Origin: an uncultured Chloroflexia bacterium
Lineage (GTDB): Bacteria > Chloroflexota > Dehalococcoidia > GIF9 > AB-539-J10
Length of the DNA stretch: 64,000 bases
Direction: 5' to 3'
Assembly: GCA_963726175.1 (NCBI GenBank)
Contig: CAVSBM010000008.1
Span: 26,153-90,152, forward strand
Below are positions 1 through 64,000 of the stretch, piece after piece. The position numbers and the translations under genes are program-made. Within the stretch, counting starts at the first letter, position 1. The number at the start of each line of letters is the position of its first letter. Under the pieces are notes generated by a model that had not been told where the DNA came from, made no database searches, and worked only from the letters and a program-made list of their open reading frames with translations.

Positions 1-155
<155 letters not shown>

Positions 156-197
156 GAAGTCGTGTTAAAAGCAGTACTTGAGGCAAAGGATAAGCTC

Positions 198-2267
198 ATG
201 TCGCGGACTTTCCCTTTGGAAAAAATACGGAACATAGGTATTATCGCTCACATAGATGCTGGCAAGACCACAGCCACAGAGATGATGCTCCATCACACAG
301 GGCGCACCTACAAAATTGGCAGCGTGGACGAAGGCACTGCGGTAATGGATTGGATGGAACAGGAGAGAGAACGGGGTATCACCATTACGTCAGCGGCTAC
401 CACATGTCACTGGCGCGAGCATCGTATAAACATTATTGATACCCCCGGCCATGTGGATTTCACCGCTGAGGTGGAGCGTAGCCTGCGTGTATTAGACGGT
501 GGCGTTGTGATTTTTGACGGGGTGGCCGGTGTGGAGGCTCAGTCAGAGGCTGTGTGGCGCCAGGCAGACAAATATGGCGTGGCCAGGATTTGCTTTATTA
601 ACAAAATGGACAGGGTTGGCGCTGACTTTCAGCACACGGTGACTATGATTAATGAAAGACTGAGGAGCAAGGCGTTGCCCATACAGCTTCCAATAGGAAG
701 TGAAAAGGACTTTCGAGGCATCATTGACCTTGTCGAAAACAAAGTTGTTGCTTTCCCGGTTGATTCTAATTCATCTTCAACTGCAGGGTACAGTGACACT
801 CTGTTGGCCAAGCATCGTCAAGCATTGATAGGAGAATTGGCTGAACTCGATGAACAGATAATGATGCTTTACCTTGATGGGCAAGATATCTCGGTTTCTC
901 AGATTAAGGCAGCCATAAGAAGGTTGACCGTTTCTAACCGCGTGGTGCCGGTTCTTTGCGGCAGTGCGTTGAGAGACAGAGGCATCGAGTTATTGCTTGA
1001 TGCTATAGTGGATTATCTGCCGTCGCCGCTCGATGTTCCTCCCATCTCGGCTACAGATCCTAGAAACGGAGAAAAAGTCCTTCGGCCGGCGAGCGACGAG
1101 GAACCTTTTTCTGCATTGGCCTTCAAAACGGTTTTTGACCCGTTTATGGGTAGACTTGTCTACTTGCGTGTATACTCAGGCAGAGTGAAGGTAGGAGCAC
1201 AAGTCTTGAATTCCAGCATAGACAAGAAAGAGAGACTGGGAAAACTATATATCATGCATGCCAATCGCCGTGAAGAGATCGACCGCACTGACACCGGAAG
1301 TATTGTGGCCAGTCTGGGACTTAAGATGGCCTCCACAGGTGATACCCTTTGTGAACCGGCGCGGCCAGTGCTTCTTGAGCCTATACGGTTTGCTGAGCCG
1401 GTGCTTTCCATGGCTGTTGAGCCCAAAAGCAAAACTGACCAGGACAAGCTGGATGATTCCCTGGCTAAACTCGCTATGGAGGATCCCACCTTCAAGGTTT
1501 ACTATGACAAGGAAACAGGTCAGACTCTGATGTCGGGGATGGGTGAACTTCATCTCGAAGTGTTAATGGAGCGTATATTTCGCGAATATGGTGTAAGGGT
1601 CAATGCTGGTAAGCCTCAGGTCGCCTATAAGGAGACAATTACCATTCCTGTGCAATCTGAAGGGAAGTTTATACGTCAATCTGGCGGTAAAGGCCAGTAT
1701 GGACACGTTTGGCTTAAGATTGAGCCAGGCGAGCGCGGCAGTGGATTTGAGTTTCGTGACCAGATTCGAAGTGGGGCCATACCTAAGGGATTTACTCCTT
1801 CAATAGAAGCCGGTGCCAAGTCAGCTTTGCCGAGTGGAGGATTAGCTGGTTACCCCATAATAGATGTAAAGGTGACTTTGTACGACGGAAGTTTTCACGA
1901 GGTTGATTCGTCAGATAATGCTTTCAGGATGGCAGCCTTCATGGCTATGAGGGATGGGATACACAAAGCTAAACCTGTTATTCTCGAGCCAATTATGGAA
2001 ATGGAAATAACAACTCCCAATGAGTTCCTCGGAGACATCATTGGCGATCTGAACTCTCGAAGAGCGCATATCGAAGGTATTGAGAGCCGCGATGATGTCT
2101 CTGCTGTCCGTTGTCTTGTTCCTCTAGCGGAGACATTTGGTTTCGCTGGAGATTTGAGATCGATCAGTCAAGGGAGAGCAAGCTACACAATGTGCTTTCA
2201 TCGCTATGAAGAATTGCCTCGGGATTTGGCTGACCAAATCGTAGCTAAAACGGGAAGAACCAGATGA
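198..2267 (+). CDS. fusA: translation elongation factor G
   Basis: ORF 162-2267 carries GTPase motifs [17 protein letters not shown] and NKMD. ATG 198 ([15 protein letters not shown]...) fits EF-G N-termini better than GTG 162. Confidence 0.95.
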
Positions 2268-2572
2268 CCGAACAGAAAGTTCGTATCAAAATCAGAAGCT
2301 TCGATCACAAGTTGGCTGATCAAGCAGTAAGGCAAATAGTAGATGCGGTGGAGCGTACCGGGGCTATTGTGGTTGGCCCGGTGCCTTTACCCACACGTAT
2401 CGAGAAATTTTGTGTTATTCGTTCTCCTAACATAGACAAGGATTCCAGGGAACAGTTTGAAATCAGGACTCATAAGAGGGTAATTGATGTTTTGCAGCCA
2501 AGTTCTAAGACCATAGATGCCCTGAGTCAACTGGACTTGGCATCCGGAGTAGAGATAGATATTAAACTGTAG
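2264..2572 (+). CDS. rpsJ: 30S ribosomal protein S10
   Basis: 102-aa ORF ([19 protein letters not shown]...) of full S10 length. Its ATGA start overlaps the fusA stop. Confidence 0.95.
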
Positions 2573-2580
2573 GCAAGACC

Positions 2581-3207
2581 ATGTTTCCAGGCATTATCGG
2601 TAGGAAAATAGGCATGACGCAACTGTTTCAAGAAAGCGGAGAGACAGTGGCAGTAAGCGTTATTCAAGCTGGGCCTTCTGTGGTAACTCAGGTAAAGAGC
2701 CATGACAAGGATGGTTATGATGCTATACAAGTGGGCTTAATTGAGAACAAGGTGAGGCAATCTCAGCTTAGCTCTCCCGAAAAAGGACATCTTCGAGACT
2801 TGGAGAACGTTCGCTATCTTCGCGAATTCAGGGCTGACGATATCAGCTCGATCAAGCGTGGTGACAAAGTGGACGTTGGATTCTTGAAGCAAGGTGACTT
2901 GGTAAATGTGATTGGCCTTTCTAAGGGTAGGGGCTTCGCTGGTGTGGTTAAGAGGTATCATTTTGCTGGTGGGCCGAAGACCCACGGCCAGACTGACCGC
3001 CATCGCGCCCCTGGTTCAATTGGAGCTACTACTTTTCCGGGGCGGGTTCTTAAAGGAAAACGCATGGCGGGGCATATGGGAAACAAGAGAGTGACAGCGC
3101 GTAACCTCGTGGTTGTTCAAGCTGACCCGGAGCGCAATTTGCTTTTAGTGAAGGGTGCAGTACCTGGGCCCAATGGAGAGTTGTTACTAATTGAGAAAGT
3201 AAGGTAG
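2581..3207 (+). CDS. rplC: 50S ribosomal protein L3
   Basis: 208-aa ORF (GIIGRKIGMTQLF...) in the conserved S10-operon order. Confidence 0.95.
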   Translation: MFPGIIGRKIGMTQLFQESGETVAVSVIQAGPSVVTQVKSHDKDGYDAIQVGLIENKVRQSQLSSPEKGHLRDLENVRYLREFRADDISSIKRGDKVDVGFLKQGDLVNVIGLSKGRGFAGVVKRYHFAGGPKTHGQTDRHRAPGSIGATTFPGRVLKGKRMAGHMGNKRVTARNLVVVQADPERNLLLVKGAVPGPNGELLLIEKVR

Positions 3208-3213
3208 CAGGAA

Positions 3214-3837
3214 GTGAAAGTACCAGTCTATGGCTTAAACGGTGAAGTTGCTGAGCAAATAGAGCTTAGCGAGGCCATTTTTGCCATTCCTTTCAATGAG
3301 TCCGTGGTGCACCAGGCGATGGTAAGACAACTGGCAAATGGGCGGCAAGGTACTGCGTCTACCAAGGATAGGGGGGAGGTTAGTGGAAGCACAAGGAAGC
3401 TTTATGCCCAAAAACATACCGGCAGAGCGCGCAGGGGGGATATAAAGTCGCCTCTTCTTAGAGGGGGCGGGGTGGTTTTTGGTCCTAAGCCACGCTCCTA
3501 TCGCCAATCTATGCCGAAGAAAATGAGAAGGCTAGCCCTGAAGTGTCTTCTCTCCGCTAAGATCAGAGAGGGAAACGTGAGACTGGTCCAAGAACTTGAT
3601 TTTAAGGAGCCAAAGACAAAAGACATGGTAAATGTTCTGTCTTCGCTCGGTATCGACTCTTCTGCTTTGATTGTTACTGCTCAGTCCACACTCAATGTGA
3701 CTAAATCAGCGGCTAATTTAGCTGAAGTAAAAGTTGTACCTTCGGCTCTGGTTAATGTGTTGGATTTGCTTTCTTATGAAACGCTGGTAGCTACGGTGCC
3801 GGCGATACGGAACATTGAACAGATTTGGGGTGAATGA
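3214..3837 (+). CDS. rplD: 50S ribosomal protein L4
   Basis: 207-aa ORF in the operon position between L3 and L23. Confidence 0.93.
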
Positions 3838-4123
3838 ATTGCATCTTTATGAAGTTCTACGGCGTCCTTTGATTACGGAGAAGGCTACTTCTCTTAAGGA
3901 GAAAGACAAATATGCCTTTGAGGTGGCGCGCAAGGCTACCGAGTGTCAGATTAAGGAGGCAGTAGAAAAAGCTTTCAAAGTAAAGGTAGGCAAAGTAAAT
4001 GTGATGACGATGCCCGGTAAAACAAGAAGATTTGGTCGGAGACAGGTAACTGGTTCACGTTGGAAAAAGGCAATAGTTACCTTGGAACCGGGGCACAAGA
4101 TTACTTTCTTTGAGGGTGTCTAA
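3815..4123 (+). CDS. rplW: 50S ribosomal protein L23
   Basis: The ORF contains LYEVLRRPLITEKAT, an L23 signature. The true start may be GTG 3830. Confidence 0.92.
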   Translation: MNRFGVNELHLYEVLRRPLITEKATSLKEKDKYAFEVARKATECQIKEAVEKAFKVKVGKVNVMTMPGKTRRFGRRQVTGSRWKKAIVTLEPGHKITFFEGV

Positions 4124-4218
4124 TGGGTTCAGTTACCAAGTGGAGAAGAAAGAAGATGTCCAAGCACCAGCATAAGAAGCTTCTCAAGAAGACTCGCTGG
4201 CAAAGGACCCACAAGTAA
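4123..4218 (+). CDS. 31-aa highly basic micro-protein, bS22-like (AURKAIP1/COX24-type small ribosomal protein)
   Basis: Absent from the ORF track because it is under 60 aa. ATG 4123 overlaps the rplW stop (TAATG) and TAA lies at 4216-4218. It translates to [31 protein letters not shown]. As I recall it, this resembles actinobacterial bS22 ([27 protein letters not shown]..). Confidence 0.6.
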
Positions 4219-4228
4219 GGAGCGTTTC

Positions 4229-5068
4229 ATGGGATTAAAGACTTATGCGCCAACTTCTCCAGGCCGGAGATTCATGTCTGGGGCTACTTTTGAAGAGCTA
4301 ACCGGAGTAGCTCCTGAGAAATCCCTGCTGGTGCCACTGAAGAAGAAGGCAGGGCGTAATAACCGGGGGGTTGTGACTGTGCGTCATCGTGGTGGCGGCA
4401 GTAAACGCAAGCTTCGTCTTATCGATTTTAAGAGGGACAAGATTGCCGTCCCAGGAAGAATAGCTTCCGTTGAATATGACCCTAATAGGGCAGCTCGGAT
4501 CGCCCTAGTTCATTATGCTGATGGGGAGAAGCGTTATATACTCGCTCCTTTGGAGATTAAGTTGGGTGATACTATACAGGCAGGCGAGGACGTTGATATA
4601 AAACCCGGGAATGCTCTGCCACTGGAGGCTATTCCTGTAGGAGCTCTAGTACATAATATTGAATTTGAGCCAGGCAAAGGGGGAAAGCTTGTTCATAGCG
4701 CAGGGAGTTCTGCCCAAATTATAAGCAAGGAGGGCCAATATGTAGTGCTTAAACTCCCTTCGGGTGAACTGCGCAAATTTCATCAAAAGTGCTGGGCTAC
4801 TATTGGTCAGATAGGCAATGTTGACCACGAAAACATAACAGTAGGCAAAGCTGGTCGTACCAGGTGGTTAGGCATTCGCCCTTCAGTTAGAGGGTCTGCC
4901 ATGACTCCTCGTGACCACCCGCATGGGGGTGGGGAGGGCAGAGCTAAGCGAGGAATGCATCCGAAAACTCCATGGGGGAAGCTAGCTTTGGGGGGTAAGA
5001 CACGTCGCCGTAGAACATCGGATAGAATGATCGTTAAGCGGAGGAAACAGAATGTCACGATCGCTTAG
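4229..5068 (+). CDS. rplB: 50S ribosomal protein L2
   Basis: 279-aa ORF with the C-terminal HPHGGGEG motif. Confidence 0.96.
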
Positions 5069-5348
5069 GAAAGGGCCTTTTTGCGACGCTAAATTGCTTA
5101 AGAGAATAGAAGCGCTCAATAATTCTGGCGAGAAAACAGTACTGAAGACGTGGTCTCGTGCCTCTACCGTCATGCCCCAAATGATAGGTCACACTATTGC
5201 AGTGCACAATGGGAGGAAGCATGTGCCCATTTTCATCACTGAGAACATGGTGGGGCATAAACTGGGGGAATTTGCGTCTACCAGGACATTTAGAGGCCAT
5301 GTCACTAAAGCCAAAATAACCGAACAGCCGGTCGTCAAACAACAATAA
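5052..5348 (+). CDS. rpsS: 30S ribosomal protein S19
   Basis: 98-aa ORF ([10 protein letters not shown]...HNGRKHVPI). Confidence 0.95.
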
Positions 5349-5354
5349 GATGCA

Positions 5355-5693
5355 ATGAAGGTAAAATCAGTAGCTAACGACGTTGGTATCTCGCCTCAGA
5401 AAGTTCGTTTGGCGATAGATATGATTAGAGGCAAGAAAGTTGATGAGGCTCTGACTATCCTTAAGTTTTCGCCTACCCCTGCAGCCAAGGCGGTGGCTAA
5501 GGTAATCAAATCAGCAGTAGCCAATGCTGAAAACAACTTTCAAATGCCGCCTGCTGAACTCAGAATCACTGACATATTTGCTGATCAGGGGCATACTTTG
5601 AAGAGATTTCGCCCTCAGTCGAGAGGGAGGATTAGTCCTATCCTAAAACGGTCTAGCAATATTACAGTTTTTGTCGCTGAAGAGGAGGAATAG
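5355..5693 (+). CDS. rplV: 50S ribosomal protein L22
   Basis: 112-aa ORF in the operon position. Confidence 0.93.
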   Translation: MKVKSVANDVGISPQKVRLAIDMIRGKKVDEALTILKFSPTPAAKAVAKVIKSAVANAENNFQMPPAELRITDIFADQGHTLKRFRPQSRGRISPILKRSSNITVFVAEEEE

Positions 5694-5695
5694 TT

Positions 5696-6376
5696 TTGGG
5701 ACAAAAAGTTCATCCTTATGGTTTCAGGCTGGGTATTAACCAGGATTGGCGGGCCAGGTGGTATGCTAAGAAGAACTATACTCGGTTTTTGTTAGATGAT
5801 TTAAAGCTACGCAGAGTTGTGGAACAAAAATGTCTTGGAGGCGCAGTTGCTCGGGTGGAAATTGAACGTCAGGGAGACGAGACACACTTAACTCTTTACT
5901 CGGCTCGTCCTGGCATCTTGATTGGTCGGGGGGGACAAAATGTGGAAGTATTGAAGTCGGACCTGGAAAAGGTCAGTGGGGAGAAAATTAGATTGACCAT
6001 TAGGGAAGTCGAGCACCCTGAGCTCGAAGCTATTTTGGTAGCTCGGAGCATAGCTGAGCGGCTTGAAGAGAGAATCCCCTTCCGCCGGGCTATGAGGCAA
6101 GCGACCTTCCGAACCCTGCAAGCTGGTGCTAAGGGAATAAAGGTAAGGTGCGGTGGGAGACTTGGTGGGAATGAAATTGCTAGAAGGGAAACCCTCCGCC
6201 AAGGTCAAATGCCGTTGCATAAGTTACGTGCCAATATTGATTATGGTCTTGTTGAAGCTCATACTGTAATGGGGTGTATTGGGGTTAAGGTGTGGATTTA
6301 TAAGGGCGATATTATCCCTGAAATGAAGGAGAAAAATGCTACAGCCGAAACGAGTGAAGTACCGCAAGGTACATAA
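5696..6376 (+). CDS. rpsC: 30S ribosomal protein S3
   Basis: 226-aa ORF with a TTG start ([13 protein letters not shown]...), including the KH domain region. Confidence 0.95.
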
Positions 6377-6761
6377 AGGAAGGCGAAAAGGTAGTGCCCA
6401 GAGCGGGGATACCATTGTTTTTGGTGACTTTGGCATGAGGGCTGAGGAATCTGCGTGGGTAACAGCGCGACAAATTGAGGCAACCCGTCGCGTATTTGTC
6501 CGCCACTTGCATCGTGGTGGTAAACTATGGATACGGGTTTTCCCTGACAAATCTGTGACAAAGAAACCTGCGGAGACAAGGATGGGTGGTGGGAAAGGTG
6601 CTCCGGATCACTGGGTAGCCGTAGTGAAGAGAGGCAGAATCCTGTTCGAATTGGCTGATGTAAAAGAGGATGTGGCTTCGGAGGCGGCCCGTCTTGCCTC
6701 TTATAAGCTTCCTATAGCTACTAGTTTTGTCAGGAAGGAGAGGCAGAAAGTTGAAAGTTAG
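6336..6761 (+). CDS. rplP: 50S ribosomal protein L16
   Basis: 141-aa ORF ([16 protein letters not shown]...). Confidence 0.95.
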
Positions 6762-6951
6762 CGAAATTCGCGCTCTCAACAATGAAGAGCTATTAACGAA
6801 GCTCGAAGAAGCTCATGAGGAGCTTTTTAACCTCCGTTTTCGCTTGGCTACTAGACAGTTGGGGAATCATCGGGAGATTCCTCGAGTGAAGAGAAGAATT
6901 GCCAGAATAAAAACTATTTTAAGAGAAAGGGAACTTGGCACAATAAGATGA
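6751..6951 (+). CDS. rpmC: 50S ribosomal protein L29
   Basis: Track ORF is 6727-6951. TTG 6751 gives [14 protein letters not shown]..., a typical L29 N-terminus. Confidence 0.9.
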
Positions 6952-7226
6952 CTGATCTCGAGAAAAGAAAGGTTAAAGAAGGCTTGGTGGTGGGTGACAA
7001 AATGGATAAAACCATTGTGGTAGCTGTGGAAACCAGGAAAGTCCATCCACTCTATAAGAAGGCTATCAGGGTTACCAAGAAGTATAAGGCCCATGACGAA
7101 AATAATGCCTGTAAAATTGGAGATACAGTGAAGATTATCGAAACTCGACCTTTGTCTAAAGAGAAGAGATGGCGGGTAGTAGAGATAACGTCACTAAAGA
7201 AGACGGTAGCTGAAACTAAGCCATAA
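6948..7226 (+). CDS. rpsQ: 30S ribosomal protein S17
   Basis: 92-aa ORF in the operon position. Confidence 0.93.
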
Positions 7227-7234
7227 CGAGAGAA

Positions 7235-7600
7235 ATGATTCAGGCTTATACTAGACTGAAGATAGCAGATAATACTGGGGCTAAGCAAATTATGTGCATT
7301 AATGTCCCTGTTGGGGCAAGGAAATATGCTCATATAGGTGACATTATTGTAGCCACGGTGAAGCGAGCCATACCCCATGGGATGGTGAAGAAGGGTGAGG
7401 TAGTGCATGCTGTAGTAGTGCGTGTAGCTGAGCCCTATCGCCGCTCTGATGGCTCCTATATCAGATTTGATGAAAATGCCGCAGTCATTCTTGGTGATAA
7501 AAATAATCCTAAGGGCAGCCGTATTTTCGGTCCTGTAGCCCGGGAACTTAGAGATAAAAACTTTGCCAAGATAATATCCTTGGCTCCTGAGGTCTTGTAA
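7235..7600 (+). CDS. rplN: 50S ribosomal protein L14
   Basis: 121-aa ORF ([17 protein letters not shown]...). Confidence 0.96.
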
Positions 7601-7601
7601 A

Positions 7602-7913
7602 ATGAAAATCAGAAAAAATGATACAGTTGTCATAATTGCTGGCAAAGACAGGGGGAAAAAGGGGAAAATTCGCCGTGCCGTCCCCAATGAAGATAGGGTG
7701 ATAGTAGAAGGATTCAATATGATTAAGCGCCACTCTCGAGCTGGCAGAGCTGCCCGGCAAGCTGGCATAATTGAGCTTGAAGCTCCCATTCATATATCCA
7801 ACGTGATGTTGGTATGCGGGAAATGCGGCAAACCCACGCGAGTTAGTTTCCGCTTTTTGGACGATGGCAAAAAAGTGCGAGTTTGCAATTCATGTCAGGA
7901 GGTGATTGACTAA
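7602..7913 (+). CDS. rplX: 50S ribosomal protein L24
   Basis: 103-aa ORF with a KOW-type N-terminus ([19 protein letters not shown]). Confidence 0.93.
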
Positions 7914-7918
7914 GGGAG

Positions 7919-8470
7919 TTGATTATGAAATCTCGCATGGAGGAAAAGTATTTAACTGAAGTAGCTCCGCAGCTTAAAACTAGGCTAGGCTATGACAATA
8001 TAATGCAATTACCTAAGTTGAGGAAGATTGTGCTTAACATTGGTTTGGGCGAGGCAACACAAGAGCCTAAAGCTCTGGAAGCAGCGGAGAAAGACCTAGC
8101 TACAATTTCGGGGCAACACCCGGTGACGACACGGGCAAAAAAGTCCATCTCCGCTTTTAAATTACGGGCTGGTGTGCCTATTGGAATGATGGTGACCTTG
8201 CGAGGCAAACGAATGTACGATTTTTTTGACAAACTGGTTAATGTTGTTCTACCTAGGTTTCGAGATTTCCGCGGAATATCACGTGATTCGTTCGATGGCC
8301 GAGGGAGCTACAGCCTGGGTATGAAAGAACAGATAGTTTTCCCTGAAATTGATTACGATAAGGTAGACAAAATTCGTGGCCTCGAGGTAACCATTGTTAC
8401 TACGGCCAAGAACGATGATGAAGCCAGGACTTTGTTGGAACTAATGGGCATGCCTTTCAGGAGGACTTAA
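7919..8470 (+). CDS. rplE: 50S ribosomal protein L5
   Basis: 183-aa ORF in the operon position. The start could instead be ATG 7925. Confidence 0.94.
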
Positions 8471-8471
8471 T

Positions 8472-8657
8472 ATGGCGAAGTTATCTAGGATTGTCAAGTC
8501 AGAGCGCCCGCCAAAATATAAAGTGCAGCAACATAATCGCTGTAAGTTATGTGGTAGGTCGCGTGCTTATATGCGTAAATTTGGCTTATGTCGTATTTGT
8601 TTCCGAGAACTTGCTTTAACTGGTGTAATCCCTGGGGTAAGAAAGTCAAGCTGGTAA
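8472..8657 (+). CDS. rpsZ: 30S ribosomal protein S14, zinc-binding type Z
   Basis: 61 aa with CKLCGR...CRIC (CxxC x2). Confidence 0.93.
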
Positions 8658-8663
8658 AGAAAA

Positions 8664-9059
8664 ATGACAGTTATTGACCCTATCGCTGATATGTTGACCA
8701 GGATACGCAACGCTATCATGGCAAGTCACGAGAGTGTGCTTGTACCTTCCTCTAAAATAAAGCTTTCTATCGTTAAAATACTTAAGGAAGAGGGTTTTAT
8801 TGACCGTTATGAAGTGCTTAAGGGGAAACCGCAGCCAATGATAAAAATCCACCTCAAGTACACAGATGAGCAACCCGTAATCTTAGGTTTAGAAAGAGTG
8901 AGCAAGTCAGGCCTGAGGGTCTATGTGGAAGGGCATGAAATTCCCCGCGTCTATGGGGGCTTGGGTATTGCCATTCTATCCACATCCAAAGGCATTATGA
9001 CTGGTCAGGAAGCATGGAGGCAGCATCTTGGCGGTGAAATTCTGTGCTATGTATGGTAA
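8664..9059 (+). CDS. rpsH: 30S ribosomal protein S8
   Basis: 131-aa ORF ([13 protein letters not shown]...). Confidence 0.95.
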
Positions 9060-9081
9060 ATTAACTTAGGAGCTGTAAATT

Positions 9082-9628
9082 ATGTCTCGTATTGGCTTGC
9101 TTCCCATTGCTATCCCTCGGGGTACCGAGGTAAAGATCAATGGAAGCGAAGTTGTAGCAAAAGGAAGCAAAGGAGAACTGCGTCGTCGGTTTCACCCTGC
9201 TATTTCTATTGCTTTGAAGGATGGGAGCTTGATTGTAACCCGGCCTAGCGATAGTAAGATCCATCGTTCTTTACATGGGCTCACTCGCAGCCTTTTGGCA
9301 AATATGGTTACAGGGGTGAGTGGAGGTTTTGAAAAAATCCTGGAAATAAATGGCGTGGGCTATAGAGCGCAGAAAACTGGCGACAAGCTGGTGCTTCAAG
9401 TGGGATATGCCAATGCTGTGGAGTTTCCCCCCTCCTGGTATTAGTATCACCGTTGAGGGGACAAATCGCATTCGCGTCACTGGTATTGATAAAGAACTAG
9501 TTGGAGAAACGGCTGCTAAAATTCGGGCGATACGCCCTCCTGACTCCTATAAAGGGAAAGGCATTAAATATTTGGGTGAGAAGCTACGTCTTAAACCTGG
9601 CAAATCGGGCAAAGTAGGTAAGAAATAG
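9082..9628 (+). CDS. rplF: 50S ribosomal protein L6 (frame broken once)
   Basis: Two ORFs, 9082-9444 and 9350-9628, make up the N- and C-halves of L6. The frame changes in the C6 run at 9427-9432. Removing one C restores ..[15 protein letters not shown]... Confidence 0.9.
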
Positions 9629-10002
9629 TGATTATAATGAGCGGGAAAGATTCAAAGGCAATCAAAAAGATACGACACAGACGGGTGAGGCAAAAAGTAA
9701 CGGGAACGATATCACGTCCTCGATTATGTGTCTTCCGTAGCTCGAATCATATCCATGCTCAGCTTATCGATGATTCTATGGGCCAGACTTTAGTCTCAAT
9801 GAGCACTCTTGACTCTCAGGTGAGAAGCAAGACCGATGGGATGGGAAAAAGCAAGGAAGCCGAAATAGTGGGAACTTTGCTTGCGGAGAAAGCATTAAAT
9901 AAAGGGATCAAACAGGTGGTTTTTGACCGTGGCGGCTATAAATATCATGGCAGAGTTAAGGCTTTAGCTGAGGCTGCCAGGAAAGTTGGATTGGAATTTT
10001 GA
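9628..10002 (+). CDS. rplR: 50S ribosomal protein L18
   Basis: 124-aa ORF. The likely start is ATG 9637 ([18 protein letters not shown]). Confidence 0.93.
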
Positions 10003-10012
10003 GGATTAGCTT

Positions 10013-10555
10013 ATGAAGGCAGTTACTAAAGTAAGAGGAAAGAGGGCCAAAATCGATGCCTCAGAACTGAGTCTCGAAGAGAAACTGTTAGGCATCGACC
10101 GTGTAACCAAAGTAGTCAAAGGTGGTAGACACCTTCGGTTCAGAGCTTTAGTGGTAGTTGGCGATGGCCAGGGGCATGTCGGATTTAGTTTAGCTAAAGC
10201 GGCAGCGGTTCCTGAAGCGATCCGTAAAGCAGGTGCTATGGCGAAGAAGGAGCTGATTGAGGTGCCTATCAAGGATGGTACCATCCCTCATGAAATTCTA
10301 GCCAAGTTTGGTGCGTCCAAGATCTTACTAAAGCCGGCGGCGCCTGGTACGGGCTTAATTGTTGGCAGTGCTGCTCGAACAATACTGGAATTAGCAGGGA
10401 TAAAAGACGCCATTGGCAAATCGTTTGGTGGGCCGAGTAAGATTAACGTGGCTAAGGCGACAATGCTTGCCCTGGCTAACTTGAGGAAAAGTGAGGAAGC
10501 GGCAATTCAAACCGATGTTGAAGCTCAGGAAGAAAAGGTAGATGAAACAGAATGA
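10013..10555 (+). CDS. rpsE: 30S ribosomal protein S5 (with acidic C-terminal tail)
   Basis: 180-aa ORF with an S5 dsRBD and C-terminal domain. It carries an extra tail, [20 protein letters not shown]. Confidence 0.93.
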
Positions 10556-10985
10556 ATTAATGCCTCCTGCGGGTGCTAAGCATAATAAGAAGCGCGTAGG
10601 TCGAGGAAACGGCAGCGGGCATGGCACCTATTCAGGGCGGGGTTGCAAAGGGCAAAAGGCTCGCTCTGGTGGTGGCGTGCGTCTTGGCTTTGAAGGCGGA
10701 CAGTTGCCTTTGATAAAACGGCTACCAGAAAAAAGGGGATTCACTAACATTTTTAAAACTAAATATAATATTGTCAACGTGGGGAAGCTGGCCATTTTCC
10801 CCTCAGGAACTGAGGTAGCTCCTGAGGAATTACTCCGGGAGGGGTTGATTAGCACCACGGACCATCCGACCAAAATTCTTGGCGCTGGCGATATCCAACA
10901 TCCATTGCTGGTTAAGGCTAACAAATTCTCTTCATCGGCGGAGAAAAAAATCCTCGCTGCTGGAGGGAAGATAGAGCAGGTTTAG
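10542..10985 (+). CDS. rplO: 50S ribosomal protein L15
   Basis: 147-aa ORF with a Gly/Arg-rich N-terminus. It overlaps the rpsE end, so no L30 gene lies between them. Confidence 0.93.
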
Positions 10986-10986
10986 A

Positions 10987-12296
10987 GTGGAGCGCAAAAC
11001 GACACGACCACGCCTTGTTCAGGCAATGATGGACATATGGGCATTGCCTGATTTGCGGCGAAGGATTCTTTTCACCATCGGCATGCTTGTCGTTTTTCGC
11101 TTTATATCTCACGTTCCCTTGCCCGGCGTGAACCTCACGAATTTGCGCGCGTACTTTGGAACAAACTCCCTCCTCGGCATGCTTAACCTTTTTACTGGTG
11201 GTGCTATGGAGAGGTTTAGTGTGGCTGCCCTGGGCGTTTATCCTTACATCACTGCATCCATAGTTATGCAATTGCTGGTCCCGGTAATCCCCAGCCTTCA
11301 AGCTATATCTCAGGAGGGGGAACTTGGTCAACAGAGAATCAATCGAATTACTCACTTAGCAACAATACCGTTGGCTGCTCTGCAAAGCTATGCTATGATT
11401 GCCTTGTTACGTTCCCAGTGGAGTCACTCAAGCCCTTGTCCCACTGACCATAGCCAACATAATAATAACAATGATTGCTAGCACGATGTTCCTGGTATGG
11501 CTAGGCGAATTGATTACCGAGCGTGGTGTTGGGAACGGGATATCGATGATAATCTTTGGTGGTATCGTGGTTGACCTACCTCAGATAGTGGGTCGTGGCT
11601 ATGTTGTTGCTCAAGGCGGAAATCCTATGGGGTTGATCGCTTACATTATTCTAACCTTAGCTATGATACTGCTTATAGTCGTATTTATTGAAGCTCATCG
11701 CCGTATTCCTGTGCAGTATGCTCGGAGCACTTTTCGCAGTGGCCGCATGTATCGCCAATCGGGGGCAACCTACATCCCTCTGCGAGTCAATACTGCGGGA
11801 ATGATACCACTCATTTTCGCCATTGCCTTAATGCAACTTCCCGGTACGATAGCTACATATTTCATGAACCCAACCAGCCATGGAGACTCCGAATTTCTGG
11901 AATACAATCTACAATATGTTTCGGTCTAGTACTGTGATCTACCAGGGGTTGTATTTTGCCTTGGTAATCGGCTTCACTTTATTCTACACTATGGTCATAT
12001 TCGAGCAAATGAACCTGCCTCAGACTTTGCAGCAGCAAGGTGGCTTCGTCCCTGGAGTTCGGCCCGGCAAGGCAACGGCTGACTACTTGAATGGAATCAT
12101 CAGGCGTATTACCTTTGGGGGCGCCATCTTTTTGGCTGTGGTGGCAATTCTGCCCTTTATTGCTGAAAAAAGTACGGGCGTTGATCTGGCGATTCGGAGC
12201 ACCGCTCTGCTCATAGCTGTCGGCGTGGCTCTAGATACCATGAAACAACTGGAGGCCCAGCTAACCATGCGCCGCTACGAGGGTTTCCTGAAATAA
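10987..12296 (+). CDS. secY: preprotein translocase subunit SecY (two frame breaks)
   Basis: Three consecutive ORFs (10987-11481, 11399-11929, 11880-12296) together give a full-length SecY (..WLGELITERGVGNGISMIIFGGIV..). The breaks lie near 11413-11416 (CCC run) and within 11868-11900, and both are +1. Confidence 0.9.
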
Positions 12297-12299
12297 ATA

Positions 12300-12956
12300 A
12301 TGTACATCATCATGCTAGGTGCTCCGGGGGCAGGGAAGGGAACTCAGGCAGATATTCTCTCTCAGGAGTTGAATTTACCTCACATAGCCTCCGGGGATTT
12401 GTTTCGGCAGGCGTTAGAAAAAAGAACCGAAATTGGTCTCCTGGCGAAGAGCTATATGGATAAAGGAGAACTGGTTCCTGATGAGATAACCATAAAAATG
12501 ATTCTGGAGAGAATTAGCCAGGCGGACTGTGCCTCTGGCTGCCTCTTCGACGGCTTTCCCCGGACTTTGCAGCAAGCTAAAACCCTGGACAAAGCTTTTG
12601 AGGAGCAGGGAAGAACCATAGACAAAGCAGTATACATTGAAGTGCCCAATGAGGAACTGGTGAAACGCCTCAGTGGGAGATGGCTTTGCCGGTCTTGTCA
12701 GGCACCCTATCATATAACGAATTCCCCGCCTAAGACACCGGGAAAATGTGATAGGTGCGGTGGTGAATTGTATCAACGTCCTGATGATAAAGAGGAAACA
12801 GTAAAGGAGCGACTTAATGTTTTCCTTGCTCAAACTGTTCCCATACTTGATTATTACAGAAAACAAGGTAAACTAGTTAGGGTGGATGGTAACCGGGGAA
12901 TGGAGGGGGTGGCTAGGGGCATAGTCTCTGCACTAAGAGCACCCATGTCACGCTGA
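12300..12956 (+). CDS. adk: adenylate kinase (zinc-lid type)
   Basis: P-loop GAPGAGKGTQ; lid CRSC...CDRCGG. Confidence 0.95.
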   Translation: MYIIMLGAPGAGKGTQADILSQELNLPHIASGDLFRQALEKRTEIGLLAKSYMDKGELVPDEITIKMILERISQADCASGCLFDGFPRTLQQAKTLDKAFEEQGRTIDKAVYIEVPNEELVKRLSGRWLCRSCQAPYHITNSPPKTPGKCDRCGGELYQRPDDKEETVKERLNVFLAQTVPILDYYRKQGKLVRVDGNRGMEGVARGIVSALRAPMSR

Positions 12957-13035
12957 GAGGAGCGAAGGGTCTCCGAGATTCTCTGGTCGCCGCGCTCCCT
13001 TAGAATGATATTGGAAACAAGCAGGGATAGAATAA

Positions 13036-13773
13036 ATGGTGATTATAAAGTCTGACGAGGAAATGGCTATTATGAGGAAGTGTGGCAAAATCCTCGCTAC
13101 TATTCTAGATAGATTGAGACTGGAGGTAAGACCGGGGATTAAGACTACCCAGTTGGACATGATCATGGCTGAAGAATCCCAAAAGAGGGGAGCTACGCCT
13201 TCTTTTAAGAACTATCGTGGCTTCCCTGCGAATTTATGTGTTTCCGTAAATGATGAGATAGTCCACGGCATTCCTGGTGAGCGGATACTGGAGGAAGGTG
13301 ACATTGTTTCTTTAGATGTTGGAGCAAAACTCAACGGATTTCATACCGATGCTGCCATAACCGTTGGCGCGGGGCGGATAACCAAGGAGGCCGAAGACCT
13401 TATCGCGGTCGCAGAAGGTAGTCTAAAGTCGGGCGTCGCTCAAGCTATAGGCGGAGCATGGGTAGGGGACATCTCGTCTGCCATTCAACATTATGTTGAA
13501 TCAAGAGGATTTTCCGTCGTTAGAGAATATACCGGACATGGAGTAGGTCGGGACTTGCATGAAGAGCCCCAGGTGCCTAATTTTATGGTTGGCAAAGGTC
13601 CTTTGCTTCGCAAAGGTATGACTCTGGCTATTGAGCCTATGGTTAATGCTGGAGATTGGCACACCAAACTGGCGGCGAATCAGTGGACGGTGCTGACAGT
13701 CGATGGAAGCCTTTCAGCACATTTCGAACACACCATTGCCATAACCGATGGAGAGGCTGAGATACTTGTTTAG
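13036..13773 (+). CDS. map: methionine aminopeptidase type I
   Basis: 245-aa ORF with a pita-bread fold signature (..FHTDAAITV.., ..HGVGRDLHEEP.., ..HFEHT..). Confidence 0.94.
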   Translation: MVIIKSDEEMAIMRKCGKILATILDRLRLEVRPGIKTTQLDMIMAEESQKRGATPSFKNYRGFPANLCVSVNDEIVHGIPGERILEEGDIVSLDVGAKLNGFHTDAAITVGAGRITKEAEDLIAVAEGSLKSGVAQAIGGAWVGDISSAIQHYVESRGFSVVREYTGHGVGRDLHEEPQVPNFMVGKGPLLRKGMTLAIEPMVNAGDWHTKLAANQWTVLTVDGSLSAHFEHTIAITDGEAEILV

Positions 13774-13787
13774 ATAATACTTAAGAA

Positions 13788-14006
13788 ATGGCTAAGAGAG
13801 AGAGAATAGAGGTCGAAGGCAAGGTGATTACAGTCTTACCCAACACAATGTTTCGCGTAGAATTGGCCAACGGACATCAGGTATTGGCTCATATCTCGGG
13901 CAAGATGAGAAAGCACTACATCAAGATTCTGCCTGGCGACAGAGTTCTTGTAGAACTATCCCCGTACGACTTAAGCCGTGGCAGAGTTACCTATCGACTT
14001 AAATAG
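13788..14006 (+). CDS. infA: translation initiation factor IF-1
   Basis: 72-aa S1-like ORF (..[22 protein letters not shown]..). Confidence 0.96.
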
Positions 14007-14066
14007 TTTGACAGGTTAAGTAAGACAGTTTATTATAACGGGTTTGTTTTTGAATGGTGATTGGAA

Positions 14067-14180
14067 ATGAAAGTAAGAGCTTCGGTTAAGCCGATATGCA
14101 GAAAATGCAAGGTTATCAGGCGGGAGGGTGTGGTTAGGGTTATTTGTGAGAATCCAAAGCATAAGCAGAGGCAGGGGTAA
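14067..14180 (+). CDS. rpmJ: 50S ribosomal protein L36
   Basis: Absent from the ORF track. ATG 14067 and TAA 14178-14180 give [37 protein letters not shown]. Confidence 0.93.
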
Positions 14181-14186
14181 TAAACA

Positions 14187-14577
14187 ATGGCACGTATCGC
14201 TGGTGTAGACCTTCCTAAAGAGAAGCCAATTTGGGTAGGTTTGCAGAGCATTTATGGCATCGGTGCTGCATCAAGCAAGCGCATCATGGCTGCCACTGGT
14301 ATCAGCCCTGGCATTAGGGTGAAAGAACTTAGCTGAGGAACAAGTTGGCCAGATTCGAGATGTTCTGGACAGACAATACAAAGTGGAAGGTGATCTCAGG
14401 AGGGAGATTCAATCTAATATAAAGCGGCTTATTGAAATTGGCTGCTATCGAGGCACAAGACACCGCATGAGGTTACCAGTCCATGGACAAAGAACGCGCA
14501 CGAACGCCCGAACTAAAAAAGGGCCAAAGAAGACAGTGGCTGGTAGAGGCCAAAAGCGTGGTATATCTAAGAAGTAA
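14187..14577 (+). CDS. rpsM: 30S ribosomal protein S13 (one frame break)
   Basis: ATG 14187 reads [26 protein letters not shown]...VKELS, then TGA at 14334-14336. The +1 frame continues [11 protein letters not shown]...RGISKK (track ORF 14383-14577). An extra T near 14334 explains the break. Confidence 0.9.
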
Positions 14578-14594
14578 GGAGATAGTTTTAACAA

Positions 14595-14969
14595 ATGCCA
14601 AAGAAGAAAAAAGCCCATAAGAAGGTTAGCGAAGGCAAAGCTTACATCCAATCTACCTTTAATAATACTGTTGTTACTATTACTGATATGGAAGGTAATG
14701 TTATTGCCTGGGGGAGTTCTGGTACTGCCGGATTCAAGGGTTCCAGGAAAGGAACCCCTTATGCTGCCCAAATAGCTGCCAGAGATGCAGCACACCGGGC
14801 AATGGGTGATGGCTTGCACCGAGTCGAGGTGTATATTAAGGGCCCTGGTAGTGGACGAGAAGCAGCCATTCGCGCCTTACAGGCCACGGGCATTACCGTT
14901 ACAGCTATCAGAGATGTGACTCCTATCCCCCATGATGGCTGTCGTCCGAAAGGGAGGCGAAGAGTATAA
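14595..14969 (+). CDS. rpsK: 30S ribosomal protein S11
   Basis: 124-aa ORF (..[16 protein letters not shown]..). Confidence 0.95.
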
Positions 14970-14970
14970 G

Positions 14971-15621
14971 ATGGCGCGCTATACAGGCCCGGTGTGTCGC
15001 CTATGTCGCCGTTTTGGGGACAAGCTGATGCTCAAAGGCGAGAAGTGTGCTACACCTAAGTGTCCTTTAGAGAAAAGGAATACTCCTCCTGGCGGGCGTC
15101 CTCCATCTCGAGGGCGCGGCGGAGCTCGAGGGCGCGGTGGGATTTCCGACCGCGGACTTCAATTGGGCGAAAAGCAAAAGCTTCGCTTTAGCTATGGTGT
15201 CCTGGAGCGACAATTTCGCAGGTTTTTTAACGAGGCCAAAAAAAGCCCCGGCGCTACTGGAGAAACCCTTCTCATATTGCTGGAAAGGAGACTGGATAAC
15301 GTGGTTTATCGCTTGGGCTTTGCTGATTCACATGCCCAAGCCAGGCAAATAGTCCGGCATGGCCATATAATGGTCAATGGTCGCAGGACAGATATTCCTT
15401 CCTTTCTCGTGAAATCGGGGGATGTCATCAAATGGTGCGAAGCCAGTAAAAAAACTGAATACTATAAAAGATTAGCTGAAGAAATTGAGGAGAAGTTTAT
15501 CCCTAACTGGTTAAGCTTGGAAAAAGAGAGCATGACAGGTAAGGTGTTGAACCTACCAGGGAAGGATGATGTTGGAGCCAAGTTTAACGTCAAAGCTGTT
15601 GTTGAATACTACTCGAGGTGA
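14971..15621 (+). CDS. rpsD: 30S ribosomal protein S4 (with RGG-type insertion)
   Basis: Track ORF is 14932-15621. ATG 14971 gives [16 protein letters not shown].... An extra [12 protein letters not shown] segment is encoded by an 18-nt tandem duplication. Confidence 0.93.
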
Positions 15622-15624
15622 GTC

Positions 15625-16545
15625 ATGCCCGAATTATCTATCCCCGCTGTAACTTGTGCCGAAAGCAGTGTTGATTACTCTCGTTTTCTTGCTGAACCTG
15701 TAGAGCCTGGTTTTGGCGTCACCTTAGGGAATACCTTAAGGCGTGTGCTGCTCAGTTCTTTGCCTGGTGCGGCAGTAACCTGGGTCAAGATCGAAGGAAT
15801 TCAGCATGAATTCTCTCCTATTCCCCATGTCAAGGAAGATGTTATGGAGTTCTTGCTGAATGTGAAGCAACTGAGGCTCTGCCCTCTCTCACGTCAGCCC
15901 GGGCAGTTGTTATTGGAGGTAGAGAGGGAAGGCAAGGTCTGTGCAGCGGATATTAAGCCTTCGGCTGACTTTCGTATTGCCAATCCTGAGCTTTATTTAG
16001 CTTCTTTGGATTCCTCCAAAGCCAGGCTTTGCGTTGAACTTAACGTAGAGCTAGGGAGAGGTTATATGCCAGCTAAGTCAGCTGACGGGTTACCTGTGGG
16101 AGCACTGCCGGTAGATGCCATCTTCACCCCAGTGCGGAAAGTCAATTATTCTGTTGAACCTATCAGGCCTGGTCAGGAGGGAAGTCCAGAGAAGCTCATC
16201 CTGGAGATTTGGACTGATTCTACGATTTTTCCCTGGGAGGCACTCAGTCAAAGTGCCAACATCTTAACTAGTCAGTTCTCTTCCTTCAGGGACTTTGAGG
16301 TTCCCATGGCTAGAGCGCTGCCCATTTTACCCGAGGAGTATGATACCCCTCTGGAAGAACTAAACCTGTCAACTCGTTCCTATAACAGTTTGAGAAGAGC
16401 GGGTATTTTCACTTTGGGGCAATTACTGGAGAAGGGCAGGGAAGGTTTGCCGCCATTGCCTGGTTTGGGGGCGAAATCTCGAGCTGAAGTGGAAGAGTTA
16501 ATGGCAAAATTCGGCTCTCCTGTTTCTGAGAAGGAAAAAGAATGA
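15625..16545 (+). CDS. rpoA: DNA-directed RNA polymerase subunit alpha
   Basis: 306-aa ORF with N-terminal ..[18 protein letters not shown].. and a C-terminal helix-hairpin-helix ([16 protein letters not shown]). Confidence 0.95.
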
Positions 16546-16895
16546 GACACAAGGTAGCAGGACGAGACTTGAGTAGGGCGACAGGGCACAGATTGGCGTT
16601 ATACCGAAATCAGGTTACTGCGCTCCTGGATCACGAAAAAATCACAACTACTGAAGCCAAAGCCAAAGAAGTTCGCAGTCTAGCGGAAAAGATGATCACT
16701 TTGGCCAAAAACGGCAACCTTGCCTCAAGGCGAGAAGCCTTAGCCTTTATTTTTGATAAGAGAGTAGTTGACAAGCTATTTGCGGAAATTGCTCCAAGCT
16801 ATGCTGACCGTAGCGGGGGTTATACAAGGTTGCTAAAGTTGGGACCTCGCCCCGGTGATAGCGCGCCAATGGTTCAAATTGAATTGGTCAAGTAA
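16542..16895 (+). CDS. rplQ: 50S ribosomal protein L17
   Basis: 117-aa ORF ([17 protein letters not shown]...). Confidence 0.95.
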
Positions 16896-17641
16896 GTTCA
16901 TTTTGCTCATTGAATATGACGGTACCCAGTATTATGGCTTTCAGTGGCAAGCTGGTTTGCCTACCATTCAAAATGAGCTTGAGCAAGCTATAGGGCGATT
17001 TTGCGGGCAAAGCAGCCGGGTTATAGCAGCTAGCAGAACTGATACCGGTGTGCACGCCAAGGGACAAGTGGTGAGCTTCTGGGCCAAAGGTACATTGGAT
17101 ACTATGACGTTAGTTAGAGCTTTGAACTATCATTTACCTGGAGATATCGCAGTCAAGGCGGCTTACAGGGCTAGCGATGATTTTAGTGTCCGGCGTGATG
17201 CCCTGAGCCGGGAGTACCGTTATTACATTCTGAATAGCAATGCCCGCTCGCCGTTTAGTCGAAGATTTGCTTTGTTTGTGCCCAAAATGCTGGACATGCA
17301 GGCAATGAGTGAGGCCTGCCACCTTATCAAAGGTGAGCATGATTTTGCCTCCTTTGCCAGTTCTCTGGATGTCAGCAAGAGCACGCTGCGCAATGTTTAT
17401 GAAGCGGGAGTCGAGAAAAGAGGAGATTTCACCGTTTTCCGTATCGTGGCTAACTCCTTTCTGCCTCACCAGGTACGAAACACCGTAGGTCTTTTAATAA
17501 GGTTGGGTCTGAGCTAAGATAGGTATCGCACATTTTCGTGATATAATGGACGCCAGGACTGTGGGTTTGGCCGGTCCCCTTTCCCCTGCCTGTGGCTTAT
17601 GCCTCGAGAAGGTCAACTATCCTAAGCCTTTGGGGAGCTAG
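16855..17641 (+). CDS. truA: tRNA pseudouridine(38-40) synthase TruA (one frame break near 3' end)
   Basis: ORF 16855-17517 (..[16 protein letters not shown].., ..SRTDTGVHA..). The +1 frame continues [36 protein letters not shown].. to TAG 17639-17641. The break lies at about 17505-17514. The start is uncertain (ATG 16855 or TTG 16879). Confidence 0.85.
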
Positions 17642-17666
17642 CCTTATCCTGAATTTGTCGAAGGAA

Positions 17667-18155
17667 ATGAAGACTTATAGTACTAAAGCTAAAGATATCG
17701 AGCGGGAGTGGTGGGTGATTGATGCCGCTGATAAAATTCTGGGAAAAGTAGCGACAGAGGCAGCCAATTTGCTCATGGGCAAACATAAGCCCATTTATGC
17801 CCCCTACATTGATACTGGTGATTACGTTGTGGTAATCAATGCTGCCAAAGTACAGGTGACCGGGAACAAAGCCGAAGAAAAGATTTATTATAGATATACT
17901 GGGTACCCCGGCGGCTTGAAGAGCCCCAGCTTTAAGGAAGTATTTGGTAAAGACCCTGCCCGTGTGATTGAGCTTGCGGTCAAAGGGATGCTGCCTCATA
18001 ATAGTCTAGGCAGAGCTATGTTCAAAAAACTGAAGGTTTATCCTGGGGATGAGCATCCTCACCAGGCTCAGAATCCCCTCCCATCACCCTGGCAAAACGA
18101 AGGGCGCAGAATGACCAAGAACAAAGAAAGCGAAATATTGTCAAAGGAAAGGTGA
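17667..18155 (+). CDS. rplM: 50S ribosomal protein L13 (C-terminal extension)
   Basis: Track ORF is 17592-18155. ATG 17667 gives [20 protein letters not shown]..., a typical L13 start. About 30 extra C-terminal residues are present. Confidence 0.93.
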
Positions 18156-18161
18156 TGATTT

Positions 18162-18557
18162 ATGAGCGAGGAAAGTTACGTTTGGGGAACTGGTAAGCGC
18201 AAATGTGCGATAGCCCAAGCCAGGCTTTTCGCTGGGAAGGGAGAGATAATTGTCAATGATAGACCCTATCAGGAAGCTTTCCCTCGCATCGAACATCGCC
18301 GTATGATTGAGCATCCTTTGCAGGTTACCAATACTATGGGCAAATTTCGTGTCACGGTGAAAGTGAATGGCGGTGGCCTGAGTGGTCAGGCTGGAGCCAT
18401 TCGCCATGGCATTGCCCGGGCTCTGGTTAAAGAAAACGAGCTATTTAGGCCCATATTGCGTAAAGAAGGCTTGCTTACTAGGGATAGTAGAATCAAAGAG
18501 CGCAAGAAATACGGACTCAAGCGAGCTCGCAAGGCACCACAATATACCAAGCGGTAA
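18162..18557 (+). CDS. rpsI: 30S ribosomal protein S9
   Basis: 131-aa ORF ending ..KRARKAPQYTKR. Confidence 0.95.
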   Translation: MSEESYVWGTGKRKCAIAQARLFAGKGEIIVNDRPYQEAFPRIEHRRMIEHPLQVTNTMGKFRVTVKVNGGGLSGQAGAIRHGIARALVKENELFRPILRKEGLLTRDSRIKERKKYGLKRARKAPQYTKR

Positions 18558-18641
18558 TTGTGCTCCAACCTGTTGATTGAACAACGGGGTGCCGGCGTTT
18601 TCTGGATTTTCTCTAACCCCCATTTTGTGGGCATCGTGTTA

Positions 18642-18669
18642 TTGCTCCGGATCAGAGAACAGCTATAAT
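18642..18669 (+). promoter_or_regulatory. candidate sigma-70-type promoter for tRNA-Gln
   Basis: TTGCTC (18642-18647), a 16-nt spacer, then TATAAT (18664-18669). It ends 9 nt upstream of the tRNA 5' end. Confidence 0.4.
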
Positions 18670-18678
18670 GGAACATAC

Positions 18679-18752
18679 TGGGGATTAGTCTAGCGGTAGG
18701 ACAGCGGGCTCTGGACCCGTGAGGCCAGGTTCGAATCCTGGATCCCCAGCCA
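18679..18752 (+). tRNA. tRNA-Gln (anticodon CUG), CCA encoded
   Basis: Hand-folded. Acceptor TGGGGAT/ATCCCCA, anticodon stem GCGGG/CCCGT with loop CTCTGGA, T arm CCAGG-TTCGAAT-CCTGG, discriminator G then CCA. Confidence 0.85.
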
Positions 18753-18899
18753 GGCTACGTAATTTTATTACTGCAAATTAGCTAGAAGCACTCGCATTGT
18801 TCTATACTGACTGAGATTGGAGTTTGGTAGTCATATTACTCTCAAAGCCAGAGTCCGAGTCACCCCCGTTCCATTTTGGGTATCAGACAAACTGGACAA

Positions 18900-19427
18900 A
18901 TGTGGGAGTGCAGTGTGATTCGATATGCTCAGGCCGCTGATTTAGGTGCCATCTTAGATATCTACAATGATGCGATATTAAATACCGCATCAGTCTACTA
19001 CTATAAACCGCATACAATTGAAGACAGGTTATCTTGGTATGAGAGGAAAGTCAGAGATGGATTTCCAGTGCTTGTGTTCGAGGAGAACAACCATGTAATT
19101 GGGTTTGCAACGTTTGGGCCTTTTAGAGTTAGGCCGGCATATAAATATACAGTAGAACATTCAGTCTACGTCCACAAAGACCATAGAAGAAAAGGTGTTG
19201 GCACTAGACTTATGATGGACTTAATAAAGATTGCGAACGAAAGAGAGTGCGCTACAGTGGTTGCCGGGATTGACTCCAGCAATGAGGGCAGCAGGGTCAT
19301 GCACGAAAATTTGGGGTTTACCAACTGCGGCACTATCAAGAGAGTGGGATACAAGTTTGGCAAATGGCTTAACGTGACTTTTTATCAGTATGAACTTCGA
19401 GGGCCTACAACACCAAAGGAAGAATAG
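18900..19427 (+). CDS. GNAT-family N-acetyltransferase (phosphinothricin/methionine-sulfoximine acetyltransferase-like)
   Basis: Track ORF is 18876-19427. It contains ..IRYAQAADLGAILDIYNDAILNT.. and the acetyl-CoA motif HRRKGVGTRLM. The start is ATG 18900 or GTG 18915. Confidence 0.8.
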   Translation: MWECSVIRYAQAADLGAILDIYNDAILNTASVYYYKPHTIEDRLSWYERKVRDGFPVLVFEENNHVIGFATFGPFRVRPAYKYTVEHSVYVHKDHRRKGVGTRLMMDLIKIANERECATVVAGIDSSNEGSRVMHENLGFTNCGTIKRVGYKFGKWLNVTFYQYELRGPTTPKEE

Positions 19428-19476
19428 CATTCGCTGCTAGTCGGTAAGATGTATTAAGTATGGGACTACTTCTAGC

Positions 19477-19578
19477 TATAATCTCCATGGCTGGCAGGGA
19501 TTTTGTAAGCAGTTCACGCAATCTTGGTGCTGAGTCGGATTTGAGAAAGTGCGATATGTGTCCTGAGCACTCAGCCGG
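19477..19578 (+). repeat. islet-boundary repeat, copy A (~100 nt)
   Basis: TATAAT...GGCTGGC...CGCAATCT.GG...AGAAAGTGCGATATGTGTCCTG...CAGCC. It aligns with copies B and C. Confidence 0.6.
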
Positions 19579-19649
19579 GGAAGGTGATAAAATCACCTCA
19601 GACTGTTTTCTAATTGGCGTAAGAAATAGGAATAAGAAGAGGCAAAATC

Positions 19650-20066
19650 ATGAACTATAAATGGATGACGGCACCCTGCGGATTAGATTGTTTCAACTGT
19701 TTAATGTACCTGGCGAATGAGAATGAGGAGCTGAGAGCCAAAATTTCCAAGAACTTGGGCATCCCATTTGTGCAGGCGGTATGTAAAGGGTGTCGTGGGG
19801 AGGCTGGGAAACCAGATTTTCTTAACTGGACTGAACCCTGTAGTGTTTATAGGTGCGTCACCAAAAGAAACCTTGATTTTTGCTCTGAGTGTTCTGACTT
19901 TCCATGTGACAATCTTCACCCGTATGCAGATAGAGCATCCGAAGTGCCTCACAATACCAAAGTCTTTAATCTGTGTTTAATAAAGAAAATGGGCTTGGAA
20001 TCATGGGCAAAAACAAAAGCCAAAGATGTGAGGCATACATATTTCAAAGAAAAGTTCAAGCTGTAA
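19650..20066 (+). CDS. DUF3795-like cysteine-rich protein
   Basis: 138 aa with the pattern CGLDCFNC...CKGCR...C...C...CSECSDFPC, which I recognise as the DUF3795 arrangement. Confidence 0.6.
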   Translation: MNYKWMTAPCGLDCFNCLMYLANENEELRAKISKNLGIPFVQAVCKGCRGEAGKPDFLNWTEPCSVYRCVTKRNLDFCSECSDFPCDNLHPYADRASEVPHNTKVFNLCLIKKMGLESWAKTKAKDVRHTYFKEKFKL

Positions 20067-20167
20067 CAAGGCGCGCACGATTTCAACTATGAAGCCACAT
20101 CAGGAATTGTCCCGATAAGTCCTCGTAAACGAATCTGAGCCCTGTGTTGCCTGCTGTATTTCTGTTG

Positions 20168-20285
20168 TATAATAGTTACGGCCGCGGCGACAAGGAGCCC
20201 GACTTCCCAAATAGCTGGCGCAATCTCGGGACTAATTCTGGTCTTAGAAAGTTCGATATGTGTCCTGGATCCCCAGCCAGTGTGG
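20168..20285 (+). repeat. islet-boundary repeat, copy B, containing an exact 18-nt copy of the tRNA-Gln 3' end
   Basis: TCCTGGATCCCCAGCCAG at 20263-20280 is identical to 18736-18753. The flanks AAAGTTCGATATG and CCCAGCCAGTGTGG are shared with copy C. Confidence 0.8.
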
Positions 20286-20301
20286 ATTGCGCAAGAGAGT
20301 C

Positions 20302-21291
20302 ATGGACGCAGAAGATTTGTCATACGACGTTGATAGTCGGATCGATACAACCACTCTGAGCAAGAACCTCAGGAGAGTGAAGGTTAAGGGTGTTAGGGAG
20401 CGAGGAGAGAGGTTCTCTGCTAGTTTAAAGCTGGTAAACAATATGATGATTCTGCCGCGAGTGTTATTGAGTATCGGTCACCTCGGACGTGTGATGGCGT
20501 TTTACGAGACCAAAGCAGCTATATTGGCGACCCTGAGCCAAGAGAGAGAGGATGATTATCAAGAACAGTATCGGAGAGAGCTTGACGAACTGATGGAATC
20601 GCAGTTCTTGCCGAAGCAGGAAAAAATTATGGAACAGACGGAGGAGGGTGGTAAGCAGGCCTTTCTCGGTCTGCTGAATAAGGACGCTAATGTGGGGAAA
20701 ACATATGAGGCGATTCTTTACTCTGGCATCGTATGGACATGGTGCAGTTTTGAAGTGCTGACGAGGGAACTTTGGGAGTATGCCCTAAACGCCGGCGGCA
20801 GATACCTAGGCAAGACCGTCATAAGGAAATTGCCCTCCAAAAACGGAATAAGGGACAAGCTTCGAAGCAAATTCATAAGTCTTGATTATCTTGCTCAGCA
20901 TGACTATGACCTATCTAAAAGCCTGGGGACTGCTCTGGTGAACAAGTTTGATTTTACCTCGTGTAATGGAATCTCAGAAGCTTATTCGTGCGCATTCCCC
21001 AAAAGCGCCGATATCAAGAACGCTCTCAAAAATAAGAAGATAAGTGATCTCGAAGCCACAAGGAACGTCATAGTCCATAATGCAGGATTCATTGACGTCG
21101 CTTACTGTAAGAGGACAGCAGCAAGCGTAACCGACGTAGGGAAGAGACTCAAGTTGAGCAACCGCAGAGCATCCGAATACGGCAATGCTGCCATAGATGC
21201 TGGGCTCGCCATAATGCTTTCTGTATCCTCGAACTTGCTGTATGCAAAGGCAACTGCGCGGAAAACAGCGGCGAGTTCGTCAAGCGATTGA
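20302..21291 (+). CDS. hypothetical protein with HEPN-like Rx4H motif
   Basis: Track ORF is 20260-21291. Its first 14 codons lie inside repeat B, so ATG 20302 is the more plausible start. The C-terminal region has LEATRNVIVHNAG (R-x4-H), preceded by a WTWCSFEVLTRELWEYAL helix, as seen in several HEPN families. Confidence 0.4.
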   Translation: MDAEDLSYDVDSRIDTTTLSKNLRRVKVKGVRERGERFSASLKLVNNMMILPRVLLSIGHLGRVMAFYETKAAILATLSQEREDDYQEQYRRELDELMESQFLPKQEKIMEQTEEGGKQAFLGLLNKDANVGKTYEAILYSGIVWTWCSFEVLTRELWEYALNAGGRYLGKTVIRKLPSKNGIRDKLRSKFISLDYLAQHDYDLSKSLGTALVNKFDFTSCNGISEAYSCAFPKSADIKNALKNKKISDLEATRNVIVHNAGFIDVAYCKRTAASVTDVGKRLKLSNRRASEYGNAAIDAGLAIMLSVSSNLLYAKATARKTAASSSSD

Positions 21292-21328
21292 GAGATAGCG
21301 GCAGTCGCGGAGTTAGCAAGTTAGCTGA

Positions 21329-21438
21329 TATAATAGTCAAGGCTGGCGTGACAAGCATTTCGCGAGTAGTTCGCGTAATTGTGGAACCAAATCGACACGT
21401 AAAAAGTTCGATATGCTTCTCGAGTGCCCAGCCAGTGT
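21329..21438 (+). repeat. islet-boundary repeat, copy C, abutting tRNA-Glu
   Basis: TGATATAAT (an extended -10-like element) ...GGCTGGC...AAAGTTCGATATGCTTCTCGAGTGCCCAGCCAGTGTGG, running straight into the tRNA-Glu 5' end. Confidence 0.6.
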
Positions 21439-21515
21439 GGCGCATTCGTCTAGAGGCCTAGGACACCTCCCTCTCAAGGAGGAGATCACCGGTTCAAATC
21501 CGGTATGCGCTACCA
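21439..21515 (+). tRNA. tRNA-Glu (anticodon CUC), CCA encoded
   Basis: GGCGCATTCGTCTAGAGGCCTAGGACACCTCCCTCTCAAGGAGGAG...GGTTCAAATCC...ATGCGCTACCA. The anticodon stem is CCTCC/GGAGG with loop CTCTCAA. Confidence 0.85.
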
Positions 21516-21531
21516 GTTCTGTTAACACGTA

Positions 21532-21559
21532 GGACTTCCTTTGAGGAAGTTCTTTGTTT
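21532..21559 (+). terminator. intrinsic terminator after tRNA-Glu
   Basis: Stem GGACTTCC / GGAAGTTC (8 bp, one G-U) with loop TTTGA, followed by TTTGTTTA. Confidence 0.6.
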
Positions 21560-21665
21560 ATCTAGGGTACTGGCAGGGGGAGCACCAGAACACATTCGCT
21601 CGGGTAGTGCGTCTGAATTCAATGTAGTATCGATTTGAGTATAATGCGGAATCAAGGAGGATACT

Positions 21666-22557
21666 ATGCCACCAGTGAAAGATGTGTTCGAACATGAATA
21701 TGCTGATGTTAATAACGTACGTCTCCACTATGTAACGGCGGGCAAGGGGAAATTGATAATGTTCCTCCACGGTTTTCCTGAGTTCTGGTATGAGTGGAAG
21801 AACCAGCTTGCTGAATTCGGACGAGATTATCAGGCGGTGGCTCCGGACATGCGCGGCTATAATCTTTCATCGAAACCTGCTGAAGTAGCAGCAATATCGG
21901 ATGAAATATCTCATTGGTGATATTCGTGCTCTTGCTGAGCATCTTGGGTATAAGAAGTTCATCCTCGTGGCTCATGACTGGGGTGGTGGGGTGGCCTGGC
22001 CGTTCGCAATACGTCATCCTGAATATCTGGAGAAGCTCATAATAATAAATGCCGTACATCCTGTTATCTTTATGCGCGAGCTCCGTGATAACCCAGCGCA
22101 ACAGAAAGCCAGTCAGTATATTCTCGTATATCGTACCCCCAAGGCTGAAGAGATACTGTCCAGAAACAACTATGCTTTGCCTGCTAGCAACCTGCTGGAG
22201 GATGGGCTAAAGCAGGGCTATTTCACGGAAGAAGACAGGAAAGCATATATTGAAGCCTGGTCGCAGCCTGGAGCGCTCACCGGTGGTTTAAACTATTATC
22301 GAGCCGCCCATCTCGGCCCTTTTACAGGTGAAAGCGACGATAGCTTGTCCGCAGACCCTTCATTGTTCACGGTCGAGGTGCCGACGCTGGTCATCTGGGG
22401 GGAGAAAGACAAATGGCTGCTTACAGGAAATCTGGAAGGTCTGGAAAAGTACGTACCAAATCTGACCATCAAGCGTATTCCTGATGGCTCGCACTGGGTC
22501 ATTCATGAAAAGCCCGCGCTGGTTAATTCCTACATTAGAGAATTTATCGAAGGCTGA
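21666..22557 (+). CDS. alpha/beta-fold hydrolase (epoxide hydrolase / haloalkane dehalogenase-like), one frame break
   Basis: ORFs 21666-21920 and 21901-22557 contain HGFPEFWYEW and the nucleophile elbow VAHDWGG. A +1 break near 21888 splits them; removing one base gives ..KPAEVQQYRMKYLIGDI... Confidence 0.8.
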
Positions 22558-22651
22558 ATCTCCAGTCGTCATGCTTCCAGCGCAGACCACCAAGTACCTC
22601 TTTATAGCCTTGTTACCAGTTTCTTCTATGTGCTAAACTTCACCACAAAAA

Positions 22652-23653
22652 ATGAGAAAACGCGTTTTCTCTGGCGCGCGCCCTACGGGCCGACAGCACA
22701 TCGGTAACTATCTGGGAGCGATACAGAATTACGTTGCCCTCCAGAATGAATACGACTGCGTCTATTGCATCGTGGATATTCATGCTCTCACCACTCTGGA
22801 AAATACAGAATCCCTTCGGGAAGATATTTATGAGATGGTGCTTGACTGGCTGGCGGCCGGCATTGACCCGCAGAAAAGCATCATCTTCGTTCAGTCTCAT
22901 GTTCCTCAAGTGGTGGAGCTCCACACTTTGTTCAGCATGGTGACTCCTTTAAGCTGGCTGTTGCGCGTGCCCACATTTAAGGAGAAGGTTAAGATGCAGC
23001 CGGATAACGTCAATTACGGGCTGGTGGGCTATCCTGTTCTCATGACTGCCGATATTGCCCTCTATAAGGGAGAGGTTGTTCCAGTGGGCGAGGACCAGCT
23101 TCCTCACCTGGAATTGGCTCGTGAGATAGTGCGTCGCTTCAACTCTCTTTTCGGGGCTGTATTTCCTGAGCCGCAGGCGAAGCTTGCCAATTTTCCTTTG
23201 GTTTTGGGCCTGGATGGGGTGCAGAAGATGAGCAAGAGCTATGATAACCATATTGAAATATCTGCCTCCCCTCAGGAGGTCTCGAAGCGAGTCATGACGG
23301 CCGTTACCGACCCGGCGCGGAAATACCGCTCTGATCCCGGGCATCCTGAGATATGCAATATTTTCCGACTCCACAATTTCTTCACCCAGGCTCGTGTGGA
23401 GGAAATTGCTTCGGAGTGTCGTAGCGCTCGCATCGGGTGTGTGGACTGCAAGAAGATATTGGCCGAGAGCATCAATTCGAATTTGAAGCCTTTCCGGGAA
23501 AGGCGGGCTAGTCTAGCCTCCGAGCCCGGTTATATCACTCAAGTGCTTGCTGATGGAGCCAATCGAGCTGAAGTCATAGCTAAGGAAACTATCAGAGAAG
23601 TTAAGGAAAAGATGAAGCTCCTGCAGCGTGCCGATTTAGAGCGACCGAGGTAA
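22652..23653 (+). CDS. trpS: tryptophan--tRNA ligase
   Basis: 333 aa with a HIGH-type motif (GRQHIGNYLG) and KMSKS. Confidence 0.93.
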   Translation: MRKRVFSGARPTGRQHIGNYLGAIQNYVALQNEYDCVYCIVDIHALTTLENTESLREDIYEMVLDWLAAGIDPQKSIIFVQSHVPQVVELHTLFSMVTPLSWLLRVPTFKEKVKMQPDNVNYGLVGYPVLMTADIALYKGEVVPVGEDQLPHLELAREIVRRFNSLFGAVFPEPQAKLANFPLVLGLDGVQKMSKSYDNHIEISASPQEVSKRVMTAVTDPARKYRSDPGHPEICNIFRLHNFFTQARVEEIASECRSARIGCVDCKKILAESINSNLKPFRERRASLASEPGYITQVLADGANRAEVIAKETIREVKEKMKLLQRADLERPR

Positions 23654-23710
23654 CACTTTATCATTCCTTATCAATCCTCTTTGGGTCTCGTATGTTCAAC
23701 AAGTAGGTTT

Positions 23711-24915
23711 ATGAAGACACTGTATTATGGCTGGTGGGTGGTAGTTGGGGCATTTCTTCTACTGTTCTGTGCGGTAGGGATACACTTTTATGCCTTTCCC
23801 GTGTTCTTTGAAGTAATGGTGAGAGAGATGGGATGGGCGCGCACGCAGGCAGCCCTCGCGCAGACGATAGGGACTTTTGTCGCTGGTGCGATGGGTGTAC
23901 TTGTTGGGGGGTTGATTCATAAGGTTGGCTTGCGACCGGTAATGGTGTGTGGAACTATCATAGCCGGACTTGGATTCCTCTTGCTTAGAACCGTTACTGA
24001 GCCTGGCAATTCTACCTTTATTACGGCCTCATCATATCACTAGGGATAGCGGGACTAGGGACAGTTGCTAACATGACGGCTGTGGCGAGTTGGTTCGATC
24101 GCGGCAGAAGCACAGCTTTGGGTATAGCTGCGACCGGGATTGGAGCAGGTGGAGTAGTTATGCCCCTGCTTGCGGGATGGCTTATCTCCAAATACGATTG
24201 GCAGACTGCTTGTGTCTGTATGGCGGGAGTGGTAATATTGGTGGGCATTCCCGTAAGCGCTATTATCATGCGGACATCGCAGGCTCGAAAGTCGAGCCTG
24301 GACAGGCACAACAGAAAGGATTGAAGATGCGAGATGCTACCATCGGGCAGGCATTGAAACAAAAGTCATTCTGGTTAATATCCGTTAGCGCGACGCTGCT
24401 GTACTTGGTGCCTATATGATAGGACTGACCCATCAAGTAGCGTTTGCTGTGGATATGGGAATAGATAGAGTAACAGCCGCCGGGGCCGTGAGCGTGCTTT
24501 GTGTCTTCAGTATTCCCGCCCGTCTGGGGTTTGGCAAGCTCGGCGACATCATTGACAAGAGATACGTAATGGTAATGATAGCCAGCCTGCACGCGGTAGC
24601 TTTTGGCTTTCTCCTGCAACCACCAATTTGGCTATGCTGTACGCTCTATTCAGCTCTTCGTAGGGGTTGGCTGTAGGCGGCCTGACGACAATGCTACCGG
24701 GGCTCGTTGCTGATTACTTCGGTAGAAAACATTTCGGCCCCGTCTACGGAGCTTCGGAAATGGTTACGACATTGGGTACAATGATCGGTCCAGTCTACGG
24801 CGGGTGGATATATGACGCCACTAAAAGCTATCATTTAGCCTTTCTAAGCGGCATTATAATAGCTTTGCTGGCAGTTATTCTTATCTATCTGGCGCCAAAG
24901 CCGAACTCTCGGTGA
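23711..24915 (+). pseudogene. MFS transporter (oxalate/formate antiporter-like), at least 4 frame breaks
   Basis: Five consecutive ORF fragments (23681-24043, 24073-24324, 24090-24419, 24416-24676, 24667-24915) read through as a single 12-TM-type MFS. The breaks lie near 24005, 24300, 24410 and 24640, and here they are -1 shifts. Confidence 0.7.
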
Positions 24916-25224
24916 ATGACGCCAGTCAAGAAAGGCTCAACGTTGATTATTTAGTCCGGGAATGGGAAAACGGGGTTCTCGGGCTGGATTAGTAAGGAGA
25001 CTGGTAGAGCGATTGGTAAGGCTTGTAGGGGCTCTGAAGTGCCTTTGAGGGCATTCTGCCGCAAAGTGAGACTCCGATTTCACGCCAGCCCGTCTAAATC
25101 CAGAATCAAGTTTATCGGGGTACCGAAGAAGTCACCAGACTTCTGTCGGGGTCAATTCAATTGCGATGCGCTTGCGTGTGTGGTAAAGTTAATATATCCT
25201 AGTAAGCAGTATGTATGAAGGCAT

Positions 25225-25300
25225 GGGCAGTTGGCTCAGTGGTTAGAGCGTCGGTTTCACATACCGAAGGTCACAGGTTCAAATCCTGTACTGCCCACCA
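25225..25300 (+). tRNA. tRNA-Val (anticodon CAC), CCA encoded
   Basis: Acceptor GGGCAGT/ACTGCCC, anticodon stem TCGGT/ACCGA with loop TTCACAT, T loop GGTTCAAATCC. Confidence 0.85.
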
Positions 25301-25320
25301 TGGAATAAGGAGGAAAAGAG

Positions 25321-25713
25321 ATGGCATCTAATGGTAGTAGCAGGAGCGGGTTACTTACCGCTGGCGGAGTCTTGAGCATAATTGGCGGGGCGCTTGAGGT
25401 GATTGGGGGGGTGATAATAGCGCTTCTGACGATAGGCATTAGAATACTGGTCAAGCTGGCGCTTATTCCCTTCCACCCAGGAGATTGGGGAGGACGTGCT
25501 GTACCTTGTATCCCATTCTGGCTGATTATAGTGGGCGCGCCTATCCTTGTTCTGGGCGTAGTAGCCATAGTCGGGGGCGTCTCGGCATTAAGAAGGAGAA
25601 GTTTTGGCCTGTCCTTAGCCGGGGCTATCTGTGCCCTCCCATCACACATTCTGGGGATACTGGCGATAATTTTCATCTCCCTGTCAAAGAAAGAATTTGA
25701 AGCGAAGGAATAG
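25321..25713 (+). CDS. hypothetical small membrane protein (about 4 TM, Gly-rich)
   Basis: 130-aa ORF preceded by AGGAGG 8 nt upstream. It has hydrophobic GG/IIGG-rich segments and is embedded between tRNA genes. Confidence 0.5.
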   Translation: MASNGSSRSGLLTAGGVLSIIGGALEVIGGVIIALLTIGIRILVKLALIPFHPGDWGGRAVPCIPFWLIIVGAPILVLGVVAIVGGVSALRRRSFGLSLAGAICALPSHILGILAIIFISLSKKEFEAKE

Positions 25714-25715
25714 AA

Positions 25716-25801
25716 GCCGAAGTGGCGGAATGGCAGACGCGCTACGTTCAGGGCGTAGTGTCCTTAAGGACGTGAGGGTTCAAATCCCTCCTTCGGCACC
25801 A
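25716..25801 (+). tRNA. tRNA-Leu (anticodon CAG), long variable arm, CCA encoded
   Basis: Acceptor GCCGAAG/CTTCGGC, anticodon stem CTACG/CGTAG with loop TTCAGGG, variable arm TGTCCTTAAGGACGT. Confidence 0.85.
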
Positions 25802-25877
25802 TTTGCGTACGGTATTTGATTGAGTGGGGTCCTCGGAAAGTACGCTAAACGAAGCGAAGGACTTTTTGGGGTGATAT

Positions 25878-25954
25878 GCGCCTGTAGCTCAGCTGGATAG
25901 AGCACAGCCCTGCGGAGGCTGGGGTCGCGGGTTCAAATCCCGCCAGGCGTGCCA
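25878..25954 (+). tRNA. tRNA-Arg (anticodon GCG), CCA encoded
   Basis: GCGCCTGTAGCTCAGCTGGATAGAGCA, then anticodon stem CAGCC/GGCTG with loop CTGCGGA. Confidence 0.8.
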
Positions 25955-25955
25955 C

Positions 25956-26031
25956 GGGCGGTTAGCTCAGCGGTGAGAGCGCCTGTCTTACACACAGGAG
26001 GTCAGAGGTTCAAATCCTCTACTGCCCACCA
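25956..26031 (+). tRNA. tRNA-Val (anticodon UAC), CCA encoded
   Basis: Acceptor GGGCGGT/ACTGCCC, anticodon stem CCTGT/ACAGG with loop CTTACAC. It starts 1 nt after tRNA-Arg. Confidence 0.85.
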
Positions 26032-26069
26032 TTGACTCAGATACAAAGTGTTCACAAAAGTTCACAAAT

Positions 26070-26234
26070 GACCTGCTGGAAAGGTTCATCGCTTCCCGTC
26101 CCGAAGGTAACAGCAAGAGGACTATAGAGTCCTACCGAGTTAAAGTGGATCGGCTTGGCAGTGGATTGCTGGGTGATGAGAGTGTTTTGAGATTCTCAGA
26201 GCAACCAGCTAATGACAGCCATAAGACTGCCTGA
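26070..26234 (+). pseudogene. possible N-terminal remnant of a tyrosine recombinase/integrase (SAM-like core-binding region)
   Basis: An open frame runs directly from the tRNA-Val end with no start codon: DLLERFIASRPEGNSKRTIESYRVKVDRLGSGLLGDES..., stopping at 26232-26234. The ..FL.SR....S.kTi.sYr.. pattern is typical of integrase N-termini. A tandem GTTCACAAA x2 at 26050-26068 precedes it. Confidence 0.3.
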
Positions 26235-26243
26235 TACTCAGCC

Positions 26244-26549
26244 TCAGCAGCCACATCCGAAGTCAGCTGTTATGGAGTAATCTCCGTTCATGGTGATGGT
26301 CGTTGAGAATGAATTGACAGTGGTGATCGTCGCCACATCACCGGTCCATTCATCAAACGCGTAGCCAAGAACTGAACGAGCCACCAGTCTCACCACGTTT
26401 CCCGCGTTATAGGTGAACGTCCCCTCTCCTGGGGTGATTACCGAACCGCCATTGGTGCTGGAGATGGTGAGCTCGTACCGAGTGGGAGCACAGCCTACCA
26501 TCCCGATAACTAGGGCTACGGTAATCAGAAGGATGGTGACTCTTGCCAC
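26244..26549 (-). CDS. small lipoprotein with InlB-B-repeat-like (bacterial repeat) domain
   Basis: Signal peptide plus lipobox (..VIGMVGC). The domain LTISSTNGGSVITPGEGTFTYNAGNVVRLVARSVLGYAFDEWTGDV..NGDYSITADFG is a close paralogue of the C-terminal domain of the 53200-55287 protein. Confidence 0.7.
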   Translation of the reverse strand: MARVTILLITVALVIGMVGCAPTRYELTISSTNGGSVITPGEGTFTYNAGNVVRLVARSVLGYAFDEWTGDVATITTVNSFSTTITMNGDYSITADFGCGC

Positions 26550-26753
26550 GTATCTGAGCCTCGAAATACTATTGTATCAGTAGTGAAGGAATTATCAACA
26601 GGTTGCGGTGTCCGAGACATGCTATGAAGATACGTAACGCAACGCCAAGTTGCTACGGCATAAGTAACAAAACAAGTTGTTGTTACCAGAGTTAAACACC
26701 ACGCTCCATTGTTTGATTGCGTTTGCCAAGGTAAGAAGTCCGTCCACCTCATT

Positions 26754-28418
26754 CTACTTCTCGTCAAGAGTGGGATACATCCGGTCACCAAGATTATTGG
26801 GGTCTACCGCCTGTTTAATCTTACGCTGCCAGGTGTGTATGGCTGGCTGCCTGGCCAGATCCTGCTGCAGTTCTTCGTGCGTTTTACCCACAGCAAGGTA
26901 CATGCCTTCCTTCCCGGGCGGGATATTATGTCTCGCTTCTTCCTGGATACAGTGCTTCATCCACTCTACGGCGGCAGCAGTGGATGCCTTGTCGGCCACA
27001 TCATAGAAACCGAATTGCTCCAGCCCGCATTGCCCCCCGCCGCCGATGGAGCCGACGCATCCCATCATCGAATCGCTGCCGCAGTCCACCAGTAGTCCCT
27101 TCTCCTGGTATTTTTCGGTCGCCTCTTCCGCGAGCGGTTCGTATTTTTTCACAAAGTCTGGCGTGCCGGACTGCATGAAATTGCCTACCCAACCACCGGT
27201 ATAGACGAAGTTCAGATTCTTCTTACCCAGCCTGAGCAGGTACAATAACGAGAACTGCTCCATTTCCGGCTCCAGCCACTTCTTAACTTTCCAGCCCCCG
27301 GTCTCTTCCAGTATCCGCTCGAGCACCTTCTCCTTATACTCAATATCCCGCTGGCTCATGCCTACCAGCACCAGCTGGAATGATATCCTCATTTCTTCAG
27401 TGACCTCTTTTACCTCCTTCTTCCGAGCAAACTCCTCTATGTCATCAAGCGATTTGGTGGGGTCCTGGTAGAGCATCCAGAAAGCCGGACCCAGGTCCGC
27501 ACCCAGCATGGTCCACTGCCGGTGCGCATAGTAACATATCTCGTTATCATATAATCTGTAATAGGCTTCGAATAAACTATCCCAGTCCTCAAAGGCCACA
27601 GTATATGCCCTGAAGTTCCCGGGCAGCGGAGAACGGTAAGCGGGCACGGTACCCTCGACGGGAAACTCCGCCGGCCCCGGCCAGGGAGACAGCTTCACAG
27701 CGCATTTGGTATATACGCCCAGACCTCCTCTGGCTCCCAGCGCTCCCCTGATGATACCCCTCATGCTCGGGCCCGGGCCCTCAGCACAGAACCAGCCACA
27801 CCCGGAACCGAGGGAGCCCGTTCTTAATATTTCACCATTGGGCATAACCCACTCCGCCCCCAGCAGGTTCTCCCTGAGCTCGCCGGTGTAAATTGAGGTG
27901 CCACCGCTTCCGTGATAACAGGCAGCGCCGACTAAGGTAGAGCAGCTGGCGCCGGCCCCGGTCACGGTGCAATTCAGCCCTCGCTTCATCACCTCTGCCT
28001 GGAGCACGCCACCGATAACATACGGCTCTATCACGGCGAACATGTTCTTCTCATCAATCTCAAGGATATGGTCCATACGCCGCATGTCCAGCTGGATGAC
28101 GCCCTCAGTAAGGGGAGCACCGTAGAAGTACCATCCCGTCGAATAGGCTTTGAATTTTATCTTGTATTTGTTGCAGGTTCTCACTATTGCCTGGACTTCT
28201 CTGGTACTGCCCGGCAATAAAGCGGCCTCCGGCCGGAGCATGAACTTGCTCTGGTTGGGACGGACGGTCTCAGCCAGCCACTGGTATGCGTATGAGTCCA
28301 TTATGGCGGGGTCTTCCGAGATATATTTGGGGCCCACTATATCTTCCAAGGCCCGGTACGCGTCTCTTGATAATGCCATTTTCTGCTCCCTTCCGTTGTT
28401 ATAGCGCCATCTGAACAA
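26754..28418 (-). CDS. FAD-binding oxidoreductase (PCMH/VAO-type, FAD_binding_4)
   Basis: 554-aa intact ORF. Its N-terminal FAD-binding region has ..LPGSTREVQAIVRTCNKYKIKFKAYSTGW.. and ..DMRRMDHILEIDEKNMFAVIEPYV... Confidence 0.75.
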   Translation of the reverse strand: MFRWRYNNGREQKMALSRDAYRALEDIVGPKYISEDPAIMDSYAYQWLAETVRPNQSKFMLRPEAALLPGSTREVQAIVRTCNKYKIKFKAYSTGWYFYGAPLTEGVIQLDMRRMDHILEIDEKNMFAVIEPYVIGGVLQAEVMKRGLNCTVTGAGASCSTLVGAACYHGSGGTSIYTGELRENLLGAEWVMPNGEILRTGSLGSGCGWFCAEGPGPSMRGIIRGALGARGGLGVYTKCAVKLSPWPGPAEFPVEGTVPAYRSPLPGNFRAYTVAFEDWDSLFEAYYRLYDNEICYYAHRQWTMLGADLGPAFWMLYQDPTKSLDDIEEFARKKEVKEVTEEMRISFQLVLVGMSQRDIEYKEKVLERILEETGGWKVKKWLEPEMEQFSLLYLLRLGKKNLNFVYTGGWVGNFMQSGTPDFVKKYEPLAEEATEKYQEKGLLVDCGSDSMMGCVGSIGGGGQCGLEQFGFYDVADKASTAAAVEWMKHCIQEEARHNIPPGKEGMYLAVGKTHEELQQDLARQPAIHTWQRKIKQAVDPNNLGDRMYPTLDEK

Positions 28419-29670
28419 GGTCTATGATGTCATAGACCTTGATTCTTTCATCCTGCGTTTTGACCGTATCGGCAAAGTTCCTTTCACACCACGGGCAGGC
28501 GCTGACGATCGCCTCGGCACCAGTGGCCTTTGCTTCGGTAAGCCTTTCTGCGGCGGTCCAGGCGGCAAAGTCCGGGTATGCTTCCAGTACCCCGCCGCCG
28601 GCACCACAGCACCAAGCATACTCTCTGATTCTTTCCATCTCCACCAGCGTCAGGCCCGGTATGCTCTTTAGGACGTTCCTTGGGGCATCATATATCCCCC
28701 AGGCACCGCTATACCTGGGTCTGCTCGGTTTCCACACCGGAATCTGCCCGTATATTTTCACTTTAGCGCCCTGCCATGGCACATACGGCTCGCCCAGCCT
28801 GCCCAGATGGCAGGGGTCATGATAGGTAATGGTCAAAGGCACACTCCTAGTCAGTTTTATCTTGCCTGTCTTGATAAGGCGGTTGATATATTCCACCACG
28901 TGAACAACCTCAAGGGTGAGACCTATCTCAGGATAAAGCCGCTTAAAGGTGTAATAACACTCAGCACATGGTGTCACCACCGTCTTGACTCCGGCATTAA
29001 TCCATGCCCGGGCGTTTTTTCTGGCAAATGCGTTCAGGTCTTTGCGGTATCCCCACTGGTAAGCCCTGCCGCCGCAGCATGATTCACTCTCTCCCATGAT
29101 ACCGATATCCACACCAGCATCCCTGAGCATCATGACGGACCTCCTGGCTGTCTTCAGCAATCCCTTATCATAGCTGTAACGGCAACCAGCATGAAAAACC
29201 ACCGTAGCCTTGTCCTCGGCCAGATTTTTTACGTCCAGTCCATCAGCCCATTTGCCCCTGTGCACCCGGGGCTCCATCATCATATTCTTTTCTTTGTGAA
29301 GGCTATCAATATAGGGCTTGTGCTGGGGCAGCGTCTGTCCATCCTCAACCAGCTTGAAGCGCATTTCTCGCATTACCTCCAGCCCCCGGATGTTATAGCG
29401 GCAGACCTTGTCGGAGACATCACACGCCCCATCCATCTGGCATTTCCAGACAATATCTTTCAGCTCGTCGTTATAGCCGATTCTACCCTCGAGCAGGGAA
29501 AGGCCGACGGATAACCTGCCGCCGAGGGAGTAGGCCTGAAAACTACAGTACTCAATGCTGGGACAGGCCCTGGCAAACCTGGCGCTTTTTATGTGGTCAA
29601 GCGGGATCCACTTGCAGTAGGAGCAGCGGCTGCAGTCTGTACAATCATCCCTGTAATCCTCTAAAGCCAT
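28399..29670 (-). CDS. (Fe-S)-binding protein with two CCG domains (HdrD/GlcF-like)
   Basis: 423 aa. N-terminal Cys clusters CTDCSRCSYC and CQMDGACDVSDKVC; CCG motifs ESESCCGG and AWCCGAGGG. Confidence 0.8.
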   Translation of the reverse strand: MALEDYRDDCTDCSRCSYCKWIPLDHIKSARFARACPSIEYCSFQAYSLGGRLSVGLSLLEGRIGYNDELKDIVWKCQMDGACDVSDKVCRYNIRGLEVMREMRFKLVEDGQTLPQHKPYIDSLHKEKNMMMEPRVHRGKWADGLDVKNLAEDKATVVFHAGCRYSYDKGLLKTARRSVMMLRDAGVDIGIMGESESCCGGRAYQWGYRKDLNAFARKNARAWINAGVKTVVTPCAECYYTFKRLYPEIGLTLEVVHVVEYINRLIKTGKIKLTRSVPLTITYHDPCHLGRLGEPYVPWQGAKVKIYGQIPVWKPSRPRYSGAWGIYDAPRNVLKSIPGLTLVEMERIREYAWCCGAGGGVLEAYPDFAAWTAAERLTEAKATGAEAIVSACPWCERNFADTVKTQDERIKVYDIIDLVQMAL

Positions 29671-29700
29671 GTCCTTTTGTACCTCAACTTTTCTTTTTTG

Positions 29701-31173
29701 CTAGAAGCAAAGCTTTCCCGGGTTAAGTACATTATTGGGGTCAAATATCCCTTTGATGGTCCTTGTCATTTCCGTGTTACGGGCATCCCGGTTATACACC
29801 ATATCCGCCCATATGCCGTAGGGACGGGAGAAATAAGCCCCCTGCTTTATCAAGGCTTCGCTGCCCGTCTCCAGTAATTCCCTGACACGGTCAGTCTCTA
29901 TCTTGTTCCCAGGGTTGTAAGGTAGATTGAATTCACAGTGACAGGCAGTACCCTGGTGCTGCGGCTGGAGGTAAATACCAATATCTGAGACCGGATAGCG
30001 CAGCGCATTTGCCGCAGCAAAAACCGTATTGACAAATTCGGGAACCTTGTCGAGCGTGGTCATGAAGAGAATATCCTGACACGCACCTTTGTAAGTTAGC
30101 TTCCAGTAGGGTACCGGGGACGGATTGAGTATGGTTGACATTATCTGTGCGCCCCCGATGCCGGAAACCGCTGGAAGTAATTTTAGGCCCAACTGCTGCA
30201 CTATGTCCCCGGCATCTTTTTCCTGAAAGTCCACCTTTTCCTCCGGAAGAAGGTCACGCCCAGCGATTCCCATGATGATAACCCATGGCGGCAGTTTGTC
30301 TTTTAGGGCTTGTATTCCGTCAGCATCCCTACTCAGGATAGCAGCCAGGTTAGCACTGTTTAATACAAGGAATTCATCCCCCAGCCTGACTCTCAGCAGT
30401 CGGTAAGCGCATTCTATCAGGTCTTTTAGGTCATCCGCCGGTATGAAGAAAAACCTGTGCACCTTAGGCAAAAGCTCACATTTTACTGATGCCCAGGTCA
30501 CGATACCCATACTCCCCTGAGCACCGGAAACGAGCCGGTAATAGTCCACCTGACCGGGACCTCCGGAGAAGACCTGGGCCAGACCCATTTTCCATTGCTG
30601 CTCAAGCGTGGGGTAATAGCCACCCGCTTCACCGGTTCGCAGTATCTCCCCATTGCCCCAGACTACCTCCAGGCATCTCAATGGTTCAGGCAACGTGTAG
30701 TTGTACTTGGGCTCCAGTCTTGGCTCCCTCTCCAACAGGCTGGCGACTACTGACTTTGACTGGCGGGGGAGCAGTGGCGTGGAGAGTCTTAAGTCCTGTT
30801 CAGCTAAGGCCGGTTGCAGCTGTGGATAGGTTACTCCCGGCTCAATTATAACCATCCTGTTTCTACGGTCAATCCTGATAATCTTATCCATCCGGCGCAG
30901 GTCAACGATGACCGCTTCCGGCACGCTGGGCACAGTATCGCCACGGAAGTGGGGCTCGCCTGAACTCACCGGCACCAGGGGTGTTCTTGTTTGGTTGGCC
31001 CACATCACAATCTTTTGCACATCGTCTGCGTTACGCGACTGTACAACTAACCGTGGCCGCATCGGCGGGGTAAAGCTATTGTCATGAGAGTACCTGTCAA
31101 GGATCTCGGGTTTATTGATTACCTTTTGCTTGCCTATTATCTCCGTCAGATTATTACTTGTTTTGACCTTCAA
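29701..31173 (-). CDS. FAD-binding oxidoreductase (GlcD/FAD-linked oxidase family)
   Basis: 490 aa with ..VVQSRNADDVQKIVMWANQTRTPLVPVSSG.. and ..VDLRRMDKIIRIDRRNRMVIIEPGVTY... Confidence 0.75.
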   Translation of the reverse strand: MKVKTSNNLTEIIGKQKVINKPEILDRYSHDNSFTPPMRPRLVVQSRNADDVQKIVMWANQTRTPLVPVSSGEPHFRGDTVPSVPEAVIVDLRRMDKIIRIDRRNRMVIIEPGVTYPQLQPALAEQDLRLSTPLLPRQSKSVVASLLEREPRLEPKYNYTLPEPLRCLEVVWGNGEILRTGEAGGYYPTLEQQWKMGLAQVFSGGPGQVDYYRLVSGAQGSMGIVTWASVKCELLPKVHRFFFIPADDLKDLIECAYRLLRVRLGDEFLVLNSANLAAILSRDADGIQALKDKLPPWVIIMGIAGRDLLPEEKVDFQEKDAGDIVQQLGLKLLPAVSGIGGAQIMSTILNPSPVPYWKLTYKGACQDILFMTTLDKVPEFVNTVFAAANALRYPVSDIGIYLQPQHQGTACHCEFNLPYNPGNKIETDRVRELLETGSEALIKQGAYFSRPYGIWADMVYNRDARNTEMTRTIKGIFDPNNVLNPGKLCF

Positions 31174-31568
31174 TTTTCAATCTCCCCCAGCGTCATTATC
31201 AAACTGAGTGTGTCTCACTCTTGATATTGTTTCCTTCTACGAAGCAGACGGTCAATCCCCAAAATTTGAAAAGATTCCAAGCTGAGTCCGGCAAGCCCTT
31301 CAGGTTTACCGATTAACGGCCTTAGTAGTTACAGAAGGCGAAGAACTCAATTGCAAGTAATAATAAAAACTTCTTTGGTGTATGTCAACACCAGTATTAA
31401 TAAGAAATAGAGCCAATAATGAGAGTTGCGGAAATTGATGGCGCAAAGGGACCAGTGGTGGTCTATGCCACTTGACGGGACGCTATCCATCAGGGTAACT
31501 TATGACCTACTAATTGATGGTAAGAATCTACCAAGCAAGGTCTAAGAGAATAAATTAGGAGGGCAAAA

Positions 31569-33062
31569 ATGGCTATTCTGGAAGAACCAGTAAAAGGGAT
31601 AGTAGAGGTCAAGAATTACATTGACGGAGAGTGGGTTGAATCCAAGGGTGAGATTCAAGATGTGGTGAATCCAGTCAATGGCAAAGTCATTGGCAGAGTC
31701 CCGATTTCAACCAAGGAAGAGATTGACGCCGCAGTCGAGGCGGCCAAAGCAGCTTTCCCTGACTGGCGGAGAACTCCGCCGGTTGCCCGTGCCAGATGCC
31801 TCTTCCGCTTAAAGGAGTTGCTTGAGGCAAATTTTGAAGAGTTGAGCAGGGTACAAACTCAAGAGCATGGGAAGACAATTGATGAATCCAGGGGTGAGAC
31901 CAGGCGCGGCATTGAAAATGTAGAAGTTGCCTGTGGTATTCCCACCCTGATGCAGGGTTATAATTCTGAAGATATCGCGTCCGGTATTGACGAATATCTT
32001 GTTCCTACGCCACTGGGCGTCTTCGGTATCATCGGACCTTTTAATTTCCCCTTCATGATTCCGCTCTGGTCAGCACCTTACGCCGTCGCAACTGGCAACT
32101 GCGTCGTAATCAAGCCCTCAAGCGAGGTTCCCTTAAGCCAGATGAAAATTGCGGAACTTGTGGACGAAGCAGGTTTTCCTCCTGGCGTCTGGAATGTAGT
32201 GAATGGTGGAAGAACAGTGGTCAACAGAATGCTGGACCACCCAGATATTGAGGGCATTACTTTTGTCGGCTCAACTCCTACCGCCAAGAACGTCATCTAC
32301 CCGAGATGCGGTGCCACCGGCAAGCGGGTCATTGCCCAGGGCGGAGCCTCAAACTTCATGGTAATCATGCCGGATTGCAGCATGAGAGCAACCATACCGG
32401 CACTGATGACATCTTTCTTCGGCAATGCGGGGCAACGCTGCCTGGCTGGTCAGAATGCCATTGTTGTCGGCGATGATGACCATTTTTACAAGGAATTTGT
32501 TAAGGGTGTTGTAGACACAGCCAGGAAGATAATAATTGGCAATGGTCTTGATGAGGAAGTTCAGATGGGTCCTGTCCGTGATGCCGAGAAAAAGAACAAA
32601 ATACTTTCCTATATCAGTAGTGGTATTAAGGAAGGTGCCAGGATAACACTTGATGGCAGGAGTGATTTCAAAATCAAGGGAGATTATCCCGATACCTGTT
32701 TCCTGGGCGCGACCATCATGGAAAACGTTAAGCCTGAAATGAAGATAGTTACCGAGGAGATATTCGGTCCCACCATGGGTATCATCCGCGTCAAAACCCT
32801 TGATGAAGCCATTAACATATGTAATGACAATCCCTTCCATAATGCGGATGCTATTTTTACCTCGAATGGAAGAACTGCTCGAGAATTCAAGTATACAGTC
32901 AAGAGCGGGAACGTTGGTATCAACGTCGGCATAGTGGCGCCCATGGCATTTTTCCCCTTCAGCGGGATGCGCGACTCCTTCTTCGGAATCTTACACACTC
33001 AAGGTAAGGAAGCGATCCGCTTCTTCACAGAAAGCAAGGTGGTAATTGAAAGGTGGCCCTAG
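31569..33062 (+). CDS. aldehyde dehydrogenase, methylmalonate-semialdehyde dehydrogenase (CoA-acylating)-like
   Basis: 497 aa. ALDH fold, catalytic-Cys context GNAGQRCLAG, and the ..FPFSG..DSFFG.. C-terminus typical of the MmsA/IolA group. Confidence 0.75.
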   Translation: MAILEEPVKGIVEVKNYIDGEWVESKGEIQDVVNPVNGKVIGRVPISTKEEIDAAVEAAKAAFPDWRRTPPVARARCLFRLKELLEANFEELSRVQTQEHGKTIDESRGETRRGIENVEVACGIPTLMQGYNSEDIASGIDEYLVPTPLGVFGIIGPFNFPFMIPLWSAPYAVATGNCVVIKPSSEVPLSQMKIAELVDEAGFPPGVWNVVNGGRTVVNRMLDHPDIEGITFVGSTPTAKNVIYPRCGATGKRVIAQGGASNFMVIMPDCSMRATIPALMTSFFGNAGQRCLAGQNAIVVGDDDHFYKEFVKGVVDTARKIIIGNGLDEEVQMGPVRDAEKKNKILSYISSGIKEGARITLDGRSDFKIKGDYPDTCFLGATIMENVKPEMKIVTEEIFGPTMGIIRVKTLDEAINICNDNPFHNADAIFTSNGRTAREFKYTVKSGNVGINVGIVAPMAFFPFSGMRDSFFGILHTQGKEAIRFFTESKVVIERWP

Positions 33063-33080
33063 TAACAGAGGAGATACAAA

Positions 33081-33521
33081 ATGCAGTTAAATACAAGCGC
33101 CTCGGTCATCAGTTTTGCTAAGCAGCTGGAAGCGGATTCTGCTGCCTTTTATGAAAAGATGGCAGAAAAATATCCCAAGGCGAAAGAGATTTTGCTCACA
33201 TTTTCCAAAGAGAATAGTAACTATGCAACGATGATTCAAAGGGCATACTACGGCGTTATCACTGATGCCATTGAGGGGTGTTTTGCCTTTAGTGTAGAAA
33301 CCGACAAATATACGTTTGAGAAAGAACCCGCGAAAGAACTAGGGTACACTGGCGCCTTAAATCAGGCCATTGATATGGAGCAGAAGCTCATCTCGTTTTA
33401 CACTGATGCTGCCGAACAATCAAAAGCGTTTATGGCAGATGTGCCCAGGACTTTTTTGATAGTAGTCAAGAAAAGAAAGAACCGTGAAGATAAACTAAGA
33501 GGGCTTCTTAAGGAGACATAA
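33081..33521 (+). CDS. hypothetical helical protein (ferritin/rubrerythrin-like fold suspected)
   Basis: 146-aa ORF lying 18 nt after the ALDH gene. The family assignment is weak. Confidence 0.35.
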   Translation: MQLNTSASVISFAKQLEADSAAFYEKMAEKYPKAKEILLTFSKENSNYATMIQRAYYGVITDAIEGCFAFSVETDKYTFEKEPAKELGYTGALNQAIDMEQKLISFYTDAAEQSKAFMADVPRTFLIVVKKRKNREDKLRGLLKET

Positions 33522-33527
33522 CTAAAC

Positions 33528-33719
33528 ATGGCAAGCGTGGTTGAAAGGCGTCGCATAACCTGCCCGATTTATCATGTTAATGCTTATGTTGTGAAGTATG
33601 ACGACGGATCTCACGTTATTAAGTGCACTAACAAAGAGAAATGTGGTGATACATGCCCATATCTGAAAGACCCGGACTACAAATCCCCTTATCGTAGAGC
33701 ACCTGAGTACATGCCTTAA
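33528..33719 (+). CDS. hypothetical small Cys-containing protein
   Basis: 63-aa ORF (..ITCPIYH...KCTNKEKCGDTCPY..) packed tightly after the previous gene. Confidence 0.35.
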   Translation: MASVVERRRITCPIYHVNAYVVKYDDGSHVIKCTNKEKCGDTCPYLKDPDYKSPYRRAPEYMP

Positions 33720-34037
33720 TAATCACAGCATCTCTATCTCATTCATTCGACATTTGAGCCTCGTCATCTCCCATTAATCCGAGAGCAGGATCGAAAGCTT
33801 TCCTTTACACCAGGGATTGCTTTGTCACTCCCGTTCCTCACAATGACAAAAAAGACGTGTCACTAAGGAAGCCGGTCTGGATTCCTTCGATGGAAATAGT
33901 ATGGCACGTAGGACATAGCATTAGAAACGCAGTAGTCCAAGGAAAAGAGTAAAGCCGGGCGTGTAACATTGACAATCACCTGCTAAGCTGCTTATGATTC
34001 TTTTGCTAAACAACGAACGAAGAAAAGGAGGAGACAA

Positions 34038-34823
34038 GTGGACAAAAAAGAAGCCCCACTGGTTGACTGGGCAAAGCTTACCCAGGAGATGGAGTGTTTG
34101 CTTCGTCTCAAAACAAGCCCCGTTGCCTACAAGAGACTGGAGAAAGTAAAAGAGCTGGAGAAAATACCGGGCGTGATGCGGCTCAATCGGAAAGCTTCTT
34201 TTTGCCAGGCACCAGCGTTGGCTCGAATGGGAGGCATGACTGTAGCATTGACAAGAGACAACCTCGGTGAGCGCTGTGCTCGAATCAATGGTCTGGCGCC
34301 GACCACCGAAAAGGAGGTCGCTTGGGAGGCAAATTCCTTTGCCAAGACCTGGTTTGCCAACGTGAAAGAAGCCAGAAAACAGATGGCGGCATATCCTCTG
34401 GTTCCACCCGGAGAGGCCATTGTGGTCGCTCCACTAGGTTCGGTGAAGTTTGCCCCCGATGTTATCTTAATCTACGGTAATCCTGCCCAGATGATGTTGC
34501 TGATGAACGGGCTCCAGTTTAAAGACTACGAGCGCTTTCAGTTTTTCTTCATCGGCGAGGGGTCCTGTGCCGATGGGTTAGCTCAGTGTTATACTACTGG
34601 CAAGCCTGCCCTGGCTATTCCCTGCATGGGGGAGAGGGCGTTCGGCGCCGTTACCGAGGATGAAATGGTTATGGCGCTGCCACCGGGAATGATGGCGAAG
34701 GCGGTGAAAGGATTGCAGGCCCTTCGAAAAAGAGGAGCTGGATATCCCATCATGTATCTTGGACCTCTATGCGACCCCTCTGTAATTCTCACACAAATCT
34801 ACCCCGATTGGTACAGTCATTAA
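34038..34823 (+). CDS. DUF169 (COG2043) family protein
   Basis: 261 aa with a GTG start after AAGGAGGAG. The ..SPVAYKRLEK......FCQAPALARMGG.. pattern matches DUF169. Confidence 0.6.
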   Translation: MDKKEAPLVDWAKLTQEMECLLRLKTSPVAYKRLEKVKELEKIPGVMRLNRKASFCQAPALARMGGMTVALTRDNLGERCARINGLAPTTEKEVAWEANSFAKTWFANVKEARKQMAAYPLVPPGEAIVVAPLGSVKFAPDVILIYGNPAQMMLLMNGLQFKDYERFQFFFIGEGSCADGLAQCYTTGKPALAIPCMGERAFGAVTEDEMVMALPPGMMAKAVKGLQALRKRGAGYPIMYLGPLCDPSVILTQIYPDWYSH

Positions 34824-34992
34824 CCTCGATTAAGGAAACAAATTAACCAAGAGACGGCGGAAGGGATGCTCTAAGTCGTGTGTGTGCCATTGAGGTGTGT
34901 GCATATATCTGTTTTGCAGTCTGCTGGGCGACCGCGACTTATCATATAAGCATTATGCAGGCATCAAATTGGTGCTCAAGGGGGTACAATAC

Positions 34993-35775
34993 ATGCGATT
35001 AGAAGATAAGGTAGCTATCGTTACCGGCGGCGGGAGAGGCATCGGCAAGGCTATCTCGACAGCCTTTGCTTCTGAGGGGGCAATAGTAGTAATAGCCGCT
35101 CGGACCCTCTCTAGGTTAGATGAGGCCGTTGAAAAGATCAAATCAGGGAGAGGTAGGGTAAAAGCCATACAAACTGACGTTTCTGATGAAAAGCAAGTGC
35201 AGCGGCTGGTAGCCGAAACTCTCAGTGTCTACGGGAAGGTCGATATTCTGGTTAATAATAGCGGCATTGGCGGACCTACTGTCAATGTCGTTGACCTGAG
35301 ACTACAGGATTGGAACGAGGTGCTGGCTATTAATCTAACCGGGAGCATGCTGTGTGCCAGGGAGGTGCTTAAACACATGATTCCGCACAGAAAGGGCAAT
35401 ATAATAAACATCGGTAGCGATGCTGGAAGGTTCGGGTATCCTATGAGAAGTCCTTACTGTGTCTCTAAGTGGGGAATTATTGGATTGACCGAGACACTGG
35501 CTATCGAGGCGGGACAATACAATATTCGTGTCAACTGCATCAGCCCTGCTGCGGTTAGGGGAGAACGTCTTACTAATGTGGTAATGGGCAGGTCCAAGGC
35601 TACGGGTGTTCCTTTTGAGGAGTTAATGAGCAAGATTACTGTAAACTATTCTCTCCAGAGGCCGACTGAAGAAGCTGAGGTAGCTGCTGCTGCAGTGTTC
35701 TTGGCTTCAGACGAGTCTAGCGGGATAACCGGGCACACGCTTGTCGTCAATTGTGGTCACCATATAGTGCAGTAG
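34993..35775 (+). CDS. short-chain dehydrogenase/reductase (FabG-like)
   Basis: Track ORF is 34897-35775. ATG 34993 gives MRLEDKVAIVTGGGRGIGKA (TGxxxGxG). The catalytic YxxxK is present as YCVSK. Confidence 0.85.
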   Translation: MRLEDKVAIVTGGGRGIGKAISTAFASEGAIVVIAARTLSRLDEAVEKIKSGRGRVKAIQTDVSDEKQVQRLVAETLSVYGKVDILVNNSGIGGPTVNVVDLRLQDWNEVLAINLTGSMLCAREVLKHMIPHRKGNIINIGSDAGRFGYPMRSPYCVSKWGIIGLTETLAIEAGQYNIRVNCISPAAVRGERLTNVVMGRSKATGVPFEELMSKITVNYSLQRPTEEAEVAAAAVFLASDESSGITGHTLVVNCGHHIVQ

Positions 35776-35816
35776 ACAACACGCAGGCATATTATGAAAC
35801 CAGAAAGGAGGTTGAT

Positions 35817-36566
35817 ATGAGTTCAATGCAACAGGACTTATCCATATTTAACAAATTTAAATTTGAAAGGAAACCAGTAGGTGTTAAGTTCTTACCTACT
35901 AAACCGGATGGAATTAAAAGGTTAGATAAGATTCTAGATTTTTGTGAGATGCTTGTAGAAGCGCAAAATGGCAGCACTTTTTATGCAGCAAAAGAGAACT
36001 TCACGTGCATAGGGCCGCTGATATTGGGTATGGTGGATAGTGACCCAGTTTTCGAGAGCGGACGAGTAGGACCTAAGTTAGAAGTCTTTAAGGAAGCACG
36101 TGCCAACAGAAGAATCTATCAGTTCATTCCGAGACTGGCTAAGGATACCGTTAACTATGTCGCTTTCTCTCCTTTAGACAAACTGTCATTCGAGCCAGAC
36201 GTATTAATTGTCACCGCCGACCCGAGTCAAGCAGAAATCATACTGAGGGCAAACAGCTATACGACGGGGAATATGTGGTCCGCTAAAGGGACACCGGTTG
36301 CGGCGTGCGCCTGGCTATATATTTATCCATACGTAAGTGGCGAATTGAATTTCATGATGCCCGGTTTTAGTTTCGGCATGCGGTCAAGAAGGCTATTTCC
36401 GGAAGGGCTGCTGCTTATATCCATCCCCTGGGATTTACTTCCCAGCATGGTGAGAAATTTGCAGGACATGAATTGGGTTCCGCATTCATACACTATAGGT
36501 AGAGAGGAACATAAGAAAAAGGTTAAGGGAATCGTGGAAGCCTTGAGGCAGGAAATTGCTGTCTAA
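35817..36566 (+). CDS. DUF169 (COG2043) family protein, second copy
   Basis: Track ORF is 35751-36566. ATG 35817 follows GAAAGGAGG. It contains ..ERKPVGVKFLPTKPDG......FCEMLVEAQNG... Confidence 0.6.
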   Translation: MSSMQQDLSIFNKFKFERKPVGVKFLPTKPDGIKRLDKILDFCEMLVEAQNGSTFYAAKENFTCIGPLILGMVDSDPVFESGRVGPKLEVFKEARANRRIYQFIPRLAKDTVNYVAFSPLDKLSFEPDVLIVTADPSQAEIILRANSYTTGNMWSAKGTPVAACAWLYIYPYVSGELNFMMPGFSFGMRSRRLFPEGLLLISIPWDLLPSMVRNLQDMNWVPHSYTIGREEHKKKVKGIVEALRQEIAV

Positions 36567-36788
36567 CTACCAGATGGGGCGGCTTTGATTTCTGATATAG
36601 CAAAGCGGTTTGGAATGATACCTTTGGATGATGGGCTTTCCAGCATGGGTGACGGCGTACTCCACAGCAGGAGGGCCAAAAAAGGATTGGGAAAGAGGGT
36701 AATGATGGATTAGAGCATCTATTGACTGAAGAAATATAATATCGAAGCACAGAACTTGACAAGAAGTGTGCGTTCAAAGGAGGGATAA

Positions 36789-38107
36789 ATGTTAAATCAG
36801 GCCAGTCAGTGGTACAAATTACAATACCCGGAGTGTTTTGTTAATGAAGAGCAACGGATGCTGCAGAAGATGTTTGCTGATTTTACCGACAAGGAGATTA
36901 TGCCGGTTCGCGCACAAGATTGATGATGATGTAACACATGAAAAAATAATTACTCCCATCCTGAAGAAATTACAGGTAGACCTTGGTTGCCAGAAAAGCA
37001 TGATACCGGAGGAGTATGGTGGCACTGGGGAGAAGGGTACCGTAGTTGGTGCTGCCCTAAGGCAGGAGCAGCTAGGGCGCGGCGACTATGGCATAAGTAT
37101 GCACAGTGCCTGCACCGACTGGGGATGGCAACCGGCTTTTACAGCCTATATCGGCCCCTTCTCTCCAAAGGCAAAGGCATGGGCTAAAAGCGGTCCTTGA
37201 CAAATTTTCCCCCAAGTTCGTGGGCAAAGAGTTAGCCGTTGCCTGCATGAACTTTAGCGAAGTCGAGTCTGCCGTTGATATTGAGAATACGCTGAATGAG
37301 GGCAGAACGATAGGGGTGAGAGCTAAACTTGAAGGTAATGAATGGGTAATAAACGGAAACAAGTTCTGGGCATCTAATAGTGGCATAGCTGACCTCAATT
37401 GCGTGGCTTGTAACATGGACCCGCGTATGGGAACAGATGGCTTTGCCTTGATTTATGTTCCCGAACCTTGGCCTGGCGTTTCCCATGGCAAATTTGAGGT
37501 CAAATGTGGCATGCAAGCTGACCGTAACACCTCCACCTATTTTGATAATGTCAGGGTGCCCAAGGAGTGGGGACTGCAGGGGCCTGAAGCCTGGGCTATC
37601 TTTCAAGAAATCTTGGCTGCTCCTATGGCTATGAACTCGGGACATGCCACAGGTATTCTACAAGGGGCCTTCGATGTCCTTCTTGACTATACAGGAAAGC
37701 GGGTGGTAGGCGGTAAACCAATCAACCAGCATCTTTCATCGGCTGTCATCCTGGGCGAGATGGCATCAGCAATAACTGTCGCCAGAGCTGCTTTTTTGGA
37801 ACTGGCCTATCAGTTTGACCATCGAGAGATTTATGGTCCCTGGGATTCGGTAAGTATGGCAGCTAAAGGACACGCGGTGCATGTATTTATTACCAGGAAA
37901 GCATCAGAACTAATCCTGAGAGGGATGGAGCTCATGGGTTCCTTCGGTTATGTCCGTGAAAACAACTACGAGAAGTATTATCGTGATTCTGCGGAGGCGA
38001 AAATAGTTTTAGGTGGCGTGCAGTATGGTCTATTTACCGTATGCAGGCAATTTTATGACCTGGATTACTCTTCATTTGGCCCGGGAAAGCTTCAAAAGCC
38101 AGCTTAA
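36789..38107 (+). pseudogene. acyl-CoA dehydrogenase family protein, 2 frame breaks
   Basis: Fragments 36789-36923, 36838-37200 and 37106-38107 join into one ACAD (..IPEEYGG.., ..INGNKFWASNSG.., ..YTGKRVVGGKPI.., ..MGSFGYVREN..). The +1 breaks lie near 36905-36920 and 37180-37195. Confidence 0.75.
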
Positions 38108-38246
38108 TTGCACTCCCGCCTCTTTAAGTCAGGCTCATGATGCAGGTCACCACCAGCTGAGCGAGGGATTATTCTCGCAATTCCAGGGACACCATACCAA
38201 TTAGGCCTACTACAAATTAGGTATTACGTCCCCAGAATACCATCGA

Positions 38247-38285
38247 AACGAGATTGCACATTAGTCACAAATGTGCAATCTCGTT
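38247..38285. repeat. perfect 16-bp inverted repeat with a 7-nt spacer
   Basis: AACGAGATTGCACATT-AGTCACA-AATGTGCAATCTCGTT. It lies in a 750-nt non-coding stretch and has no flanking T-run. Confidence 0.9.
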
Positions 38286-38864
38286 ACATCCAACAAAAGG
38301 GTAGACGGGTGACTGTGCATAATCTTGCTGAATTTCTGCCTTCGTGGAGATGTGGGGCTGGGGATATCTATGATAAGCTTTGGTGCTGGTTGTGCACTTC
38401 TACTACTGAACGGGGACCCCTGCCTTGACGAGTGGGTGGCGAGGTGATATACTGACGATTGAGAACAAAAAACCAAGCTCTTACAAAATAGCCAATAATA
38501 CCGGAAATTGGACGGGAAGAATCAGAATTGGCTAGCTCAATTTACTCGGCGGAGCCTGATAAATCAGGCAATTACAGAACTGTACAGGCGAAGGGCTTCC
38601 AAAACGCCCCAAGCAAAATCGAACGGAAAATCAGAAACTGCACTACATCTACCCCTGAAAAATTAACAGGATCTTAACATTGGTAGCGTATTATTATAGG
38701 CGTGTGAGAGTGTGATGAAGGTGGTGATGAAGCACAATACTGGGAATGAAAATTCGTTCGGGATAGCAGAACAAAAATACAGATAGAAGGAGGTGATGGC
38801 GAGCAGATTATAGGACGGAAAGGCGTAACAAGTTTTTGAAAAATTTTAGAAAGGAGGAGAAATA

Positions 38865-40265
38865 GTGAAAAAAGTACTTTTTATCACGTTAGCAGCGATC
38901 CTGGCTCTGAGCGTGGGCCTCATCGGCTGTGGGGGCGAGAAGCTGCCGCCGCAGGCGCCAGAAAGCATCCTAGTTGGTCTGGCCAGAGACCTGGATGGAC
39001 CGCTGGCCGTTTTCGAGTGCGGTTACGGGGGAACGAGTTATCGGTGGTTCGCTGATAAGGTCAACGCAGACGGCGGGATCTTTCTGAGCGACTATGCAGA
39101 AAAGGTGCCCATAGAACTGAAGGTGCGCGATTTTGACGTTAGACATGGGACCTAGCGGACAGTCACAAGGAGCCTTAATAGACACAGACAAAGTGTGACT
39201 TTGTATGGGGTGGCCCGGGCACCGATTGTATTTACACTCAAGCCCCTATCTGCAATGCCGCGGCGAAGGTGCTGGTCACCCTCGAGGGTGGTGCCAGCAC
39301 CATGATTTGGGACAAGAAATATAGATAGCTGGCCCTACGTGTGGGTGAGCCTGAGCTTTGCCAACTGGAACCAGATCCCTGTTTTGCAGGATATGCTCGA
39401 GGCAATAGCTAGGTAGAGCGCCAAAGGCATATATAACCTACATTGGGGAGATGGGAGCTACGCACGGCATAGAATATAAGACAGAAACCATTAACGAATT
39501 CGGTGCAGCGAACGTCATTGACGCTGGGTTTCCATCCCTATCACGCTGATTGCGACACAGGCAGCGGATGCGCTAATCCGAGCCGCTAAAACCGCTCTGG
39601 GAGACCCGCACACCGAATTATGACATCTTCTGCTGCATATACCTATCCCTGGAATGTCGCTGACGCTTATAGGTCGCAATGATGGCCAGCGACTTCAACC
39701 CTCCGGCTATCCTATTCGGACCGGGCGGCAACACCAATGCTACGGTGCTGTCTGACTTCGGCCCTATGCAGCAAGGAGCAACTGAGCTTCATCGTAGCCG
39801 ACAATCACACGTCAACTGCGATGTCACTGACATGTATGCTGACCTTGCGGAGCAGGTAGAGGCGGACTGGGCCGACCCCAACCTGGCGATGTGACCCAGG
39901 ATTTACTGACCAGTGGCTGGAACGCTCTCGACTACTGGGGCATGCCTTGCTACATTGCAGCGACTGGAGATGTGGGAGCAGGCTGTAGAGGCAATGGGGA
40001 CATTGACTCAACTGGCGTAAGAGCCGAGCTTGCTAAGTTCAGCTCCACGAATCCGGCTGACACGGTCCTTGGCGACTGCTGGTTCACGGTATTTGGAAAT
40101 GGCAATGGTGGTGGAGTCCTAGACTACGCGTGCCACCCTGGAGAGATTGGCCAGTGGCAAAGTGGGGAGTATAGAATCGTAGGAGGTAACTCAACCCTAC
40201 TGCGTCGTTCATCTACCCCATGACGGGCAAGTGGGGCTGGCTGCTACGACTAAGGGTAGGATAAA
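38865..40265 (+). pseudogene. ABC transporter substrate-binding lipoprotein (Leu/Ile/Val-binding, Peripla_BP_6-like), many frame breaks
   Basis: An intact lipoprotein signal (..LIGCGG) and the first 96 aa, then at least 6 frame changes. Recognisable pieces (..WGGPGTD.., ..VLVTLEGGAST.., ..GEIGQWQSGEY..) are spread over all three frames. Confidence 0.65.
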
Positions 40266-40399
40266 GACTCTAGACATAAGGTAAGGAGTCTGGTATAGTA
40301 GCAGGCTGTCTAGAAGAGATATCGGGTAGATTCCCGGGGTGTTTTTCTAGGCAGCCTGCTTCTTGCGTGTGTCAAGAAGAGACAAGAGGAGATAACGAG

Positions 40400-41289
40400 T
40401 CAGCGTCATGCGCAGAGGCAGAGAGACTCTGTAGGCTTAATCGTAGTTGGTATATTGGCGGGCGGGATATATGGCTTGCTGGCTATGGGCTTGAGTTTGC
40501 AGTATGGTGTTTGCCGGGTGCTGAACATCACTCATGGCGAATTTGCTATGCTGGGAGCTGTGCTCACCTTTACCCTCACAAGGTTAGGGATTAATCCGCT
40601 GCTGGCACCAGTCATTATCGGTCCTCTTTTGTTTGGCATCGGTTTTTTGCTTCAAGCAACTCTGTTCAGAGGTCTTAAAGCCCGGGCGCCATCACCGGCT
40701 GCCTTCGAGGGCAATGCTTTGCTAGTCGCCTTCGGTCTCATGTACATCATCTCGTACCTGGCCCGGATGAAATGGGGTACCCGGTCACTGCCAACTCATA
40801 TTTAACCAATAATGTGTCGTTTTTAGGGCGTTAACATCCAATTCAACCTGATCGTAGGCCTTTGCCATTGCTGTGGTCTTAGGCATAGCTGTTCATCTCT
40901 TTTTGACCCGCTCCCGGCTGGGAAGAGCAATCAGGGCCACGGCTGAAGACCAGGCGACGGCGGAACTGATGGGGGTAAATACCAACACGATTCTGGCTCT
41001 TTGTTTCGGGCTGGGAGCGTTACTGGCGGGCGTTGCCGGCACACTGATCAGCATAAGAACTCACGTTAACACAGCTATCGGCTTTAACAATACCATAATC
41101 GCCCTCATCGTCGTCACCCTGGGCGGATTGGGCAGCGTCCCGGGTAGTTTTATTGCCGGAATCATAATTGGTATCGTTTCCATGCTGGTTACTGGCTTTT
41201 GGGAGCCGGTTCTTGCCGTGCCTGTTTATTACGCAATACTCATGGTCCTGTTGCTGGCGAGACCATCAGGCATCTTCGGGAAGAAGTAA
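40400..41289 (+). pseudogene. branched-chain amino-acid ABC permease LivH-like, at least 3 frame breaks
   Basis: ..GGIYGLLAMGLSLQYGVCRVLNITHGEFAMLGA.. (40455-40805) and ..RSRLGRAIRATAEDQATAELMGVN.. (40873-41289). Three shifts fall within 40780-40860. The 5' end is unclear. Confidence 0.7.
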
Positions 41290-41294
41290 AGCAA

Positions 41295-42288
41295 ATGAAT
41301 ATAACCCGGTTATTTACCACATATAGAAAGCCACTGTGGGTAGGATTTCTGATTCTGCTCATAGTCTTTGTACTCACCTTTCCCCTGTACGGTGGGGCAT
41401 ATCCTACCATCGTGCTGAGTCACCATGCTTATGTATGCCATCCTGGCGGTGAGCTGGGCTATGTTTTCCGGTGCCACCGGTTACATGTCATTAGCGCCGG
41501 CAGCATTTTTCGGAATGGGCATTTATTCTACGGCTCTGCTGCAGGACTATCTGCCCTTCCCCGTTATTATAGTCATTGGAGGTCTCATCAGCTTTGCGCT
41601 TGCTCTTCTAGTTGGACTGGTAACCCTGAGGCTGAAGGGCATATATTTTACTATCTTCAGCTTCGGACTCGTTATGTTCATGGGCAATGATTATCAACTA
41701 CATGGAGGCCATATAATAGCGGAGACATGGTTGGTATTTCATCCCGCTGGATCGAACAATGCTTCTTTACACAATGCTCGGCTTGGCTGTGGTGACGGTG
41801 CTCACCGTTTATCTTATCAGGCGCTCCAGATTGGGATTGGCTATGCAGAGCATCGGTGGGAACGAGGAAGCGGCGGAACACATGGGCGTCAATACCACTA
41901 GGATGAAAGTCCTGACCTTTGCCATCAGCGCCATTTTCATGGGGGCAGCCGGGGTAGTCGCAGCGCCTTCTCTGTTATATATTCTAACTCTAGTATTGCC
42001 TTCAGCGTAACCTACTCTTTCATACCGATCGTGGCGGCGGTGTTTGGCGGCATGGGGAATCTCTATGGTCCGATAGTAGGTGCCCTTCTTTTTGGTTATT
42101 TAGAGAAAACGCTAAGAGCCACGTTGTCAAGCTATTTTATGCTCGGTTTTGGAATTATAATGGTGGTGGTTATCTTATTCCTGCCCAACGGAATAGTAGG
42201 GCTGGTGCCAATGTTGCGAGATAAGCTGGGATGGGTGATTTCGAAGTTACGGAAAGGAAGCGAAGGGGAGCAACATGCGAATACTTGA
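41295..42288 (+). pseudogene. branched-chain amino-acid ABC permease LivM-like, at least 3 frame breaks
   Basis: Four ORF pieces (41199-41690 from ATG 41295, 41425-41901, 41759-42010, 42031-42288) read colinearly as one LivM-type permease. Confidence 0.7.
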
Positions 42289-43010
42289 AGGCCAGGCCGT
42301 AACCAAGTTTTTTGGGGGGTTAGCGGCGGTATCCAATGTTGACTTCCATGTTGACCAGGGCGAAATCCTGGGTCTTATCGGTCCCAACGGAGCAGGCAAG
42401 ACAACGCTGTTTAATTTGATATCGGCGGCTTTGCCTCTTAGCTCAGGGGAAATAAGATTTAAAGGCCAGAAGCTCAACGGCTTGAAGCCCCACCAAATCT
42501 GCAGGATGGGGATTGCCAGGACGTTTCAAGAGACTAAGGTTTTCGCCAATATGCCGGTTCTTCAGAATGTACTGGTGGGGGCGTTTTTCGGGGCCCAAAG
42601 CGTGTATCACAGCAGATGCTGCCGGGGAAGCCAGCCAGGCGTTAGAGTTTGTGGGGCTGTCGGCAATGAGCACGACTCCAGTTAAGGACTTGACACTGGT
42701 CAACCAGAAGCGGGTTGAAGTAGCCAGAGCACTGGCCACCAAACCTGAGCTTTTGTTGCTCGATGAGCTGATGGCCGGTCTAAACCCCGCCGAGGTAAGC
42801 GAGGCCATGGAGCTGGTAACCAGGATTCGAGATAAAGGGATTACCATTTTCATGGTTGAGCATGTCATGAAGGCAATCATGGGCATATGTGCGCGGGTCA
42901 TGGTGCTCCACCATGGTGAAAAGATTGCTGAAGGAACATGCAACGAGATTAGCTGCAATAAGACAGTTATTGATGTATACCTGGGGGAGGAGACCCATGC
43001 TGGAAGTTAG
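42275..43010 (+). CDS. ABC transporter ATP-binding protein LivG-like (one frame break)
   Basis: Walker A GPNGAGKTT, Walker B LLLLDELMAGL. A +1 break lies near 42590-42600 (T5/G4/C3 runs). Confidence 0.8.
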
Positions 43011-43708
43011 CAACCTGAATGTTTTTTACGGCAAGTCCCAAGCCTTACGGGATGTTTCTTTAAAAGTCGAAGAAAAGGAAATAGTGGCTTTGGTGGGCGC
43101 TAATGGCGCCGGTAAAACGACACTGCTTAATACTATATCCGGCCTGGTACGTCCAGCTTCAGGTAGTGTGGAGTTTCTGGGCAAGAGAATAGACAGGCTA
43201 GCACCTTATAAAATTATGCAACCTGGGTATTTGCCAGATACCCGAGGGCAGAAAGCTTTTCAGCGACATGACAGTGGGGGACAACCTGGAGATGGGAGCG
43301 TATAGCTCTGCAGCCTGGAAGCGGAGGAAAGAAACGCTGGAGCGGGTCTATCAGGTTTTCCCGGTACTGAAAGAAAGACAAAAACAATCAGCTAAGAAGT
43401 TAAGCGGCGGCGAACGGCAAATGGTAGCCATAGGCCGGGGCTTGATGTCCAATCCCAGACTATGCATGTTTGATGAGCCATCGTATGGCCTGGCACCGAA
43501 ATTATTCTCAGAGGTTCTCGAGGTCATAAAGCACCTGCGTGAGCAGGGAATTACCATCTTCCTGGTTGAGCAAAACGTCCGACAGACACTTGAGACAGCC
43601 GATCGGGCCTACGTGATAGAAAACGGGCGGATTGTCTTAGAGGGAAAGGTAAAGACCTTCTGCAAAATCGAACAGGTGAAGACAGCCTATATAGGGGCTG
43701 TAGCTTAA
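42997..43708 (+). CDS. ABC transporter ATP-binding protein LivF-like (one frame break)
   Basis: ATG 42997 gives MLEVSNLNVFYGK...GANGAGKTT. The +1 frame continues LGICQIPEGRKLFSDMTVGDNLEMGAY...LSGGERQM.... The break lies near 43220. Confidence 0.8.
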
Positions 43709-43734
43709 GCGGGTGTGATACGGTGCCTATCTCA

Positions 43735-44040
43735 ATGGCAAATGACAAAGCTCAGATGCCAAATGAAGCCCGAAACCCAAATGACAAAACGAAATAGCCC
43801 TGGCATCCAAGCATTTGTGTTTCACTGGGTTTCTGCAATATTACCCCTGTTAAGATAGGAGGGGTAAGGGGAGTTATGAAAACTATGGAAGTAACCCCCT
43901 TTAATCCCCCTTACTCTAAGGGGGAGATTTAAGGGAAGGAACAGTTTTGCCATTCAAGCATTTGGATTTCATTTGTCATTTAGACTTTGACATTTGGATT
44001 TGTCTAGGATTTGGTGCTTGGGATTTAGGATTTCAGGATA
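43735..44040. repeat. dyad-symmetric A/T-rich motif array around G/C hairpins
   Basis: CAAATG at 43739, 43760 and 43778. CATTTG at 43812, 43959, 43970 and 43991. GGATTT x5 between 43964 and 44033. Central hairpin TCCCCCTTA-CTC-TAAGGGGGA at 43905-43925. Confidence 0.7.
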
Positions 44041-44066
44041 GGCTGTTTGAAAAAAGGAGGTAAAGT

Positions 44067-45926
44067 ATGGCACGAGGTTACATGGGAAAGATTCTGTTTG
44101 CGGATCTTTCCAAAGACAAGCTAAGGGATGAGGCGCTTGACGAAAAGCTTTGCCGCCAGTTCATTGGAGGGTATGGCATCGGCGCCAGAATCCTGTTCAG
44201 CCGACAAAAAGCCGGTGTTGACCCTTTGGGACCGGACAATACTCTGGGCATCCTTACGGGCCCCTTTACCGGCACTCCGGCACTTGCGGGTACAAAGCAC
44301 ACTGTAGCAGGAAAATCACCGTTGACCGGGGGCTGGGGCGATGCCAATTCCGGTGGTTACTTCGGTGCCTTTCTGAAGTACGCCGGCTACGATGCCGTGT
44401 TCTTTAGCGGAATATCGGCAAAGCCGGTCTACCTGTTTATCAACAATGGTAAGGCTGAACTGAGGGATGCCGCCCACCTATGGGGGAAGGACACTCGCCA
44501 GACCGAAGAAATACTCAAATCGGAATTGGGCAAGGATGTGGAGGTAGCTTGCATTGGCCCCTCAGGTGAGAAGCTTTCGCTCATCGCAGCAGTGTTTAAC
44601 AGGAGCCGGACCGCGGCTCGTTCCGGTCTGGGTGCCGTAATGGGCTCCAAGAAGCTCAAGGCAGTGGCGGTGAAGGGCAACATGAAGGTCCCCCTGGCCG
44701 ATGAACAAAGAACCAAGGAACTGAGAAAGAAATACACGGCTGAACTGGGCGGGCATATTGTCTGGTTGAAGCCGTTTGGCACGCCTTTCCTCGTTGACAT
44801 CGGCGTTCTGAGTGGTGATTCGCCGGTCAAAAACTGGGCAGGAGTAGGGGTTATTGACTTTCCAGATTTTCAAACCCATAGCCAAGGAGGCTGTGATTGA
44901 GCGTATGACGAAGAAGTTTGCCTGTTACCAGTGCCCTATCGGATGCGGGGGGTACATGAAGGCAGGAACCGGAGAGTATAAATATGCCGCTGGTTCCCGG
45001 AGACCGGAATATGAAACGATTGCCATGTTTGGCACCAATTGTCTCAACAACAACCTGGAATCGATAATCAAGGCAGCCGATATTTGCGATCGCTACGGAG
45101 TTGACACCATCTCGGCCGGGGCGACCATCGCTCTCGCTATTGAATGTTATGAGAAGGGGCTTATCACCAAGAAAGACACCGATGGTATTGAAATGACCTG
45201 GGGCAACCACAAAGCCATCGTGGCCATGACCGAAAAATTGGCTAAGAGGGAAGGTTTTGGTGACGTGTTAGCCGATGGAGTGAAGGTGGCAGCGGAGAAG
45301 ATTGGCAAGGGCGCTGACCAATACGCCATACATGTTGGGGGGCAGGAACTTCCGGCACATGACCCGAAGCATGCTTTTTACCTTGCCACTAGCTACAGGA
45401 TGGACCCCACTCCAGGCCGTCATTTTGTGGGCTCAGAGTTGTCAGACGCCCCCTATCATCCTGCAGGACTGCTGCCCAAATTCGACTTAAAGTCCTTTTC
45501 CGGCAGAGGAGAAGCACGCAAGATAGGCAGCAGTTTCCACCAAGTCGTGGTTTGTACCGGGACATGCCTGTTCGTGTACTGGGCTTTTCCCAATGTTGAC
45601 CCTATCGCCGATTTCATGAGGGCGGTTACCGGCTGGGATGTGACTGGATGAGGAATTACTGAAGACAGGAGAGAGAATTGCCAATATCCGGCAGGCGTTC
45701 AATATTCGAGAAGGGTTGAACCCGCTAAAGTTCAAGGTCTCCGACAGAGTTCTGGGGAAGCCACCACTAAAGGCAGGGCCTCTAGCCGGGGTGACCATTG
45801 ATGAGGATACCATGATCAAAGAGTACCTGAGCTGCCATGGATTGGGACCTCAAGACAGCCAAGCCCAGTAAGAAGAAACTGCTGGAACTGGGGCTGACAG
45901 ACGTAGCTCAGGAACTCTGGCCTTAG
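44067..45926 (+). pseudogene. aldehyde:ferredoxin oxidoreductase (tungsten AOR family), 3 frame breaks
   Basis: Pieces 44067-44900, 44854-45651, and two further frames to TAG 45924-45926. AOR hallmarks are present (N-terminal MGKILFADLS..., ..ACYQCPIGCGG..). The +1 breaks lie near 44870, 45648 and 45833. Confidence 0.75.
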
Positions 45927-46000
45927 CCGGGACAACTCACGCCGCAAACCATGCGGCAAAGTCGAGTGCCTGAACCAGAACAGACGGGCGCTTCCGTTGC

Positions 46001-46768
46001 CTATATCATCACGGTTCCGCCATCAATATAGATAATCTGTCCGGAGATCATGTCCGAGGCAGCTGAGGCTAAAAACAAGACTGCCCCCGCCGGGTCGGTT
46101 GGCTGCAAACGTTGGTGAATTGATTGTTCCCCGGTGGCAATCCCGAATATTTTTTCGCTATCCGTCTGGGCTAGACTGGCCTCGGTAGCCACATATCCCG
46201 GGGCAACAGCGTTGACATTAATACCTGAGGGACCCAGAGCTCTAGCCAGGGCGTGGGTTAGTATGTAAACCGCTCCCTTAGTACAGGCATACGGTAAAAA
46301 GAGTTGGGCCGCGGGGACTCTGGCAACGTTAGACGCAATGTTGATAATCTTGCCCTTTTTCTGCTTTACCATCAGCGGAGCTATGGCCTTGCAAACCACC
46401 CATGTTCCTCTTACATTCACCACAAACATCTGATCCCACTCCTTGACCGTCCAAGCATCCCAGGGCTGGGCATTGATTCCGTACCATATAGCAGCATTAT
46501 TGATGAGGACATCAACTCTGCCATACTGCTGTATAACCTTCTCCGCTATCTTCTTGCCAGCGTCTTCGTGCGAAATATCAGCCTCCATGATTGCTACTTC
46601 CCCACCCTTAGCCTTTACCTCTTTAACCGTGCCCTGAGCCCTCTCCAGATTAGTGGTAGTCAATAGCAATTTGGCCCCTTCTTCAGCAAACTTCAAGGCG
46701 AAGCTTTTCCCCATACCGCGACTGGCACCGGTTATGACAGCCACCTTGTCCTTTAATACTCCTGACAT
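46001..46768 (-). CDS. short-chain dehydrogenase/reductase
   Basis: 255 aa with VAVITGASRGMGK and a catalytic YACTK. Confidence 0.85.
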   Translation of the reverse strand: MSGVLKDKVAVITGASRGMGKSFALKFAEEGAKLLLTTTNLERAQGTVKEVKAKGGEVAIMEADISHEDAGKKIAEKVIQQYGRVDVLINNAAIWYGINAQPWDAWTVKEWDQMFVVNVRGTWVVCKAIAPLMVKQKKGKIINIASNVARVPAAQLFLPYACTKGAVYILTHALARALGPSGINVNAVAPGYVATEASLAQTDSEKIFGIATGEQSIHQRLQPTDPAGAVLFLASAASDMISGQIIYIDGGTVMI

Positions 46769-46841
46769 ATCTCCCTCCTTTTAATCTTTCAGCACGAAGT
46801 CTCACAGTTAAAAATATTCTATAGTCTGACGGCCGAAAAAC

Positions 46842-47411
46842 TCAACCTTTAACTTTCGGGCTGCCCACATAGCCTTTGACATTCCCTTTTTCAAATTCAT
46901 CCAGGATAATTTCGGTGGTCCACATAGCTGTCTGCATAATAGTGCAGCCACGCGATATCCCCAAGAATTCTATGCTCATGTCATCGCGTGCCAAGTCCCA
47001 CGCCTTCCCAAAGAATCTTCTCTGGACATCCTTGCACAGTATGGAGTTATATTCTTGATAATACTTATTCAGAAGGGTATTGCGAACAGTAGCACAATTC
47101 TCACGGAAACTGCGCTCGTTGAAGGTCTCTTGTTGAATTCCCAAAGCCAAGCCAAGCACCAAAGCACCGCTCGCTACGGCGGCACAGGTACCATATCCGC
47201 TCAAGCCAACACCACCAGTGAGAACACATATCCCCGAAAAAAGCCTATCCTCCATATCCTTGGGGATAATCTCCAGACCACCCCATCTCAGGGCATCAAT
47301 CGTTGCCAAAAATGTACACTGGCCACAACCCCTGTATTTTGCTTCATACTGTATAGCTAGCTCATTTGCTTTCTTAATAATCTCGCCCCTGGTCTTCGTG
47401 AGCCTGGCCAT
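46842..47411 (-). CDS. C_GCAxxG_C_C family redox protein
   Basis: 189 aa. The motif elements appear in order: YRGCGQC, GTCAAVASG, ILCKDV, RGCT. Confidence 0.6.
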   Translation of the reverse strand: MARLTKTRGEIIKKANELAIQYEAKYRGCGQCTFLATIDALRWGGLEIIPKDMEDRLFSGICVLTGGVGLSGYGTCAAVASGALVLGLALGIQQETFNERSFRENCATVRNTLLNKYYQEYNSILCKDVQRRFFGKAWDLARDDMSIEFLGISRGCTIMQTAMWTTEIILDEFEKGNVKGYVGSPKVKG

Positions 47412-47579
47412 AATTATCGCGCCTCCGTTTCCACCTTAAATTGCACGCATTGTACCATGAATAGACAGCTTACTGTCAACGGGTAGAAAAAGTCTCGCGG
47501 CTCCTGTTATAATATTTCTTCAAATAGGATTGACGCCAGCGGACCATATAGTCCGATCCAGGTCAAGGAGGGAAGGAAT

Positions 47580-48212
47580 ATGGCTAAAGACCTAGTCAAG
47601 ACATTGGCTGATTTGAAGGAACAAGAGGTTATTAAGATTGTTGAGGATAGGCTGAACGCCAAGGAAGATCCACTCAAAATCTTGGAGGACGCCAGGAGAG
47701 GCATGGAAATCGTGGGCAAGCGTTTTGCCAACAGCGAGTACTTCATACCTGACCTGGTGTACTCCGGTGAGATACTTAAGTCGGTAACCGAGCTGGTCAA
47801 GCCCAAGCTGACCAAGGCGGCTGAGAGCAAGAAGCTGGGCAAGGTTGTTTTCGGCACGGTTGCCGGGGATATACACGACATCGGCAAGGACATCGTCGTC
47901 TTTATGCTCGATGTCAATGAGTTTGAGGTATACGACCTCGGCGTTGATGTCCCGGCGCAAAAGTTTGTGGAGAAGATAAAGGAGACTGGGGCCCCCATTG
48001 TTGGCTTAAGCGGATTTTTGACGCTGGCTTTTGATTCCATGAAGCAAACTATGGACGCTATAAAGGCCGCCGGCTTACGAGACAAGGTAAAAGTCATGAT
48101 TGGCGGCGGGCAGATAACCGATGAGATAAGGAAGTATACAGGTGCTGATGCCTATGGTAAGGATGCCATGACCGGGGTGTCCCTGGCCAAGAAATGGGCA
48201 GGCGCCAAGTAA
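47580..48212 (+). CDS. corrinoid (cobalamin-binding) protein of a methyltransferase system
   Basis: 210 aa with an N-terminal helical cap. B12-binding motifs DxHxxG (GDIHDIGK), SxL (LSGFL) and GG (MIGGG) are all present. Confidence 0.85.
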   Translation: MAKDLVKTLADLKEQEVIKIVEDRLNAKEDPLKILEDARRGMEIVGKRFANSEYFIPDLVYSGEILKSVTELVKPKLTKAAESKKLGKVVFGTVAGDIHDIGKDIVVFMLDVNEFEVYDLGVDVPAQKFVEKIKETGAPIVGLSGFLTLAFDSMKQTMDAIKAAGLRDKVKVMIGGGQITDEIRKYTGADAYGKDAMTGVSLAKKWAGAK

Positions 48213-48242
48213 TAATCCTCACACAATGCGGAGGTAATAGAA

Positions 48243-49580
48243 ATGGAAAAGAAATGGGAAGAGATGTCACCAGAGGAAAAGCAAGAAGCGCGGTTTCAGA
48301 AGTGGCTTGCGCCGGAGGGCGTCAAGTTTGCCAGCCCGGAAGCTGGGAAGCTCTACAAGGAGAGGGCCACCCGGATAAAAGACGCCATCCAGATGAAGAA
48401 GAAGCCGGACAGGGTGCCGGTACTGCTGATACCTAGCTTTGCCCCTGCCTTTTATTCCAGACTGACCCCTCGTGAGGTCATGTATGACTATGAAAAAGCC
48501 AACCAGGCCTGGAAGAAATTCTACCTTGACACTCAGCCAGATGCACACTTTGGCTGCGTGGCGCCTGGGCCGGGACCCTTCTTTGACATTCTTGACTACA
48601 AGTTGTACAAGTGGCCTGGCCACGGCGTCGCACCTGAATCCACCTACCAGGCTATCGAAGGCGAGTACATGAAGGCGGATGAATATGATGCCTTGATCCA
48701 GGACCCGACATATTTCTTCACCACCACCTATCTGCCACGCATATTCGGCGCACTGGAGTCCTTCAAGCAACTGCCTAATCTCACCACCTATGTTGAAATG
48801 TACGGGACAGGCATTACTTTCTTCCCCTACGGTCTGCCCGATGTTCAGGCTGCCTTCAAGAAGCTTCTGGAAGCCGGGAGTGAAGCCCTGAAATGGCTGG
48901 GATATTTCGGTGCCTTTATGAAGGAGATGACGGAGTTGGGATTTCCCGCGGGTCAGGGCGGCTATACCAAAGCGCCTTTTGATATTCTGGCTGACACCCT
49001 CAGAGGCACTAAAGGGATAATGATGGATATGTACCGACAGCCCGATAAGCTCATCAAAGCCATGGATGCCATGTTGCCATTCTGGATTCAGAAGGGGGTG
49101 ATCGAGGCAAATATGAACTCAAATCCTCTAATATTCATACCTCTGCATAAAGGTGCCGATGGGTTTATGTCTGACGAGCAGTATAAGAAATTCTACTGGC
49201 CTTATCTGAAGAAGATAATCCTGGGCTTGGCTGACGAGGGAGTGGTGCCATTCATCTGGGCTGAAGGGGGCTATAACTCGCGTCTGGAGGTCATCCGAGA
49301 TTTACCGAAGGGTAAAACAGCATGGTTGTTTGACATCGTAGATATTGCCAAAGCCAAGAAGGCACTGGATGGCATTGCCTGCGTGTGCGGCACCATGCCC
49401 ACGGACTTGCTGACAATAGGCACATCCCAGCAAGCTAGAGACCACGCCAAGAAGTGCATTGATGTTGCCGGCAAAGGCGGCGGCTATATCATGAGCAATG
49501 GAGCATTCTTCGATCAGGTGAAGTGGGAGAATCTCAAGGCGATAGTTGAAACCGTCAAGGAATACGGAGCATACAAATAG
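48243..49580 (+). CDS. uroporphyrinogen-decarboxylase (URO-D) family methyltransferase (substrate:corrinoid MT candidate)
   Basis: 445-aa intact ORF lying 30 nt after the corrinoid protein gene. The URO-D-like TIM-barrel assignment rests on overall similarity as I recognise it, together with the operon context. Confidence 0.6.
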   Translation: MEKKWEEMSPEEKQEARFQKWLAPEGVKFASPEAGKLYKERATRIKDAIQMKKKPDRVPVLLIPSFAPAFYSRLTPREVMYDYEKANQAWKKFYLDTQPDAHFGCVAPGPGPFFDILDYKLYKWPGHGVAPESTYQAIEGEYMKADEYDALIQDPTYFFTTTYLPRIFGALESFKQLPNLTTYVEMYGTGITFFPYGLPDVQAAFKKLLEAGSEALKWLGYFGAFMKEMTELGFPAGQGGYTKAPFDILADTLRGTKGIMMDMYRQPDKLIKAMDAMLPFWIQKGVIEANMNSNPLIFIPLHKGADGFMSDEQYKKFYWPYLKKIILGLADEGVVPFIWAEGGYNSRLEVIRDLPKGKTAWLFDIVDIAKAKKALDGIACVCGTMPTDLLTIGTSQQARDHAKKCIDVAGKGGGYIMSNGAFFDQVKWENLKAIVETVKEYGAYK

Positions 49581-49638
49581 CTACCGAACGGGTTAGCGGG
49601 CTGGCGCGGTAACATAAGAGCAAAAAAGAGGCTGTGCT

Positions 49639-50328
49639 ATGCCTATAATCCGCGATATCCCCATGAGACTGAAGGCCAGAGAAGTGCTACGCCGGCAGGG
49701 ATTGGGGCGAGGAGCTAAAGTCAGGCCAGAGATAAAAACTTTAATCCGGGAACTGCTCGTTAGTGTCAGCAAGGCACACCTTTTACAACCTGCTATCGCT
49801 TATGAAATCTACACTATAGCTGAGATAAACCAGCGGCAATTGTCCCTCGAGGACGATCCAGAAGTTCATAACTCGTTATTATCTTCAGTGCTAGACCAGG
49901 CAAAAGAGCTCGCCGTTGCCGTCTGCACTATTGGTCCCAGGCTGGAAGGACAGGCGTCAGATTACTTCAACCACGGGGAGCCATTGCGAGGCACGCTTCT
50001 GGACGGCATCGGCAGCGCTGCTGTGGACTCGCTAGCCGAGGAATTCTGCAGGTTTGTGGCAAATGAAGCGTCATCCCGTGGCTACGAGGTGAGCAGCCCC
50101 ATCAACCCGGGTATGCCTGGTTTACCGATTACCGCGCAGAGGCAGTTGCTTAAACTCGTGCCGGCACGGGAAATCGGAGTGAGCCTGACTTCCTCAGGAA
50201 TAATGGTCCCTCGCAAATCAGCCTCCATGGTCATGGGCATCGGACCAAAAATGACCAAGTGGACACGAGCTGAGGTCTGTGCGCGCTGCCACCTCAACAA
50301 GGCCTGTTCTTATAGAATATCGGCCTGA
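49639..50328 (+). CDS. methionine-synthase activation-domain-like protein (Met_synt_B12-like)
   Basis: 229 aa. ..SPINPGMPGLPITAQRQLLKLVPAREIGVSLTSSGIMVPRKSASMVMGIG.. parallels the MetH reactivation domain. A C-terminal CARCHLNKAC is also present. Confidence 0.6.
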   Translation: MPIIRDIPMRLKAREVLRRQGLGRGAKVRPEIKTLIRELLVSVSKAHLLQPAIAYEIYTIAEINQRQLSLEDDPEVHNSLLSSVLDQAKELAVAVCTIGPRLEGQASDYFNHGEPLRGTLLDGIGSAAVDSLAEEFCRFVANEASSRGYEVSSPINPGMPGLPITAQRQLLKLVPAREIGVSLTSSGIMVPRKSASMVMGIGPKMTKWTRAEVCARCHLNKACSYRISA

Positions 50329-50441
50329 TCGGAAAACGGAATACAGGAGCAAATATTTGACCATCGTGAATATTATGTGATAAAAAGTCTCACTCAGGTG
50401 AGTCAATGTGGATGGTGAACAGTGGGCATGGATGGTGATAA

Positions 50442-52331
50442 GTGACAACCAAAGCCTTCGCCAACAAGAAGGTGACTGCTTGCACAATTGACTTTGAGCC
50501 GGTAGGTCGCAGAGGGAGGTGTCAAAGGAACGAGTCTCTTCTGACTTGTGCTCGGCGCCTCGGTGTAGGTATCAGCAGCGTATGCGGGGGCAACGGAACA
50601 TGCCATGCATGCAGGGTGCAGGTCCTAAGTGGCACCGTCTCCAAACCAACACCTAACGAAGAAGAGACATTTGATTCACAAGAACTGAAAGAGGGGTGGC
50701 GGCTTGCCTGTCAGACTTATCCCGCGAGCGATGTGAAGTTGGTGATCCCAGCTGAGTCCATGACCACCCCACAGCGACTTCAGGTGGAGGGACTGGAGGT
50801 GAGAGTCTCCCCCGAGCCATCAGTTCGAGTCTACCGCCTGCAGCTATCTGCTCCCTCACTGGAGGACCCCCAAGCTGATGCCGACCGCCTGCTTAAGACA
50901 CTGAGCCAGCAGCACAAGCTGCGATGCGCCAAGATTGACATTGGTGCCCTGCGCACGATCTCCGGCCAACTGCGGTCGTGGAAGTGGAGAAGTCAGGCTG
51001 TAGTCCGTAATGGCGAGGTGATAGCCATTCTCCCCTCAAAAAGCCGCCGGCTGGGGCTGGCCATAGACCTGGGCACCACCAAGATTGCTGGCTACCTGGT
51101 TGACCTCACTGATGGCCGGACTTTGGCCGCCAAAGGGATAGTGAATCCTCAAATTAGCTACGGGGAAGATATCATCAGCCGTATTAACAGGGTGGTGAAG
51201 TCACCAGATGGGGGTGTACAGTTGCAGAAACTCGCGGTTGACGCCGTCAACGAGCTTTGCGCTGACCTCTGTGCTGAGGCTGGTGCCAAATCTGAACAGA
51301 TTTTGGAGGCAGTAGTCGTGGGCAATACCGCCATGCATCACCTTTTCCTTCGCCTGCCTGTAAAACAGCTTGTGCTCTCTCCTTTCGTGCCTGCCGTCAG
51401 TCGGGCATTGGAGGTCAGGGCTGGCGAATTGGGGCTGAATATTACCTCCGGGGCATACGTACACCTGCTGCCGAACATCGCCGGCTTCGTTGGTGCTGAT
51501 CATGTAGCGATGTTGCTGGCCACAGATGCCTGGCAGGCAAAAGAAACAACGGTGGCTCTGGACATCGGGACTAACACCGAGGTCTCTTTAATCTACAAGG
51601 GGAAGATAGCCACTACCTCCTGTGCCTCCGGACCTGCCTTCGAGGGTGGCCATATCAAGTACGGCATGCGGGCAGCCACAGGAGCTATTGAACGCCTGCG
51701 GCTTATCGACGATGTGATCCAGTATCAGACAATCGATGAGGCGCCGCCGGTTGGCATCTGCGGCTCTGGCATACTTGATGCACTGGCTCAGCTTTATCTG
51801 GCTAAAGTCATAGATGAAAGCGGCAGAATGATGAACAACCACCCGCGTATTCGCAATTACAAAGGACAGCACGAGTTTATATTGGTTAACAAGGAGGAGC
51901 GGAATGGGAAGCCAGCTATCACCATCACCCAGCATGACATAAGGGAATTGCAGCTGGCTAAGGCAGCCATTCGCACCGGCATCCAGGTGCTTCTGGAAAC
52001 GAGCGGCTGCGCTGAAGACGATATCAAGCAGGTGATAATTGCCGGAGCCTTTGGCACCTACATCGATATATCCAGTGCCGTGGCAATCGGCATGTTGCCG
52101 CCACTGCCTCTGAAACACTTCCGGCAGGTGGGCAATGCCGCCGGCATGGGAGCCAAGCTGGCACTGATTTCCCTTAGATCGCGGGCCCAGGCAGAGGCTA
52201 TCGCCTCCAGAGTTAGTTATATTGAACTAGCCAGCAGCCCTAACTTTCAGCCAACATTTATGCAGGCAACTTATCTGGGAAGATATCGCATTGTAGACGG
52301 CAGAAGGGAGAAATTGACTTATGCAGACTAG
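50442..52331 (+). CDS. reductive activator of corrinoid proteins (RACo; 2Fe-2S ferredoxin + ASKHA ATPase, DUF4445)
   Basis: 629 aa with a GTG start. The N-terminal plant-type ferredoxin carries CGGNGTCHACRV. The ASKHA part has LAIDLGTTKIAG, ALDIGTNTE and GICGSGILD. Confidence 0.8.
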   Translation: MTTKAFANKKVTACTIDFEPVGRRGRCQRNESLLTCARRLGVGISSVCGGNGTCHACRVQVLSGTVSKPTPNEEETFDSQELKEGWRLACQTYPASDVKLVIPAESMTTPQRLQVEGLEVRVSPEPSVRVYRLQLSAPSLEDPQADADRLLKTLSQQHKLRCAKIDIGALRTISGQLRSWKWRSQAVVRNGEVIAILPSKSRRLGLAIDLGTTKIAGYLVDLTDGRTLAAKGIVNPQISYGEDIISRINRVVKSPDGGVQLQKLAVDAVNELCADLCAEAGAKSEQILEAVVVGNTAMHHLFLRLPVKQLVLSPFVPAVSRALEVRAGELGLNITSGAYVHLLPNIAGFVGADHVAMLLATDAWQAKETTVALDIGTNTEVSLIYKGKIATTSCASGPAFEGGHIKYGMRAATGAIERLRLIDDVIQYQTIDEAPPVGICGSGILDALAQLYLAKVIDESGRMMNNHPRIRNYKGQHEFILVNKEERNGKPAITITQHDIRELQLAKAAIRTGIQVLLETSGCAEDDIKQVIIAGAFGTYIDISSAVAIGMLPPLPLKHFRQVGNAAGMGAKLALISLRSRAQAEAIASRVSYIELASSPNFQPTFMQATYLGRYRIVDGRREKLTYAD

Positions 52332-53175
52332 AGTGTCAAGTCCGAAGAAAGAAGTCATCATTGGTGATGACCAGCCCACAGTGCTTATCGGCGAGCGTAT
52401 CAATCCCACAGGCAAGAGAAAGCTAGCCGAGGCTCTTAAGGCTGGCGACCTGGAGATTGTCCGCAAGGAAGCCTTGGCTCAAGTGCAAGCCGGGGCCGAT
52501 ATTATTGATGTCAACGTGGGGGCATTCGGCGTCGACGAGGTGACCCTGCTGCCCAAAGCAGTGCAGGCAGTGATGGGCACCGTAGACGTACCCCTATGCC
52601 TTGATAGCTCTAACCCCGATGCTCTCGAGGCGGCACTCAAGGTCTATAAGGGTAAGCCGCTGGTTAACTCAGTTACCGGTGAAGAGCACTCCCTGAAGCG
52701 GATTCTACCTTTAGTCAAAAGATATGGGGCTGCCGTCATCGGTCTGGTGCAGGATGATGAAGGTATTCCCAAGGATGCTGAGCGAAGGGTGCTGATTGCC
52801 CATAAGATAGTGGAAAAGGTCGAGGCAGCAGGCATACCCCGTGAGGACTTAGTCATTGATTGCCTGGCTTTCGCGGTAGGAGCTGAACCTAGCTCTGGGG
52901 TGGCAGTTATAGAAGCCATCCGGCGGATTAAGGCCGAACTGGGGGTGAACATGACAATGGGTGCCAGCAATGTATCTTTCGGCTTGCCTGACCGCGAACT
53001 GCTCAATAACGCCTTCGTCGTCATGGCTGTTGCCGCTGGTGCCACCTGCCTCATTGTGGATGTGGCTAAGGTGCGCCCAATTATTCTAGCTGCCGACATT
53101 GTGCTCGGTCGTGACAAGCGTGCCCGACGCTATATTGAAGCCTATCGGCAGCGCCCGAAGCCGGATAGACAATAA
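52321..53175 (+). CDS. methyl-tetrahydrofolate:corrinoid methyltransferase (pterin-binding, MeTr/AcsE-like)
   Basis: 284 aa with ..IGERINPTGKRKLAEAL..GADIIDVNVG.., ..NSVTGE.. and ..MGASNVSFGLP.., as in DHPS-like pterin-binding barrels. Confidence 0.8.
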   Translation: MQTRVSSPKKEVIIGDDQPTVLIGERINPTGKRKLAEALKAGDLEIVRKEALAQVQAGADIIDVNVGAFGVDEVTLLPKAVQAVMGTVDVPLCLDSSNPDALEAALKVYKGKPLVNSVTGEEHSLKRILPLVKRYGAAVIGLVQDDEGIPKDAERRVLIAHKIVEKVEAAGIPREDLVIDCLAFAVGAEPSSGVAVIEAIRRIKAELGVNMTMGASNVSFGLPDRELLNNAFVVMAVAAGATCLIVDVAKVRPIILAADIVLGRDKRARRYIEAYRQRPKPDRQ

Positions 53176-53199
53176 GAAGTAAATGACAGGGAGGTAACA

Positions 53200-55287
53200 A
53201 TGAAGAATAAAAAAATGCTCCTACCAGCCCTGCTTGCTATCGTTCTGTTCTTCAGCCTGATTCCTCCTGCTTCGGTAGCGGGAGATTCTACAATGGCACG
53301 GAACGTGGGCTCTGTTATGAGTCTAGGGCAAGCAATGCCCATGGTTGCCGCAGGCTTCACACACACGGTAGGGCTCAAGTCTGAAGGCACCGTGGTCGGT
53401 GTGGGAGCCAACTCCGACGGGCAGTGCAATGTGGGCAACTGGACGGACATCATCCAGGTCGCAGCAGGCGGCCAACACACGGTGGGGCTAAAGGCCGACG
53501 GCACCGTGGTCGCCGTGGGAAGCAACTCCGACGGGCAGTGCAATGTGGGCAACTGGACGGACATAATTCAAATCGCCGCTGGTGTCTATCACACAGTAGG
53601 GGTTAGGGCTGATGGCACTGTGGTCGCCGCGGGATGGAACGGCGGCAATCAGCTCAATGTGGGGAGTTGGACAGAGATCATCCAGGTCGCTGGAGGTTAT
53701 GGTCACACGGTAGGGCTTAAAAGCGACGGCACTGTGGTCGCCGTAGGATACAAAGGGTCTGGACAGAGCGATGTCGGCGACTGGAGAGACATCGTTCAGG
53801 TCGCTGCCAACAGCTATCACACGGTAGGGCTTAGAGCCGATGGCACAGTTGTCGCTGTGGGAGATAACTCCTCCGGGCAGTGCAATGTCGGGGAGTGGAG
53901 GGACATCACTAACGTCGCTGCAGGCTACGACCACACAGCGGGGCTCAAGGCCGACGGCACTGTGGTTGCCGTGGGAAAGAGCGACGACGGGCAATGCGAT
54001 ATCGAGGAATGGACGGACATCATCCAGGTCGCCGCAGGTGGCTGGCACACAGTCGGACTTAAGAACGATGGCACCGTGGTCGCCGCGGGAAGGAGCTACT
54101 ATGGGCAGTGCGATGTCAGCGGCTGGACGAATATCACCAAGATCGCCGGGAATGTCAAGCACACGGTGGGGCTTATGAACGATGGCACCGCGGTCGCCGT
54201 GGGATGGAATGGCTACGGGCAGTGTGATGTCGAGAGCTGGACAGACATCATCCAGTTCGCCGCAGGTTATGGTCACACGGTGGGGCTTATGAACGATGGC
54301 ACGGTGGTTGCCGTGGGAGATAACGGCTACGGGCAGTGCGATGTCGGCAACTGGACGGACATCGTCGGGGTCGCCGCAGGCTCCAGGCACACGGTGGGGC
54401 TCAAGACCGACGGCACCGTGGTCGCCGTGGGAGATAACCAGTTCGGGCAGTGCAATGTGGGCAACTGGACGGACATCGCCCAGGTCGCCGCAGGCGGTAG
54501 TCACACTGTGGGGCTTAAGGCCGACGGCACCGTGGTCGCGGCGGGGGACAACGAGTATGGCCAGTCTGCTGTGAGCGACTGGACGGGCATCACCCAGGTC
54601 GCCGCAGCGGGCTATAATACAGTCGGGTGCAAAGCCGATGGCACCGTAGTTGCCACGGGACAAGACTACTACGGGCAGTGCGATGTCGGCAGTTGGACAA
54701 ATGTCATCCAAGTCGCGGCAGGCGGCAGTCACACGGTGGGGCTTAAAGCCGACCGCACCGTGGTCACCGTGGGAAGCGATGCCGGCGGGCAGTATGCCAT
54801 CAATAGCTGGACCGACATCACCCAGGTCGCCGCAGGCGAGTTTCATACGGTGGGACGTAAGGCCGATGGCACTATGGTCGCTGCCGGCCCTGATATCGAA
54901 CTCGCCAAATGGAATCTGGGCGTTGTCGAGTATACCCTTACCGTCTCCGGCACTGCTGATGGTTCGGTAACCGCTCCTGGTGAAGGCGTGTTCACCTATA
55001 ATGCCGGGATGCTGGTGCACCTAGTCGCCAGGCCAGAGAAAGGCTACCGCCTTGTCAAGTGGGCTGGCGATGTGGACACCATCGCCAATGTCAACGCCGC
55101 CACAACCGTCATTGCCATGCACGGCGACTACGCTGTAACTGCCAACTTTGGGCTCAACTGGCCGTTAATCGCTGGGGTTATAGGGGCAGTGGTAGCTGCG
55201 GGACTGGCGATCTTTTTCTTACGTAGAAGGAGAGCCACCCGGACAGAGAGGCAAGGCCGAAGAAGAGCCGCCCGGAAAAAACGCTGA
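53200..55287 (+). CDS. secreted, membrane-anchored RCC1-like repeat protein (14 x 38-aa units) with B-repeat-like domain
   Basis: 695 aa with an N-terminal signal peptide. It has 14 units of ..HTVGLKADGTVVAVG.N..GQC.VG.WTDI.QVAAG.. (114-nt period, some stretches identical at DNA level). These are followed by a YTLTVSGTADGSV...GDYAVTANFG domain, a TM helix and a basic tail (RRRRATRTERQGRRRAARKKR). Confidence 0.8.
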   Translation: MKNKKMLLPALLAIVLFFSLIPPASVAGDSTMARNVGSVMSLGQAMPMVAAGFTHTVGLKSEGTVVGVGANSDGQCNVGNWTDIIQVAAGGQHTVGLKADGTVVAVGSNSDGQCNVGNWTDIIQIAAGVYHTVGVRADGTVVAAGWNGGNQLNVGSWTEIIQVAGGYGHTVGLKSDGTVVAVGYKGSGQSDVGDWRDIVQVAANSYHTVGLRADGTVVAVGDNSSGQCNVGEWRDITNVAAGYDHTAGLKADGTVVAVGKSDDGQCDIEEWTDIIQVAAGGWHTVGLKNDGTVVAAGRSYYGQCDVSGWTNITKIAGNVKHTVGLMNDGTAVAVGWNGYGQCDVESWTDIIQFAAGYGHTVGLMNDGTVVAVGDNGYGQCDVGNWTDIVGVAAGSRHTVGLKTDGTVVAVGDNQFGQCNVGNWTDIAQVAAGGSHTVGLKADGTVVAAGDNEYGQSAVSDWTGITQVAAAGYNTVGCKADGTVVATGQDYYGQCDVGSWTNVIQVAAGGSHTVGLKADRTVVTVGSDAGGQYAINSWTDITQVAAGEFHTVGRKADGTMVAAGPDIELAKWNLGVVEYTLTVSGTADGSVTAPGEGVFTYNAGMLVHLVARPEKGYRLVKWAGDVDTIANVNAATTVIAMHGDYAVTANFGLNWPLIAGVIGAVVAAGLAIFFLRRRRATRTERQGRRRAARKKR

Positions 55288-55534
55288 ATTGAGCTTTCAG
55301 CCAAGGCATTCTTGCCACAGAACATGCTATGGAGTCAGCCAAGAGTTGACGGTTACTGCCTGGCGATGATACCATTGAGAGAGGTCATCTCTGGTCGTGA
55401 AATCATCCAGATGGGAGGCAATAGAGATAAGAGATGAACTGAAGGCTCAAACGAGAATCTGACTGTCTTTAACTATCACATCGGTCCTATGTAACTGCAG
55501 GAAATTCTGAAAAAGGAGGTGCAACATCGGCGAT

Positions 55535-56290
55535 TTGTTTGATTTGACAGGCAAGGTTGCTGTAGTGGTTGGTGGTGCTGGCGGCATCGGTCGTGCACAA
55601 GCTCTGGCGCTCGCGGATGCTGGTGCTGACGTCATCGTGGCTAGCCGTAAACTTGAACATCTCGAGCCGGTAGCCAAAGAGATACAAGCTCGGGGTAGAA
55701 AGTCACTGGCTGTTCCTGTCGAGGTTACTGAAGAGAAATCAGTAGCGGCTATGGTCGATAGTGTCGTGAAGAAATTCCCACACATTGATATTCTGGTAAA
55801 CGCTCATGGTCTGGCGATTCGCAAGCCTGCCGATGCCTTTCCCATTGATGAGTGGCAGAAGGTTATGGATATTAACACCCGCGGCACCTTCCTCACCTGC
55901 CAGGCGGTTGGGCGGGTGATGATCAAGCAGCGCAGTGGTAAGATCATAAACCTATCGTCGGTGAGAGGCAGATACGGCCTCCCAGCAGACTACGCGGCCT
56001 ATTGTGCCAGTAAAGGGGCTGTAGATAGCCTGACACGAACGCTGGCCTGCGAGTGGGCCAAGTACAACGTACTGGTGAACGCACTCGCGCCCACTATGGT
56101 GGAGACCGAACTTACCCGTACTGCCTTGGCCAACCCTCAGTTTGCCCAGCAGATGAAGTCCCGTATTCCGCTCGGCCGTTGGGCAATGCCGGAGGATATT
56201 GTGGGGGCTACCATATTCTTTGCCTCAAAAGCGTCAGACTTCATCACCGGGCAAATCCTGTACATCGACGGTGGCGTGACTACCTGGTAG
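55535..56290 (+). CDS. SDR-family oxidoreductase (candidate phloroglucinol reductase)
   Basis: 251 aa with VAVVVGGAGGIGRA and a catalytic YCASK. It is the first gene of a five-gene co-directional operon. The start codon is uncertain (TTG 55535, or ATC 55526 closer to the AGGAGG). Confidence 0.8.
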   Translation: MFDLTGKVAVVVGGAGGIGRAQALALADAGADVIVASRKLEHLEPVAKEIQARGRKSLAVPVEVTEEKSVAAMVDSVVKKFPHIDILVNAHGLAIRKPADAFPIDEWQKVMDINTRGTFLTCQAVGRVMIKQRSGKIINLSSVRGRYGLPADYAAYCASKGAVDSLTRTLACEWAKYNVLVNALAPTMVETELTRTALANPQFAQQMKSRIPLGRWAMPEDIVGATIFFASKASDFITGQILYIDGGVTTW

Positions 56291-56335
56291 TAGAATACTT
56301 TACAGCTAGAATCTAATTTTAGGGAGGTACATATT

Positions 56336-57277
56336 ATGGGTAAAAAAGTATTTGTTTCTCTGTCGCATCCCTTCGGTGCGGAAATTCCCCGCTGGCCTTA
56401 TTTTGACAAGCCGATAATCGATAATACGCACACCATGGCAAAAGGCGGCGTTCTGACGCAGAAGATCACCTGCACTATGCACACCGGTACGCATTGCGAT
56501 GCTCCCCGTCACGTTATGGAAATCGAGTTCGACGGCAAAAGAGCCCGTTACACGCACGAAATGCCTATTGATGCCTACACTGGCGATGCCGTTTGCCTTC
56601 CCATCGAGATCGAGCGCTGGGGACTGATCCTCCCGAAGCATCTTGAGGCTGCCTGCGAAAAAGTGGGTATCAAGCCGAGCGAACTGAAAGGCATGGTCGT
56701 TTGCCTGAATAGTGGCATGCATCGCAAGTTTGACGACTCCAAGGAGTACTATCATTATTCCTGCGGTACCGGCGTCGAAGCCGGCAGATGGTTTTTAAAG
56801 CACAAGGTAAAGTGCGTTGCTCAGGATATGCAGGCGTCGGACCATCCTCTCCACACCGCTATGGGCAACAACGGCATGACCCGTATGAACCTCCTCGGCG
56901 CTTCCGGCAAGCCTATCACCGAAGAGTACATTGAGCAGTTCGGTGAAGAAGCCTATGCCGAATTTGATAAGTTTACCTACATCAAAGTGCATGGCAAAGA
57001 AGCTTATGACAAGAAGTTCGGCGACCTGGAAGCCATCGGCTGCTGGGGCACCTGGGAGCCCTGCCATAAGATACTGCTGGGTCACGGCATAGTCGGCATT
57101 GAAAACCTTGGCGGAGATCTGGATAAGGTTTCCGGTAAGCGCTTCAGGTTCTACTGCTTCCCGATCCGCTGGTACATGGGCGATGGCTCCATGGCTCACT
57201 GCGTTGCAGAAATCGACGAAGACGATCTGAATGATGTGCCCGATAGGACCTACACCTACGCCGGCGTCCTCGCTTAA
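56336..57277 (+). CDS. cyclase-family metal hydrolase (kynurenine formamidase/isatin hydrolase-like; candidate dihydrophloroglucinol cyclohydrolase)
   Basis: 313 aa with the HxGTHxDxPxH motif present as MHTGTHCDAPRH. Confidence 0.7.
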   Translation: MGKKVFVSLSHPFGAEIPRWPYFDKPIIDNTHTMAKGGVLTQKITCTMHTGTHCDAPRHVMEIEFDGKRARYTHEMPIDAYTGDAVCLPIEIERWGLILPKHLEAACEKVGIKPSELKGMVVCLNSGMHRKFDDSKEYYHYSCGTGVEAGRWFLKHKVKCVAQDMQASDHPLHTAMGNNGMTRMNLLGASGKPITEEYIEQFGEEAYAEFDKFTYIKVHGKEAYDKKFGDLEAIGCWGTWEPCHKILLGHGIVGIENLGGDLDKVSGKRFRFYCFPIRWYMGDGSMAHCVAEIDEDDLNDVPDRTYTYAGVLA

Positions 57278-57329
57278 GTATATAGCTGTTTGTTTACCCC
57301 GATAATTCAAAACTAAATATGGAGGAGAT

Positions 57330-57662
57330 ATGAAAAAGATTAATCTAGCTCAGGTCAAGCCCTATGAGGCTGCCGGTCATTTCAAGATGGTTGCGCTCAG
57401 GTTAAGTGGCAAAGAGGAGACCGGAGCTGAGAAGTTCTGGGTAGGCATGTCCCATTTCCTTCCCGGTGGTGGGGCGGAATTCGGGGCCACGCCAGCGGAG
57501 AAATACTATTTCGTTCTGGACGGAGAAATCACCGTTAAGACCAAGAAGGAAGAGATTACCCTCGGGCGATGGGACTCAGTCTACATCGGTCCCAACGAAG
57601 GTAGAGAAATCATCAACAAGAGCAATAAACCCGTGAGTATGCTGGTGGTCATTAACTATTAA
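57330..57662 (+). CDS. cupin-domain protein
   Basis: 110 aa with a small beta-barrel pattern (..YYFVLDGEITV......GRWDSVYIGPNEG..). Confidence 0.55.
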   Translation: MKKINLAQVKPYEAAGHFKMVALRLSGKEETGAEKFWVGMSHFLPGGGAEFGATPAEKYYFVLDGEITVKTKKEEITLGRWDSVYIGPNEGREIINKSNKPVSMLVVINY

Positions 57663-57723
57663 TAGTCTTCTCTGTTGCGAGCAATTGTCACGATTCCTGC
57701 CTGAGTAGGAAAGAGGGCAGCTT

Positions 57724-58671
57724 ATGAAAGCAGAAGAAATTAATCACGTTGGCCTGCTGGGAGCCGGCATGGTGGGGCATGGACTGGCACTGCATTTTGC
57801 GAAGGCAGGTTATCGGGTATCTTTATACTCCCGGACTCAGCAAACGCTGGACAAAGCCGTTGAAAATATTAAGTCAAATCTCCACGTCCTACTGCAAGGA
57901 CAAGCTAGCGTAGAGGATGAAGTAAAGAAGATCATAAGCAGGATAAAAACAACAAGAAACATAGACGAAGCAGTGGCGAAGGCCCCAATTATTATCGAAT
58001 CAGTGGCTGAAGACCTAAAGGTCAAACAAGATCTATTTAAGGAACTAGATCAGATCTGCCCCAGGGATGTTATTCTGGCCACAAATACATCGGTAATCAG
58101 CATAACCGCGATAGCATCTAAAGCCAAGAACCGGGATAGAATCATTGGAACACACTTCTGGTTTCCGCCATACCTTATCCCTCTGGTTGAGGTGGTAAAG
58201 GGAAAGGACACCTCTAGTGACACAATGGAAACAACCTATCAATTCATGAAAAAGGCTGGGAAACACCCCATCAAATGCTTGAAGGACGTCCCAGGATTCG
58301 TCGCTAACCGTCTCCAGCACGCCCTGTGGCGGGAAGCCATCTCAATCGTAGAAAAAGGGATTGCCGATCCAGCTACTGTCGACGATGCTATCAAGCAGAG
58401 TTTTGGCATCCGGATTCCGGTTCTGGGGCCAATTGAGAATGCCGATATGGTGGGGCTAGATTTGATTCTGGCCATCCACAATACAGTTTTGCAGGATTTG
58501 GAGGCTTCTCCCAACCCCTCACCGCTCTTGAAGGACAAGGTAAGTAAAGGTGAGCTTGGGTTCAAATCTGGAAAAGGCTTCTATGACAGCTGGACACCAG
58601 AAAGGATGAAGCGCACTAGAGAAAGGCTTATGAAGCATCTCATTGATTACTCCCGCAAGCAACAAACTTGA
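57724..58671 (+). CDS. 3-hydroxyacyl-CoA dehydrogenase-family NAD(P) oxidoreductase (candidate 3-hydroxy-5-oxohexanoate dehydrogenase)
   Basis: 315 aa with a Rossmann N-terminus (VGLLGAGMVGHGLA) and 3HCDH N- and C-domain-like regions. Confidence 0.75.
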   Translation: MKAEEINHVGLLGAGMVGHGLALHFAKAGYRVSLYSRTQQTLDKAVENIKSNLHVLLQGQASVEDEVKKIISRIKTTRNIDEAVAKAPIIIESVAEDLKVKQDLFKELDQICPRDVILATNTSVISITAIASKAKNRDRIIGTHFWFPPYLIPLVEVVKGKDTSSDTMETTYQFMKKAGKHPIKCLKDVPGFVANRLQHALWREAISIVEKGIADPATVDDAIKQSFGIRIPVLGPIENADMVGLDLILAIHNTVLQDLEASPNPSPLLKDKVSKGELGFKSGKGFYDSWTPERMKRTRERLMKHLIDYSRKQQT

Positions 58672-58710
58672 GACACTGTGTGATATCGATAACCGGCAAC
58701 GCAAGGAGGA

Positions 58711-59655
58711 ATGCACGAGATGGAAAAACTAATCATAACCGCGGCTCTAACCGGCAATATCACCCTGCCGACTCAGACACCTTATCTACCGCTTACACCA
58801 CAACAAATCGCCGATGAGGCGGTAAGGTGTGCCAATGCCGGTGCAGCTTCGGTACACATCCATGGCCGGGACCCCCAGACCGGCAAGCCGACTACTGACC
58901 CAGCGGTCTACCGGGAGATTGCCACTCTCATCAAGGCAAGAAGCAACGTCATTGTCTGCGTGACCACCGGCGGCACCATGGAAATGACCGCGGCGGAAAG
59001 GATAAGGGTTGTCCCGGCTCTTAAGCCAGAGCTGGCTACGTTTAACATGGGATCGATTAACTTCTCAATCCACCCCATAGCCGAGCGATATAAGGACTCG
59101 GACTACAAGTATCCCTGGGAGAAGGATTTTGCCGCCGGAACCATAAATTTCATCTTCCGTAATACCTTTGGTGATATCGAGCACTTCTGTAAGACCATGA
59201 CTGAGAATAATACAAAACCCGAACACGAAGCATATGACGTAGGGCACCTGTACAATATACAGTATTGTATTAGGAGAAAGCTTGTGCAATTCCCCATCTG
59301 GGTTCAATTCGTGACTGGAATTTTGGGAGCGATCGGCGCTGATCTGGAGAATATCATGTTCATGAAACAGACAGCTGACCGATTGTTCGGGCCGGAAAAC
59401 TACAAGTGGTCGGTAATTGGTGCGGGCTATCCCGCGGAGTTCAACCTGGCGACGCTGGCGATAATGATGGGTGGGCATGTTCGCGTTGGCTTTGAAGACA
59501 ATATTTTTGTGCGCAAAGGAGTATTGGCCAAGAGCAACGCTGAACTGGTAGAGAAGGCAGTCAGAATCGCCCGGGAGCTAGAACGGGAAATAGCTACGCC
59601 GGACGAAGCAAGAGCGATCCTTGGCCTGAAAGGGAAGGACAAGGTCAGCTATTAG
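58711..59655 (+). CDS. beta-keto acid cleavage enzyme (BKACE/DUF849) family protein (candidate triacetate acetoacetate-lyase)
   Basis: 314 aa. ..LIITAALTGN......ASVHIHGRD.. is the typical BKACE N-terminus. The start may be ATG 58720. Confidence 0.75.
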   Translation: MHEMEKLIITAALTGNITLPTQTPYLPLTPQQIADEAVRCANAGAASVHIHGRDPQTGKPTTDPAVYREIATLIKARSNVIVCVTTGGTMEMTAAERIRVVPALKPELATFNMGSINFSIHPIAERYKDSDYKYPWEKDFAAGTINFIFRNTFGDIEHFCKTMTENNTKPEHEAYDVGHLYNIQYCIRRKLVQFPIWVQFVTGILGAIGADLENIMFMKQTADRLFGPENYKWSVIGAGYPAEFNLATLAIMMGGHVRVGFEDNIFVRKGVLAKSNAELVEKAVRIARELEREIATPDEARAILGLKGKDKVSY

Positions 59656-59697
59656 AAGGACTGGGCATAATACCCGACAGAAGAATCTCTTCGATTT

Positions 59698-60324
59698 CTA
59701 TTTTGTTTCTTGAGCCCGGCGATCTTCTGTTGGCGACTGGTAGGTGGCTACTTGACGGCTTTTGCAATCTGTAAGCTTGGACACGTTTGAAGGGGATTGC
59801 GTCAAATCAGCGACGACCACAAATTCGTACTCAGGGAAATGCCTCTGAAGTGCTTCTTTTAACGAACTCCTTACTACTATGAGCACGCTAACTGGTGAGG
59901 CTAGGGCTAGTTCGACTGCTGGCATAAGCCCCTTGCCACACAGTTCCAACGGGCCGACCTCATCGATGACCACCAAATCGCATCTACTTTCAACTGCCCT
60001 TTTGATAGCACCGCAGGCAAACGCAATCGCACGACTGCTGATGGTATAGTCGCCAACCACTTCACCTCCCTTGAAACGTCCAAGGCAGGACAGCCGGGCG
60101 AAAGGGACCTCTTTGCCGGTGAGGAGGTCAATTACGTTGAAGCCAATTCGTTGTCTTTGCTTCTCAATCGCTGGGGAAAGGACTCCGCCAACGCTGGAAC
60201 CGCATTGTCGCCGCCGGTCAATGTATTCTCTGCACCAACTGGTCTTGCCCGACCTTGGTTCACCTACGACGAGCAGTCTCACTAAAGATCTGATGCGAAG
60301 GCAACTGCCGCGCCAATCCAGCAA
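59698..60324 (-). CDS. P-loop NTPase, DUF2478/THEP1-like
   Basis: 208 aa. Walker A GEPRSGKTS and Walker B DLVVIDEVGPLE. Confidence 0.6.
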   Translation of the reverse strand: MLDWRGSCLRIRSLVRLLVVGEPRSGKTSWCREYIDRRRQCGSSVGGVLSPAIEKQRQRIGFNVIDLLTGKEVPFARLSCLGRFKGGEVVGDYTISSRAIAFACGAIKRAVESRCDLVVIDEVGPLELCGKGLMPAVELALASPVSVLIVVRSSLKEALQRHFPEYEFVVVADLTQSPSNVSKLTDCKSRQVATYQSPTEDRRAQETK

Positions 60325-60345
60325 AAGGCCATGATGGCTATAGTG

Positions 60346-60991
60346 CTAGCATAGAACAAACTTGGGCTTCACAGTCATGAGTTGCCAGAAGTTGGGTCGG
60401 AGCTTTGCGCCCACCAGGTGTCCTAGGAGCAGCAGACAAGTACCTACAATAGCCAGAGCTGTGCCATCGGTAAGTGCCGCAGTGACCCTCTCAGTAGGTC
60501 CCCAGGATGCCCAGTTGCCCATACCTATGGTCGATGCCAGGATGGCGTAAAGGATGGCGCTGAGGTATCCTGCTGAGATACCAACAGCAATGCGCGTCTT
60601 GATACTGCTTTCGAAACCTTTAAACAACAGGCTGACTACCAGGGTGAAGGCCAGTGCTTCCAGAAGGATTGCCGAGGCAGGATTGACCACGAAGGGAGAA
60701 AAGATAGGTTGGCCATAAATCACGGCGCTCAGCGGCTTGAACAGGGCGGCGATGACTCCGAGCCAGAATACGAGTCTTAGGCCGTCGATAGATGACAACA
60801 AATGTTGCCATGAGTGCCATGCCGATGCCCCCTGTAATTGCCCCTTTGTAGGCGAAGTGGACAAGGTGTAAAGCCCCGCCCAGAGTAGCTTCCACAAGGC
60901 CCCAGATTGAGCCAAAGACCAGAATCCCGACGATTACACGCAAAATAGTCCCCGACCCCGAGAGTGTTTTGATTTTGTTAGATACCTGCAT
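60346..60991 (-). CDS. hypothetical polytopic membrane protein (one frame break)
   Basis: ORFs 60620-61006 (from MQVSNK...) and 60346-60915 overlap in different frames and read colinearly as one membrane protein of about 215 aa. The break lies near 60790. Confidence 0.45.
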
Positions 60992-61136
60992 ACTTTGCCT
61001 CCCCATTCATAAGCTTGCCTGAGTTTGCACTTAACTATATCAAACAGGGATTTTTTGGTCAATATGATGTTGACTGTTCCGAGTTCACCGTATTAGAATA
61101 ATAAACTGAGTCAGACGAAAAAGGAGGTGGAAGAAT

Positions 61137-63729
61137 ATGGCTCGTTCTGCGAAAGAAGAACAGGTTTTTACCAATTGTACCGTCGGCGGACCACTTTTTG
61201 TGTACGTGAAGAACGGGAAAATAACACGCGTTGAACCCTTGGAGCTCAGTCCTGATGATGCTGAATCCTGGGTCATAAGAGCACGGGGAAGGAAATTTTC
61301 CCCTGCGAGAATGGCGAACGTTGCACAATATGCCTTGGCTGAGAGGTCAAGGATATATTCCCCCGATAGGCTTCTTTATCCCCTTAAGAGAGTTGATTTC
61401 AATCCGCAAGGAGATAGAAAAGCTGAAAACAGGGGTACGTCAGGCTATAAGCGAATCAGCTGGGACGAAGCCTTAGATATTCTGGCCAAAGAAATAGAGC
61501 GTGTCCACAAGACTTATGGGCCTGGCGCAGTTCTCACCACGCCTTCTTCACATCACAATTGGGGCAATATAGGTTACAGGCACAGCAGCCTCTTAAGGTT
61601 CATGGGAATCCTGAATGCTACCTACGTTGACCACAATCCGGATAGCTGGGAGGGGTGGCACTGGGGGGCAATGCATATGTGGGGGTTTGCCTGGAGGCTG
61701 GGCATTTCATCGCAATACGATCTCCTGGAAGATGCCTTGAAACACGCCGAGATGGTGGTCTACTGGTCTTCTGACCCTGAAAGCACCTCCGGAATCTATG
61801 GAGGGCAGGAGTCAAATCAGTGGCGTTCCTGGCTGAAGGAGCTGGGGGTGAAAATGATTGTTGTAGACCAGCATTATAATTCCACCGCTGTGAATTTTGC
61901 TGACAAATGGTTTGCTCCCAGGCCGGGAACTGACACAGCGATGGCAGCAGCTATCGCCTATGTCTGGCTTACGGAAGGCACATACGATAAGGAATATATT
62001 AAGGAACATGCACACGGATTTGAAAAGTGGAAAGGCTATATACTTGGCGAAGAAGATGGTTTTGCCAAGACGAGTGAATGGGCTGAAAAAGAAACAGGAG
62101 TACCAGCACGAGAGATTAGGGCCCTGGCAAGAGAGTGGGCCAGGCGTAAGACTATGCTGGCCTCTGGGAGCGCACTTGGGGGAGGAGCCTGCAGGACGGC
62201 CTACGGGACAGAATGGGCAAGGTATATGGTTATGCTGGCAGCCATGCAGGGGATGGGCAAGCCAGGGAGCAACATATGGACAACAAACTACGGTGCCCCC
62301 CAGAATTTTGACTTCTTCTTTCCGGGATATGCTGAAGGCGGCATATCCGGCGACCCACTAAACACTGCTGCCCACTTCCAAATGGTCTCACGAGGAATAA
62401 CAAAACATCCGATAAGGTCTGAAGTGAATGATCCTGGGGGACAGCATATACCCAGGATTCTACTTCCTGAGTGCATTTTGAATCCGCCTCAGGAGTGGCG
62501 AGGGAAGGGCTTTTGTGGCGCTTCGCCTGAAACTCAGTTCAAGAAATACAAGTATCCTGAAGATGGATACTCTGAGGTGAAGATGTTCTGGCGGTATGGC
62601 GGTTCCTATATTGGCACCATGAACAACACAAACAGGTGGGTCAGGATGTACCGGAGTCCCAAGCTTGAGTTTGTGGTTAACCAGTCAATCTGGATGGAAG
62701 GTGAAGCGCAACTTGCTGACTTGATACTTCCAGCCTGCACCAATTTTGAGAGATGGGACATCGGCGAGTGGGCTAACTGCTCGGGTTACATTCCTCATTG
62801 CCATTATACAGTCAACCATCGGACAATAGTGCTACAAAAGAAATGTATTGAACCACTGGGAGAATCTAAGGCAGATTACGACATATTCGCTGCGGTAGCT
62901 GAGAGGCTTGGCTTCTACGAGCAAGTTCACCGAAGGGGGCTTAACAGAGCTGGACTGGGTAAAGAAGCTGTTCCAATTAACTGACCTGCCGAAGTACATT
63001 TCGTGGGAAGAGTTTGAGAAGAAAGGCTACTTCGTTGTCCCACTGCCAAAACCTTATAAGTCCACACCAAGTTTGAGATGGTTTGCCGAGGGACGGAAGA
63101 ACGATACACCAGACTGGGGACCTGTGGGTGGAGGGGTAGCAAGCATACCAGATGCCGAAGGCAACCTGGCTACCCAGACGGGTAAAATAGAGTTTGAAGC
63201 AGAAAGCCTCAAACGGTTCGACCCCGATGACTGGGAAAGGCCACCCGTGGCCAAGTATATCCCTTCCTGGGAAGGTCATCACACAAAGGAGCTTTACTCC
63301 AAATACCCCCTTCAGCTCATTTCTCCTCACCCGAGGTATAGTTTTCACACCATGTATGATGGTAAAGATAGCTGGATAAATGAAATACCGGAACACAGGG
63401 TTAAAAAGGAAGATGGACGGTACTACTGGGTGATTCGGATAAATTCGAGAGACGCCGAGAAAAGGGGCATAAGAGATGGCGATTTGGTCAACGTCTACAA
63501 CGACAGAGGAGTTGTCATATGTGCAGCGCAGGTTACAGAGCGTGTCCCATACGGTATGGTTCATTCGTACGAGTCCTGCGCTGTTTATGACCCAATCGGA
63601 GAGCCTGGCGAATCGCCAGATAGAGGTGGATGTATCAACCTGCTGACACCGCATCGTTTTATATCTAAGAATGCCTGTGGCATGGCTCCGAATTCCTGTC
63701 TGGTTGAAATTGAAAAGAGGAGGGAATAA
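61137..63729 (+). CDS. molybdopterin oxidoreductase large subunit, pyrogallol-phloroglucinol transhydroxylase (AthL)-like (one frame break)
   Basis: ORFs 61137-62984 and 62908-63729 join with a +1 break near 62925 (..LGFYEQ/FTEGGLTELDW..). It has no twin-arginine signal and no N-terminal Cys cluster. Blocks such as GGPLFVYVKNGKITRVEP, HNPDSWEGWHWGAMHMWGF, ILPACTNFERWDIGEWANCSGYIP and HSYESCAVYDPIGEPGESPDRGGCINLLTP match my recollection of the Pelobacter enzyme. Confidence 0.7.
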
Positions 63730-63731
63730 AT

Positions 63732-64000
63732 ATGGCTAAGTGGGGTATGGTAATAGATATAACAAAGTGCAATGCTTGCTATAGCTGTTTCATAGCCTGC
63801 AAAGACGAGTACTGGGATAACGATTATCCTCCCTATTCCGCAGGCTCAGCCCAGGCATGGACAATTCTGGATGGACCTCGTGAAGAAAGAGCGTGGAGCG
63901 TGTCCTTGGGTGAAGGTCGCATACATACCTGTACTTTGTATGCAGTGCGACAACGCGCCCTGTGTTAAGGCTGCCAGGAACCGCGCGGCATATAAAAGGC
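63732..64000 (+). CDS. 4Fe-4S ferredoxin-type beta subunit of the molybdoenzyme (partial; one frame break)
   Basis: MAKWGMVIDITKCNACYSCFIACKDE.... After about 63845 the +1 frame continues AQPRHGQFWMDLVKKERGACPWVKVAYIPVLCMQCDNAPCVKAA.... The 3' end lies outside the window. Confidence 0.7.

Follow-up and report, generated by a model that had tools for sequence, protein, structure and literature searches.

Integrons and CALINs, the latter being attC clusters that have no integrase nearby, are ordered arrays of compact, mostly single-ORF cassettes, each of which closes with a recombination-site repeat of ~60-140 nt; the recombinase lies outside the cassettes, insertion uses one fixed site beside a strong promoter, and the cargo consists of acetyltransferases, methyltransferases and many unknowns. 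The locus described here appears alike in each of these respects, and differs in that its end repeat is without the R''/R' boxes and hairpin architecture of attC and has its own outward promoter, the fixed site is provided by a tRNA gene, at its 3' end, and not by an attI next to intI, its cargo is found in both orientations, and IntI was not found near the arrays. Judged from their sequence, the arrays resemble integrons without bearing integron hallmarks. Cis-mobilizable elements, or CIMEs, and the pdif modules of Acinetobacter are likewise small, bounded by recombination sites and free of a recombinase, the enzyme being supplied in trans (by the integrase of an ICE and by XerC/D, respectively). 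CIMEs derive from ICEs by deletion; pdif modules are bordered by 28-bp Xer sites, lie on plasmids and have no tRNA target, and to our knowledge neither has a promoter-bearing end repeat of ~110 nt.

Closer to the present host, which belongs to the same bacterial class, the ssrA islands of Dehalococcoides are elements arranged in tandem 3' of the gene for a small stable RNA; each is delimited by a direct repeat of the 3' end of that gene, with further conserved sequence directly upstream of each repeat (McMurdie et al. 2011, PMC3146451). The repeat consists of a 20-bp tmRNA fragment and a 15-bp motif, and some of the islands, like the present cassettes, are without integration genes and were proposed to be cis-mobilizable (PMC3146451). 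The ssrA islands are multi-gene and extend over up to 100 kb, with 16 of them carrying a six-gene integration module that includes the serine recombinase DsiB (PMC3146451), whereas the present cassettes are ~1 kb long with a single gene, promoter-bearing ends of 110-200 nt, a tRNA-Gln site and no integration module. Tycheposons (Hackl et al., bioRxiv 10.1101/2020.12.28.424599) offer a further parallel in that a tRNA gene seeds a variable island; in these and other tRNA-targeting islands, partial tRNA copies lie between successive insertions and newer elements displace older ones from the tRNA. Tycheposons encode their own tyrosine or serine recombinase together with replication genes, and their remnants are degenerated elements (10.1101/2020.12.28.424599); the elements described here have no recombinase, and their small units look designed rather than degraded.

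The window (the whole 64-kb stretch of DNA analysed) contains an intact tRNA-Gln(CTG) gene on the + strand at 18679-18752 (ARAGORN; Rfam tRNA, 60.5 bits), with the TATAAT -10 box of its promoter at 18664-18669 and an upstream sequence, AGCTATAAT, that is conserved among relatives. On the same strand, 21435-21515 comprises the native spacer, (G)TGT, and then tRNA-Glu(CTC) at 21439-21515 (ARAGORN, Rfam). A terminator-like hairpin with a T-run at 21531-21553 (+) may mark the end of the tRNA operon; it came from a consensus scan and is weak evidence, the count of terminator-like sites in the region being not above shuffles. The 2.7 kb between the two tRNA genes is probably an array of three mobile gene cassettes, which belong to a previously undescribed family with members known, to date, almost exclusively from uncultured Dehalococcoidia.

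A tightly linked tRNA-Gln/tRNA-Glu pair had been proposed as the ancestral state by the first-pass annotation, and this arrangement was recovered in six relatives (L001, L003, L008, L010, L017 and L029), where the genes lie 4-5 nt apart; the empty site of L001 has the identical native spacer (G)TGT before tRNA-Glu. For the three of these six in which the S9 gene could be scored (L001, L003 and L017), its nucleotide identity to the window is 89.6-90.9%, compared with 87.6-92.4% for occupied genomes. Therefore, since equally close relatives have their tRNA genes only 4-5 nt apart, the 2.7 kb is inserted DNA. Additionally, of four metagenome runs examined, two contained contigs with the empty-site joint (18744->21427), at a depth of 81-133. 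As had been suggested, insertion occurred at the tRNA-Gln 3' end with the tRNA left intact, and the repeat units that close the cassettes behave like displaced right-hand att-type ends; they are absent from empty sites and so are not a native tRNA leader. At more than 20 loci a cassette begins immediately 3' of tRNA-Gln, whose 3' end (...TCCTGGATCCCCAGCCA) is the putative primary attachment site.

Cassette 1 (18753-19579, + strand; Pfam, NCBIfam and nhmmer) opens with a left end whose motif is common to other cassettes, comprising the hairpin GTAAT-TTT-ATTAC at 18759-18771 and TAGCTAG at 18779-18785, both on the + strand. Its cargo at 18900-19427 (+; Pfam, NCBIfam) is a GNAT acetyltransferase, in agreement with the initial reading (Acetyltransf_1, E = 1.6e-20); the nearest models are those of phosphinothricin/arsinothricin acetyltransferases, with scores under their cut-offs. 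Its right end is formed by unit A (19471-19579, +), in which TATAAT occupies 19477-19482 and the core TCCTGAGCACTCAGCC occupies 19561-19576, and A-type units also come after a methyltransferase gene at L002, L083, L085, L101 and L142. Cassette 2 (19580-20282, +; Pfam and conservation profile) has its left-end hairpin, GGTGAT-AAA-ATCACC, at 19583-19597 (+) and a DUF3795 gene at 19650-20066 (+), an assignment that Pfam upheld (E = 3.6e-20). It closes with unit B (+), which contains TATAAT at 20168-20173 and 18 nt identical to the 3' end of tRNA-Gln at 20263-20280; unit B had been correctly recognised, but its start had been misplaced, as conservation reaches ~80 nt further upstream and spans ~20085-20282.

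Cassette 3 (20283-21437, +) is without the canonical left-end hairpin and begins after GTGTGG, which reproduces the native spacer together with the two opening nucleotides of tRNA-Glu. Its cargo at 20302-21291 (+) encodes an all-alpha protein of 329 aa that has an invariant R-x4-H motif. The 'HEPN-like' label first given to this protein went unconfirmed, with no match in Pfam, NCBIfam, PADLOC or PDB sequences, and a confident all-alpha model (pLDDT 87) gave no significant fold match (best E = 0.8); HEPN is therefore an unproven possibility, the sole point in its favour being R254-x4-H259, which is invariant across 32 homologues. At the right end lies unit C (21322-21437, +), which includes TATAAT at 21329-21334 and the core TCTCGAGTGCCCAGCCAG at 21418-21435; as originally noted, it is directly adjoined by tRNA-Glu and shares the terminal CCCAGCCAGTGTGG with unit B. 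Because CCCAGCCAGTGTGG flanks the HEPN-like cassette on both sides, this cassette probably entered at the end of unit B and not at the tRNA, and the order of the array need not mirror the order of insertion.

The three right-end units are homologous, as the first reading held, and can be aligned over ~110-130 nt. A profile built from them matched at 19471-19583, 20161-20289 and 21322-21443 (E = 1e-31 to 1e-36) and detected no copy beyond A, B and C in the 64-kb window. The 18-mer TCCTGGATCCCCAGCCAG at 18736-18753 does recur exactly at 20263-20280 (blastn within the window, E = 3e-4); by arithmetic, ~2e-6 chance recurrences of a given 18-mer would be expected in 64 kb on two strands. It had also seemed paradoxical that unit A, which should be the youngest, was the most diverged; this difficulty dissolves because A, B and C represent separate subfamilies, each of them more closely related to units of other genomes.

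Scans of public contigs yielded ~80 distinct unit copies, nearly all from Dehalococcoidia; pattern scans and nhmmer served to collect them, the first scans giving 78 distinct units and a second scan adding to these. Immediate tRNA neighbours, tRNA-Gln on the upstream side and/or tRNA-Glu(CTC) on the downstream side, are present at 37 of 65 loci (34 with tRNA-Gln(CTG) and/or tRNA-Glu(CTC), three with tRNA-Gln(TTG)), and one of the 65 has tRNA-Asn downstream; most loci without a visible flanking tRNA-Gln or tRNA-Glu have flanks too short to judge. The concern that the unit might be a dispersed repeat unrelated to tRNA-Gln proved half right: it is multi-copy, with two to three unit contigs in several MAGs and some copies away from tRNA-Gln, but it is still tied to that gene. 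Arrays comprise from one to at least five cassettes, and 45 cassettes from public contigs represent 27 cargo families, typically at ~0.65-1.3 kb and with one ORF in most. Cargo may face either way, ~40% of the genes pointing away from the promoter of the upstream unit.

Across the 45 cassettes the ORFs are intact and the conserved left and right ends are alike. The left-end motif approximates AAAGGTAAT-nnn-ATTACC..AAnTAGCTAG and forms a short hairpin, which is enriched rather than universal (55/81 junctions vs 29/81 shuffled). The right-end unit is ~110-200 nt long, has the conserved boxes GYAATCTTGG and AAAGTTCGATATG, and terminates in CCCAGCCA, the tRNA-Gln terminus; its 3' core, TCCyGAGTsCCCAGCCA, aligns gap-free to the final 17 nt of tRNA-Gln with 14 matches. 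'Short' units, in which the 5' half is wholly missing, still end cassettes. Combined, compactness, intact ORFs and common conserved ends on 27 families point to cassette design and not random decay, and do not support the earlier supposition that elements had decayed to one gene each.

The unit bears a near-perfect predicted sigma-70 promoter directed out of the cassette. TATAAT is exact in 57 of 66 units and matched at 5/6 positions in the remainder, TGn is present in 43 of the 66, and TTGnnn lies 16-18 nt upstream of TATAAT in most; an internally deleted unit at L105 has kept the promoter and 3' site alone. An Rfam search of the units gave no match, RNAalifold predicted 0 pairs on 66 units, chosen helices were 79.0% paired against 78.5% in shuffles (a level reached by 42 of 500 shuffles), and no frame was open in more than 14 of 58 units. 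By these tests, the units are neither structured RNA nor coding.

Cassettes seen in more than one context speak for mobility. The DUF3795 cassette occurs at 14 loci, immediately after tRNA-Gln in L005 and an RNA-library contig, and elsewhere after five upstream cassettes (GNAT, methyltransferase, orf147, orf287 and orf299). The orf129 cassettes of L128 and L100 share 86% identity over 830 nt; the former follows tRNA-Gln and the latter a unit, with the same junction, CCCAGC joined to TCTTGGTAAT, in both. The exact 18-nt match in unit B is a hybrid feature, orthologous B units elsewhere being without it; an exact tRNA-Gln(CTG) 3' end also closes a unit at L138, the L087 unit terminates in the exact 3' end of tRNA-Gln(TTG), and a 6-nt patch is all that distinguishes the 3' ends of the near-identical units of L132 and L138. 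Not every cassette has been recently mobile, since the divergence of the DUF3795 cassette is in step with that of the S9 gene, and this cassette looks vertically inherited in the clade. Right-hand boundaries are sometimes imprecise, as in cassette 3 of the window with its GTGTGG and in one L104 cassette with 32 nt of tRNA-Glu, suggesting that homologous or illegitimate recombination contributes too. Circular forms and excision joints were not seen in assembled contigs.

The first-pass annotation had seen no integrase in the window, and recombinase motif and Pfam scans of the window ORFs were indeed negative; more broadly, no recombinase was found inside cassettes or consistently beside arrays. 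A tyrosine-integrase family adjoins tRNA-Glu in five loci and a unit in L150. As this family also targets tRNA-Val and tRNA-Gly elsewhere, it looks like ordinary island integrases. An autonomous member, with the same ends around an integrase, was not found in genome, metagenome and viral scans.

On balance, it seems fairly likely that the cassettes are mobilised in trans and inserted at the tRNA-Gln end by site-specific recombination. Homologous recombination alone, in which the tRNA-Gln/tRNA-Glu interval is a replacement hotspot and the units are repeated promoter-bearing intergenic homology, is an unlikely alternative: it is consistent with the highly conserved flanks (a ribosomal-protein operon and tRNA-Gln on one side, tRNA-Glu on the other), the imprecise boundaries, the patchy hybrid cores that resemble gene conversion and the seemingly vertical DUF3795 cassette, but leaves unexplained the common left and right ends on 27 unrelated genes, the units that occur alone or in arrays outside the tRNA pair, and the identical junctions of one cassette in tRNA and non-tRNA contexts; in addition, the core shared at the junction spans only 6-9 nt, too little for RecA-type exchange. 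Serial integration of complete integrase-bearing islands at the tRNA-Gln 3' end, each then reduced to a gene and an attR, is quite unlikely as well. No integrase pseudogene or fragment was found in any of the 45 cassettes, no autonomous member emerged from the scans, 110-200 nt of non-tRNA sequence is conserved with its promoter, and the uniform compactness of the cassettes, with intact ORFs, 27 unrelated families and two conserved ends, argues against random decay, from which gene debris and varied lengths would be expected. Such islands would account for the intact tRNA, the direct repeats of its 3' end (exact over 18 nt in unit B) and the empty sites, and tandem tRNA/tmRNA-repeat islands are known from Dehalococcoides ssrA (PMC3146451) and Prochlorococcus tycheposons.

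An integron or CALIN proper, with the units as attC sites folded as single strands, an IntI-type integrase encoded elsewhere and tRNA-Gln as attI, is very improbable. The single-ORF cassettes of integron-like size and cargo (GNAT, methyltransferases, unknowns), the one fixed insertion site beside a strong promoter, and the ~100-nt units with 7-nt inverted ends (TGGCTGG...CCAGCCA) fit such a system. However, R''/R' boxes (RYYYAAC/GTTRRRY) are absent at the unit ends in the alignment read by eye, no extended hairpin forms (pairing between the 5' and 3' halves stops after the terminal 6-8 bp and is not above shuffles), short units are without the 5' half, and the units bear predicted promoters, which attC sites normally do not have; cargo in both orientations and the failure to see intI near any array also count against it. 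Least probable of all is that the unit is conserved for its function as RNA, whether as a small RNA gene or as a processed leader (such as a tRNA-like RNA or a recombinase guide RNA), for although the promoter is strongly conserved, the predicted transcript start lies near UGGCUGG, complementary to the unit's own 3' CCAGCCA core and the tRNA-Gln terminus, a T-loop-like GTTCGA occurs within the unit, and a transposase of the RNA-guided IS110 recombinase family is divergent from a solo unit in L086/L102, there is no Rfam match, folding energy is no better than in shuffles (z = +0.1, +0.5, -0.8), the 66 copies are without consensus structure or covariation above controls, short units with the whole 5' part missing still end cassettes, and the IS110 gene is at one locus only, on the opposite strand.

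Under mobilisation in trans, the preferred reading, a circular cassette would use its core to recombine either with tRNA-Gln, at its CCCAGC(CA) end, or with the identical core terminating a resident cassette. The exchange would be conservative site-specific recombination by an enzyme, most likely of the tyrosine recombinase type, whose gene lies in another part of the genome and whose attP-like site may have the unit and left-end motif as its arms; the tRNA would remain intact while arrays grow and shuffle.

Such an arrangement would also bear on transcription. In empty-site relatives, the tRNA-Gln promoter is the only one able to serve both tRNAs because they lie only 4-5 nt apart, whereas tRNA-Glu in the window lies 2.7 kb from that promoter and ~105 nt 3' of the promoter of unit C. 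From this anatomy, the tRNA-Gln promoter would read the first cassette, and the outward promoter of each unit would restore transcription both of the cassette that follows and of tRNA-Glu; in the empty site, tRNA-Glu is without a promoter of its own.

The tRNA-Gln(CTG) (18679-18752) and tRNA-Glu(CTC) (21439-21515) genes of the window, each called by both ARAGORN and Rfam, are preceded by truA, rplM and rpsI at the end of a ribosomal-protein cluster and followed by an alpha/beta hydrolase, TrpRS and a further tRNA cluster. Three mutually alignable repeat units lie between them, located at 19471-19583 (A), 20161-20289 (B) and 21322-21443 (C) with a profile built from the three copies, which found no fourth copy in the 64-kb window. 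Unit B really begins near 20085, since it carries an extra upstream short site and inverted box. The 18-mer TCCTGGATCCCCAGCCAG at 18736-18753 has a second exact copy at 20263-20280, and each interval holds one gene, encoding a GNAT acetyltransferase, a DUF3795 protein and a protein of 329 aa, respectively. The first-pass annotation had reported the recurring 18-mer, the three related units and the single gene per interval, and both alignment and the profile search confirmed this observation.

The first cargo protein matched Acetyltransf_1 at 74 bits (Pfam cut-off 20.7) and the second matched DUF3795 at 72.7 bits (cut-off 22.6). The third has residues R254 and H259 invariant among 32 homologues, fitting the HEPN R-x4-6-H motif, and an all-helical model (pLDDT 87), fitting the all-alpha HEPN domain. 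It had no family match in Pfam, PADLOC or NCBIfam, nothing significant among PDB sequences (best E = 0.2), and a best Foldseek hit of E = 0.8, with Csm6 first appearing at rank 8 (E = 1.8); neither sequence nor fold thus showed significant similarity to a recognised HEPN family. Homologues of this R-x4-H protein also occur directly after TniA-like (rve) and TniB-like (AAA_22) genes on multi-copy contigs (loci L168-L171; L168 gene 10001-10834; L numbers denote loci fetched from public genome and metagenome contigs) and in a 2.4-kb tRNA-Thr/tRNA-Tyr islet beside tuf with no unit nearby (L163, 10001-10969). Downstream of tRNA-Glu, the window's hydrolase (21666-22557) is split into two overlapping frames of 84 and 218 aa, and an intact 296-aa ORF stands at the equivalent place in L002, L005, L083 and L096; the split stems either from a frameshift, which would make the gene a pseudogene, or from a fault in the assembly.

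Relatives were compared as loci around the S9 gene, with one genome per species; the close relatives were all Dehalococcoidia MAGs. Six of them (L001, L003, L008, L010, L017 and L029) have tRNA-Gln followed after only 4-5 nt by tRNA-Glu, which bears out the earlier proposal of an ancestral, tightly linked tRNA pair. Another relative (L005) carries a single insertion, consisting of the DUF3795 gene and a B-like unit, and L002 carries two, a methyltransferase gene with an A-like unit followed by the DUF3795 gene with a B-like unit. The nucleotide identity of S9 to the window is 89.6-90.9% for the empty-site genomes and 87.6-92.4% for the occupied ones, and when four metagenome runs that hold the window's sequence were inspected, two of them also contained contigs with the empty joint, at a depth of 81-133. 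Because empty sites occur in equally close relatives and in these metagenome contigs, the 2.7 kb between the tRNAs is inserted DNA, and its presence or absence is polymorphic among close relatives. As in tRNA-integrating genomic islands of the tyrosine-integrase type, the insertion has an intact tRNA on one side, the 3' part of this tRNA is directly repeated on the far side (the tRNA-Gln 3' 18-mer is matched by B over all 18 nt, by C at 14/18 and by A at 13/18), and relatives have an empty site. The earlier proposal had rightly named tRNA-Gln as the insertion target. This tRNA pair also hosts a second, different type of insertion, a 2.2-kb element with a PD-(D/E)XK_4 nuclease gene and no integrase (L105 2009-4353; also in L141 and L146). 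It interrupts tRNA-Glu(CTC) in the anticodon loop and has duplicated the spacer together with the first 43 nt of this tRNA.

An IUPAC pattern derived from two conserved boxes of the unit was scanned against genome and metagenome collections, after which an nhmmer profile was applied; together these gave 78 distinct unit copies, and a second pattern added more. All unit-bearing contigs are labelled Dehalococcoidia or Chloroflexota or are unlabelled metagenome contigs, except for one 2-kb contig binned as Pseudomonadota. In a tally of 65 non-redundant loci, tRNA-Gln(CTG) lies just upstream and/or tRNA-Glu(CTC) just downstream in 34, three follow tRNA-Gln(TTG), one precedes tRNA-Asn, five have neither tRNA within the available flanks, and in the remainder the flanks are too short for a decision. 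The number of units per array ranges from one to at least five (five in L100), and in several MAGs units are spread over two or three contigs. Many contigs terminate within a unit because assemblers stop at repeats, so that a practical consequence of these units is that they break metagenome assemblies. Literature searches found no earlier description of the unit or cassette family.

The boundaries of the cassettes could be fixed because one and the same gene can be compared in different neighbourhoods. On the left, the boundary falls inside or just past CCCAGCCA of the preceding tRNA-Gln or unit, and most cassettes begin with a hairpin of 5-6 bp, typically GGTAAT-nnn-ATTACC and often followed by AAnTAGCTAG; such a hairpin was found at 55 of 81 junctions as compared to 29 of 81 shuffled controls. 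On the right, each cassette ends in a unit with the invariant boxes GYAATCTTGG and AAAGTTCGATATG and the 3' core TCCyGAGTsCCCAGCCA. A promoter is conserved in the units: TATAAT is exact in 57 of the 66 full-length copies and matched at 5/6 positions in the others, an extended TGn is present in 43, and TTGnnn stands 16-18 nt upstream of TATAAT in most. The 45 cassettes represent 27 cargo families and mostly measure 0.65-1.3 kb with usually one ORF, roughly 40% of the ORFs lying on the opposite strand; the cargo ranges over GNAT and DUF3795 proteins, two kinds of SAM methyltransferase, an isochorismatase, a TrkH-like transporter and many proteins without a family. The further proposal that the elements had decayed to one gene each was judged to be wrong.

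Variants of the unit were also seen. In a "short" form (L096 and L135) the promoter half is gone and the last ~45 nt are kept, with cassettes still ending there, and the unit of L105 is internally deleted, leaving only the promoter and the 3' site. Many units, including unit B of the window, are preceded by a diverged short site and an inverted copy of the 3' box. At eight loci (L094, L124, L154, L155, L161, L133, L134 and L143) the unit core is directly followed by AAGAAGCTTTCCGAACTTCT, part of a tract that repeats the 5' part of the "short" site in inverted orientation. The outcome is a stretch of ~50 bp with AAGTTCG boxes in inverted arrangement, the centre of which lies near the crossover point. 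The last of the five units in L100 (5121-5202 in unit orientation, 3086-3167 in locus coordinates) lacks the 3' core and continues into a melibiase (GH36) gene, to whose ribosome-binding site and start it is fused; to judge from this layout, its promoter half could have been recruited as the melibiase promoter.

In an ungapped alignment, 14 of the final 17 nt of the unit consensus agree with the tRNA-Gln 3' end, and a GTTCGA in the unit resembles the T-loop, standing 5-7 nt farther from the end than in the tRNA. Hybrid units take this resemblance further: the ends of window unit B and of the L138 unit are the exact 3' end of tRNA-Gln(CTG), and that of the L087 unit is the exact 3' end of tRNA-Gln(TTG). 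The unit 3' ends of L132 and L138 differ solely in a 6-nt patch (GAGTGC against GGATCC), and within the DUF3795 cassette nothing varies more than the 3' core, which has a mean pairwise identity of 0.75 vs. 0.85-0.94 for the rest of the unit. Since the hybrids number three and the orthologous B units elsewhere have a unit-type core, the exact 18-mer in B arose when tRNA and unit exchanged sequence and is not a general trait of the unit family. Unit B is conserved among orthologous cassettes to the same degree as the remainder of the cassette, which is uninformative on selection.

Other identities for the unit fared poorly. A phage or plasmid origin found no support, as a scan of viral contigs for the 3' site gave no match. 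An invertible promoter, an idea suggested by the inverted GGGGACTCGAACC box that precedes many units, was likewise unsupported, as no array contained a flipped unit and no strand-change joints appeared. A small protein was rejected because any given frame is open in at most 14 of 58 copies. A structured RNA, either from Rfam or a new sRNA, was examined at several levels. Searches of Rfam at E <= 10 in the window and eight other loci returned only tRNAs, single-sequence folding of the units gave z = +0.1, +0.5 and -0.8 relative to shuffles, and RNAalifold on 66 copies predicted 0 pairs. Hand-picked helices, including the terminal GGCTGG/CCAGCC, were paired at 79.0% vs. 78.5% in column shuffles (a value reached by 42 of 500), with a covariation of 0.131 vs. 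0.126 (reached by 67 of 500). With no covariance match, consensus structure or covariation above shuffles, this identity was also rejected. Because neither RNA structure nor a reading frame is conserved, the unit is conserved as DNA, that is, as a promoter and putative protein-binding boxes.

Cassettes have been re-used in different att contexts. The DUF3795 cassette stands immediately after tRNA-Gln in L005 and in an RNA-library contig and is elsewhere preceded by five different upstream cassettes; downstream of it lies tRNA-Glu or, in the window, the third cassette. Assembled, directionless contigs from RNA runs that hold the region gave further arrangements of this cassette. Likewise, the orf129 cassette, whose L128 and L100 copies share 86% identity across 830 nt, follows tRNA-Gln in the former and a unit in the latter, with the homology starting at the joint of CCCAGC and TCTTGGTAAT in both, and the orf177 and orf100 cargo families also recur across different arrays. 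Two findings count against universal recent mobility: the divergence of the DUF3795 gene tracks that of S9, and some right-hand boundaries carry extra native sequence. In L104, 32 nt of tRNA-Glu follow the unit (1013-1124, original coordinates), and in the window GTGTGG at 20281-20286 is native sequence from beyond the tRNA-Gln end. Therefore, some exchanges took place to the right of the usual crossover.

No recombinase was found in the cassettes, in the window or consistently near the arrays by motif scans of all loci and Pfam searches of the neighbours of arrays and solo units. Specifically, none of the 45 cassettes encodes an integrase inside the element next to the tRNA, and scans of genomes, metagenomes and viral contigs found no autonomous element with the same ends. 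Upstream of tRNA-Gln, the loci have a ribosomal-protein operon or RNase III and no recombinase; the gene at this place in other lineages was considered as a candidate and rejected, being RNase III itself. One solo unit (L086) has an IS110-family transposase gene (DEDD_Tnp_IS110 and Transposase_20; 2017-2901) ~270 nt away in divergent orientation, the same sequence being present in L102; this gene lies beside a unit at one locus only. IS110-family elements often target repeated sequences and use guide RNAs.

Tyrosine integrases of 383-388 aa are encoded just past tRNA-Glu in five loci and beside a unit in L150. Their relatives adjoin tRNA-Val and tRNA-Gly at the 3' end, and L150 retains a 13-nt remnant of tRNA-Val. 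The family was rejected as the cassette recombinase because it targets several tRNAs; these enzymes are ordinary tRNA-island integrases in a shared neighbourhood. Its members (L105 4431-5591, L119 1053-2219, L113, L127, L142, L150 219-1367 and L173-L179) are 46-87% identical and, in Dehalococcoidia, adjoin tRNA-Glu, tRNA-Val(tac), tRNA-Val(cac) and tRNA-Gly at the 3' end. They share a conserved region from the integrase stop codon to the tRNA, which contains a terminator hairpin as well as direct repeats that resemble GGCACTAAT. Because the lineage has such arm-binding, tRNA-end-specific tyrosine integrases, a trans-acting integrase specific to tRNA-Gln is plausible, and the cassette ends, which flank the core with ~110-200 nt to one side and ~35 nt to the opposite side, would correspond in size to an attP with arm sites.

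Among the nearest known systems are integrons and CALINs, as the arrays of the window family consist of compact, mostly single-ORF cassettes that each end in a repeat. Integron cassette arrays follow the same logic, but their defining features were looked for here and were absent. The attC site is marked by an inverse core RYYYAAC, a core GTTRRRY and an imperfect hairpin pairing both halves. The units have neither these boxes nor this hairpin: they end in TGGCTGG...CCAGCCA, have no consensus structure, and their terminal helix does not exceed shuffles. The absence of the 5' half from the "short" units also counts against an attC hairpin, and an intI next to the insertion site was sought in the window, where no recombinase motif or Pfam Phage_integrase match was found. 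CIME-type elements, which lack an integrase, have att sites on both sides and no recombination or transfer genes, two traits seen in the cassettes here, and are mobilised by a related autonomous element, of which the scans found none with the cassette ends. Tycheposons also accrete in tandem at a stable-RNA gene but, unlike the cassettes, are large and carry recombinases. The Dehalococcoides ssrA islands likewise accrete in tandem at a stable-RNA gene and are large, with recombinases (PMC3146451).

A more far-reaching reading, which we consider distinctly less likely than not, is that these arrays constitute an integron-like gene-capture platform of independent origin in Dehalococcoidia, in which the tRNA-Gln 3' end would serve as the insertion site and the tRNA promoter as the array promoter, with new ~110-nt recombination ends bearing an outward promoter and a dedicated non-IntI recombinase encoded elsewhere that inserts, excises and shuffles the cassettes. 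In the main reading, for which our confidence is somewhat better than even, movement would proceed through a circular cassette intermediate by conservative site-specific recombination inside the shared CCCAGC(CA), with the enzyme acting in trans. The outward promoter of the unit would then drive downstream transcription, including that of tRNA-Glu. In the empty site tRNA-Glu must share a transcript with tRNA-Gln, as only 4 nt separate them; after insertion it would lie 0.7-2.7 kb from the tRNA-Gln promoter. The promoter is kept in nearly every unit directly upstream of tRNA-Glu (L151 being the sole exception). From this arrangement, the outward promoter appears to compensate for the split of the tRNA operon, which may be a way for a mobile element to limit its cost.

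PCR directed at the conserved ends could retrieve flexible Dehalococcoidia genes from environmental DNA, as attC primers do for integrons. To our knowledge, integrons are so far the sole well-understood case in which single genes are stored up as mobile cassettes at one site in the chromosome. If an abundant uncultured lineage of sediment and groundwater had a second cassette system unrelated to them, cassette platforms would have evolved more than once.

Follow-up and report, generated by a model that had tools for sequence, protein, structure and literature searches.

Two adjoining gene modules, of B12-dependent demethylation and pyrogallol/phloroglucinol breakdown type, in an uncultured Dehalococcoidia genome

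We examined a 64,000-nucleotide stretch of DNA (the window) from an uncultured sediment Dehalococcoidia genome and compared it with 164 fetched loci. The interval from position 44067 to the end of the window probably consists of two separable catabolic modules that adjoin in one sub-lineage of uncultured sediment or soil Dehalococcoidia and whose frame breaks are artefactual (Table 1). Both modules are of known kind: vitamin B12-dependent demethylation (module A, ~38.2 to 55.3 kb) and pyrogallol/phloroglucinol ring breakdown (module B, 55.5 kb to beyond 64 kb). An initial annotation of this DNA had proposed a single 20-kb supercluster. All of the modules that it listed were recovered in their places by open reading frame and Pfam analysis, and its family-level assignments all hold, but synteny in relatives points to two independently conserved modules instead. 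The module A order, LivKHMGF-AOR-SDR-CGCA-CP-MT1-229aa-RACo-MT2-RCC1, is kept in more than 20 metagenome contigs, and the module B order, SDR-DPGC-cupin-TfD-BKACE-NTPase-membrane-AthL, is collinear in six Dehalococcoidia MAGs (L001, L002, L003, L004, L006, and L008).

Table 1. Features of modules A and B in the window
Feature	Position	Strand	Family evidence
Liv-type ABC transporter (binding protein, two permeases, two ATPases)	38160..43708	+	ORF fragments; ABC_tran, BCA_ABC_TP_C on split pieces
Tungsten-type aldehyde:ferredoxin oxidoreductase (AOR)	44067..~45990	+	AFOR_N 245 bits, AFOR_C 259 bits
Short-chain dehydrogenase SDR1 (module A)	46001..46768	-	adh_short
C_GCAxxG_C_C putative redox protein (module A)	46842..47411	-	PF09719 33 bits, cutoff 27
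Corrinoid (B12-binding) protein	47580..48212	+	B12-binding, B12-binding_2; TIGR02370 168 bits
Methyltransferase I, long-form UroD superfamily, substrate-specific component	48243..49580	+	URO-D
229-aa MetH-activation-like protein	49639..50328	+	PF02965 E 4.5e-4, under cutoff (weak)
RACo-type reductive activator of corrinoid protein (2Fe-2S and ASKHA)	50442..52331	+	Fer2, RACo_linker, Raco_middle, RACo_C_ter; AcsV-type 440 bits
Methyltransferase II, methyl-corrinoid:tetrahydrofolate, pterin-binding	52321..53175	+	Pterin_bind; NF005719 298 bits, cutoff 259
Cell-surface RCC1-repeat protein, last gene of module A	53200..55287	+	Pfam: 12 RCC1_2 repeats, InlB B-repeat
SDR in phloroglucinol reductase position, first module B gene	55535..56290	+	adh_short_C2
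Dihydrophloroglucinol cyclohydrolase (DPGC)	56336..57277	+	Cyclase family
110-aa cupin	57330..57662	+	Cupin_2
(S)-3-Hydroxy-5-oxohexanoate dehydrogenase, TfD type	57724..58671	+	3HCDH_N, 3HCDH
BKACE enzyme, triacetate acetoacetate-lyase (TAL) position	58711..59655	+	BKACE 355 bits
NTPase_1/DUF2478 P-loop protein	59698..60324	-	Pfam
Membrane protein, frameshifted in window	60284..61006	-	Comparison with relatives (242 aa there)
Pyrogallol-phloroglucinol transhydroxylase large subunit AthL	61137..63729	+	AhtL-like_1st, Molybdopterin, Molydop_binding
Transhydroxylase small subunit BthL, start only (continues past window)	63732..64000	+	Frame reading

Transhydroxylase and ring-breakdown genes of module B

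The predicted role of module B, conversion of pyrogallol via phloroglucinol to acetoacetate and acetoacetyl-CoA, is well supported, since gene families, conserved active-site residues, and conserved synteny are all in evidence, and from these we infer the enzyme activities. A cytoplasmic molybdenum enzyme, AthL/BthL, would convert pyrogallol to phloroglucinol, which would be reduced by an NADPH-dependent SDR. DPGC would then open the ring to yield (S)-3-hydroxy-5-oxohexanoate, which TfD would oxidize to triacetate, and the BKACE enzyme would convert triacetate and acetyl-CoA to acetoacetate and acetoacetyl-CoA. This phloroglucinol pathway has been reconstituted biochemically in Clostridium scatologenes, in the work that also defined DPGC (PMC10470551). 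The earlier recognition of a phloroglucinol-type operon together with a transhydroxylase-like enzyme is borne out, and the two form a convincing unit with conserved synteny.

AthL matches the known transhydroxylase (4v4c_A; E = 3e-242, 59% identity over 586 residues), with the same domain set, including the AhtL-specific first domain, and with the Mo-ligand serine and six substrate-site residues kept (H144, Y152, R153, D174, S175, Y404, and Y560). Like the known enzyme, it has no twin-arginine signal peptide, as read by eye from the N terminus. The orthologue in L003 is 863 aa long, and homologues (~60% identity) lie beside the phloroglucinol pathway in five Firmicutes loci (L007, L017, L022, L026, and L052). 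The L003 orthologue of BthL (280 aa) carries Fer4_11 and CarboxypepD_reg domains, and BthL of relatives thereby resembles the known small subunit, with its ferredoxin and CarboxypepD_reg-like domains. Differences from the known transhydroxylase are the host, here a member of the Chloroflexi, and one inserted base per subunit in the window copy. In relatives, a second, divergent transhydroxylase-like pair follows immediately downstream; two such operons per genome have already been noted in sediment Chloroflexi (PMC3971608).

The C. scatologenes cluster (PGR, DPGC, TfD, and TAL) contains the same four enzyme families as module B, with the same expected end products. DPGC is 82 to 98% identical to 80 homologues (83 to 92% for C. 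scatologenes-type Firmicutes clusters), almost all of them encoded in SDR-TfD-BKACE clusters of Clostridia, Lachnospiraceae, Spirochaetia, and Dehalococcoidia (80 loci). TfD shares 43 to 55% identity with its cluster counterpart at most Firmicutes loci, and its Ser123, His144, and Asn195 correspond to the catalytic triad Ser122, His143, and Asn194 of CsTfD. The cupin (44 to 95% identity) is a conserved companion, encoded beside the pathway at most of the 80 loci.

The remaining two enzymes are less like their Firmicutes counterparts, with only 31 to 40% identity. In every Dehalococcoidia locus, the SDR gene immediately precedes DPGC (71 to 95% identity). The SDR has the catalytic Ser and Tyr-x3-Lys, but it resembles the Firmicutes cluster SDRs no more closely than it does generic ones, and its NADP site reads S-R-K as opposed to T-R-(S/N) in published phloroglucinol reductases, which counts against the reductase role. 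Also counted against the proposed assignment, the BKACE protein scores 411 bits with NF053538 (“3,5-dioxohexanoate:acetyl-CoA acetone transferase”), just under the equivalog cutoff of 430. Its subfamily, that of NF053538, differs from that of the clostridial gene, which is Kce-like, and its best solved match is 3lot. Gene order differs as well (SDR-DPGC-cupin-TfD-BKACE in the window versus cupin-SDR-TfD-DPGC-BKACE in the C. scatologenes-type cluster), as does the linkage of the window cluster to AthL/BthL, an NTPase, and a membrane protein. The NTPase gene lies between the BKACE gene and AthL in L001 to L004, L006, and L008; the intact 242-aa membrane protein of L003 had no Pfam or NCBIfam match.

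Module A and its methyl donor

The conserved block of module A begins at ~38.2 kb with the Liv-type transporter rather than at 44067, where its left edge had been drawn. This transporter is heavily frameshifted in the window; in L161, which is collinear with this region at 84% nucleotide identity, an intact five-gene Liv set lies directly upstream of AOR. The L161 AOR orthologue is intact as well (613 aa); among solved structures it matches 1aor best (E = 2e-114), better than it does BamB. SDR1 adjoins AOR at a conserved position in more than 20 contigs (75 to 95% identity), and the place of the C_GCAxxG_C_C protein between SDR1 and the corrinoid protein is conserved in module A loci. At the other end, the RCC1 gene, initially regarded as an interruption, is a conserved part of the module and ends it: it starts 25 nt past methyltransferase II, and at least 12 contigs have it in that place. 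Its product carries a signal peptide and a C-terminal membrane anchor, and the gene holds 13.3 copies of a 114-nt repeat. This surface beta-propeller protein is probably cotranscribed with module A.

The substrate would be taken up by the Liv-type transporter, and its methyl group would be removed by the UroD-type methyltransferase I and passed to tetrahydrofolate with the corrinoid protein, RACo, and methyltransferase II, while AOR and SDR1 probably act on a side group of that substrate, converting it between alcohol, aldehyde, and acid forms. The parts list (long UroD methyltransferase I, B12-binding corrinoid protein, pterin-binding methyltransferase II, and RACo-type ATP-dependent activator) is that of the four-component O-demethylases (Odm/Vdm of Acetobacterium dehalogenans, Desulfitobacterium hafniense, MtvABC, and archaeal MtoABCD) and of CdmBCA (PMC13222342). 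Pfam, NCBIfam, and solved relatives thus bear out the corrinoid methyltransferase system of the initial annotation; methyltransferase II has solved relatives in 2yci and in its counterpart from the D. hafniense O-demethylase (4o0q; E = 1e-44). Module A differs from these systems in that its methyltransferase I has only distant relatives among characterized enzymes and is swapped among at least three classes within the block (60 to 96% identity across loci, compared with 80 to 95% for the surrounding scaffold). It is also embedded with the Liv transporter, AOR, SDR, C_GCAxxG protein, MetH-activation-like protein, and RCC1 protein, and in some loci with an AMP-forming CoA ligase. The MetH-activation-like protein lies between methyltransferase I and RACo in every module A locus.

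The most likely methyl donor of module A would be a methoxylated aromatic compound, to which we give a roughly even chance and which homology is unable to establish. The label “methoxylated” is an inference, and the clade of methyltransferase I mixes O-demethylases with a chloromethane methyltransferase. A somewhat unlikely alternative is that module A is unconnected with aromatics, that its donor is methanol, a methylated thiol or amine, or a haloalkane such as chloromethane, and that module B came to lie beside it by chance at a variable site. Among solved structures, methyltransferase I has just one significant relative, collinear over its full length: CdmB (9rui; E = 3.5e-30), a chloromethane methyltransferase inactive on methoxy-aromatics (PMC13222342), which counts against the methoxy-aromatic reading; identity to it, however, is just ~30% (a by-eye estimate from the C-terminal half of the alignment), and every known bacterial-type O-demethylase (MtvB, OdmB, VdmB, and MtoB) falls in the CdmB-containing clade as well (PMC13222342). 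The more than 7,900 metagenome relatives of methyltransferase I, none of them characterized, include sequences from sediments and Asgard archaea, which would suit a nonaromatic donor; CdmB homologues in Asgardarchaeota have been reported (PMC13222342). That module A mostly occurs without module B, and that no similarity was found between the transporter binding protein and solved aromatic-acid binding proteins, point the same way. On the other hand, chloromethane or methanol would need no ABC importer, and the linked AOR, SDR, and occasional CoA ligase are easier to reconcile with a larger organic substrate bearing an oxidizable side group than with a C1 compound.

The junction between the modules

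The junction of modules A and B appears to be a lineage-specific juxtaposition at a recombination-prone site rather than part of an obligate unit. In the closest relative, L161, nucleotide collinearity of 84 to 85% runs from 38.2 to 55.3 kb and breaks off precisely where RCC1 gives way to the first phloroglucinol-pathway gene. Module B lies downstream in 1 of 14 informative methyltransferase-anchored contigs and is absent from the other 13, L161 among them, and module A lies upstream in two of four informative DPGC-anchored Dehalococcoidia loci, with L003 and L006 carrying module B without it. The modules adjoin in the window, in L002 (~80% nucleotide identity), in L147, and probably in L004, where a three-gene insert at the junction is flanked by a 151-nt direct repeat. 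In other contigs, RCC1 is followed by integrase-like, flavodoxin-like, or ATPase-like ORFs (labels read from sequence alone).

These patterns bear on the original proposal that the whole 20 kb is one coevolved supercluster, in which syringate or trimethoxybenzoate would undergo O-demethylation, transhydroxylation, ring reduction, and cleavage. Every module for this route is present, and the adjacency is repeated, yet besides the break at the junction and the loci with one module alone, the methyltransferase I class is different in each of the three loci where adjacency is clear, and a methyltransferase component of any kind occurs in only 5 of 80 DPGC-anchored loci. Promoter-like sites, which are consensus matches only, lie separately ahead of the corrinoid protein (47484 to 47513), the SDR, and AthL. 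A tblastn search with E. coli UbiD found no UbiD-type decarboxylase in the window, as had been noted initially, or in any of the 164 loci, which also speaks against the supercluster. The conclusion once drawn from this absence, that the chain is incomplete, stands only in part: a decarboxylase may not be strictly needed, because demethylation of syringol, 3-methoxycatechol, or 1,2,3-trimethoxybenzene would yield pyrogallol directly. We consider a single supercluster doubtful.

Two juxtaposed modules may nonetheless cooperate. In L017 and L026 (MAGs labeled Sporobacter and Papillibacter), a UroD-type methyltransferase and a Liv transporter independently adjoin a phloroglucinol-plus-AthL cluster, a union that also favors the supercluster, although this methyltransferase is just 33% identical to that of the window and has no corrinoid protein, RACo, methyltransferase II, AOR, or RCC1 nearby. 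Sporobacter species cleave the ring after O-demethylation (PMC8359953), and the proposed order of O-demethylation and then trihydroxybenzene ring cleavage is common to these methoxydotrophs (Sporobacter termitidis and relatives) and the Dehalococcoidia, for which it is read from genes. Given the recurrent adjacency and this parallel placement, a functional link cannot be dismissed, and a shared flux from methoxyphenol through pyrogallol to phloroglucinol is possible but unproven.

Frame breaks

The AOR had been called broken, and in the window it is indeed read in four frame pieces, with the remaining C terminus in two other frames; the cause, however, is single-base insertions (~44872, ~45647, and ~45831) relative to six relatives with an intact gene. 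Further single-base insertions lie in the membrane protein (60357 and ~60777, compared with five relatives), AthL (62922, absent in five relatives), and BthL (~63842), and a 1-nt deletion at 52309 changes the last codons of RACo. All breaks in the interval are single-base indels, and none is shared by the five or six relatives compared. Because SecY, ribosomal protein L6, LivG, and LivF are split by the same kind of indel, the breaks are best read as assembly or sequencing indels and the genes not as pseudogenes.

It is highly improbable that the breaks are real and that AOR and the transhydroxylase are decaying and nonfunctional in a pathway being lost. Such decay would fit the uneven distribution of indels (three in AOR and one or two each in AthL, BthL, and the membrane protein, with 13 kb between them intact), for which errors alone offer no obvious explanation, as the stretches from 46 to 52.3 kb and from 52.3 to 59.6 kb have none; the insertions also lie outside homopolymer runs. 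Against it, the essential secY and rplF (L6), outside the interval, are broken alike, into three and two pieces, as are LivG and LivF (two pieces each), and the ABC transporter as a whole has about ten breaks of this kind. Nor do the broken genes show further decay: the AthL protein is 95 to 97% identical to those of relatives, with no in-frame stops beyond the shifts.

Gene content and reading frames

Every gene that the initial annotation had named between 44,067 and 64,000 was recovered by open reading frame (ORF) listing, translation, and Pfam and NCBIfam searches, with the boundaries of the block corrected and the genes that seemed broken explained by sequence errors. We treat these genes and their left-hand neighbors as two modules: module A (~38.2 to 55.3 kb), running from a Liv ABC transporter to an RCC1-repeat protein, and module B (55.5 kb to beyond 64 kb), running from an SDR to the transhydroxylase subunits AthL and BthL. 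Its closest matches, at ~90% nucleotide identity, come from Dehalococcoidia MAGs such as Chloroflexi bacterium RBG_13_51_36. Look-ups of the exact BKACE, cupin, and DPGC sequences, aimed at reading the contig past 64,000, returned no record. Pfam and NCBIfam gave no specific function for the intact membrane protein, the NTPase, the cupin, or the C_GCAxxG protein.

Features of the window, with strand and frame breaks where recorded
Feature	Position	Strand	Remarks
Elongation factor G and ribosomal protein operon through secY, adk, map, and rpoA	within 1-26028		
Ribosomal protein L6	9082-9628		two pieces, single-base indel
SecY	10987-12296		three pieces (profile positions 1-64, 67-203, 194-306), single-base indels
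Trp/Tyr-class (class Ib) tRNA synthetase and six tRNA genes	18679-26028		
GlcD/GlcF-like trio (FAD_binding_4, CCG, FAD_binding_4)	within 26754-38107	-	
Aldehyde dehydrogenase, two DUF169 proteins flanking an SDR, acyl-CoA dehydrogenase	within 26754-38107		
Liv ABC transporter	38865-43708		every gene split by single-base indels; both ABC ATPases in two pieces
AOR	left part of 44,067-64,000	+	several frame pieces; single extra bases at ~44872, ~45647, and ~45831
SDR and C_GCAxxG_C_C protein	after AOR	-	from ORFs, Pfam/NCBIfam
Corrinoid protein (CP)	first of six in order	+	
Long UroD-type methyltransferase I (MT I)	48243-49580	+	
229-aa MetH-activation-like protein	after MT I	+	
Corrinoid activator (RACo)	after 229-aa protein	+	one base missing at 52309 (C terminus)
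Pterin-binding methyltransferase II (MT II)	after RACo	+	
RCC1-repeat surface protein	after MT II	+	695 aa
SDR of module B	55535-56290		
Cyclase-family protein (DPGC)	56336-57277		
Cupin	57330-57662		110 aa
3-Hydroxyacyl-CoA-dehydrogenase-fold enzyme (TfD position)	after cupin		
BKACE	58711-59655		
NTPase_1/DUF2478 protein and membrane protein	after BKACE	-	membrane protein: extra bases at 60357 and ~60777
Two-piece AthL and start of BthL	right end	+	one extra base at 62922, one at ~63842; first ~90 codons of BthL, with frameshift

The AOR had been described as broken, and the break is an assembly error. The extra bases in the AOR and the membrane protein are evident against five or six relatives, the base missing from RACo is likewise present in relatives, and neither extra base in AthL/BthL occurs in five relatives. 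Intact orthologues exist elsewhere: the AOR has 613 aa in L161, the locus of the closest relative of MT I, and AthL, BthL, and the membrane protein have 863, 280, and 242 aa, respectively, in the Dehalococcoidia locus L003. Real pseudogenes were considered and rejected, as secY and the L6 gene are broken in the same way; because the organism cannot live with these two genes broken, the AOR break says nothing about its biology. Since secY and L6 are split likewise, the interruptions of AthL and BthL are also most likely sequence error. What this reading cannot explain is the uneven spread of the indels, which are dense in places and absent from 46 to 52.3 kb and from 52.3 to 59.6 kb. These pseudogene-like frame breaks are assembly errors and should not be taken for gene loss.

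Transhydroxylase and phloroglucinol pathway genes

AthL combines the AhtL-specific first domain (PF21423) with the molybdopterin (PF00384) and dinucleotide-binding (PF01568) domains of a transhydroxylase large subunit. Its N-terminal 615 residues match the large subunit of Pelobacter acidigallici (4v4c_A) at an E value of 3e-242 with 59% identity, and the next-best solved matches are DMSO reductases at about 1e-56. All seven active-site residues, a list reportedly given in the 2004 crystal structure paper, are identical in this alignment: the Mo ligand Ser175 and the substrate-site residues His144, Tyr152, Arg153, Asp174, Tyr404, and Tyr560. The BthL orthologue in L003 carries Fer4_11 and CarboxypepD_reg domains. 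AthL homologues with ~60% identity also adjoin the pathway in five loci labeled as Clostridiales, Oscillospiraceae-type genera, or Bacillota (L007, L017, L022, L026, and L052). Reports of transhydroxylase genes in Chloroflexi from sediment date back to 2013 (PMC3971608, PMC4959651). In L003 (18361-20840, minus strand) and L004 (14882-17262, minus strand), BthL is immediately followed by a second, divergent transhydroxylase-like large/small pair in opposite orientation; this agrees with the “two operons” described for such Chloroflexi (PMC3971608), and a pair of this kind probably also lies just past the end of the window.

The phloroglucinol pathway downstream of the transhydroxylase was not worked out until 2023, in Clostridium scatologenes, where this cluster type (PGR-DPGC-TfD-TAL) was reconstituted (PMC10470551). 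The candidate dihydrophloroglucinol cyclohydrolase (DPGC) of module B belongs to the cyclase family PF04199 and is 82 to 98% identical to 80 homologues. Nearly all of these lie within SDR-TfD-BKACE clusters, for example in Clostridium, Lacrimispora, and Anaerostipes, and family membership together with such cluster-borne homologues supports orthology with the DPGC of the phloroglucinol cluster. The homologues span Chloroflexi, Firmicutes, Spirochaetes, and one Alphaproteobacterium, and their high identity, beside the low identity of the neighboring SDR and BKACE to their Firmicutes counterparts, indicates either very strong constraint or separate horizontal transfer of DPGC. The enzyme in the position of TfD (3-hydroxy-5-oxohexanoate dehydrogenase) has 3HCDH_N and 3HCDH domains, is 43 to 55% identical to its counterpart in most Firmicutes clusters, and retains the catalytic residues, its Ser123, His144, and Asn195 corresponding to Ser122, His143, and Asn194 of CsTfD.

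The SDR, a candidate NADPH-dependent phloroglucinol reductase, and the BKACE, a candidate triacetate-cleaving enzyme, are each only 31 to 40% identical to their Firmicutes counterparts. In all Dehalococcoidia loci the SDR adjoins DPGC, and it has the catalytic Ser and Tyr-x3-Lys. Among solved structures and NCBIfam models alike, it matches gluconate 5-dehydrogenase-like enzymes best, and its 2'-phosphate motif reads S-R-K, in contrast to T-R-(S/N) in published phloroglucinol reductases. The BKACE matches its family at 355 bits and scores 411 bits on NF053538, named for 3,5-dioxohexanoate cleavage, just below the cutoff of 430. Whereas the BKACE of the clostridial cluster is closest to Kce, that of the window belongs to a different subfamily. 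Both steps are therefore assigned to lineages other than those in the characterized pathway.

The gene order SDR-DPGC-cupin-TfD-BKACE-NTPase-membrane protein-AthL recurs in six comparison loci (L001, L002, L003, L004, L006, and L008). Family assignments, conserved residues, and this synteny make the trihydroxybenzene half of the original proposal solid, as a variant of the known pathway. To judge by gene content, a single conserved unit of these Dehalococcoidia appears to cover every step from pyrogallol to acetoacetyl-CoA, and it adds to what is known of this route SDR and BKACE lineages that differ from the characterized ones. Across phyla, most of the 80 loci have such a cupin beside their phloroglucinol genes, and it goes unmentioned in the paper that defined the pathway (PMC10470551). 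L003 also has a RidA/L-PSP family gene (9425-9871) between SDR and DPGC that the window lacks.

The corrinoid methyltransferase module

A UroD-superfamily MT I, a B12-binding CP, a pterin-binding MT II, and RACo are encoded together, by Pfam, and these are the same four parts as in a bacterial-type O-demethylase. MT II exceeds the cutoff of NCBIfam NF005719 and matches the MT II of the Desulfitobacterium O-demethylase (4o0q) at an E value of 1e-44, with 2yci as the other solved relative; RACo and CP are clear by Pfam. MT I has one significant solved relative, to which it is collinear, namely, CdmB of Acetobacterium (E value of 3.5e-30). CdmB takes its methyl group from chloromethane and leaves methoxy-aromatics unconverted, and it shares a UroD-superfamily clade with MtvB, OdmB, VdmB, and MtoB (PMC13222342), so homology cannot name the methyl donor of MT I. 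More than 7,900 relatives of MT I occur in metagenomes, all unnamed, and none of the 120 closest relatives listed has a functional name, all being called uroporphyrinogen decarboxylase or hypothetical protein. The “methoxylated” half of the original proposal is plausible but unproven.

When the intact ABC binding protein of L161 was compared with solved structures for any resemblance to aromatic-acid binding proteins, its single match was a marginal, uninformative one to a urea-binding protein. The AOR is of the classical type; assignment as a BamB-type benzoyl-CoA reductase subunit was rejected, since classical AORs match at 2e-114 and BamB at 7e-56 over partial length. Our literature search, which had incomplete coverage, returned no earlier description of an O-demethylase-type cluster in Dehalococcoidia, which makes the evidence of novelty weak.

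When metagenome contigs were scanned with MT I and its closest relative, L161 (93% identity), was looked up, the result was the order LivK-H-M-G-F, AOR, SDR, C_GCAxxG, CP, MT I, 229-aa protein, RACo, MT II, and RCC1 in more than 20 contigs. RCC1 had been taken for a repeat-rich surface protein interrupting the cluster; it starts 25 nt after MT II and is therefore the last gene of module A, not an interruption. Some contigs have an AMP-forming CoA ligase between MT II and RCC1 (L089, 14815-16404; L154, 14830-16419). In L094, L097, and L098, all that is left of that ligase is its first ~19 codons at the RCC1 start, which read in frame into the signal peptide of RCC1; this remnant is a deletion scar.

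The MT I sequences (window, L002, L131, L132, L147, L154, and L161) form three or more discrete classes, with 60 to 69% identity between and 92 to 96% within them; CP, AOR, RACo, and MT II stay at 75 to 94%, and the flanking genes overall at 75 to 95%. To judge from these identities, the substrate-specific enzyme seems to be exchanged as a cassette. Module A is a very widespread O-demethylase-like block, by predicted function, in which the substrate-defining enzyme seems to be swapped between classes; the locus adds the case of such a block adjoining the ring breakdown unit.

Association of the two modules

The proposal of one supercluster fails on synteny. Nucleotide collinearity with L161 extends over 38,160 to 55,298 and ends between RCC1 and SDR. 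Among 14 contigs anchored on module A, each extending at least 2 kb beyond RCC1 or MT II, module B follows in one, L147, whose cyclase is a 44%-identical paralogue. The others continue with integrase-, flavodoxin-type-reductase-, or ATPase-like or small unrelated ORFs, likenesses read off the sequences, with Pfam annotation for L161 genes only. Module A precedes module B in two of the four Dehalococcoidia loci anchored on module B that have upstream sequence (L002 and L004); L003 has a transposase and other genes there, and L006 has a different neighbor. Any gene of the methyltransferase system is found in only 5 of the 80 DPGC-anchored loci. No two of the window, L002, and L147 share an MT I class, and promoter-like sites, as consensus matches only, stand separately before CP, SDR, and AthL. 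An Rfam scan for cobalamin or Moco riboswitches, which could have placed both modules under common control, detected tRNAs only. In L004, a three-gene insert separates RCC1 from SDR and lies between the copies of a 151-nt direct repeat (1042-1192 and 5354-5504; 80% identical). Synteny, MT I classes, the 5-of-80 count, and the promoter-like sites together show two modules that are conserved separately and that adjoin, in one sub-lineage, at a site prone to recombination.

Other observations favor a functional link. The A-B junction recurs in loci as divergent as ~80% nucleotide identity. Moreover, L017 (111-15308) and L026, from MAGs labeled Sporobacter and Papillibacter, respectively, have a UroD-type methyltransferase, 33% identical to the MT I of the window, beside phloroglucinol and AthL genes, in the order Liv ABC transporter, UroD-type methyltransferase, two regulators, cupin-SDR-TfD-DPGC-BKACE, and AthL-BthL. 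From their N-terminal sequences alone, the two regulators are probably of the LysR type. A second phylum thereby shows, independently, an MT I associated with pyrogallol/phloroglucinol genes, and Sporobacter species cleave the ring after O-demethylation (PMC8359953). Weighing both sides, we regard real shared flux between modules A and B as possible though rather unlikely.

The initial annotation had also found no gallate decarboxylase. This was confirmed for the UbiD family, which had no match in the window or in 164 fetched loci by tblastn with E. coli UbiD (E ≤ 1e-3), a single distant query that a very divergent member could escape. Its absence is not fatal to the chain: by their chemistry, demethylation of syringol, 3-methoxycatechol, or 1,2,3-trimethoxybenzene would give pyrogallol directly.

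Dehalococcoidia are among the most abundant bacteria of anoxic sediments and aquifers, and most have never been grown, so their carbon sources are inferred only from genomes. We speculate, with considerable doubt, that widespread uncultured sediment Dehalococcoidia have a modular capacity for complete anaerobic use of lignin- or tannin-derived methoxyphenols. The ABC importer, AOR, SDR, corrinoid methyltransferase system, and a co-transcribed surface RCC1 propeller would form a scaffold, on which exchangeable MT I cassettes would determine the substrate range and which, in some lineages, would be docked straight onto the pyrogallol/phloroglucinol ring cleavage module. Syringol-type methoxyphenols would then yield pyrogallol without a decarboxylase and be mineralized to acetyl-CoA, with the methyl groups entering the Wood-Ljungdahl pathway. 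If the methyl donors are lignin-derived methoxyphenols, these bacteria would be anaerobic methoxy-aromatic consumers alongside Bathyarchaeia and acetogens and, unlike most of those, would cleave the ring as well.

The genes next to module B vary in other ways. The L004 insert encodes an HpaB/4-hydroxybutyryl-CoA-dehydratase-like protein, a DUF362 protein, and a second cyclase, an observation that also covers L003 4281-8134, and the cyclase in the DPGC position of L147 is related to that second one. Beside the module B SDR of L006 lies the first FAD_binding_4 gene.

Follow-up and report, generated by a model that had tools for sequence, protein, structure and literature searches.

The stretch of DNA analysed here (the window) spans 64 kb. 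Between 55535 and 59655 the ORF listing contains five intact, co-directional genes on the + strand, separated by gaps of 45, 52, 61 and 39 nt, just as the first-pass annotation had described them:

55535-56290, + strand: SDR, 251 aa, TTG start with AAGGAGG 14 nt upstream
56336-57277, + strand: cyclase-family protein, putative DPGC, 313 aa, PF04199
57330-57662, + strand: small monocupin, 110 aa, Cupin_2
57724-58671, + strand: TfD-type 3HCDH-fold dehydrogenase (HCDH), 315 aa
58711-59655, + strand: long-subfamily BKACE, 314 aa, PF05853

Profile searches agreed with the families first assigned by eye, namely an SDR (adh_short_C2, 1.3e-63), a cyclase-family metal hydrolase (Cyclase PF04199, 2.2e-28), a small cupin (Cupin_2, 1.4e-10), a 3-hydroxyacyl-CoA-dehydrogenase-fold enzyme (3HCDH_N, 7e-59; 3HCDH, 2.6e-23) and a BKACE/DUF849 protein (PF05853, 4.7e-106). 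The motifs on which these assignments had drawn were also located in the translations: GGAGGIG at residues 13-19 and YxxxK (YCASK, 156-160) in the SDR, and the metal motif HxGTHxDxPxH (HTGTHCDAPRH, 49-59) in the hydrolase. The order SDR-DPGC-cupin-HCDH-BKACE recurs at eleven loci from independent Dehalococcoidia MAGs. Partners within 5 kb of the DPGC gene were counted at the 52 DPGC loci flanked on either side by 3.5 kb or more of sequence: an SDR was present in 51, an HCDH and a BKACE in 47 each, and the cupin in 43. Given this linkage and the recurrent order, we dismiss a chance juxtaposition of the five genes. Neither a terminator-like site inside the operon nor a significant promoter signal was found, and the operon call is therefore based on spacing and synteny. 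The genome, initially described as Chloroflexota-like, can be placed more closely as Dehalococcoidia-like, with Chloroflexi bacterium RBG_13_51_36 as the nearest relative.

The best conserved gene of the cluster is the one for the cyclase-family hydrolase. Its product is 79% identical to the characterised dihydrophloroglucinol cyclohydrolase of Clostridium scatologenes (CsDPGC, sequence as read off Fig. S4 of PMC10470551), which belongs to the phloroglucinol cluster comprising PGR, DPGC, TfD and TAL (Zhou et al, 2023; PMC10470551). The characterised enzyme and the window protein belong to the same fold family, and the CsDPGC signature residues for substrate recognition, Trp20 and Tyr22, are kept. 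A 98% identical protein is that of RBG_13_51_36 (A0A1F8M9R6), which has already been entered as a DPGC and shares its UniRef50 cluster with CsDPGC (Data set S3, PMC10470551). By strong homology, the product of 56336-57277 is predicted to be a type 1 DPGC, a ring-opening retro-Claisen hydrolase.

The dehydrogenase is 50% identical to CsTfD and retains the catalytic residues Ser123, His144 and Asn195. Lys56 and Asn221, which contact CoA in C. butyricum HBD, correspond to Ala61 and Arg230 in the window protein, and Arg occupies position 230 in 63 of 65 cluster HCDHs. The top PDB match, 4OM8, is named for an enzyme acting on a free carboxylic acid, not on a CoA ester. These features support the assignment of the 57724-58671 product as a (S)-3-hydroxy-5-oxohexanoate dehydrogenase, predicted to act on the free acid.

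For the BKACE, the NCBIfam model NF053538 ('3,5-dioxohexanoate:acetyl-CoA acetone transferase') gave 410.9 bits, 19 bits short of its equivalog cut-off of 430, whereas the Kce model NF052387 gave 286.8 bits, 124 bits less, so that the lysine-fermentation enzyme is not the closer match. The protein aligns over its full length with NF053538, with PDB 3LOT (an uncharacterised protein; 367.6 bits) and with Paracoccus denitrificans BKACE15 (8RIO/8RIP/9HNF; 288.3 bits to 8RIO). 3,5-Dioxohexanoate is among the experimentally confirmed substrates of BKACE15, for which an aromatic-degradation gene context was noted and the physiological role was stated as unknown (PMC11961710). With Kce itself the window protein shares the BKACE TIM-barrel family and the zinc-binding HxH and Glu motifs (HxH at 49-51, E-D pair at 262-263). 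In contrast, the match to Kce amounts to only 164 bits in two stretches, the window BKACE is about 40 residues longer and Ile17 occupies the position of Kce Glu14, which binds the 5-amino group. The C. scatologenes lyase is a short, Kce-like TAL with Trp16; the long-type window BKACE has Ile at that position, shares only 33-39% identity with BKACEs of the CsTAL type from Firmicute clusters and, as a member of another subfamily, is not an orthologue of CsTAL. We consider it a candidate triacetate (3,5-dioxohexanoate):acetyl-CoA lyase/transferase of the long subfamily.

The reductase likewise differs from its clostridial counterpart. The SDR carries the triad Ser142/Tyr156/Lys160 together with Arg38, and its top PDB and NCBIfam matches are gluconate 5-dehydrogenase/KduD-like. 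It is 33% identical to PDB 5G4K, which has a generic entry name and which we take to be a structurally characterised phloroglucinol reductase (PGR). This identity and its position in a separate SDR clade rule it out as an orthologue of the characterised PGR. Among 21 loci whose SDR is at least 47% identical to that of the window, an HCDH lies nearby in 20, a cupin in 16, an AthL-like gene in 14 and a DPGC in 13; below 47% identity, cluster genes accompany the SDR at 1 of 28 loci. Arg144, two residues after the catalytic Ser, is present in all 58 PGR-clade and 47 of 48 window-clade proteins and in none of 36 unlinked SDRs. Together with Gly16, Leu193 and Phe236, it is common to the window SDR and the PGR clade, and these residues are mostly or entirely missing from unlinked SDRs. 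We regard the SDR as a putative phloroglucinol reductase that uses NADPH and represents a second lineage.

Taken together, the five genes very likely constitute an anaerobic phloroglucinol catabolic operon of the C. scatologenes kind in a Dehalococcoidia genome. The SDR would reduce phloroglucinol to dihydrophloroglucinol with NADPH, the Mn-type DPGC would open the ring hydrolytically to (S)-3-hydroxy-5-oxohexanoate, the TfD-type dehydrogenase would oxidise this free acid to 3,5-dioxohexanoate (triacetate), and the BKACE would convert triacetate and acetyl-CoA into acetoacetyl-CoA and acetoacetate. The pathway proposed in the first-pass annotation is supported by the DPGC, HCDH and BKACE matches; its equation of the genes with the four characterised enzymes stands for DPGC and TfD, while the SDR and the BKACE belong to other subfamilies than PGR and TAL. 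No thiolase or acetoacetate CoA-transferase gene was found within the 64-kb window, and none therefore adjoins the operon, a difference from the C. scatologenes cluster.

Genes on both sides of the operon provide further context:

47580-53175, + strand: corrinoid-dependent methyltransferase set, aryl O-demethylase-like (Pfam; context only)
47580-48212, + strand: B12-binding + B12-binding_2 (Pfam)
48243-49580, + strand: URO-D/MtaA-like (Pfam)
50442-52331, + strand: RACo activase (Pfam)
52321-53175, + strand: Pterin_bind (Pfam)
61137-63729, + strand: pyrogallol-phloroglucinol transhydroxylase large subunit homologue (AthL-like), PF21423 and PF00384, 1-nt insertion near 62922
63729-64000, + strand: beginning of the BthL-like Fe-S small subunit gene, truncated where the window ends; another 1-nt insertion near 63842

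The methyltransferase set may be linked to methoxylated aromatics. The AthL-like protein matches the large subunit of the Pelobacter acidigallici pyrogallol hydroxytransferase (4V4C) with 808.6 bits over residues 11-596 and, as in AthL/BthL, is followed by an Fe-S subunit; the pair could convert pyrogallol into phloroglucinol and feed the pathway. Such a conversion was proposed earlier for Chloroflexi from genes of this type (PMC3971608, PMC4959651). At some Dehalococcoidia loci, a DAPG/phloretin-hydrolase-like gene, whose family name implies phloroglucinol release, adjoins the same SDR-DPGC-cupin trio.

One alternative is that the same chemistry operates on a related compound other than phloroglucinol, either a cyclic 1,3-dione or something polyketide-like; examples would be a dione derived from resorcinol and phloroglucinols bearing an acyl or methyl group. 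In that case the SDR would not be a phloroglucinol reductase. This alternative would fit with an SDR that is non-orthologous to PGR and sugar-acid-SDR-like in general libraries, with the several beta-keto acids reported to be accepted by the BKACE subfamily (PMC11961710), and with the modularity of phloroglucinol clusters, which combine two DPGC types with several SDR clades. We nevertheless judge it improbable: the 79% identity to CsDPGC with intact Trp20/Tyr22 makes an altered ring substrate unlikely, the SDR has the PGR-clade signature residues, and phloroglucinol-making enzymes are co-located, AthL here and the DAPG/phloretin-hydrolase-like protein in sister loci.

The frameshifts around the operon raise the less likely possibility of a decaying remnant whose pathway may be non-functional in this organism. 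Compared with three relatives, single-base insertions are found at 60357 and 60777 (in a membrane-protein gene), 62922 (AthL) and 63842 (BthL), and the Liv-type ABC transporter and AFOR genes are fragmented. The AthL-like gene, a single ORF of 871-872 aa in five relatives, is split in the window, and tblastn with the 4Fe-4S protein of locus L107 recovered the BthL-like gene as two pieces in different frames. The Mo enzyme that the first annotation took as independent support is confirmed as a transhydroxylase homologue, but its gene bears a 1-nt insertion. All these indels, however, are insertions in the window, and at the AthL site the window reads TACGAGCAAG where relatives have either TACGAG-AAG or TACGA-CAAG; it looks as if two alleles, one spelt GAG-AAG and the other GA-CAAG, had been merged, which points to a mistake in the assembly or consensus. 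In addition, the five operon genes are full length, with no frame-breaking indel relative to the relatives.

Least plausible is a generic beta-keto-acid/fatty-acid-type operon (Kce lysine fermentation, carnitine/dehydrocarnitine cleavage or 3-hydroxybutyryl-CoA) with a coincidental phloroglucinol match, which would account for the weak carnitine dehydrogenase model matches to the HCDH and is contradicted by the Kce score and the Glu14 replacement, by Arg in place of the CoA-binding residues, by the high conservation of a cyclase-family protein that would have no role there, and by the lack of lysine-fermentation or carnitine Pfam domains among the window ORFs given a Pfam scan.

Within the phloroglucinol operon, the cupin had been regarded as extra and unexplained. 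It indeed has no assigned role, but its frequency at DPGC loci shows that it is a widespread cluster component and no peculiarity of this operon; an SDR or PGR lies nearby at 48 of 55 cupin loci, and its C. scatologenes orthologue, CSCA_1081, two locus tags from CsDPGC (CSCA_1083), was detected by proteomics of excised gel bands (Data set S1, PMC10470551). In an alignment with TM1459, the window cupin has G52/T54/K58/R92 where the metal ligands H52/H54/H58/H92 of that protein lie, and judged by this alignment it is without a canonical metal site. Invariant or near-invariant residues are Y12, H17, K58, Y60, E90, R92 and N96. In eleven clusters the cupin is kept although HCDH and BKACE have given way to a CoA-transferase III and a second SDR as the lower module. 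Since it stays with SDR and DPGC even when the lower module is exchanged, the cupin most likely serves the upper pathway, in which the ring is reduced and opened. As four enzymes sufficed to reconstitute the pathway in vitro (PMC10470551), the cupin is dispensable for the chemistry. As a working guess, it may act as a keto-enol tautomerase or bind phloroglucinol or dihydrophloroglucinol in anionic form.

A related region in Mycobacterium tuberculosis, Rv1714-Rv1718, also includes a cupin, Rv1717, on which the NCBIfam model NF050094 is based; the window cupin scores 84 bits on it, under the cut-off of 175. Rv1714-Rv1716 were likened to a Clostridium polyphenol cluster (PMC5894108), and M. tuberculosis DPGC-type proteins appear in the 2023 survey (PMC10470551). 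The mycobacterial DPGC is of the second type (UniRef50_A5U375), whereas that of the window is type 1. On the basis of pNP-galactoside assays, Rv1717 has been described as a beta-galactosidase, in a text that mentions neither Rv1716 nor an operon (PMC7873859).

Compared with C. scatologenes, the four enzyme families and the proposed chemistry are alike, and the order SDR-DPGC-cupin-TfD-BKACE differs from the cupin-PGR-TfD-DPGC-TAL of most Firmicutes loci. Since the pathway has been known from 2023 and an almost identical cluster is already catalogued, only the small, unstudied cupin that accompanies the pathway is out of the ordinary. The operon very probably enables an anaerobic Chloroflexota bacterium to break phloroglucinol, an intermediate of plant phenols, down to acetyl units.

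The five plus-strand ORFs that the first-pass annotation had described, with gaps of 45, 52, 61 and 39 nt between them, were reproduced exactly by ORF listing, and Pfam agreed with the enzyme fold claimed for each:

55535-56290, plus strand: SDR, candidate phloroglucinol reductase (PGR), 251 aa (adh_short_C2, 1.3e-63)
56336-57277, plus strand: predicted DPGC, 313 aa (Cyclase PF04199, 2.2e-28, 99.7 bits)
57330-57662, plus strand: small cupin, 110 aa (Cupin_2, 1.4e-10)
57724-58671, plus strand: TfD-type dehydrogenase of the 3HCDH fold (HCDH), 315 aa (3HCDH_N and 3HCDH)
58711-59655, plus strand: BKACE, the lyase family of TAL, 314 aa (PF05853, 4.7e-106, 354.6 bits)

The sequence motifs quoted for these proteins were also found in the ORFs (GGAGGIG at residues 13-19 of the SDR, HTGTHCDAPRH at residues 49-59 of the DPGC). 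The first gene starts with TTG, preceded by AAGGAGG, and none of the five contains frame breaks such as those in neighbouring genes. Counts of promoter- and terminator-like sites in a consensus scan of 55200-61200 were not above those of shuffled sequence, and an Rfam search of the whole window returned six tRNAs only, none near the operon; the operon call is therefore based on gene spacing and synteny. The label 'Chloroflexota-like' was correct. A DPGC-like protein query retrieved 447 genome loci, headed by the Chloroflexi bacterium RBG_13_51_36 (98% identity) and by Dehalococcoidales MAGs (88-95%), and approximately 8 kb of the window aligns to these genomes at 88-90% nucleotide identity. 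No C. scatologenes locus was present among the best 80 of the 447.

In Clostridium scatologenes (Cs), four enzymes of phloroglucinol degradation were characterised by Zhou et al (2023): PGR, an SDR; DPGC, a Mn2+-dependent enzyme of the cyclase family; TfD, a 3HCDH-fold (S)-3-hydroxy-5-oxohexanoate dehydrogenase; and TAL, a BKACE triacetate acetoacetate-lyase. The pathway was reconstituted in vitro from these four enzymes, that is, without a cupin, and the cluster was reported in many bacteria and in Archaeoglobus (PMC10470551). Data set S3 of that study lists A0A1F8M9R6 (313 aa, RBG_13_51_36) as a DPGC in a UniRef50 cluster shared with CsDPGC (PMC10470551), and we found the DPGC of this organism to be 98% identical to that of the window. 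Both the pathway and a near-identical Chloroflexi DPGC are thus already in the literature. The first-pass annotation had read the operon as the complete pathway set. Membership of the family stood, as the DPGC and the TfD-type dehydrogenase are 79% and 50% identical to the Cs enzymes, whereas orthology of the SDR and the BKACE to PGR and TAL did not. We consider it very probable that the operon genuinely belongs to the family of phloroglucinol degradation clusters. Its make-up is mosaic, with a DPGC and a TfD related to characterised enzymes, a putative reductase and lyase from sister subfamilies, and a conserved cupin.

The DPGC identity was calculated over 311 residues against the CsDPGC sequence of Fig. 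S4 of the published study (PMC10470551), taken from machine-read and slightly lossy text. The metal motif at residues 49-59 is identical to that of CsDPGC in this figure, and Trp20 and Tyr22 are present within PRWPY; this pair, which replaces isatin-hydrolase substrate residues, was singled out by the authors (PMC10470551). The first-pass annotation had allowed that the characterised DPGC might belong to a different fold family; it proved to be of the same cyclase family (PF04199) as the window protein, with conserved metal ligands. Fold, motif and identity are all as predicted for a DPGC acting on dihydrophloroglucinol. Compared with homologues from Clostridium, Spirochaetia and Martelella (L017, L018, L056 and L065 among the retrieved loci), this type-1 DPGC shows 82-89% amino-acid identity. 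At identical residues, however, the third codon positions agree at a fraction of just 0.44-0.51 (up to 0.61 across all comparisons), which is close to saturation, and the genes neighbouring DPGC reach just 31-58% identity. As protein identity is high while third positions have diverged, this conservation argues for purifying selection, and recent horizontal transfer was rejected as its cause. A second DPGC type, ~40% identical to type 1, was seen in L003 (5364-6134) and L004 (4299-5069), on the minus strand, and in L082, L086, L088, L165, L166, L168, L170 and L183; in these otherwise collinear Dehalococcoidia operons it is either an upstream addition to type 1 or its replacement. It is probably of the UniRef50_A5U375/Rv1716 type.

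For the dehydrogenase, the comparison with CsTfD, whose sequence was read from a machine-read alignment figure in the supplement of PMC10470551, showed the two to be 50% identical across 303 residues (E 1e-100). Ser123, His144 and Asn195 correspond to CsTfD Ser122, His143 and Asn194 (the catalytic His, and the Ser and Asn of stereo-recognition), and the three residues are invariant among 65 cluster HCDHs. In an alignment to C. butyricum HBD (4KUG), Ala61 and Arg230 occupy the positions of the CoA-contacting Lys56 and Asn221. The Arg at the Asn221-equivalent position is found in 63 of the 65 cluster HCDHs and also in CsTfD, which fits a substrate with a free carboxylate. By fold, residues and identity, the window protein is a predicted TfD, for which a free-acid substrate would fit. 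An NADP+ preference, suggested by Ser36-Arg37, was dropped because the NADH-preferring CsTfD likewise carries Arg, and lacks an acidic residue, at this site.

The BKACE contains His49-x-His51 and Glu262-Asp263, predicted zinc-binding motifs by analogy with Kce, the lysine-fermentation BKACE. By far its best NCBIfam model was NF053538 ('3,5-dioxohexanoate:acetyl-CoA acetone transferase'), matched over the full length at 410.9 bits, 19 below the cut-off of 430, versus 286.8 bits for the Kce model. The structures matched best were 3LOT, at 367.6 bits, and 8RIO, which is BKACE15 of Paracoccus, at 288.3 bits; the confirmed substrates of BKACE15 include 3,5-dioxohexanoate, and its gene context suggests aromatic degradation (PMC11961710). 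Orthology to CsTAL was tested indirectly, through the BKACEs of Firmicute phloroglucinol clusters, and the result was negative: these shorter, Kce-like proteins are 33-39% identical to the window BKACE, and the one scanned (L065), which has a T-G-A-W motif, scored 323 bits with the Kce model versus 233.5 bits with NF053538. The position of Kce Glu14 is Trp16 in CsTAL (PMC10470551). The window BKACE has Ile17 there, after T-G-x, and 3LOT and 3E02 also have Ile; the CsTAL-type Trp seen in L065 is not conserved. The model and structure matches support a predicted reaction on 3,5-dioxohexanoate (triacetate), via another subfamily than CsTAL.

Judged by homology, the SDR is the weakest link of the pathway. 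It has a classical SDR fold, with the triad Ser142, Tyr156 and Lys160 in addition to the GGAGGIG motif, but it is only 33% identical to 5G4K (136.7 bits, versus 193.8 bits to gluconate 5-dehydrogenase 1VL8), which we take to be the PGR structure of Conradt et al (2016); its cluster context supports this assignment. The comparison with CsPGR was made indirectly, through 5G4K and Firmicute cluster proteins. SDRs of the Firmicute clusters are 50-90% identical to 5G4K, and CsPGR is 59.5% identical to the PGR of Clostridium sp. ATCC BAA-442. Orthology of the window SDR to characterised PGR was therefore not supported, and no PGR-type gene was found elsewhere in the window.

Even so, a reductase function gained support from two independent tests. 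First, we anchored a genome scan on the window SDR and counted loci with adequate flanks. Linkage to cluster genes showed a sharp threshold: among the 21 loci with an SDR of at least 47% identity, HCDH was present in 20, cupin in 16, DPGC in 13 and a gene like AthL, the transhydroxylase large subunit, in 14, whereas below 47% cluster genes occurred in 1 of 28 loci. Second, a three-way alignment of 58 PGR-clade, 48-50 window-clade and 36 unlinked SDRs yielded signature residues, derived here rather than taken from the literature. Arg144, two positions after the catalytic Ser, is present in 58/58 PGR-clade and 47/48 window-clade proteins and in 0/36 unlinked ones. Gly16 has the same distribution in the two clades (58/58 and 47/48) and occurs in at most 7/36 unlinked SDRs (3% in another alignment), while Leu193 (58/58, 43/48 and 6/36, respectively) and Phe236 (56/58, 42/48 and 7/36) follow a similar pattern. 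The 2'-phosphate of NADPH is contacted in PGR by a TR(S/N) motif (PMC10470551). At this site the window SDR has A-S-R38-K; its Arg aligns with 5G4K Arg71 (T-G-R-N), but the flanks differ and Arg is common in unlinked SDRs too. In several Dehalococcoidia loci, a DAPG/phloretin-hydrolase-like gene, whose family name implies release of phloroglucinol, adjoins the same SDR-DPGC-cupin trio. The window-type clade may thus represent a separate lineage of phloroglucinol reductase, in which case annotation keyed to Clostridial PGR could miss it.

The cupin had been regarded as an extra, unexplained member, but it is not confined to this operon: it is present in 43 of 52 DPGC loci. The C. scatologenes orthologue, CSCA_1081, lies two locus tags from CsDPGC and appears in the gel-band proteomics of Data set S1, but is not discussed (PMC10470551). 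A locus scan anchored on the cupin, using a six-sequence alignment, gave 55 loci containing SDR/PGR (48), DPGC (44), HCDH (35), BKACE (28), AthL-like (21) and CoA-transferase III (11) genes, and the association with phloroglucinol clusters spans at least eight phyla. Where the lower module consists of CoA-transferase III and a second SDR instead of HCDH and BKACE, the cupin stays with SDR and DPGC. As it is kept there whichever lower module is present, we infer a role for it in the upper steps, namely reduction and ring opening.

The metal-ligand test was negative, since His52, His54, His58 and His92 of the Mn-cupin TM1459 align with Gly52, Thr54, Lys58 and Arg92. The family conserves Lys58 and Arg92, together with Tyr12, His17, Tyr60, Glu90 and Asn96; a pocket lined with such cationic and acid-base residues would be well matched to a ligand in enolate or phenolate form. 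A PDB sequence search gave weak generic matches only, and Foldseek with the AlphaFold model (pLDDT 74, poor at the N-terminus) retrieved generic monocupins such as TM1459, with no functional lead; no published study assigns a function to this cupin. The breadth of phyla, the retention with SDR and DPGC, the Lys and Arg at the metal site and this lack of a published function are grounds for suggesting, tentatively, that the metal-free cupin might be a dedicated fifth component of phloroglucinol catabolism, associated with the reductase and ring-opening steps. A role as keto-enol tautomerase, or as carrier of the anion of phloroglucinol or dihydrophloroglucinol, is a guess. The only named relative in the family is M. 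tuberculosis Rv1717, for which NCBIfam NF050094 gives the name beta-D-galactosidase. Rv1717 was reported as a beta-galactosidase in a paper whose text mentions neither Rv1716 nor an operon (PMC7873859). Because the family sits near-exclusively in phloroglucinol clusters, this name is doubtful as a general annotation.

Other genomes contain variant clusters. In L025 (6411-11334), and also in L084, L085, L178, L193, L201, L215, L218, L222, L223 and L225, a family III CoA-transferase and a second SDR replace HCDH and BKACE; in these Dehalococcoidia clusters, a DAPG/phloretin-hydrolase-like gene is often located divergently upstream. This arrangement suggests a lower pathway that proceeds through CoA esters. 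A different order, HCDH-SDR-cupin-BKACE, was observed in Actinomycetes, Thermoleophilia and Acidobacteriota (L100 3888-8038, L107 3858-10701, L101-L103 and L138), where searching 6 kb around with an HMM gave no ORF of the cyclase family. In L100 and L107, the two loci checked by Pfam, a gene just upstream encodes a protein with part of a crotonase domain (ECH_1), which could be an alternative ring hydrolase. We did not adopt the idea that the cupin replaces DPGC in these clusters, because the ECH_1 protein is at least as plausible in that role.

Downstream of the operon are an NTPase gene (PF03266/DUF2478), a membrane-protein gene on the minus strand, and then homologues of the two subunit genes of pyrogallol-phloroglucinol transhydroxylase, the AthL-like gene for the large subunit and the beginning of BthL for the small Fe-S subunit. 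The neighbouring Mo enzyme had been called transhydroxylase-like, and it is indeed a strong homologue of the Pelobacter enzyme (808.6 bits to 4V4C over residues 11-596; PF21423, AhtL-like first domain, 77.4 bits). Its frame, however, is not intact, as one extra nucleotide near 62922 divides the gene, which is a single ORF of 871-872 aa in L001, L003, L004, L006 and L008. Relative to L001, L003 and L006, the window carries single-base insertions at about 60357, 60777, 62922 and 63842, which interrupt the reading frames of AthL, BthL and the membrane-protein gene (minus strand, 60346-61006). The AthL insertion reads TACGAGCAAG, as if two spellings found in relatives had been merged, and is thus likely an assembly or consensus artefact.

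Further upstream, a Liv-type ABC transporter (BPD_transp_2 permeases and ABC_tran ATPases, 40455-43708) falls apart into overlapping ORFs, each 110-165 aa long, and an aldehyde:ferredoxin oxidoreductase gene (44067-45651) is present as AFOR_N and AFOR_C pieces, a further sign of frameshift-prone sequence or pseudogenes. Within 47580-53175 lie genes for a corrinoid protein, a URO-D/MtaA-like methyltransferase, a RACo activase, a pterin-binding methyltransferase and a 229-aa protein with a faint Met_synt_B12 match. This set resembles aryl O-demethylase systems, with a possible link to methoxylated aromatics, and could supply hydroxylated aromatics. Thiolase, acetoacetate CoA-transferase and phloretin hydrolase genes were not found in the 64-kb window. 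Upstream of the operon, 53200-55287 encodes a 695-aa RCC1-repeat protein with an N-terminal signal-like segment, a C-terminal hydrophobic anchor and a basic tail; the repeats are so regular that an ORF of 510 aa runs along the antisense strand, and the repeat region also precedes the operon in L002 and L004. Elsewhere in the window, two DUF169 genes flank an SDR gene (34897-35775) within 34038-36566, and 26754-33062 contains an aldehyde dehydrogenase and a GlcD/GlcF-like FAD/CCG oxidoreductase set.

Two points extend the literature consulted: the evidence for a second reductase lineage sharing Arg144, and how widely and specifically the cupin accompanies the pathway. Both are starting points for bench work, not discoveries in their own right. 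Phloroglucinol clusters are modular, with two DPGC types, several SDR clades, and two BKACE types or a CoA-transferase route; surveys keyed to Clostridial enzymes may therefore under-count the pathway. Conversion of pyrogallol to phloroglucinol in Chloroflexi/Dehalococcoidia was proposed earlier from transhydroxylase genes (PMC3971608, PMC4959651), and inference for these bacteria was limited to that step. The operon links Dehalococcoidia, which are abundant in anoxic sediments and aquifers, to complete trihydroxybenzene ring cleavage, a reaction relevant to the anoxic mineralisation of polyphenol carbon.
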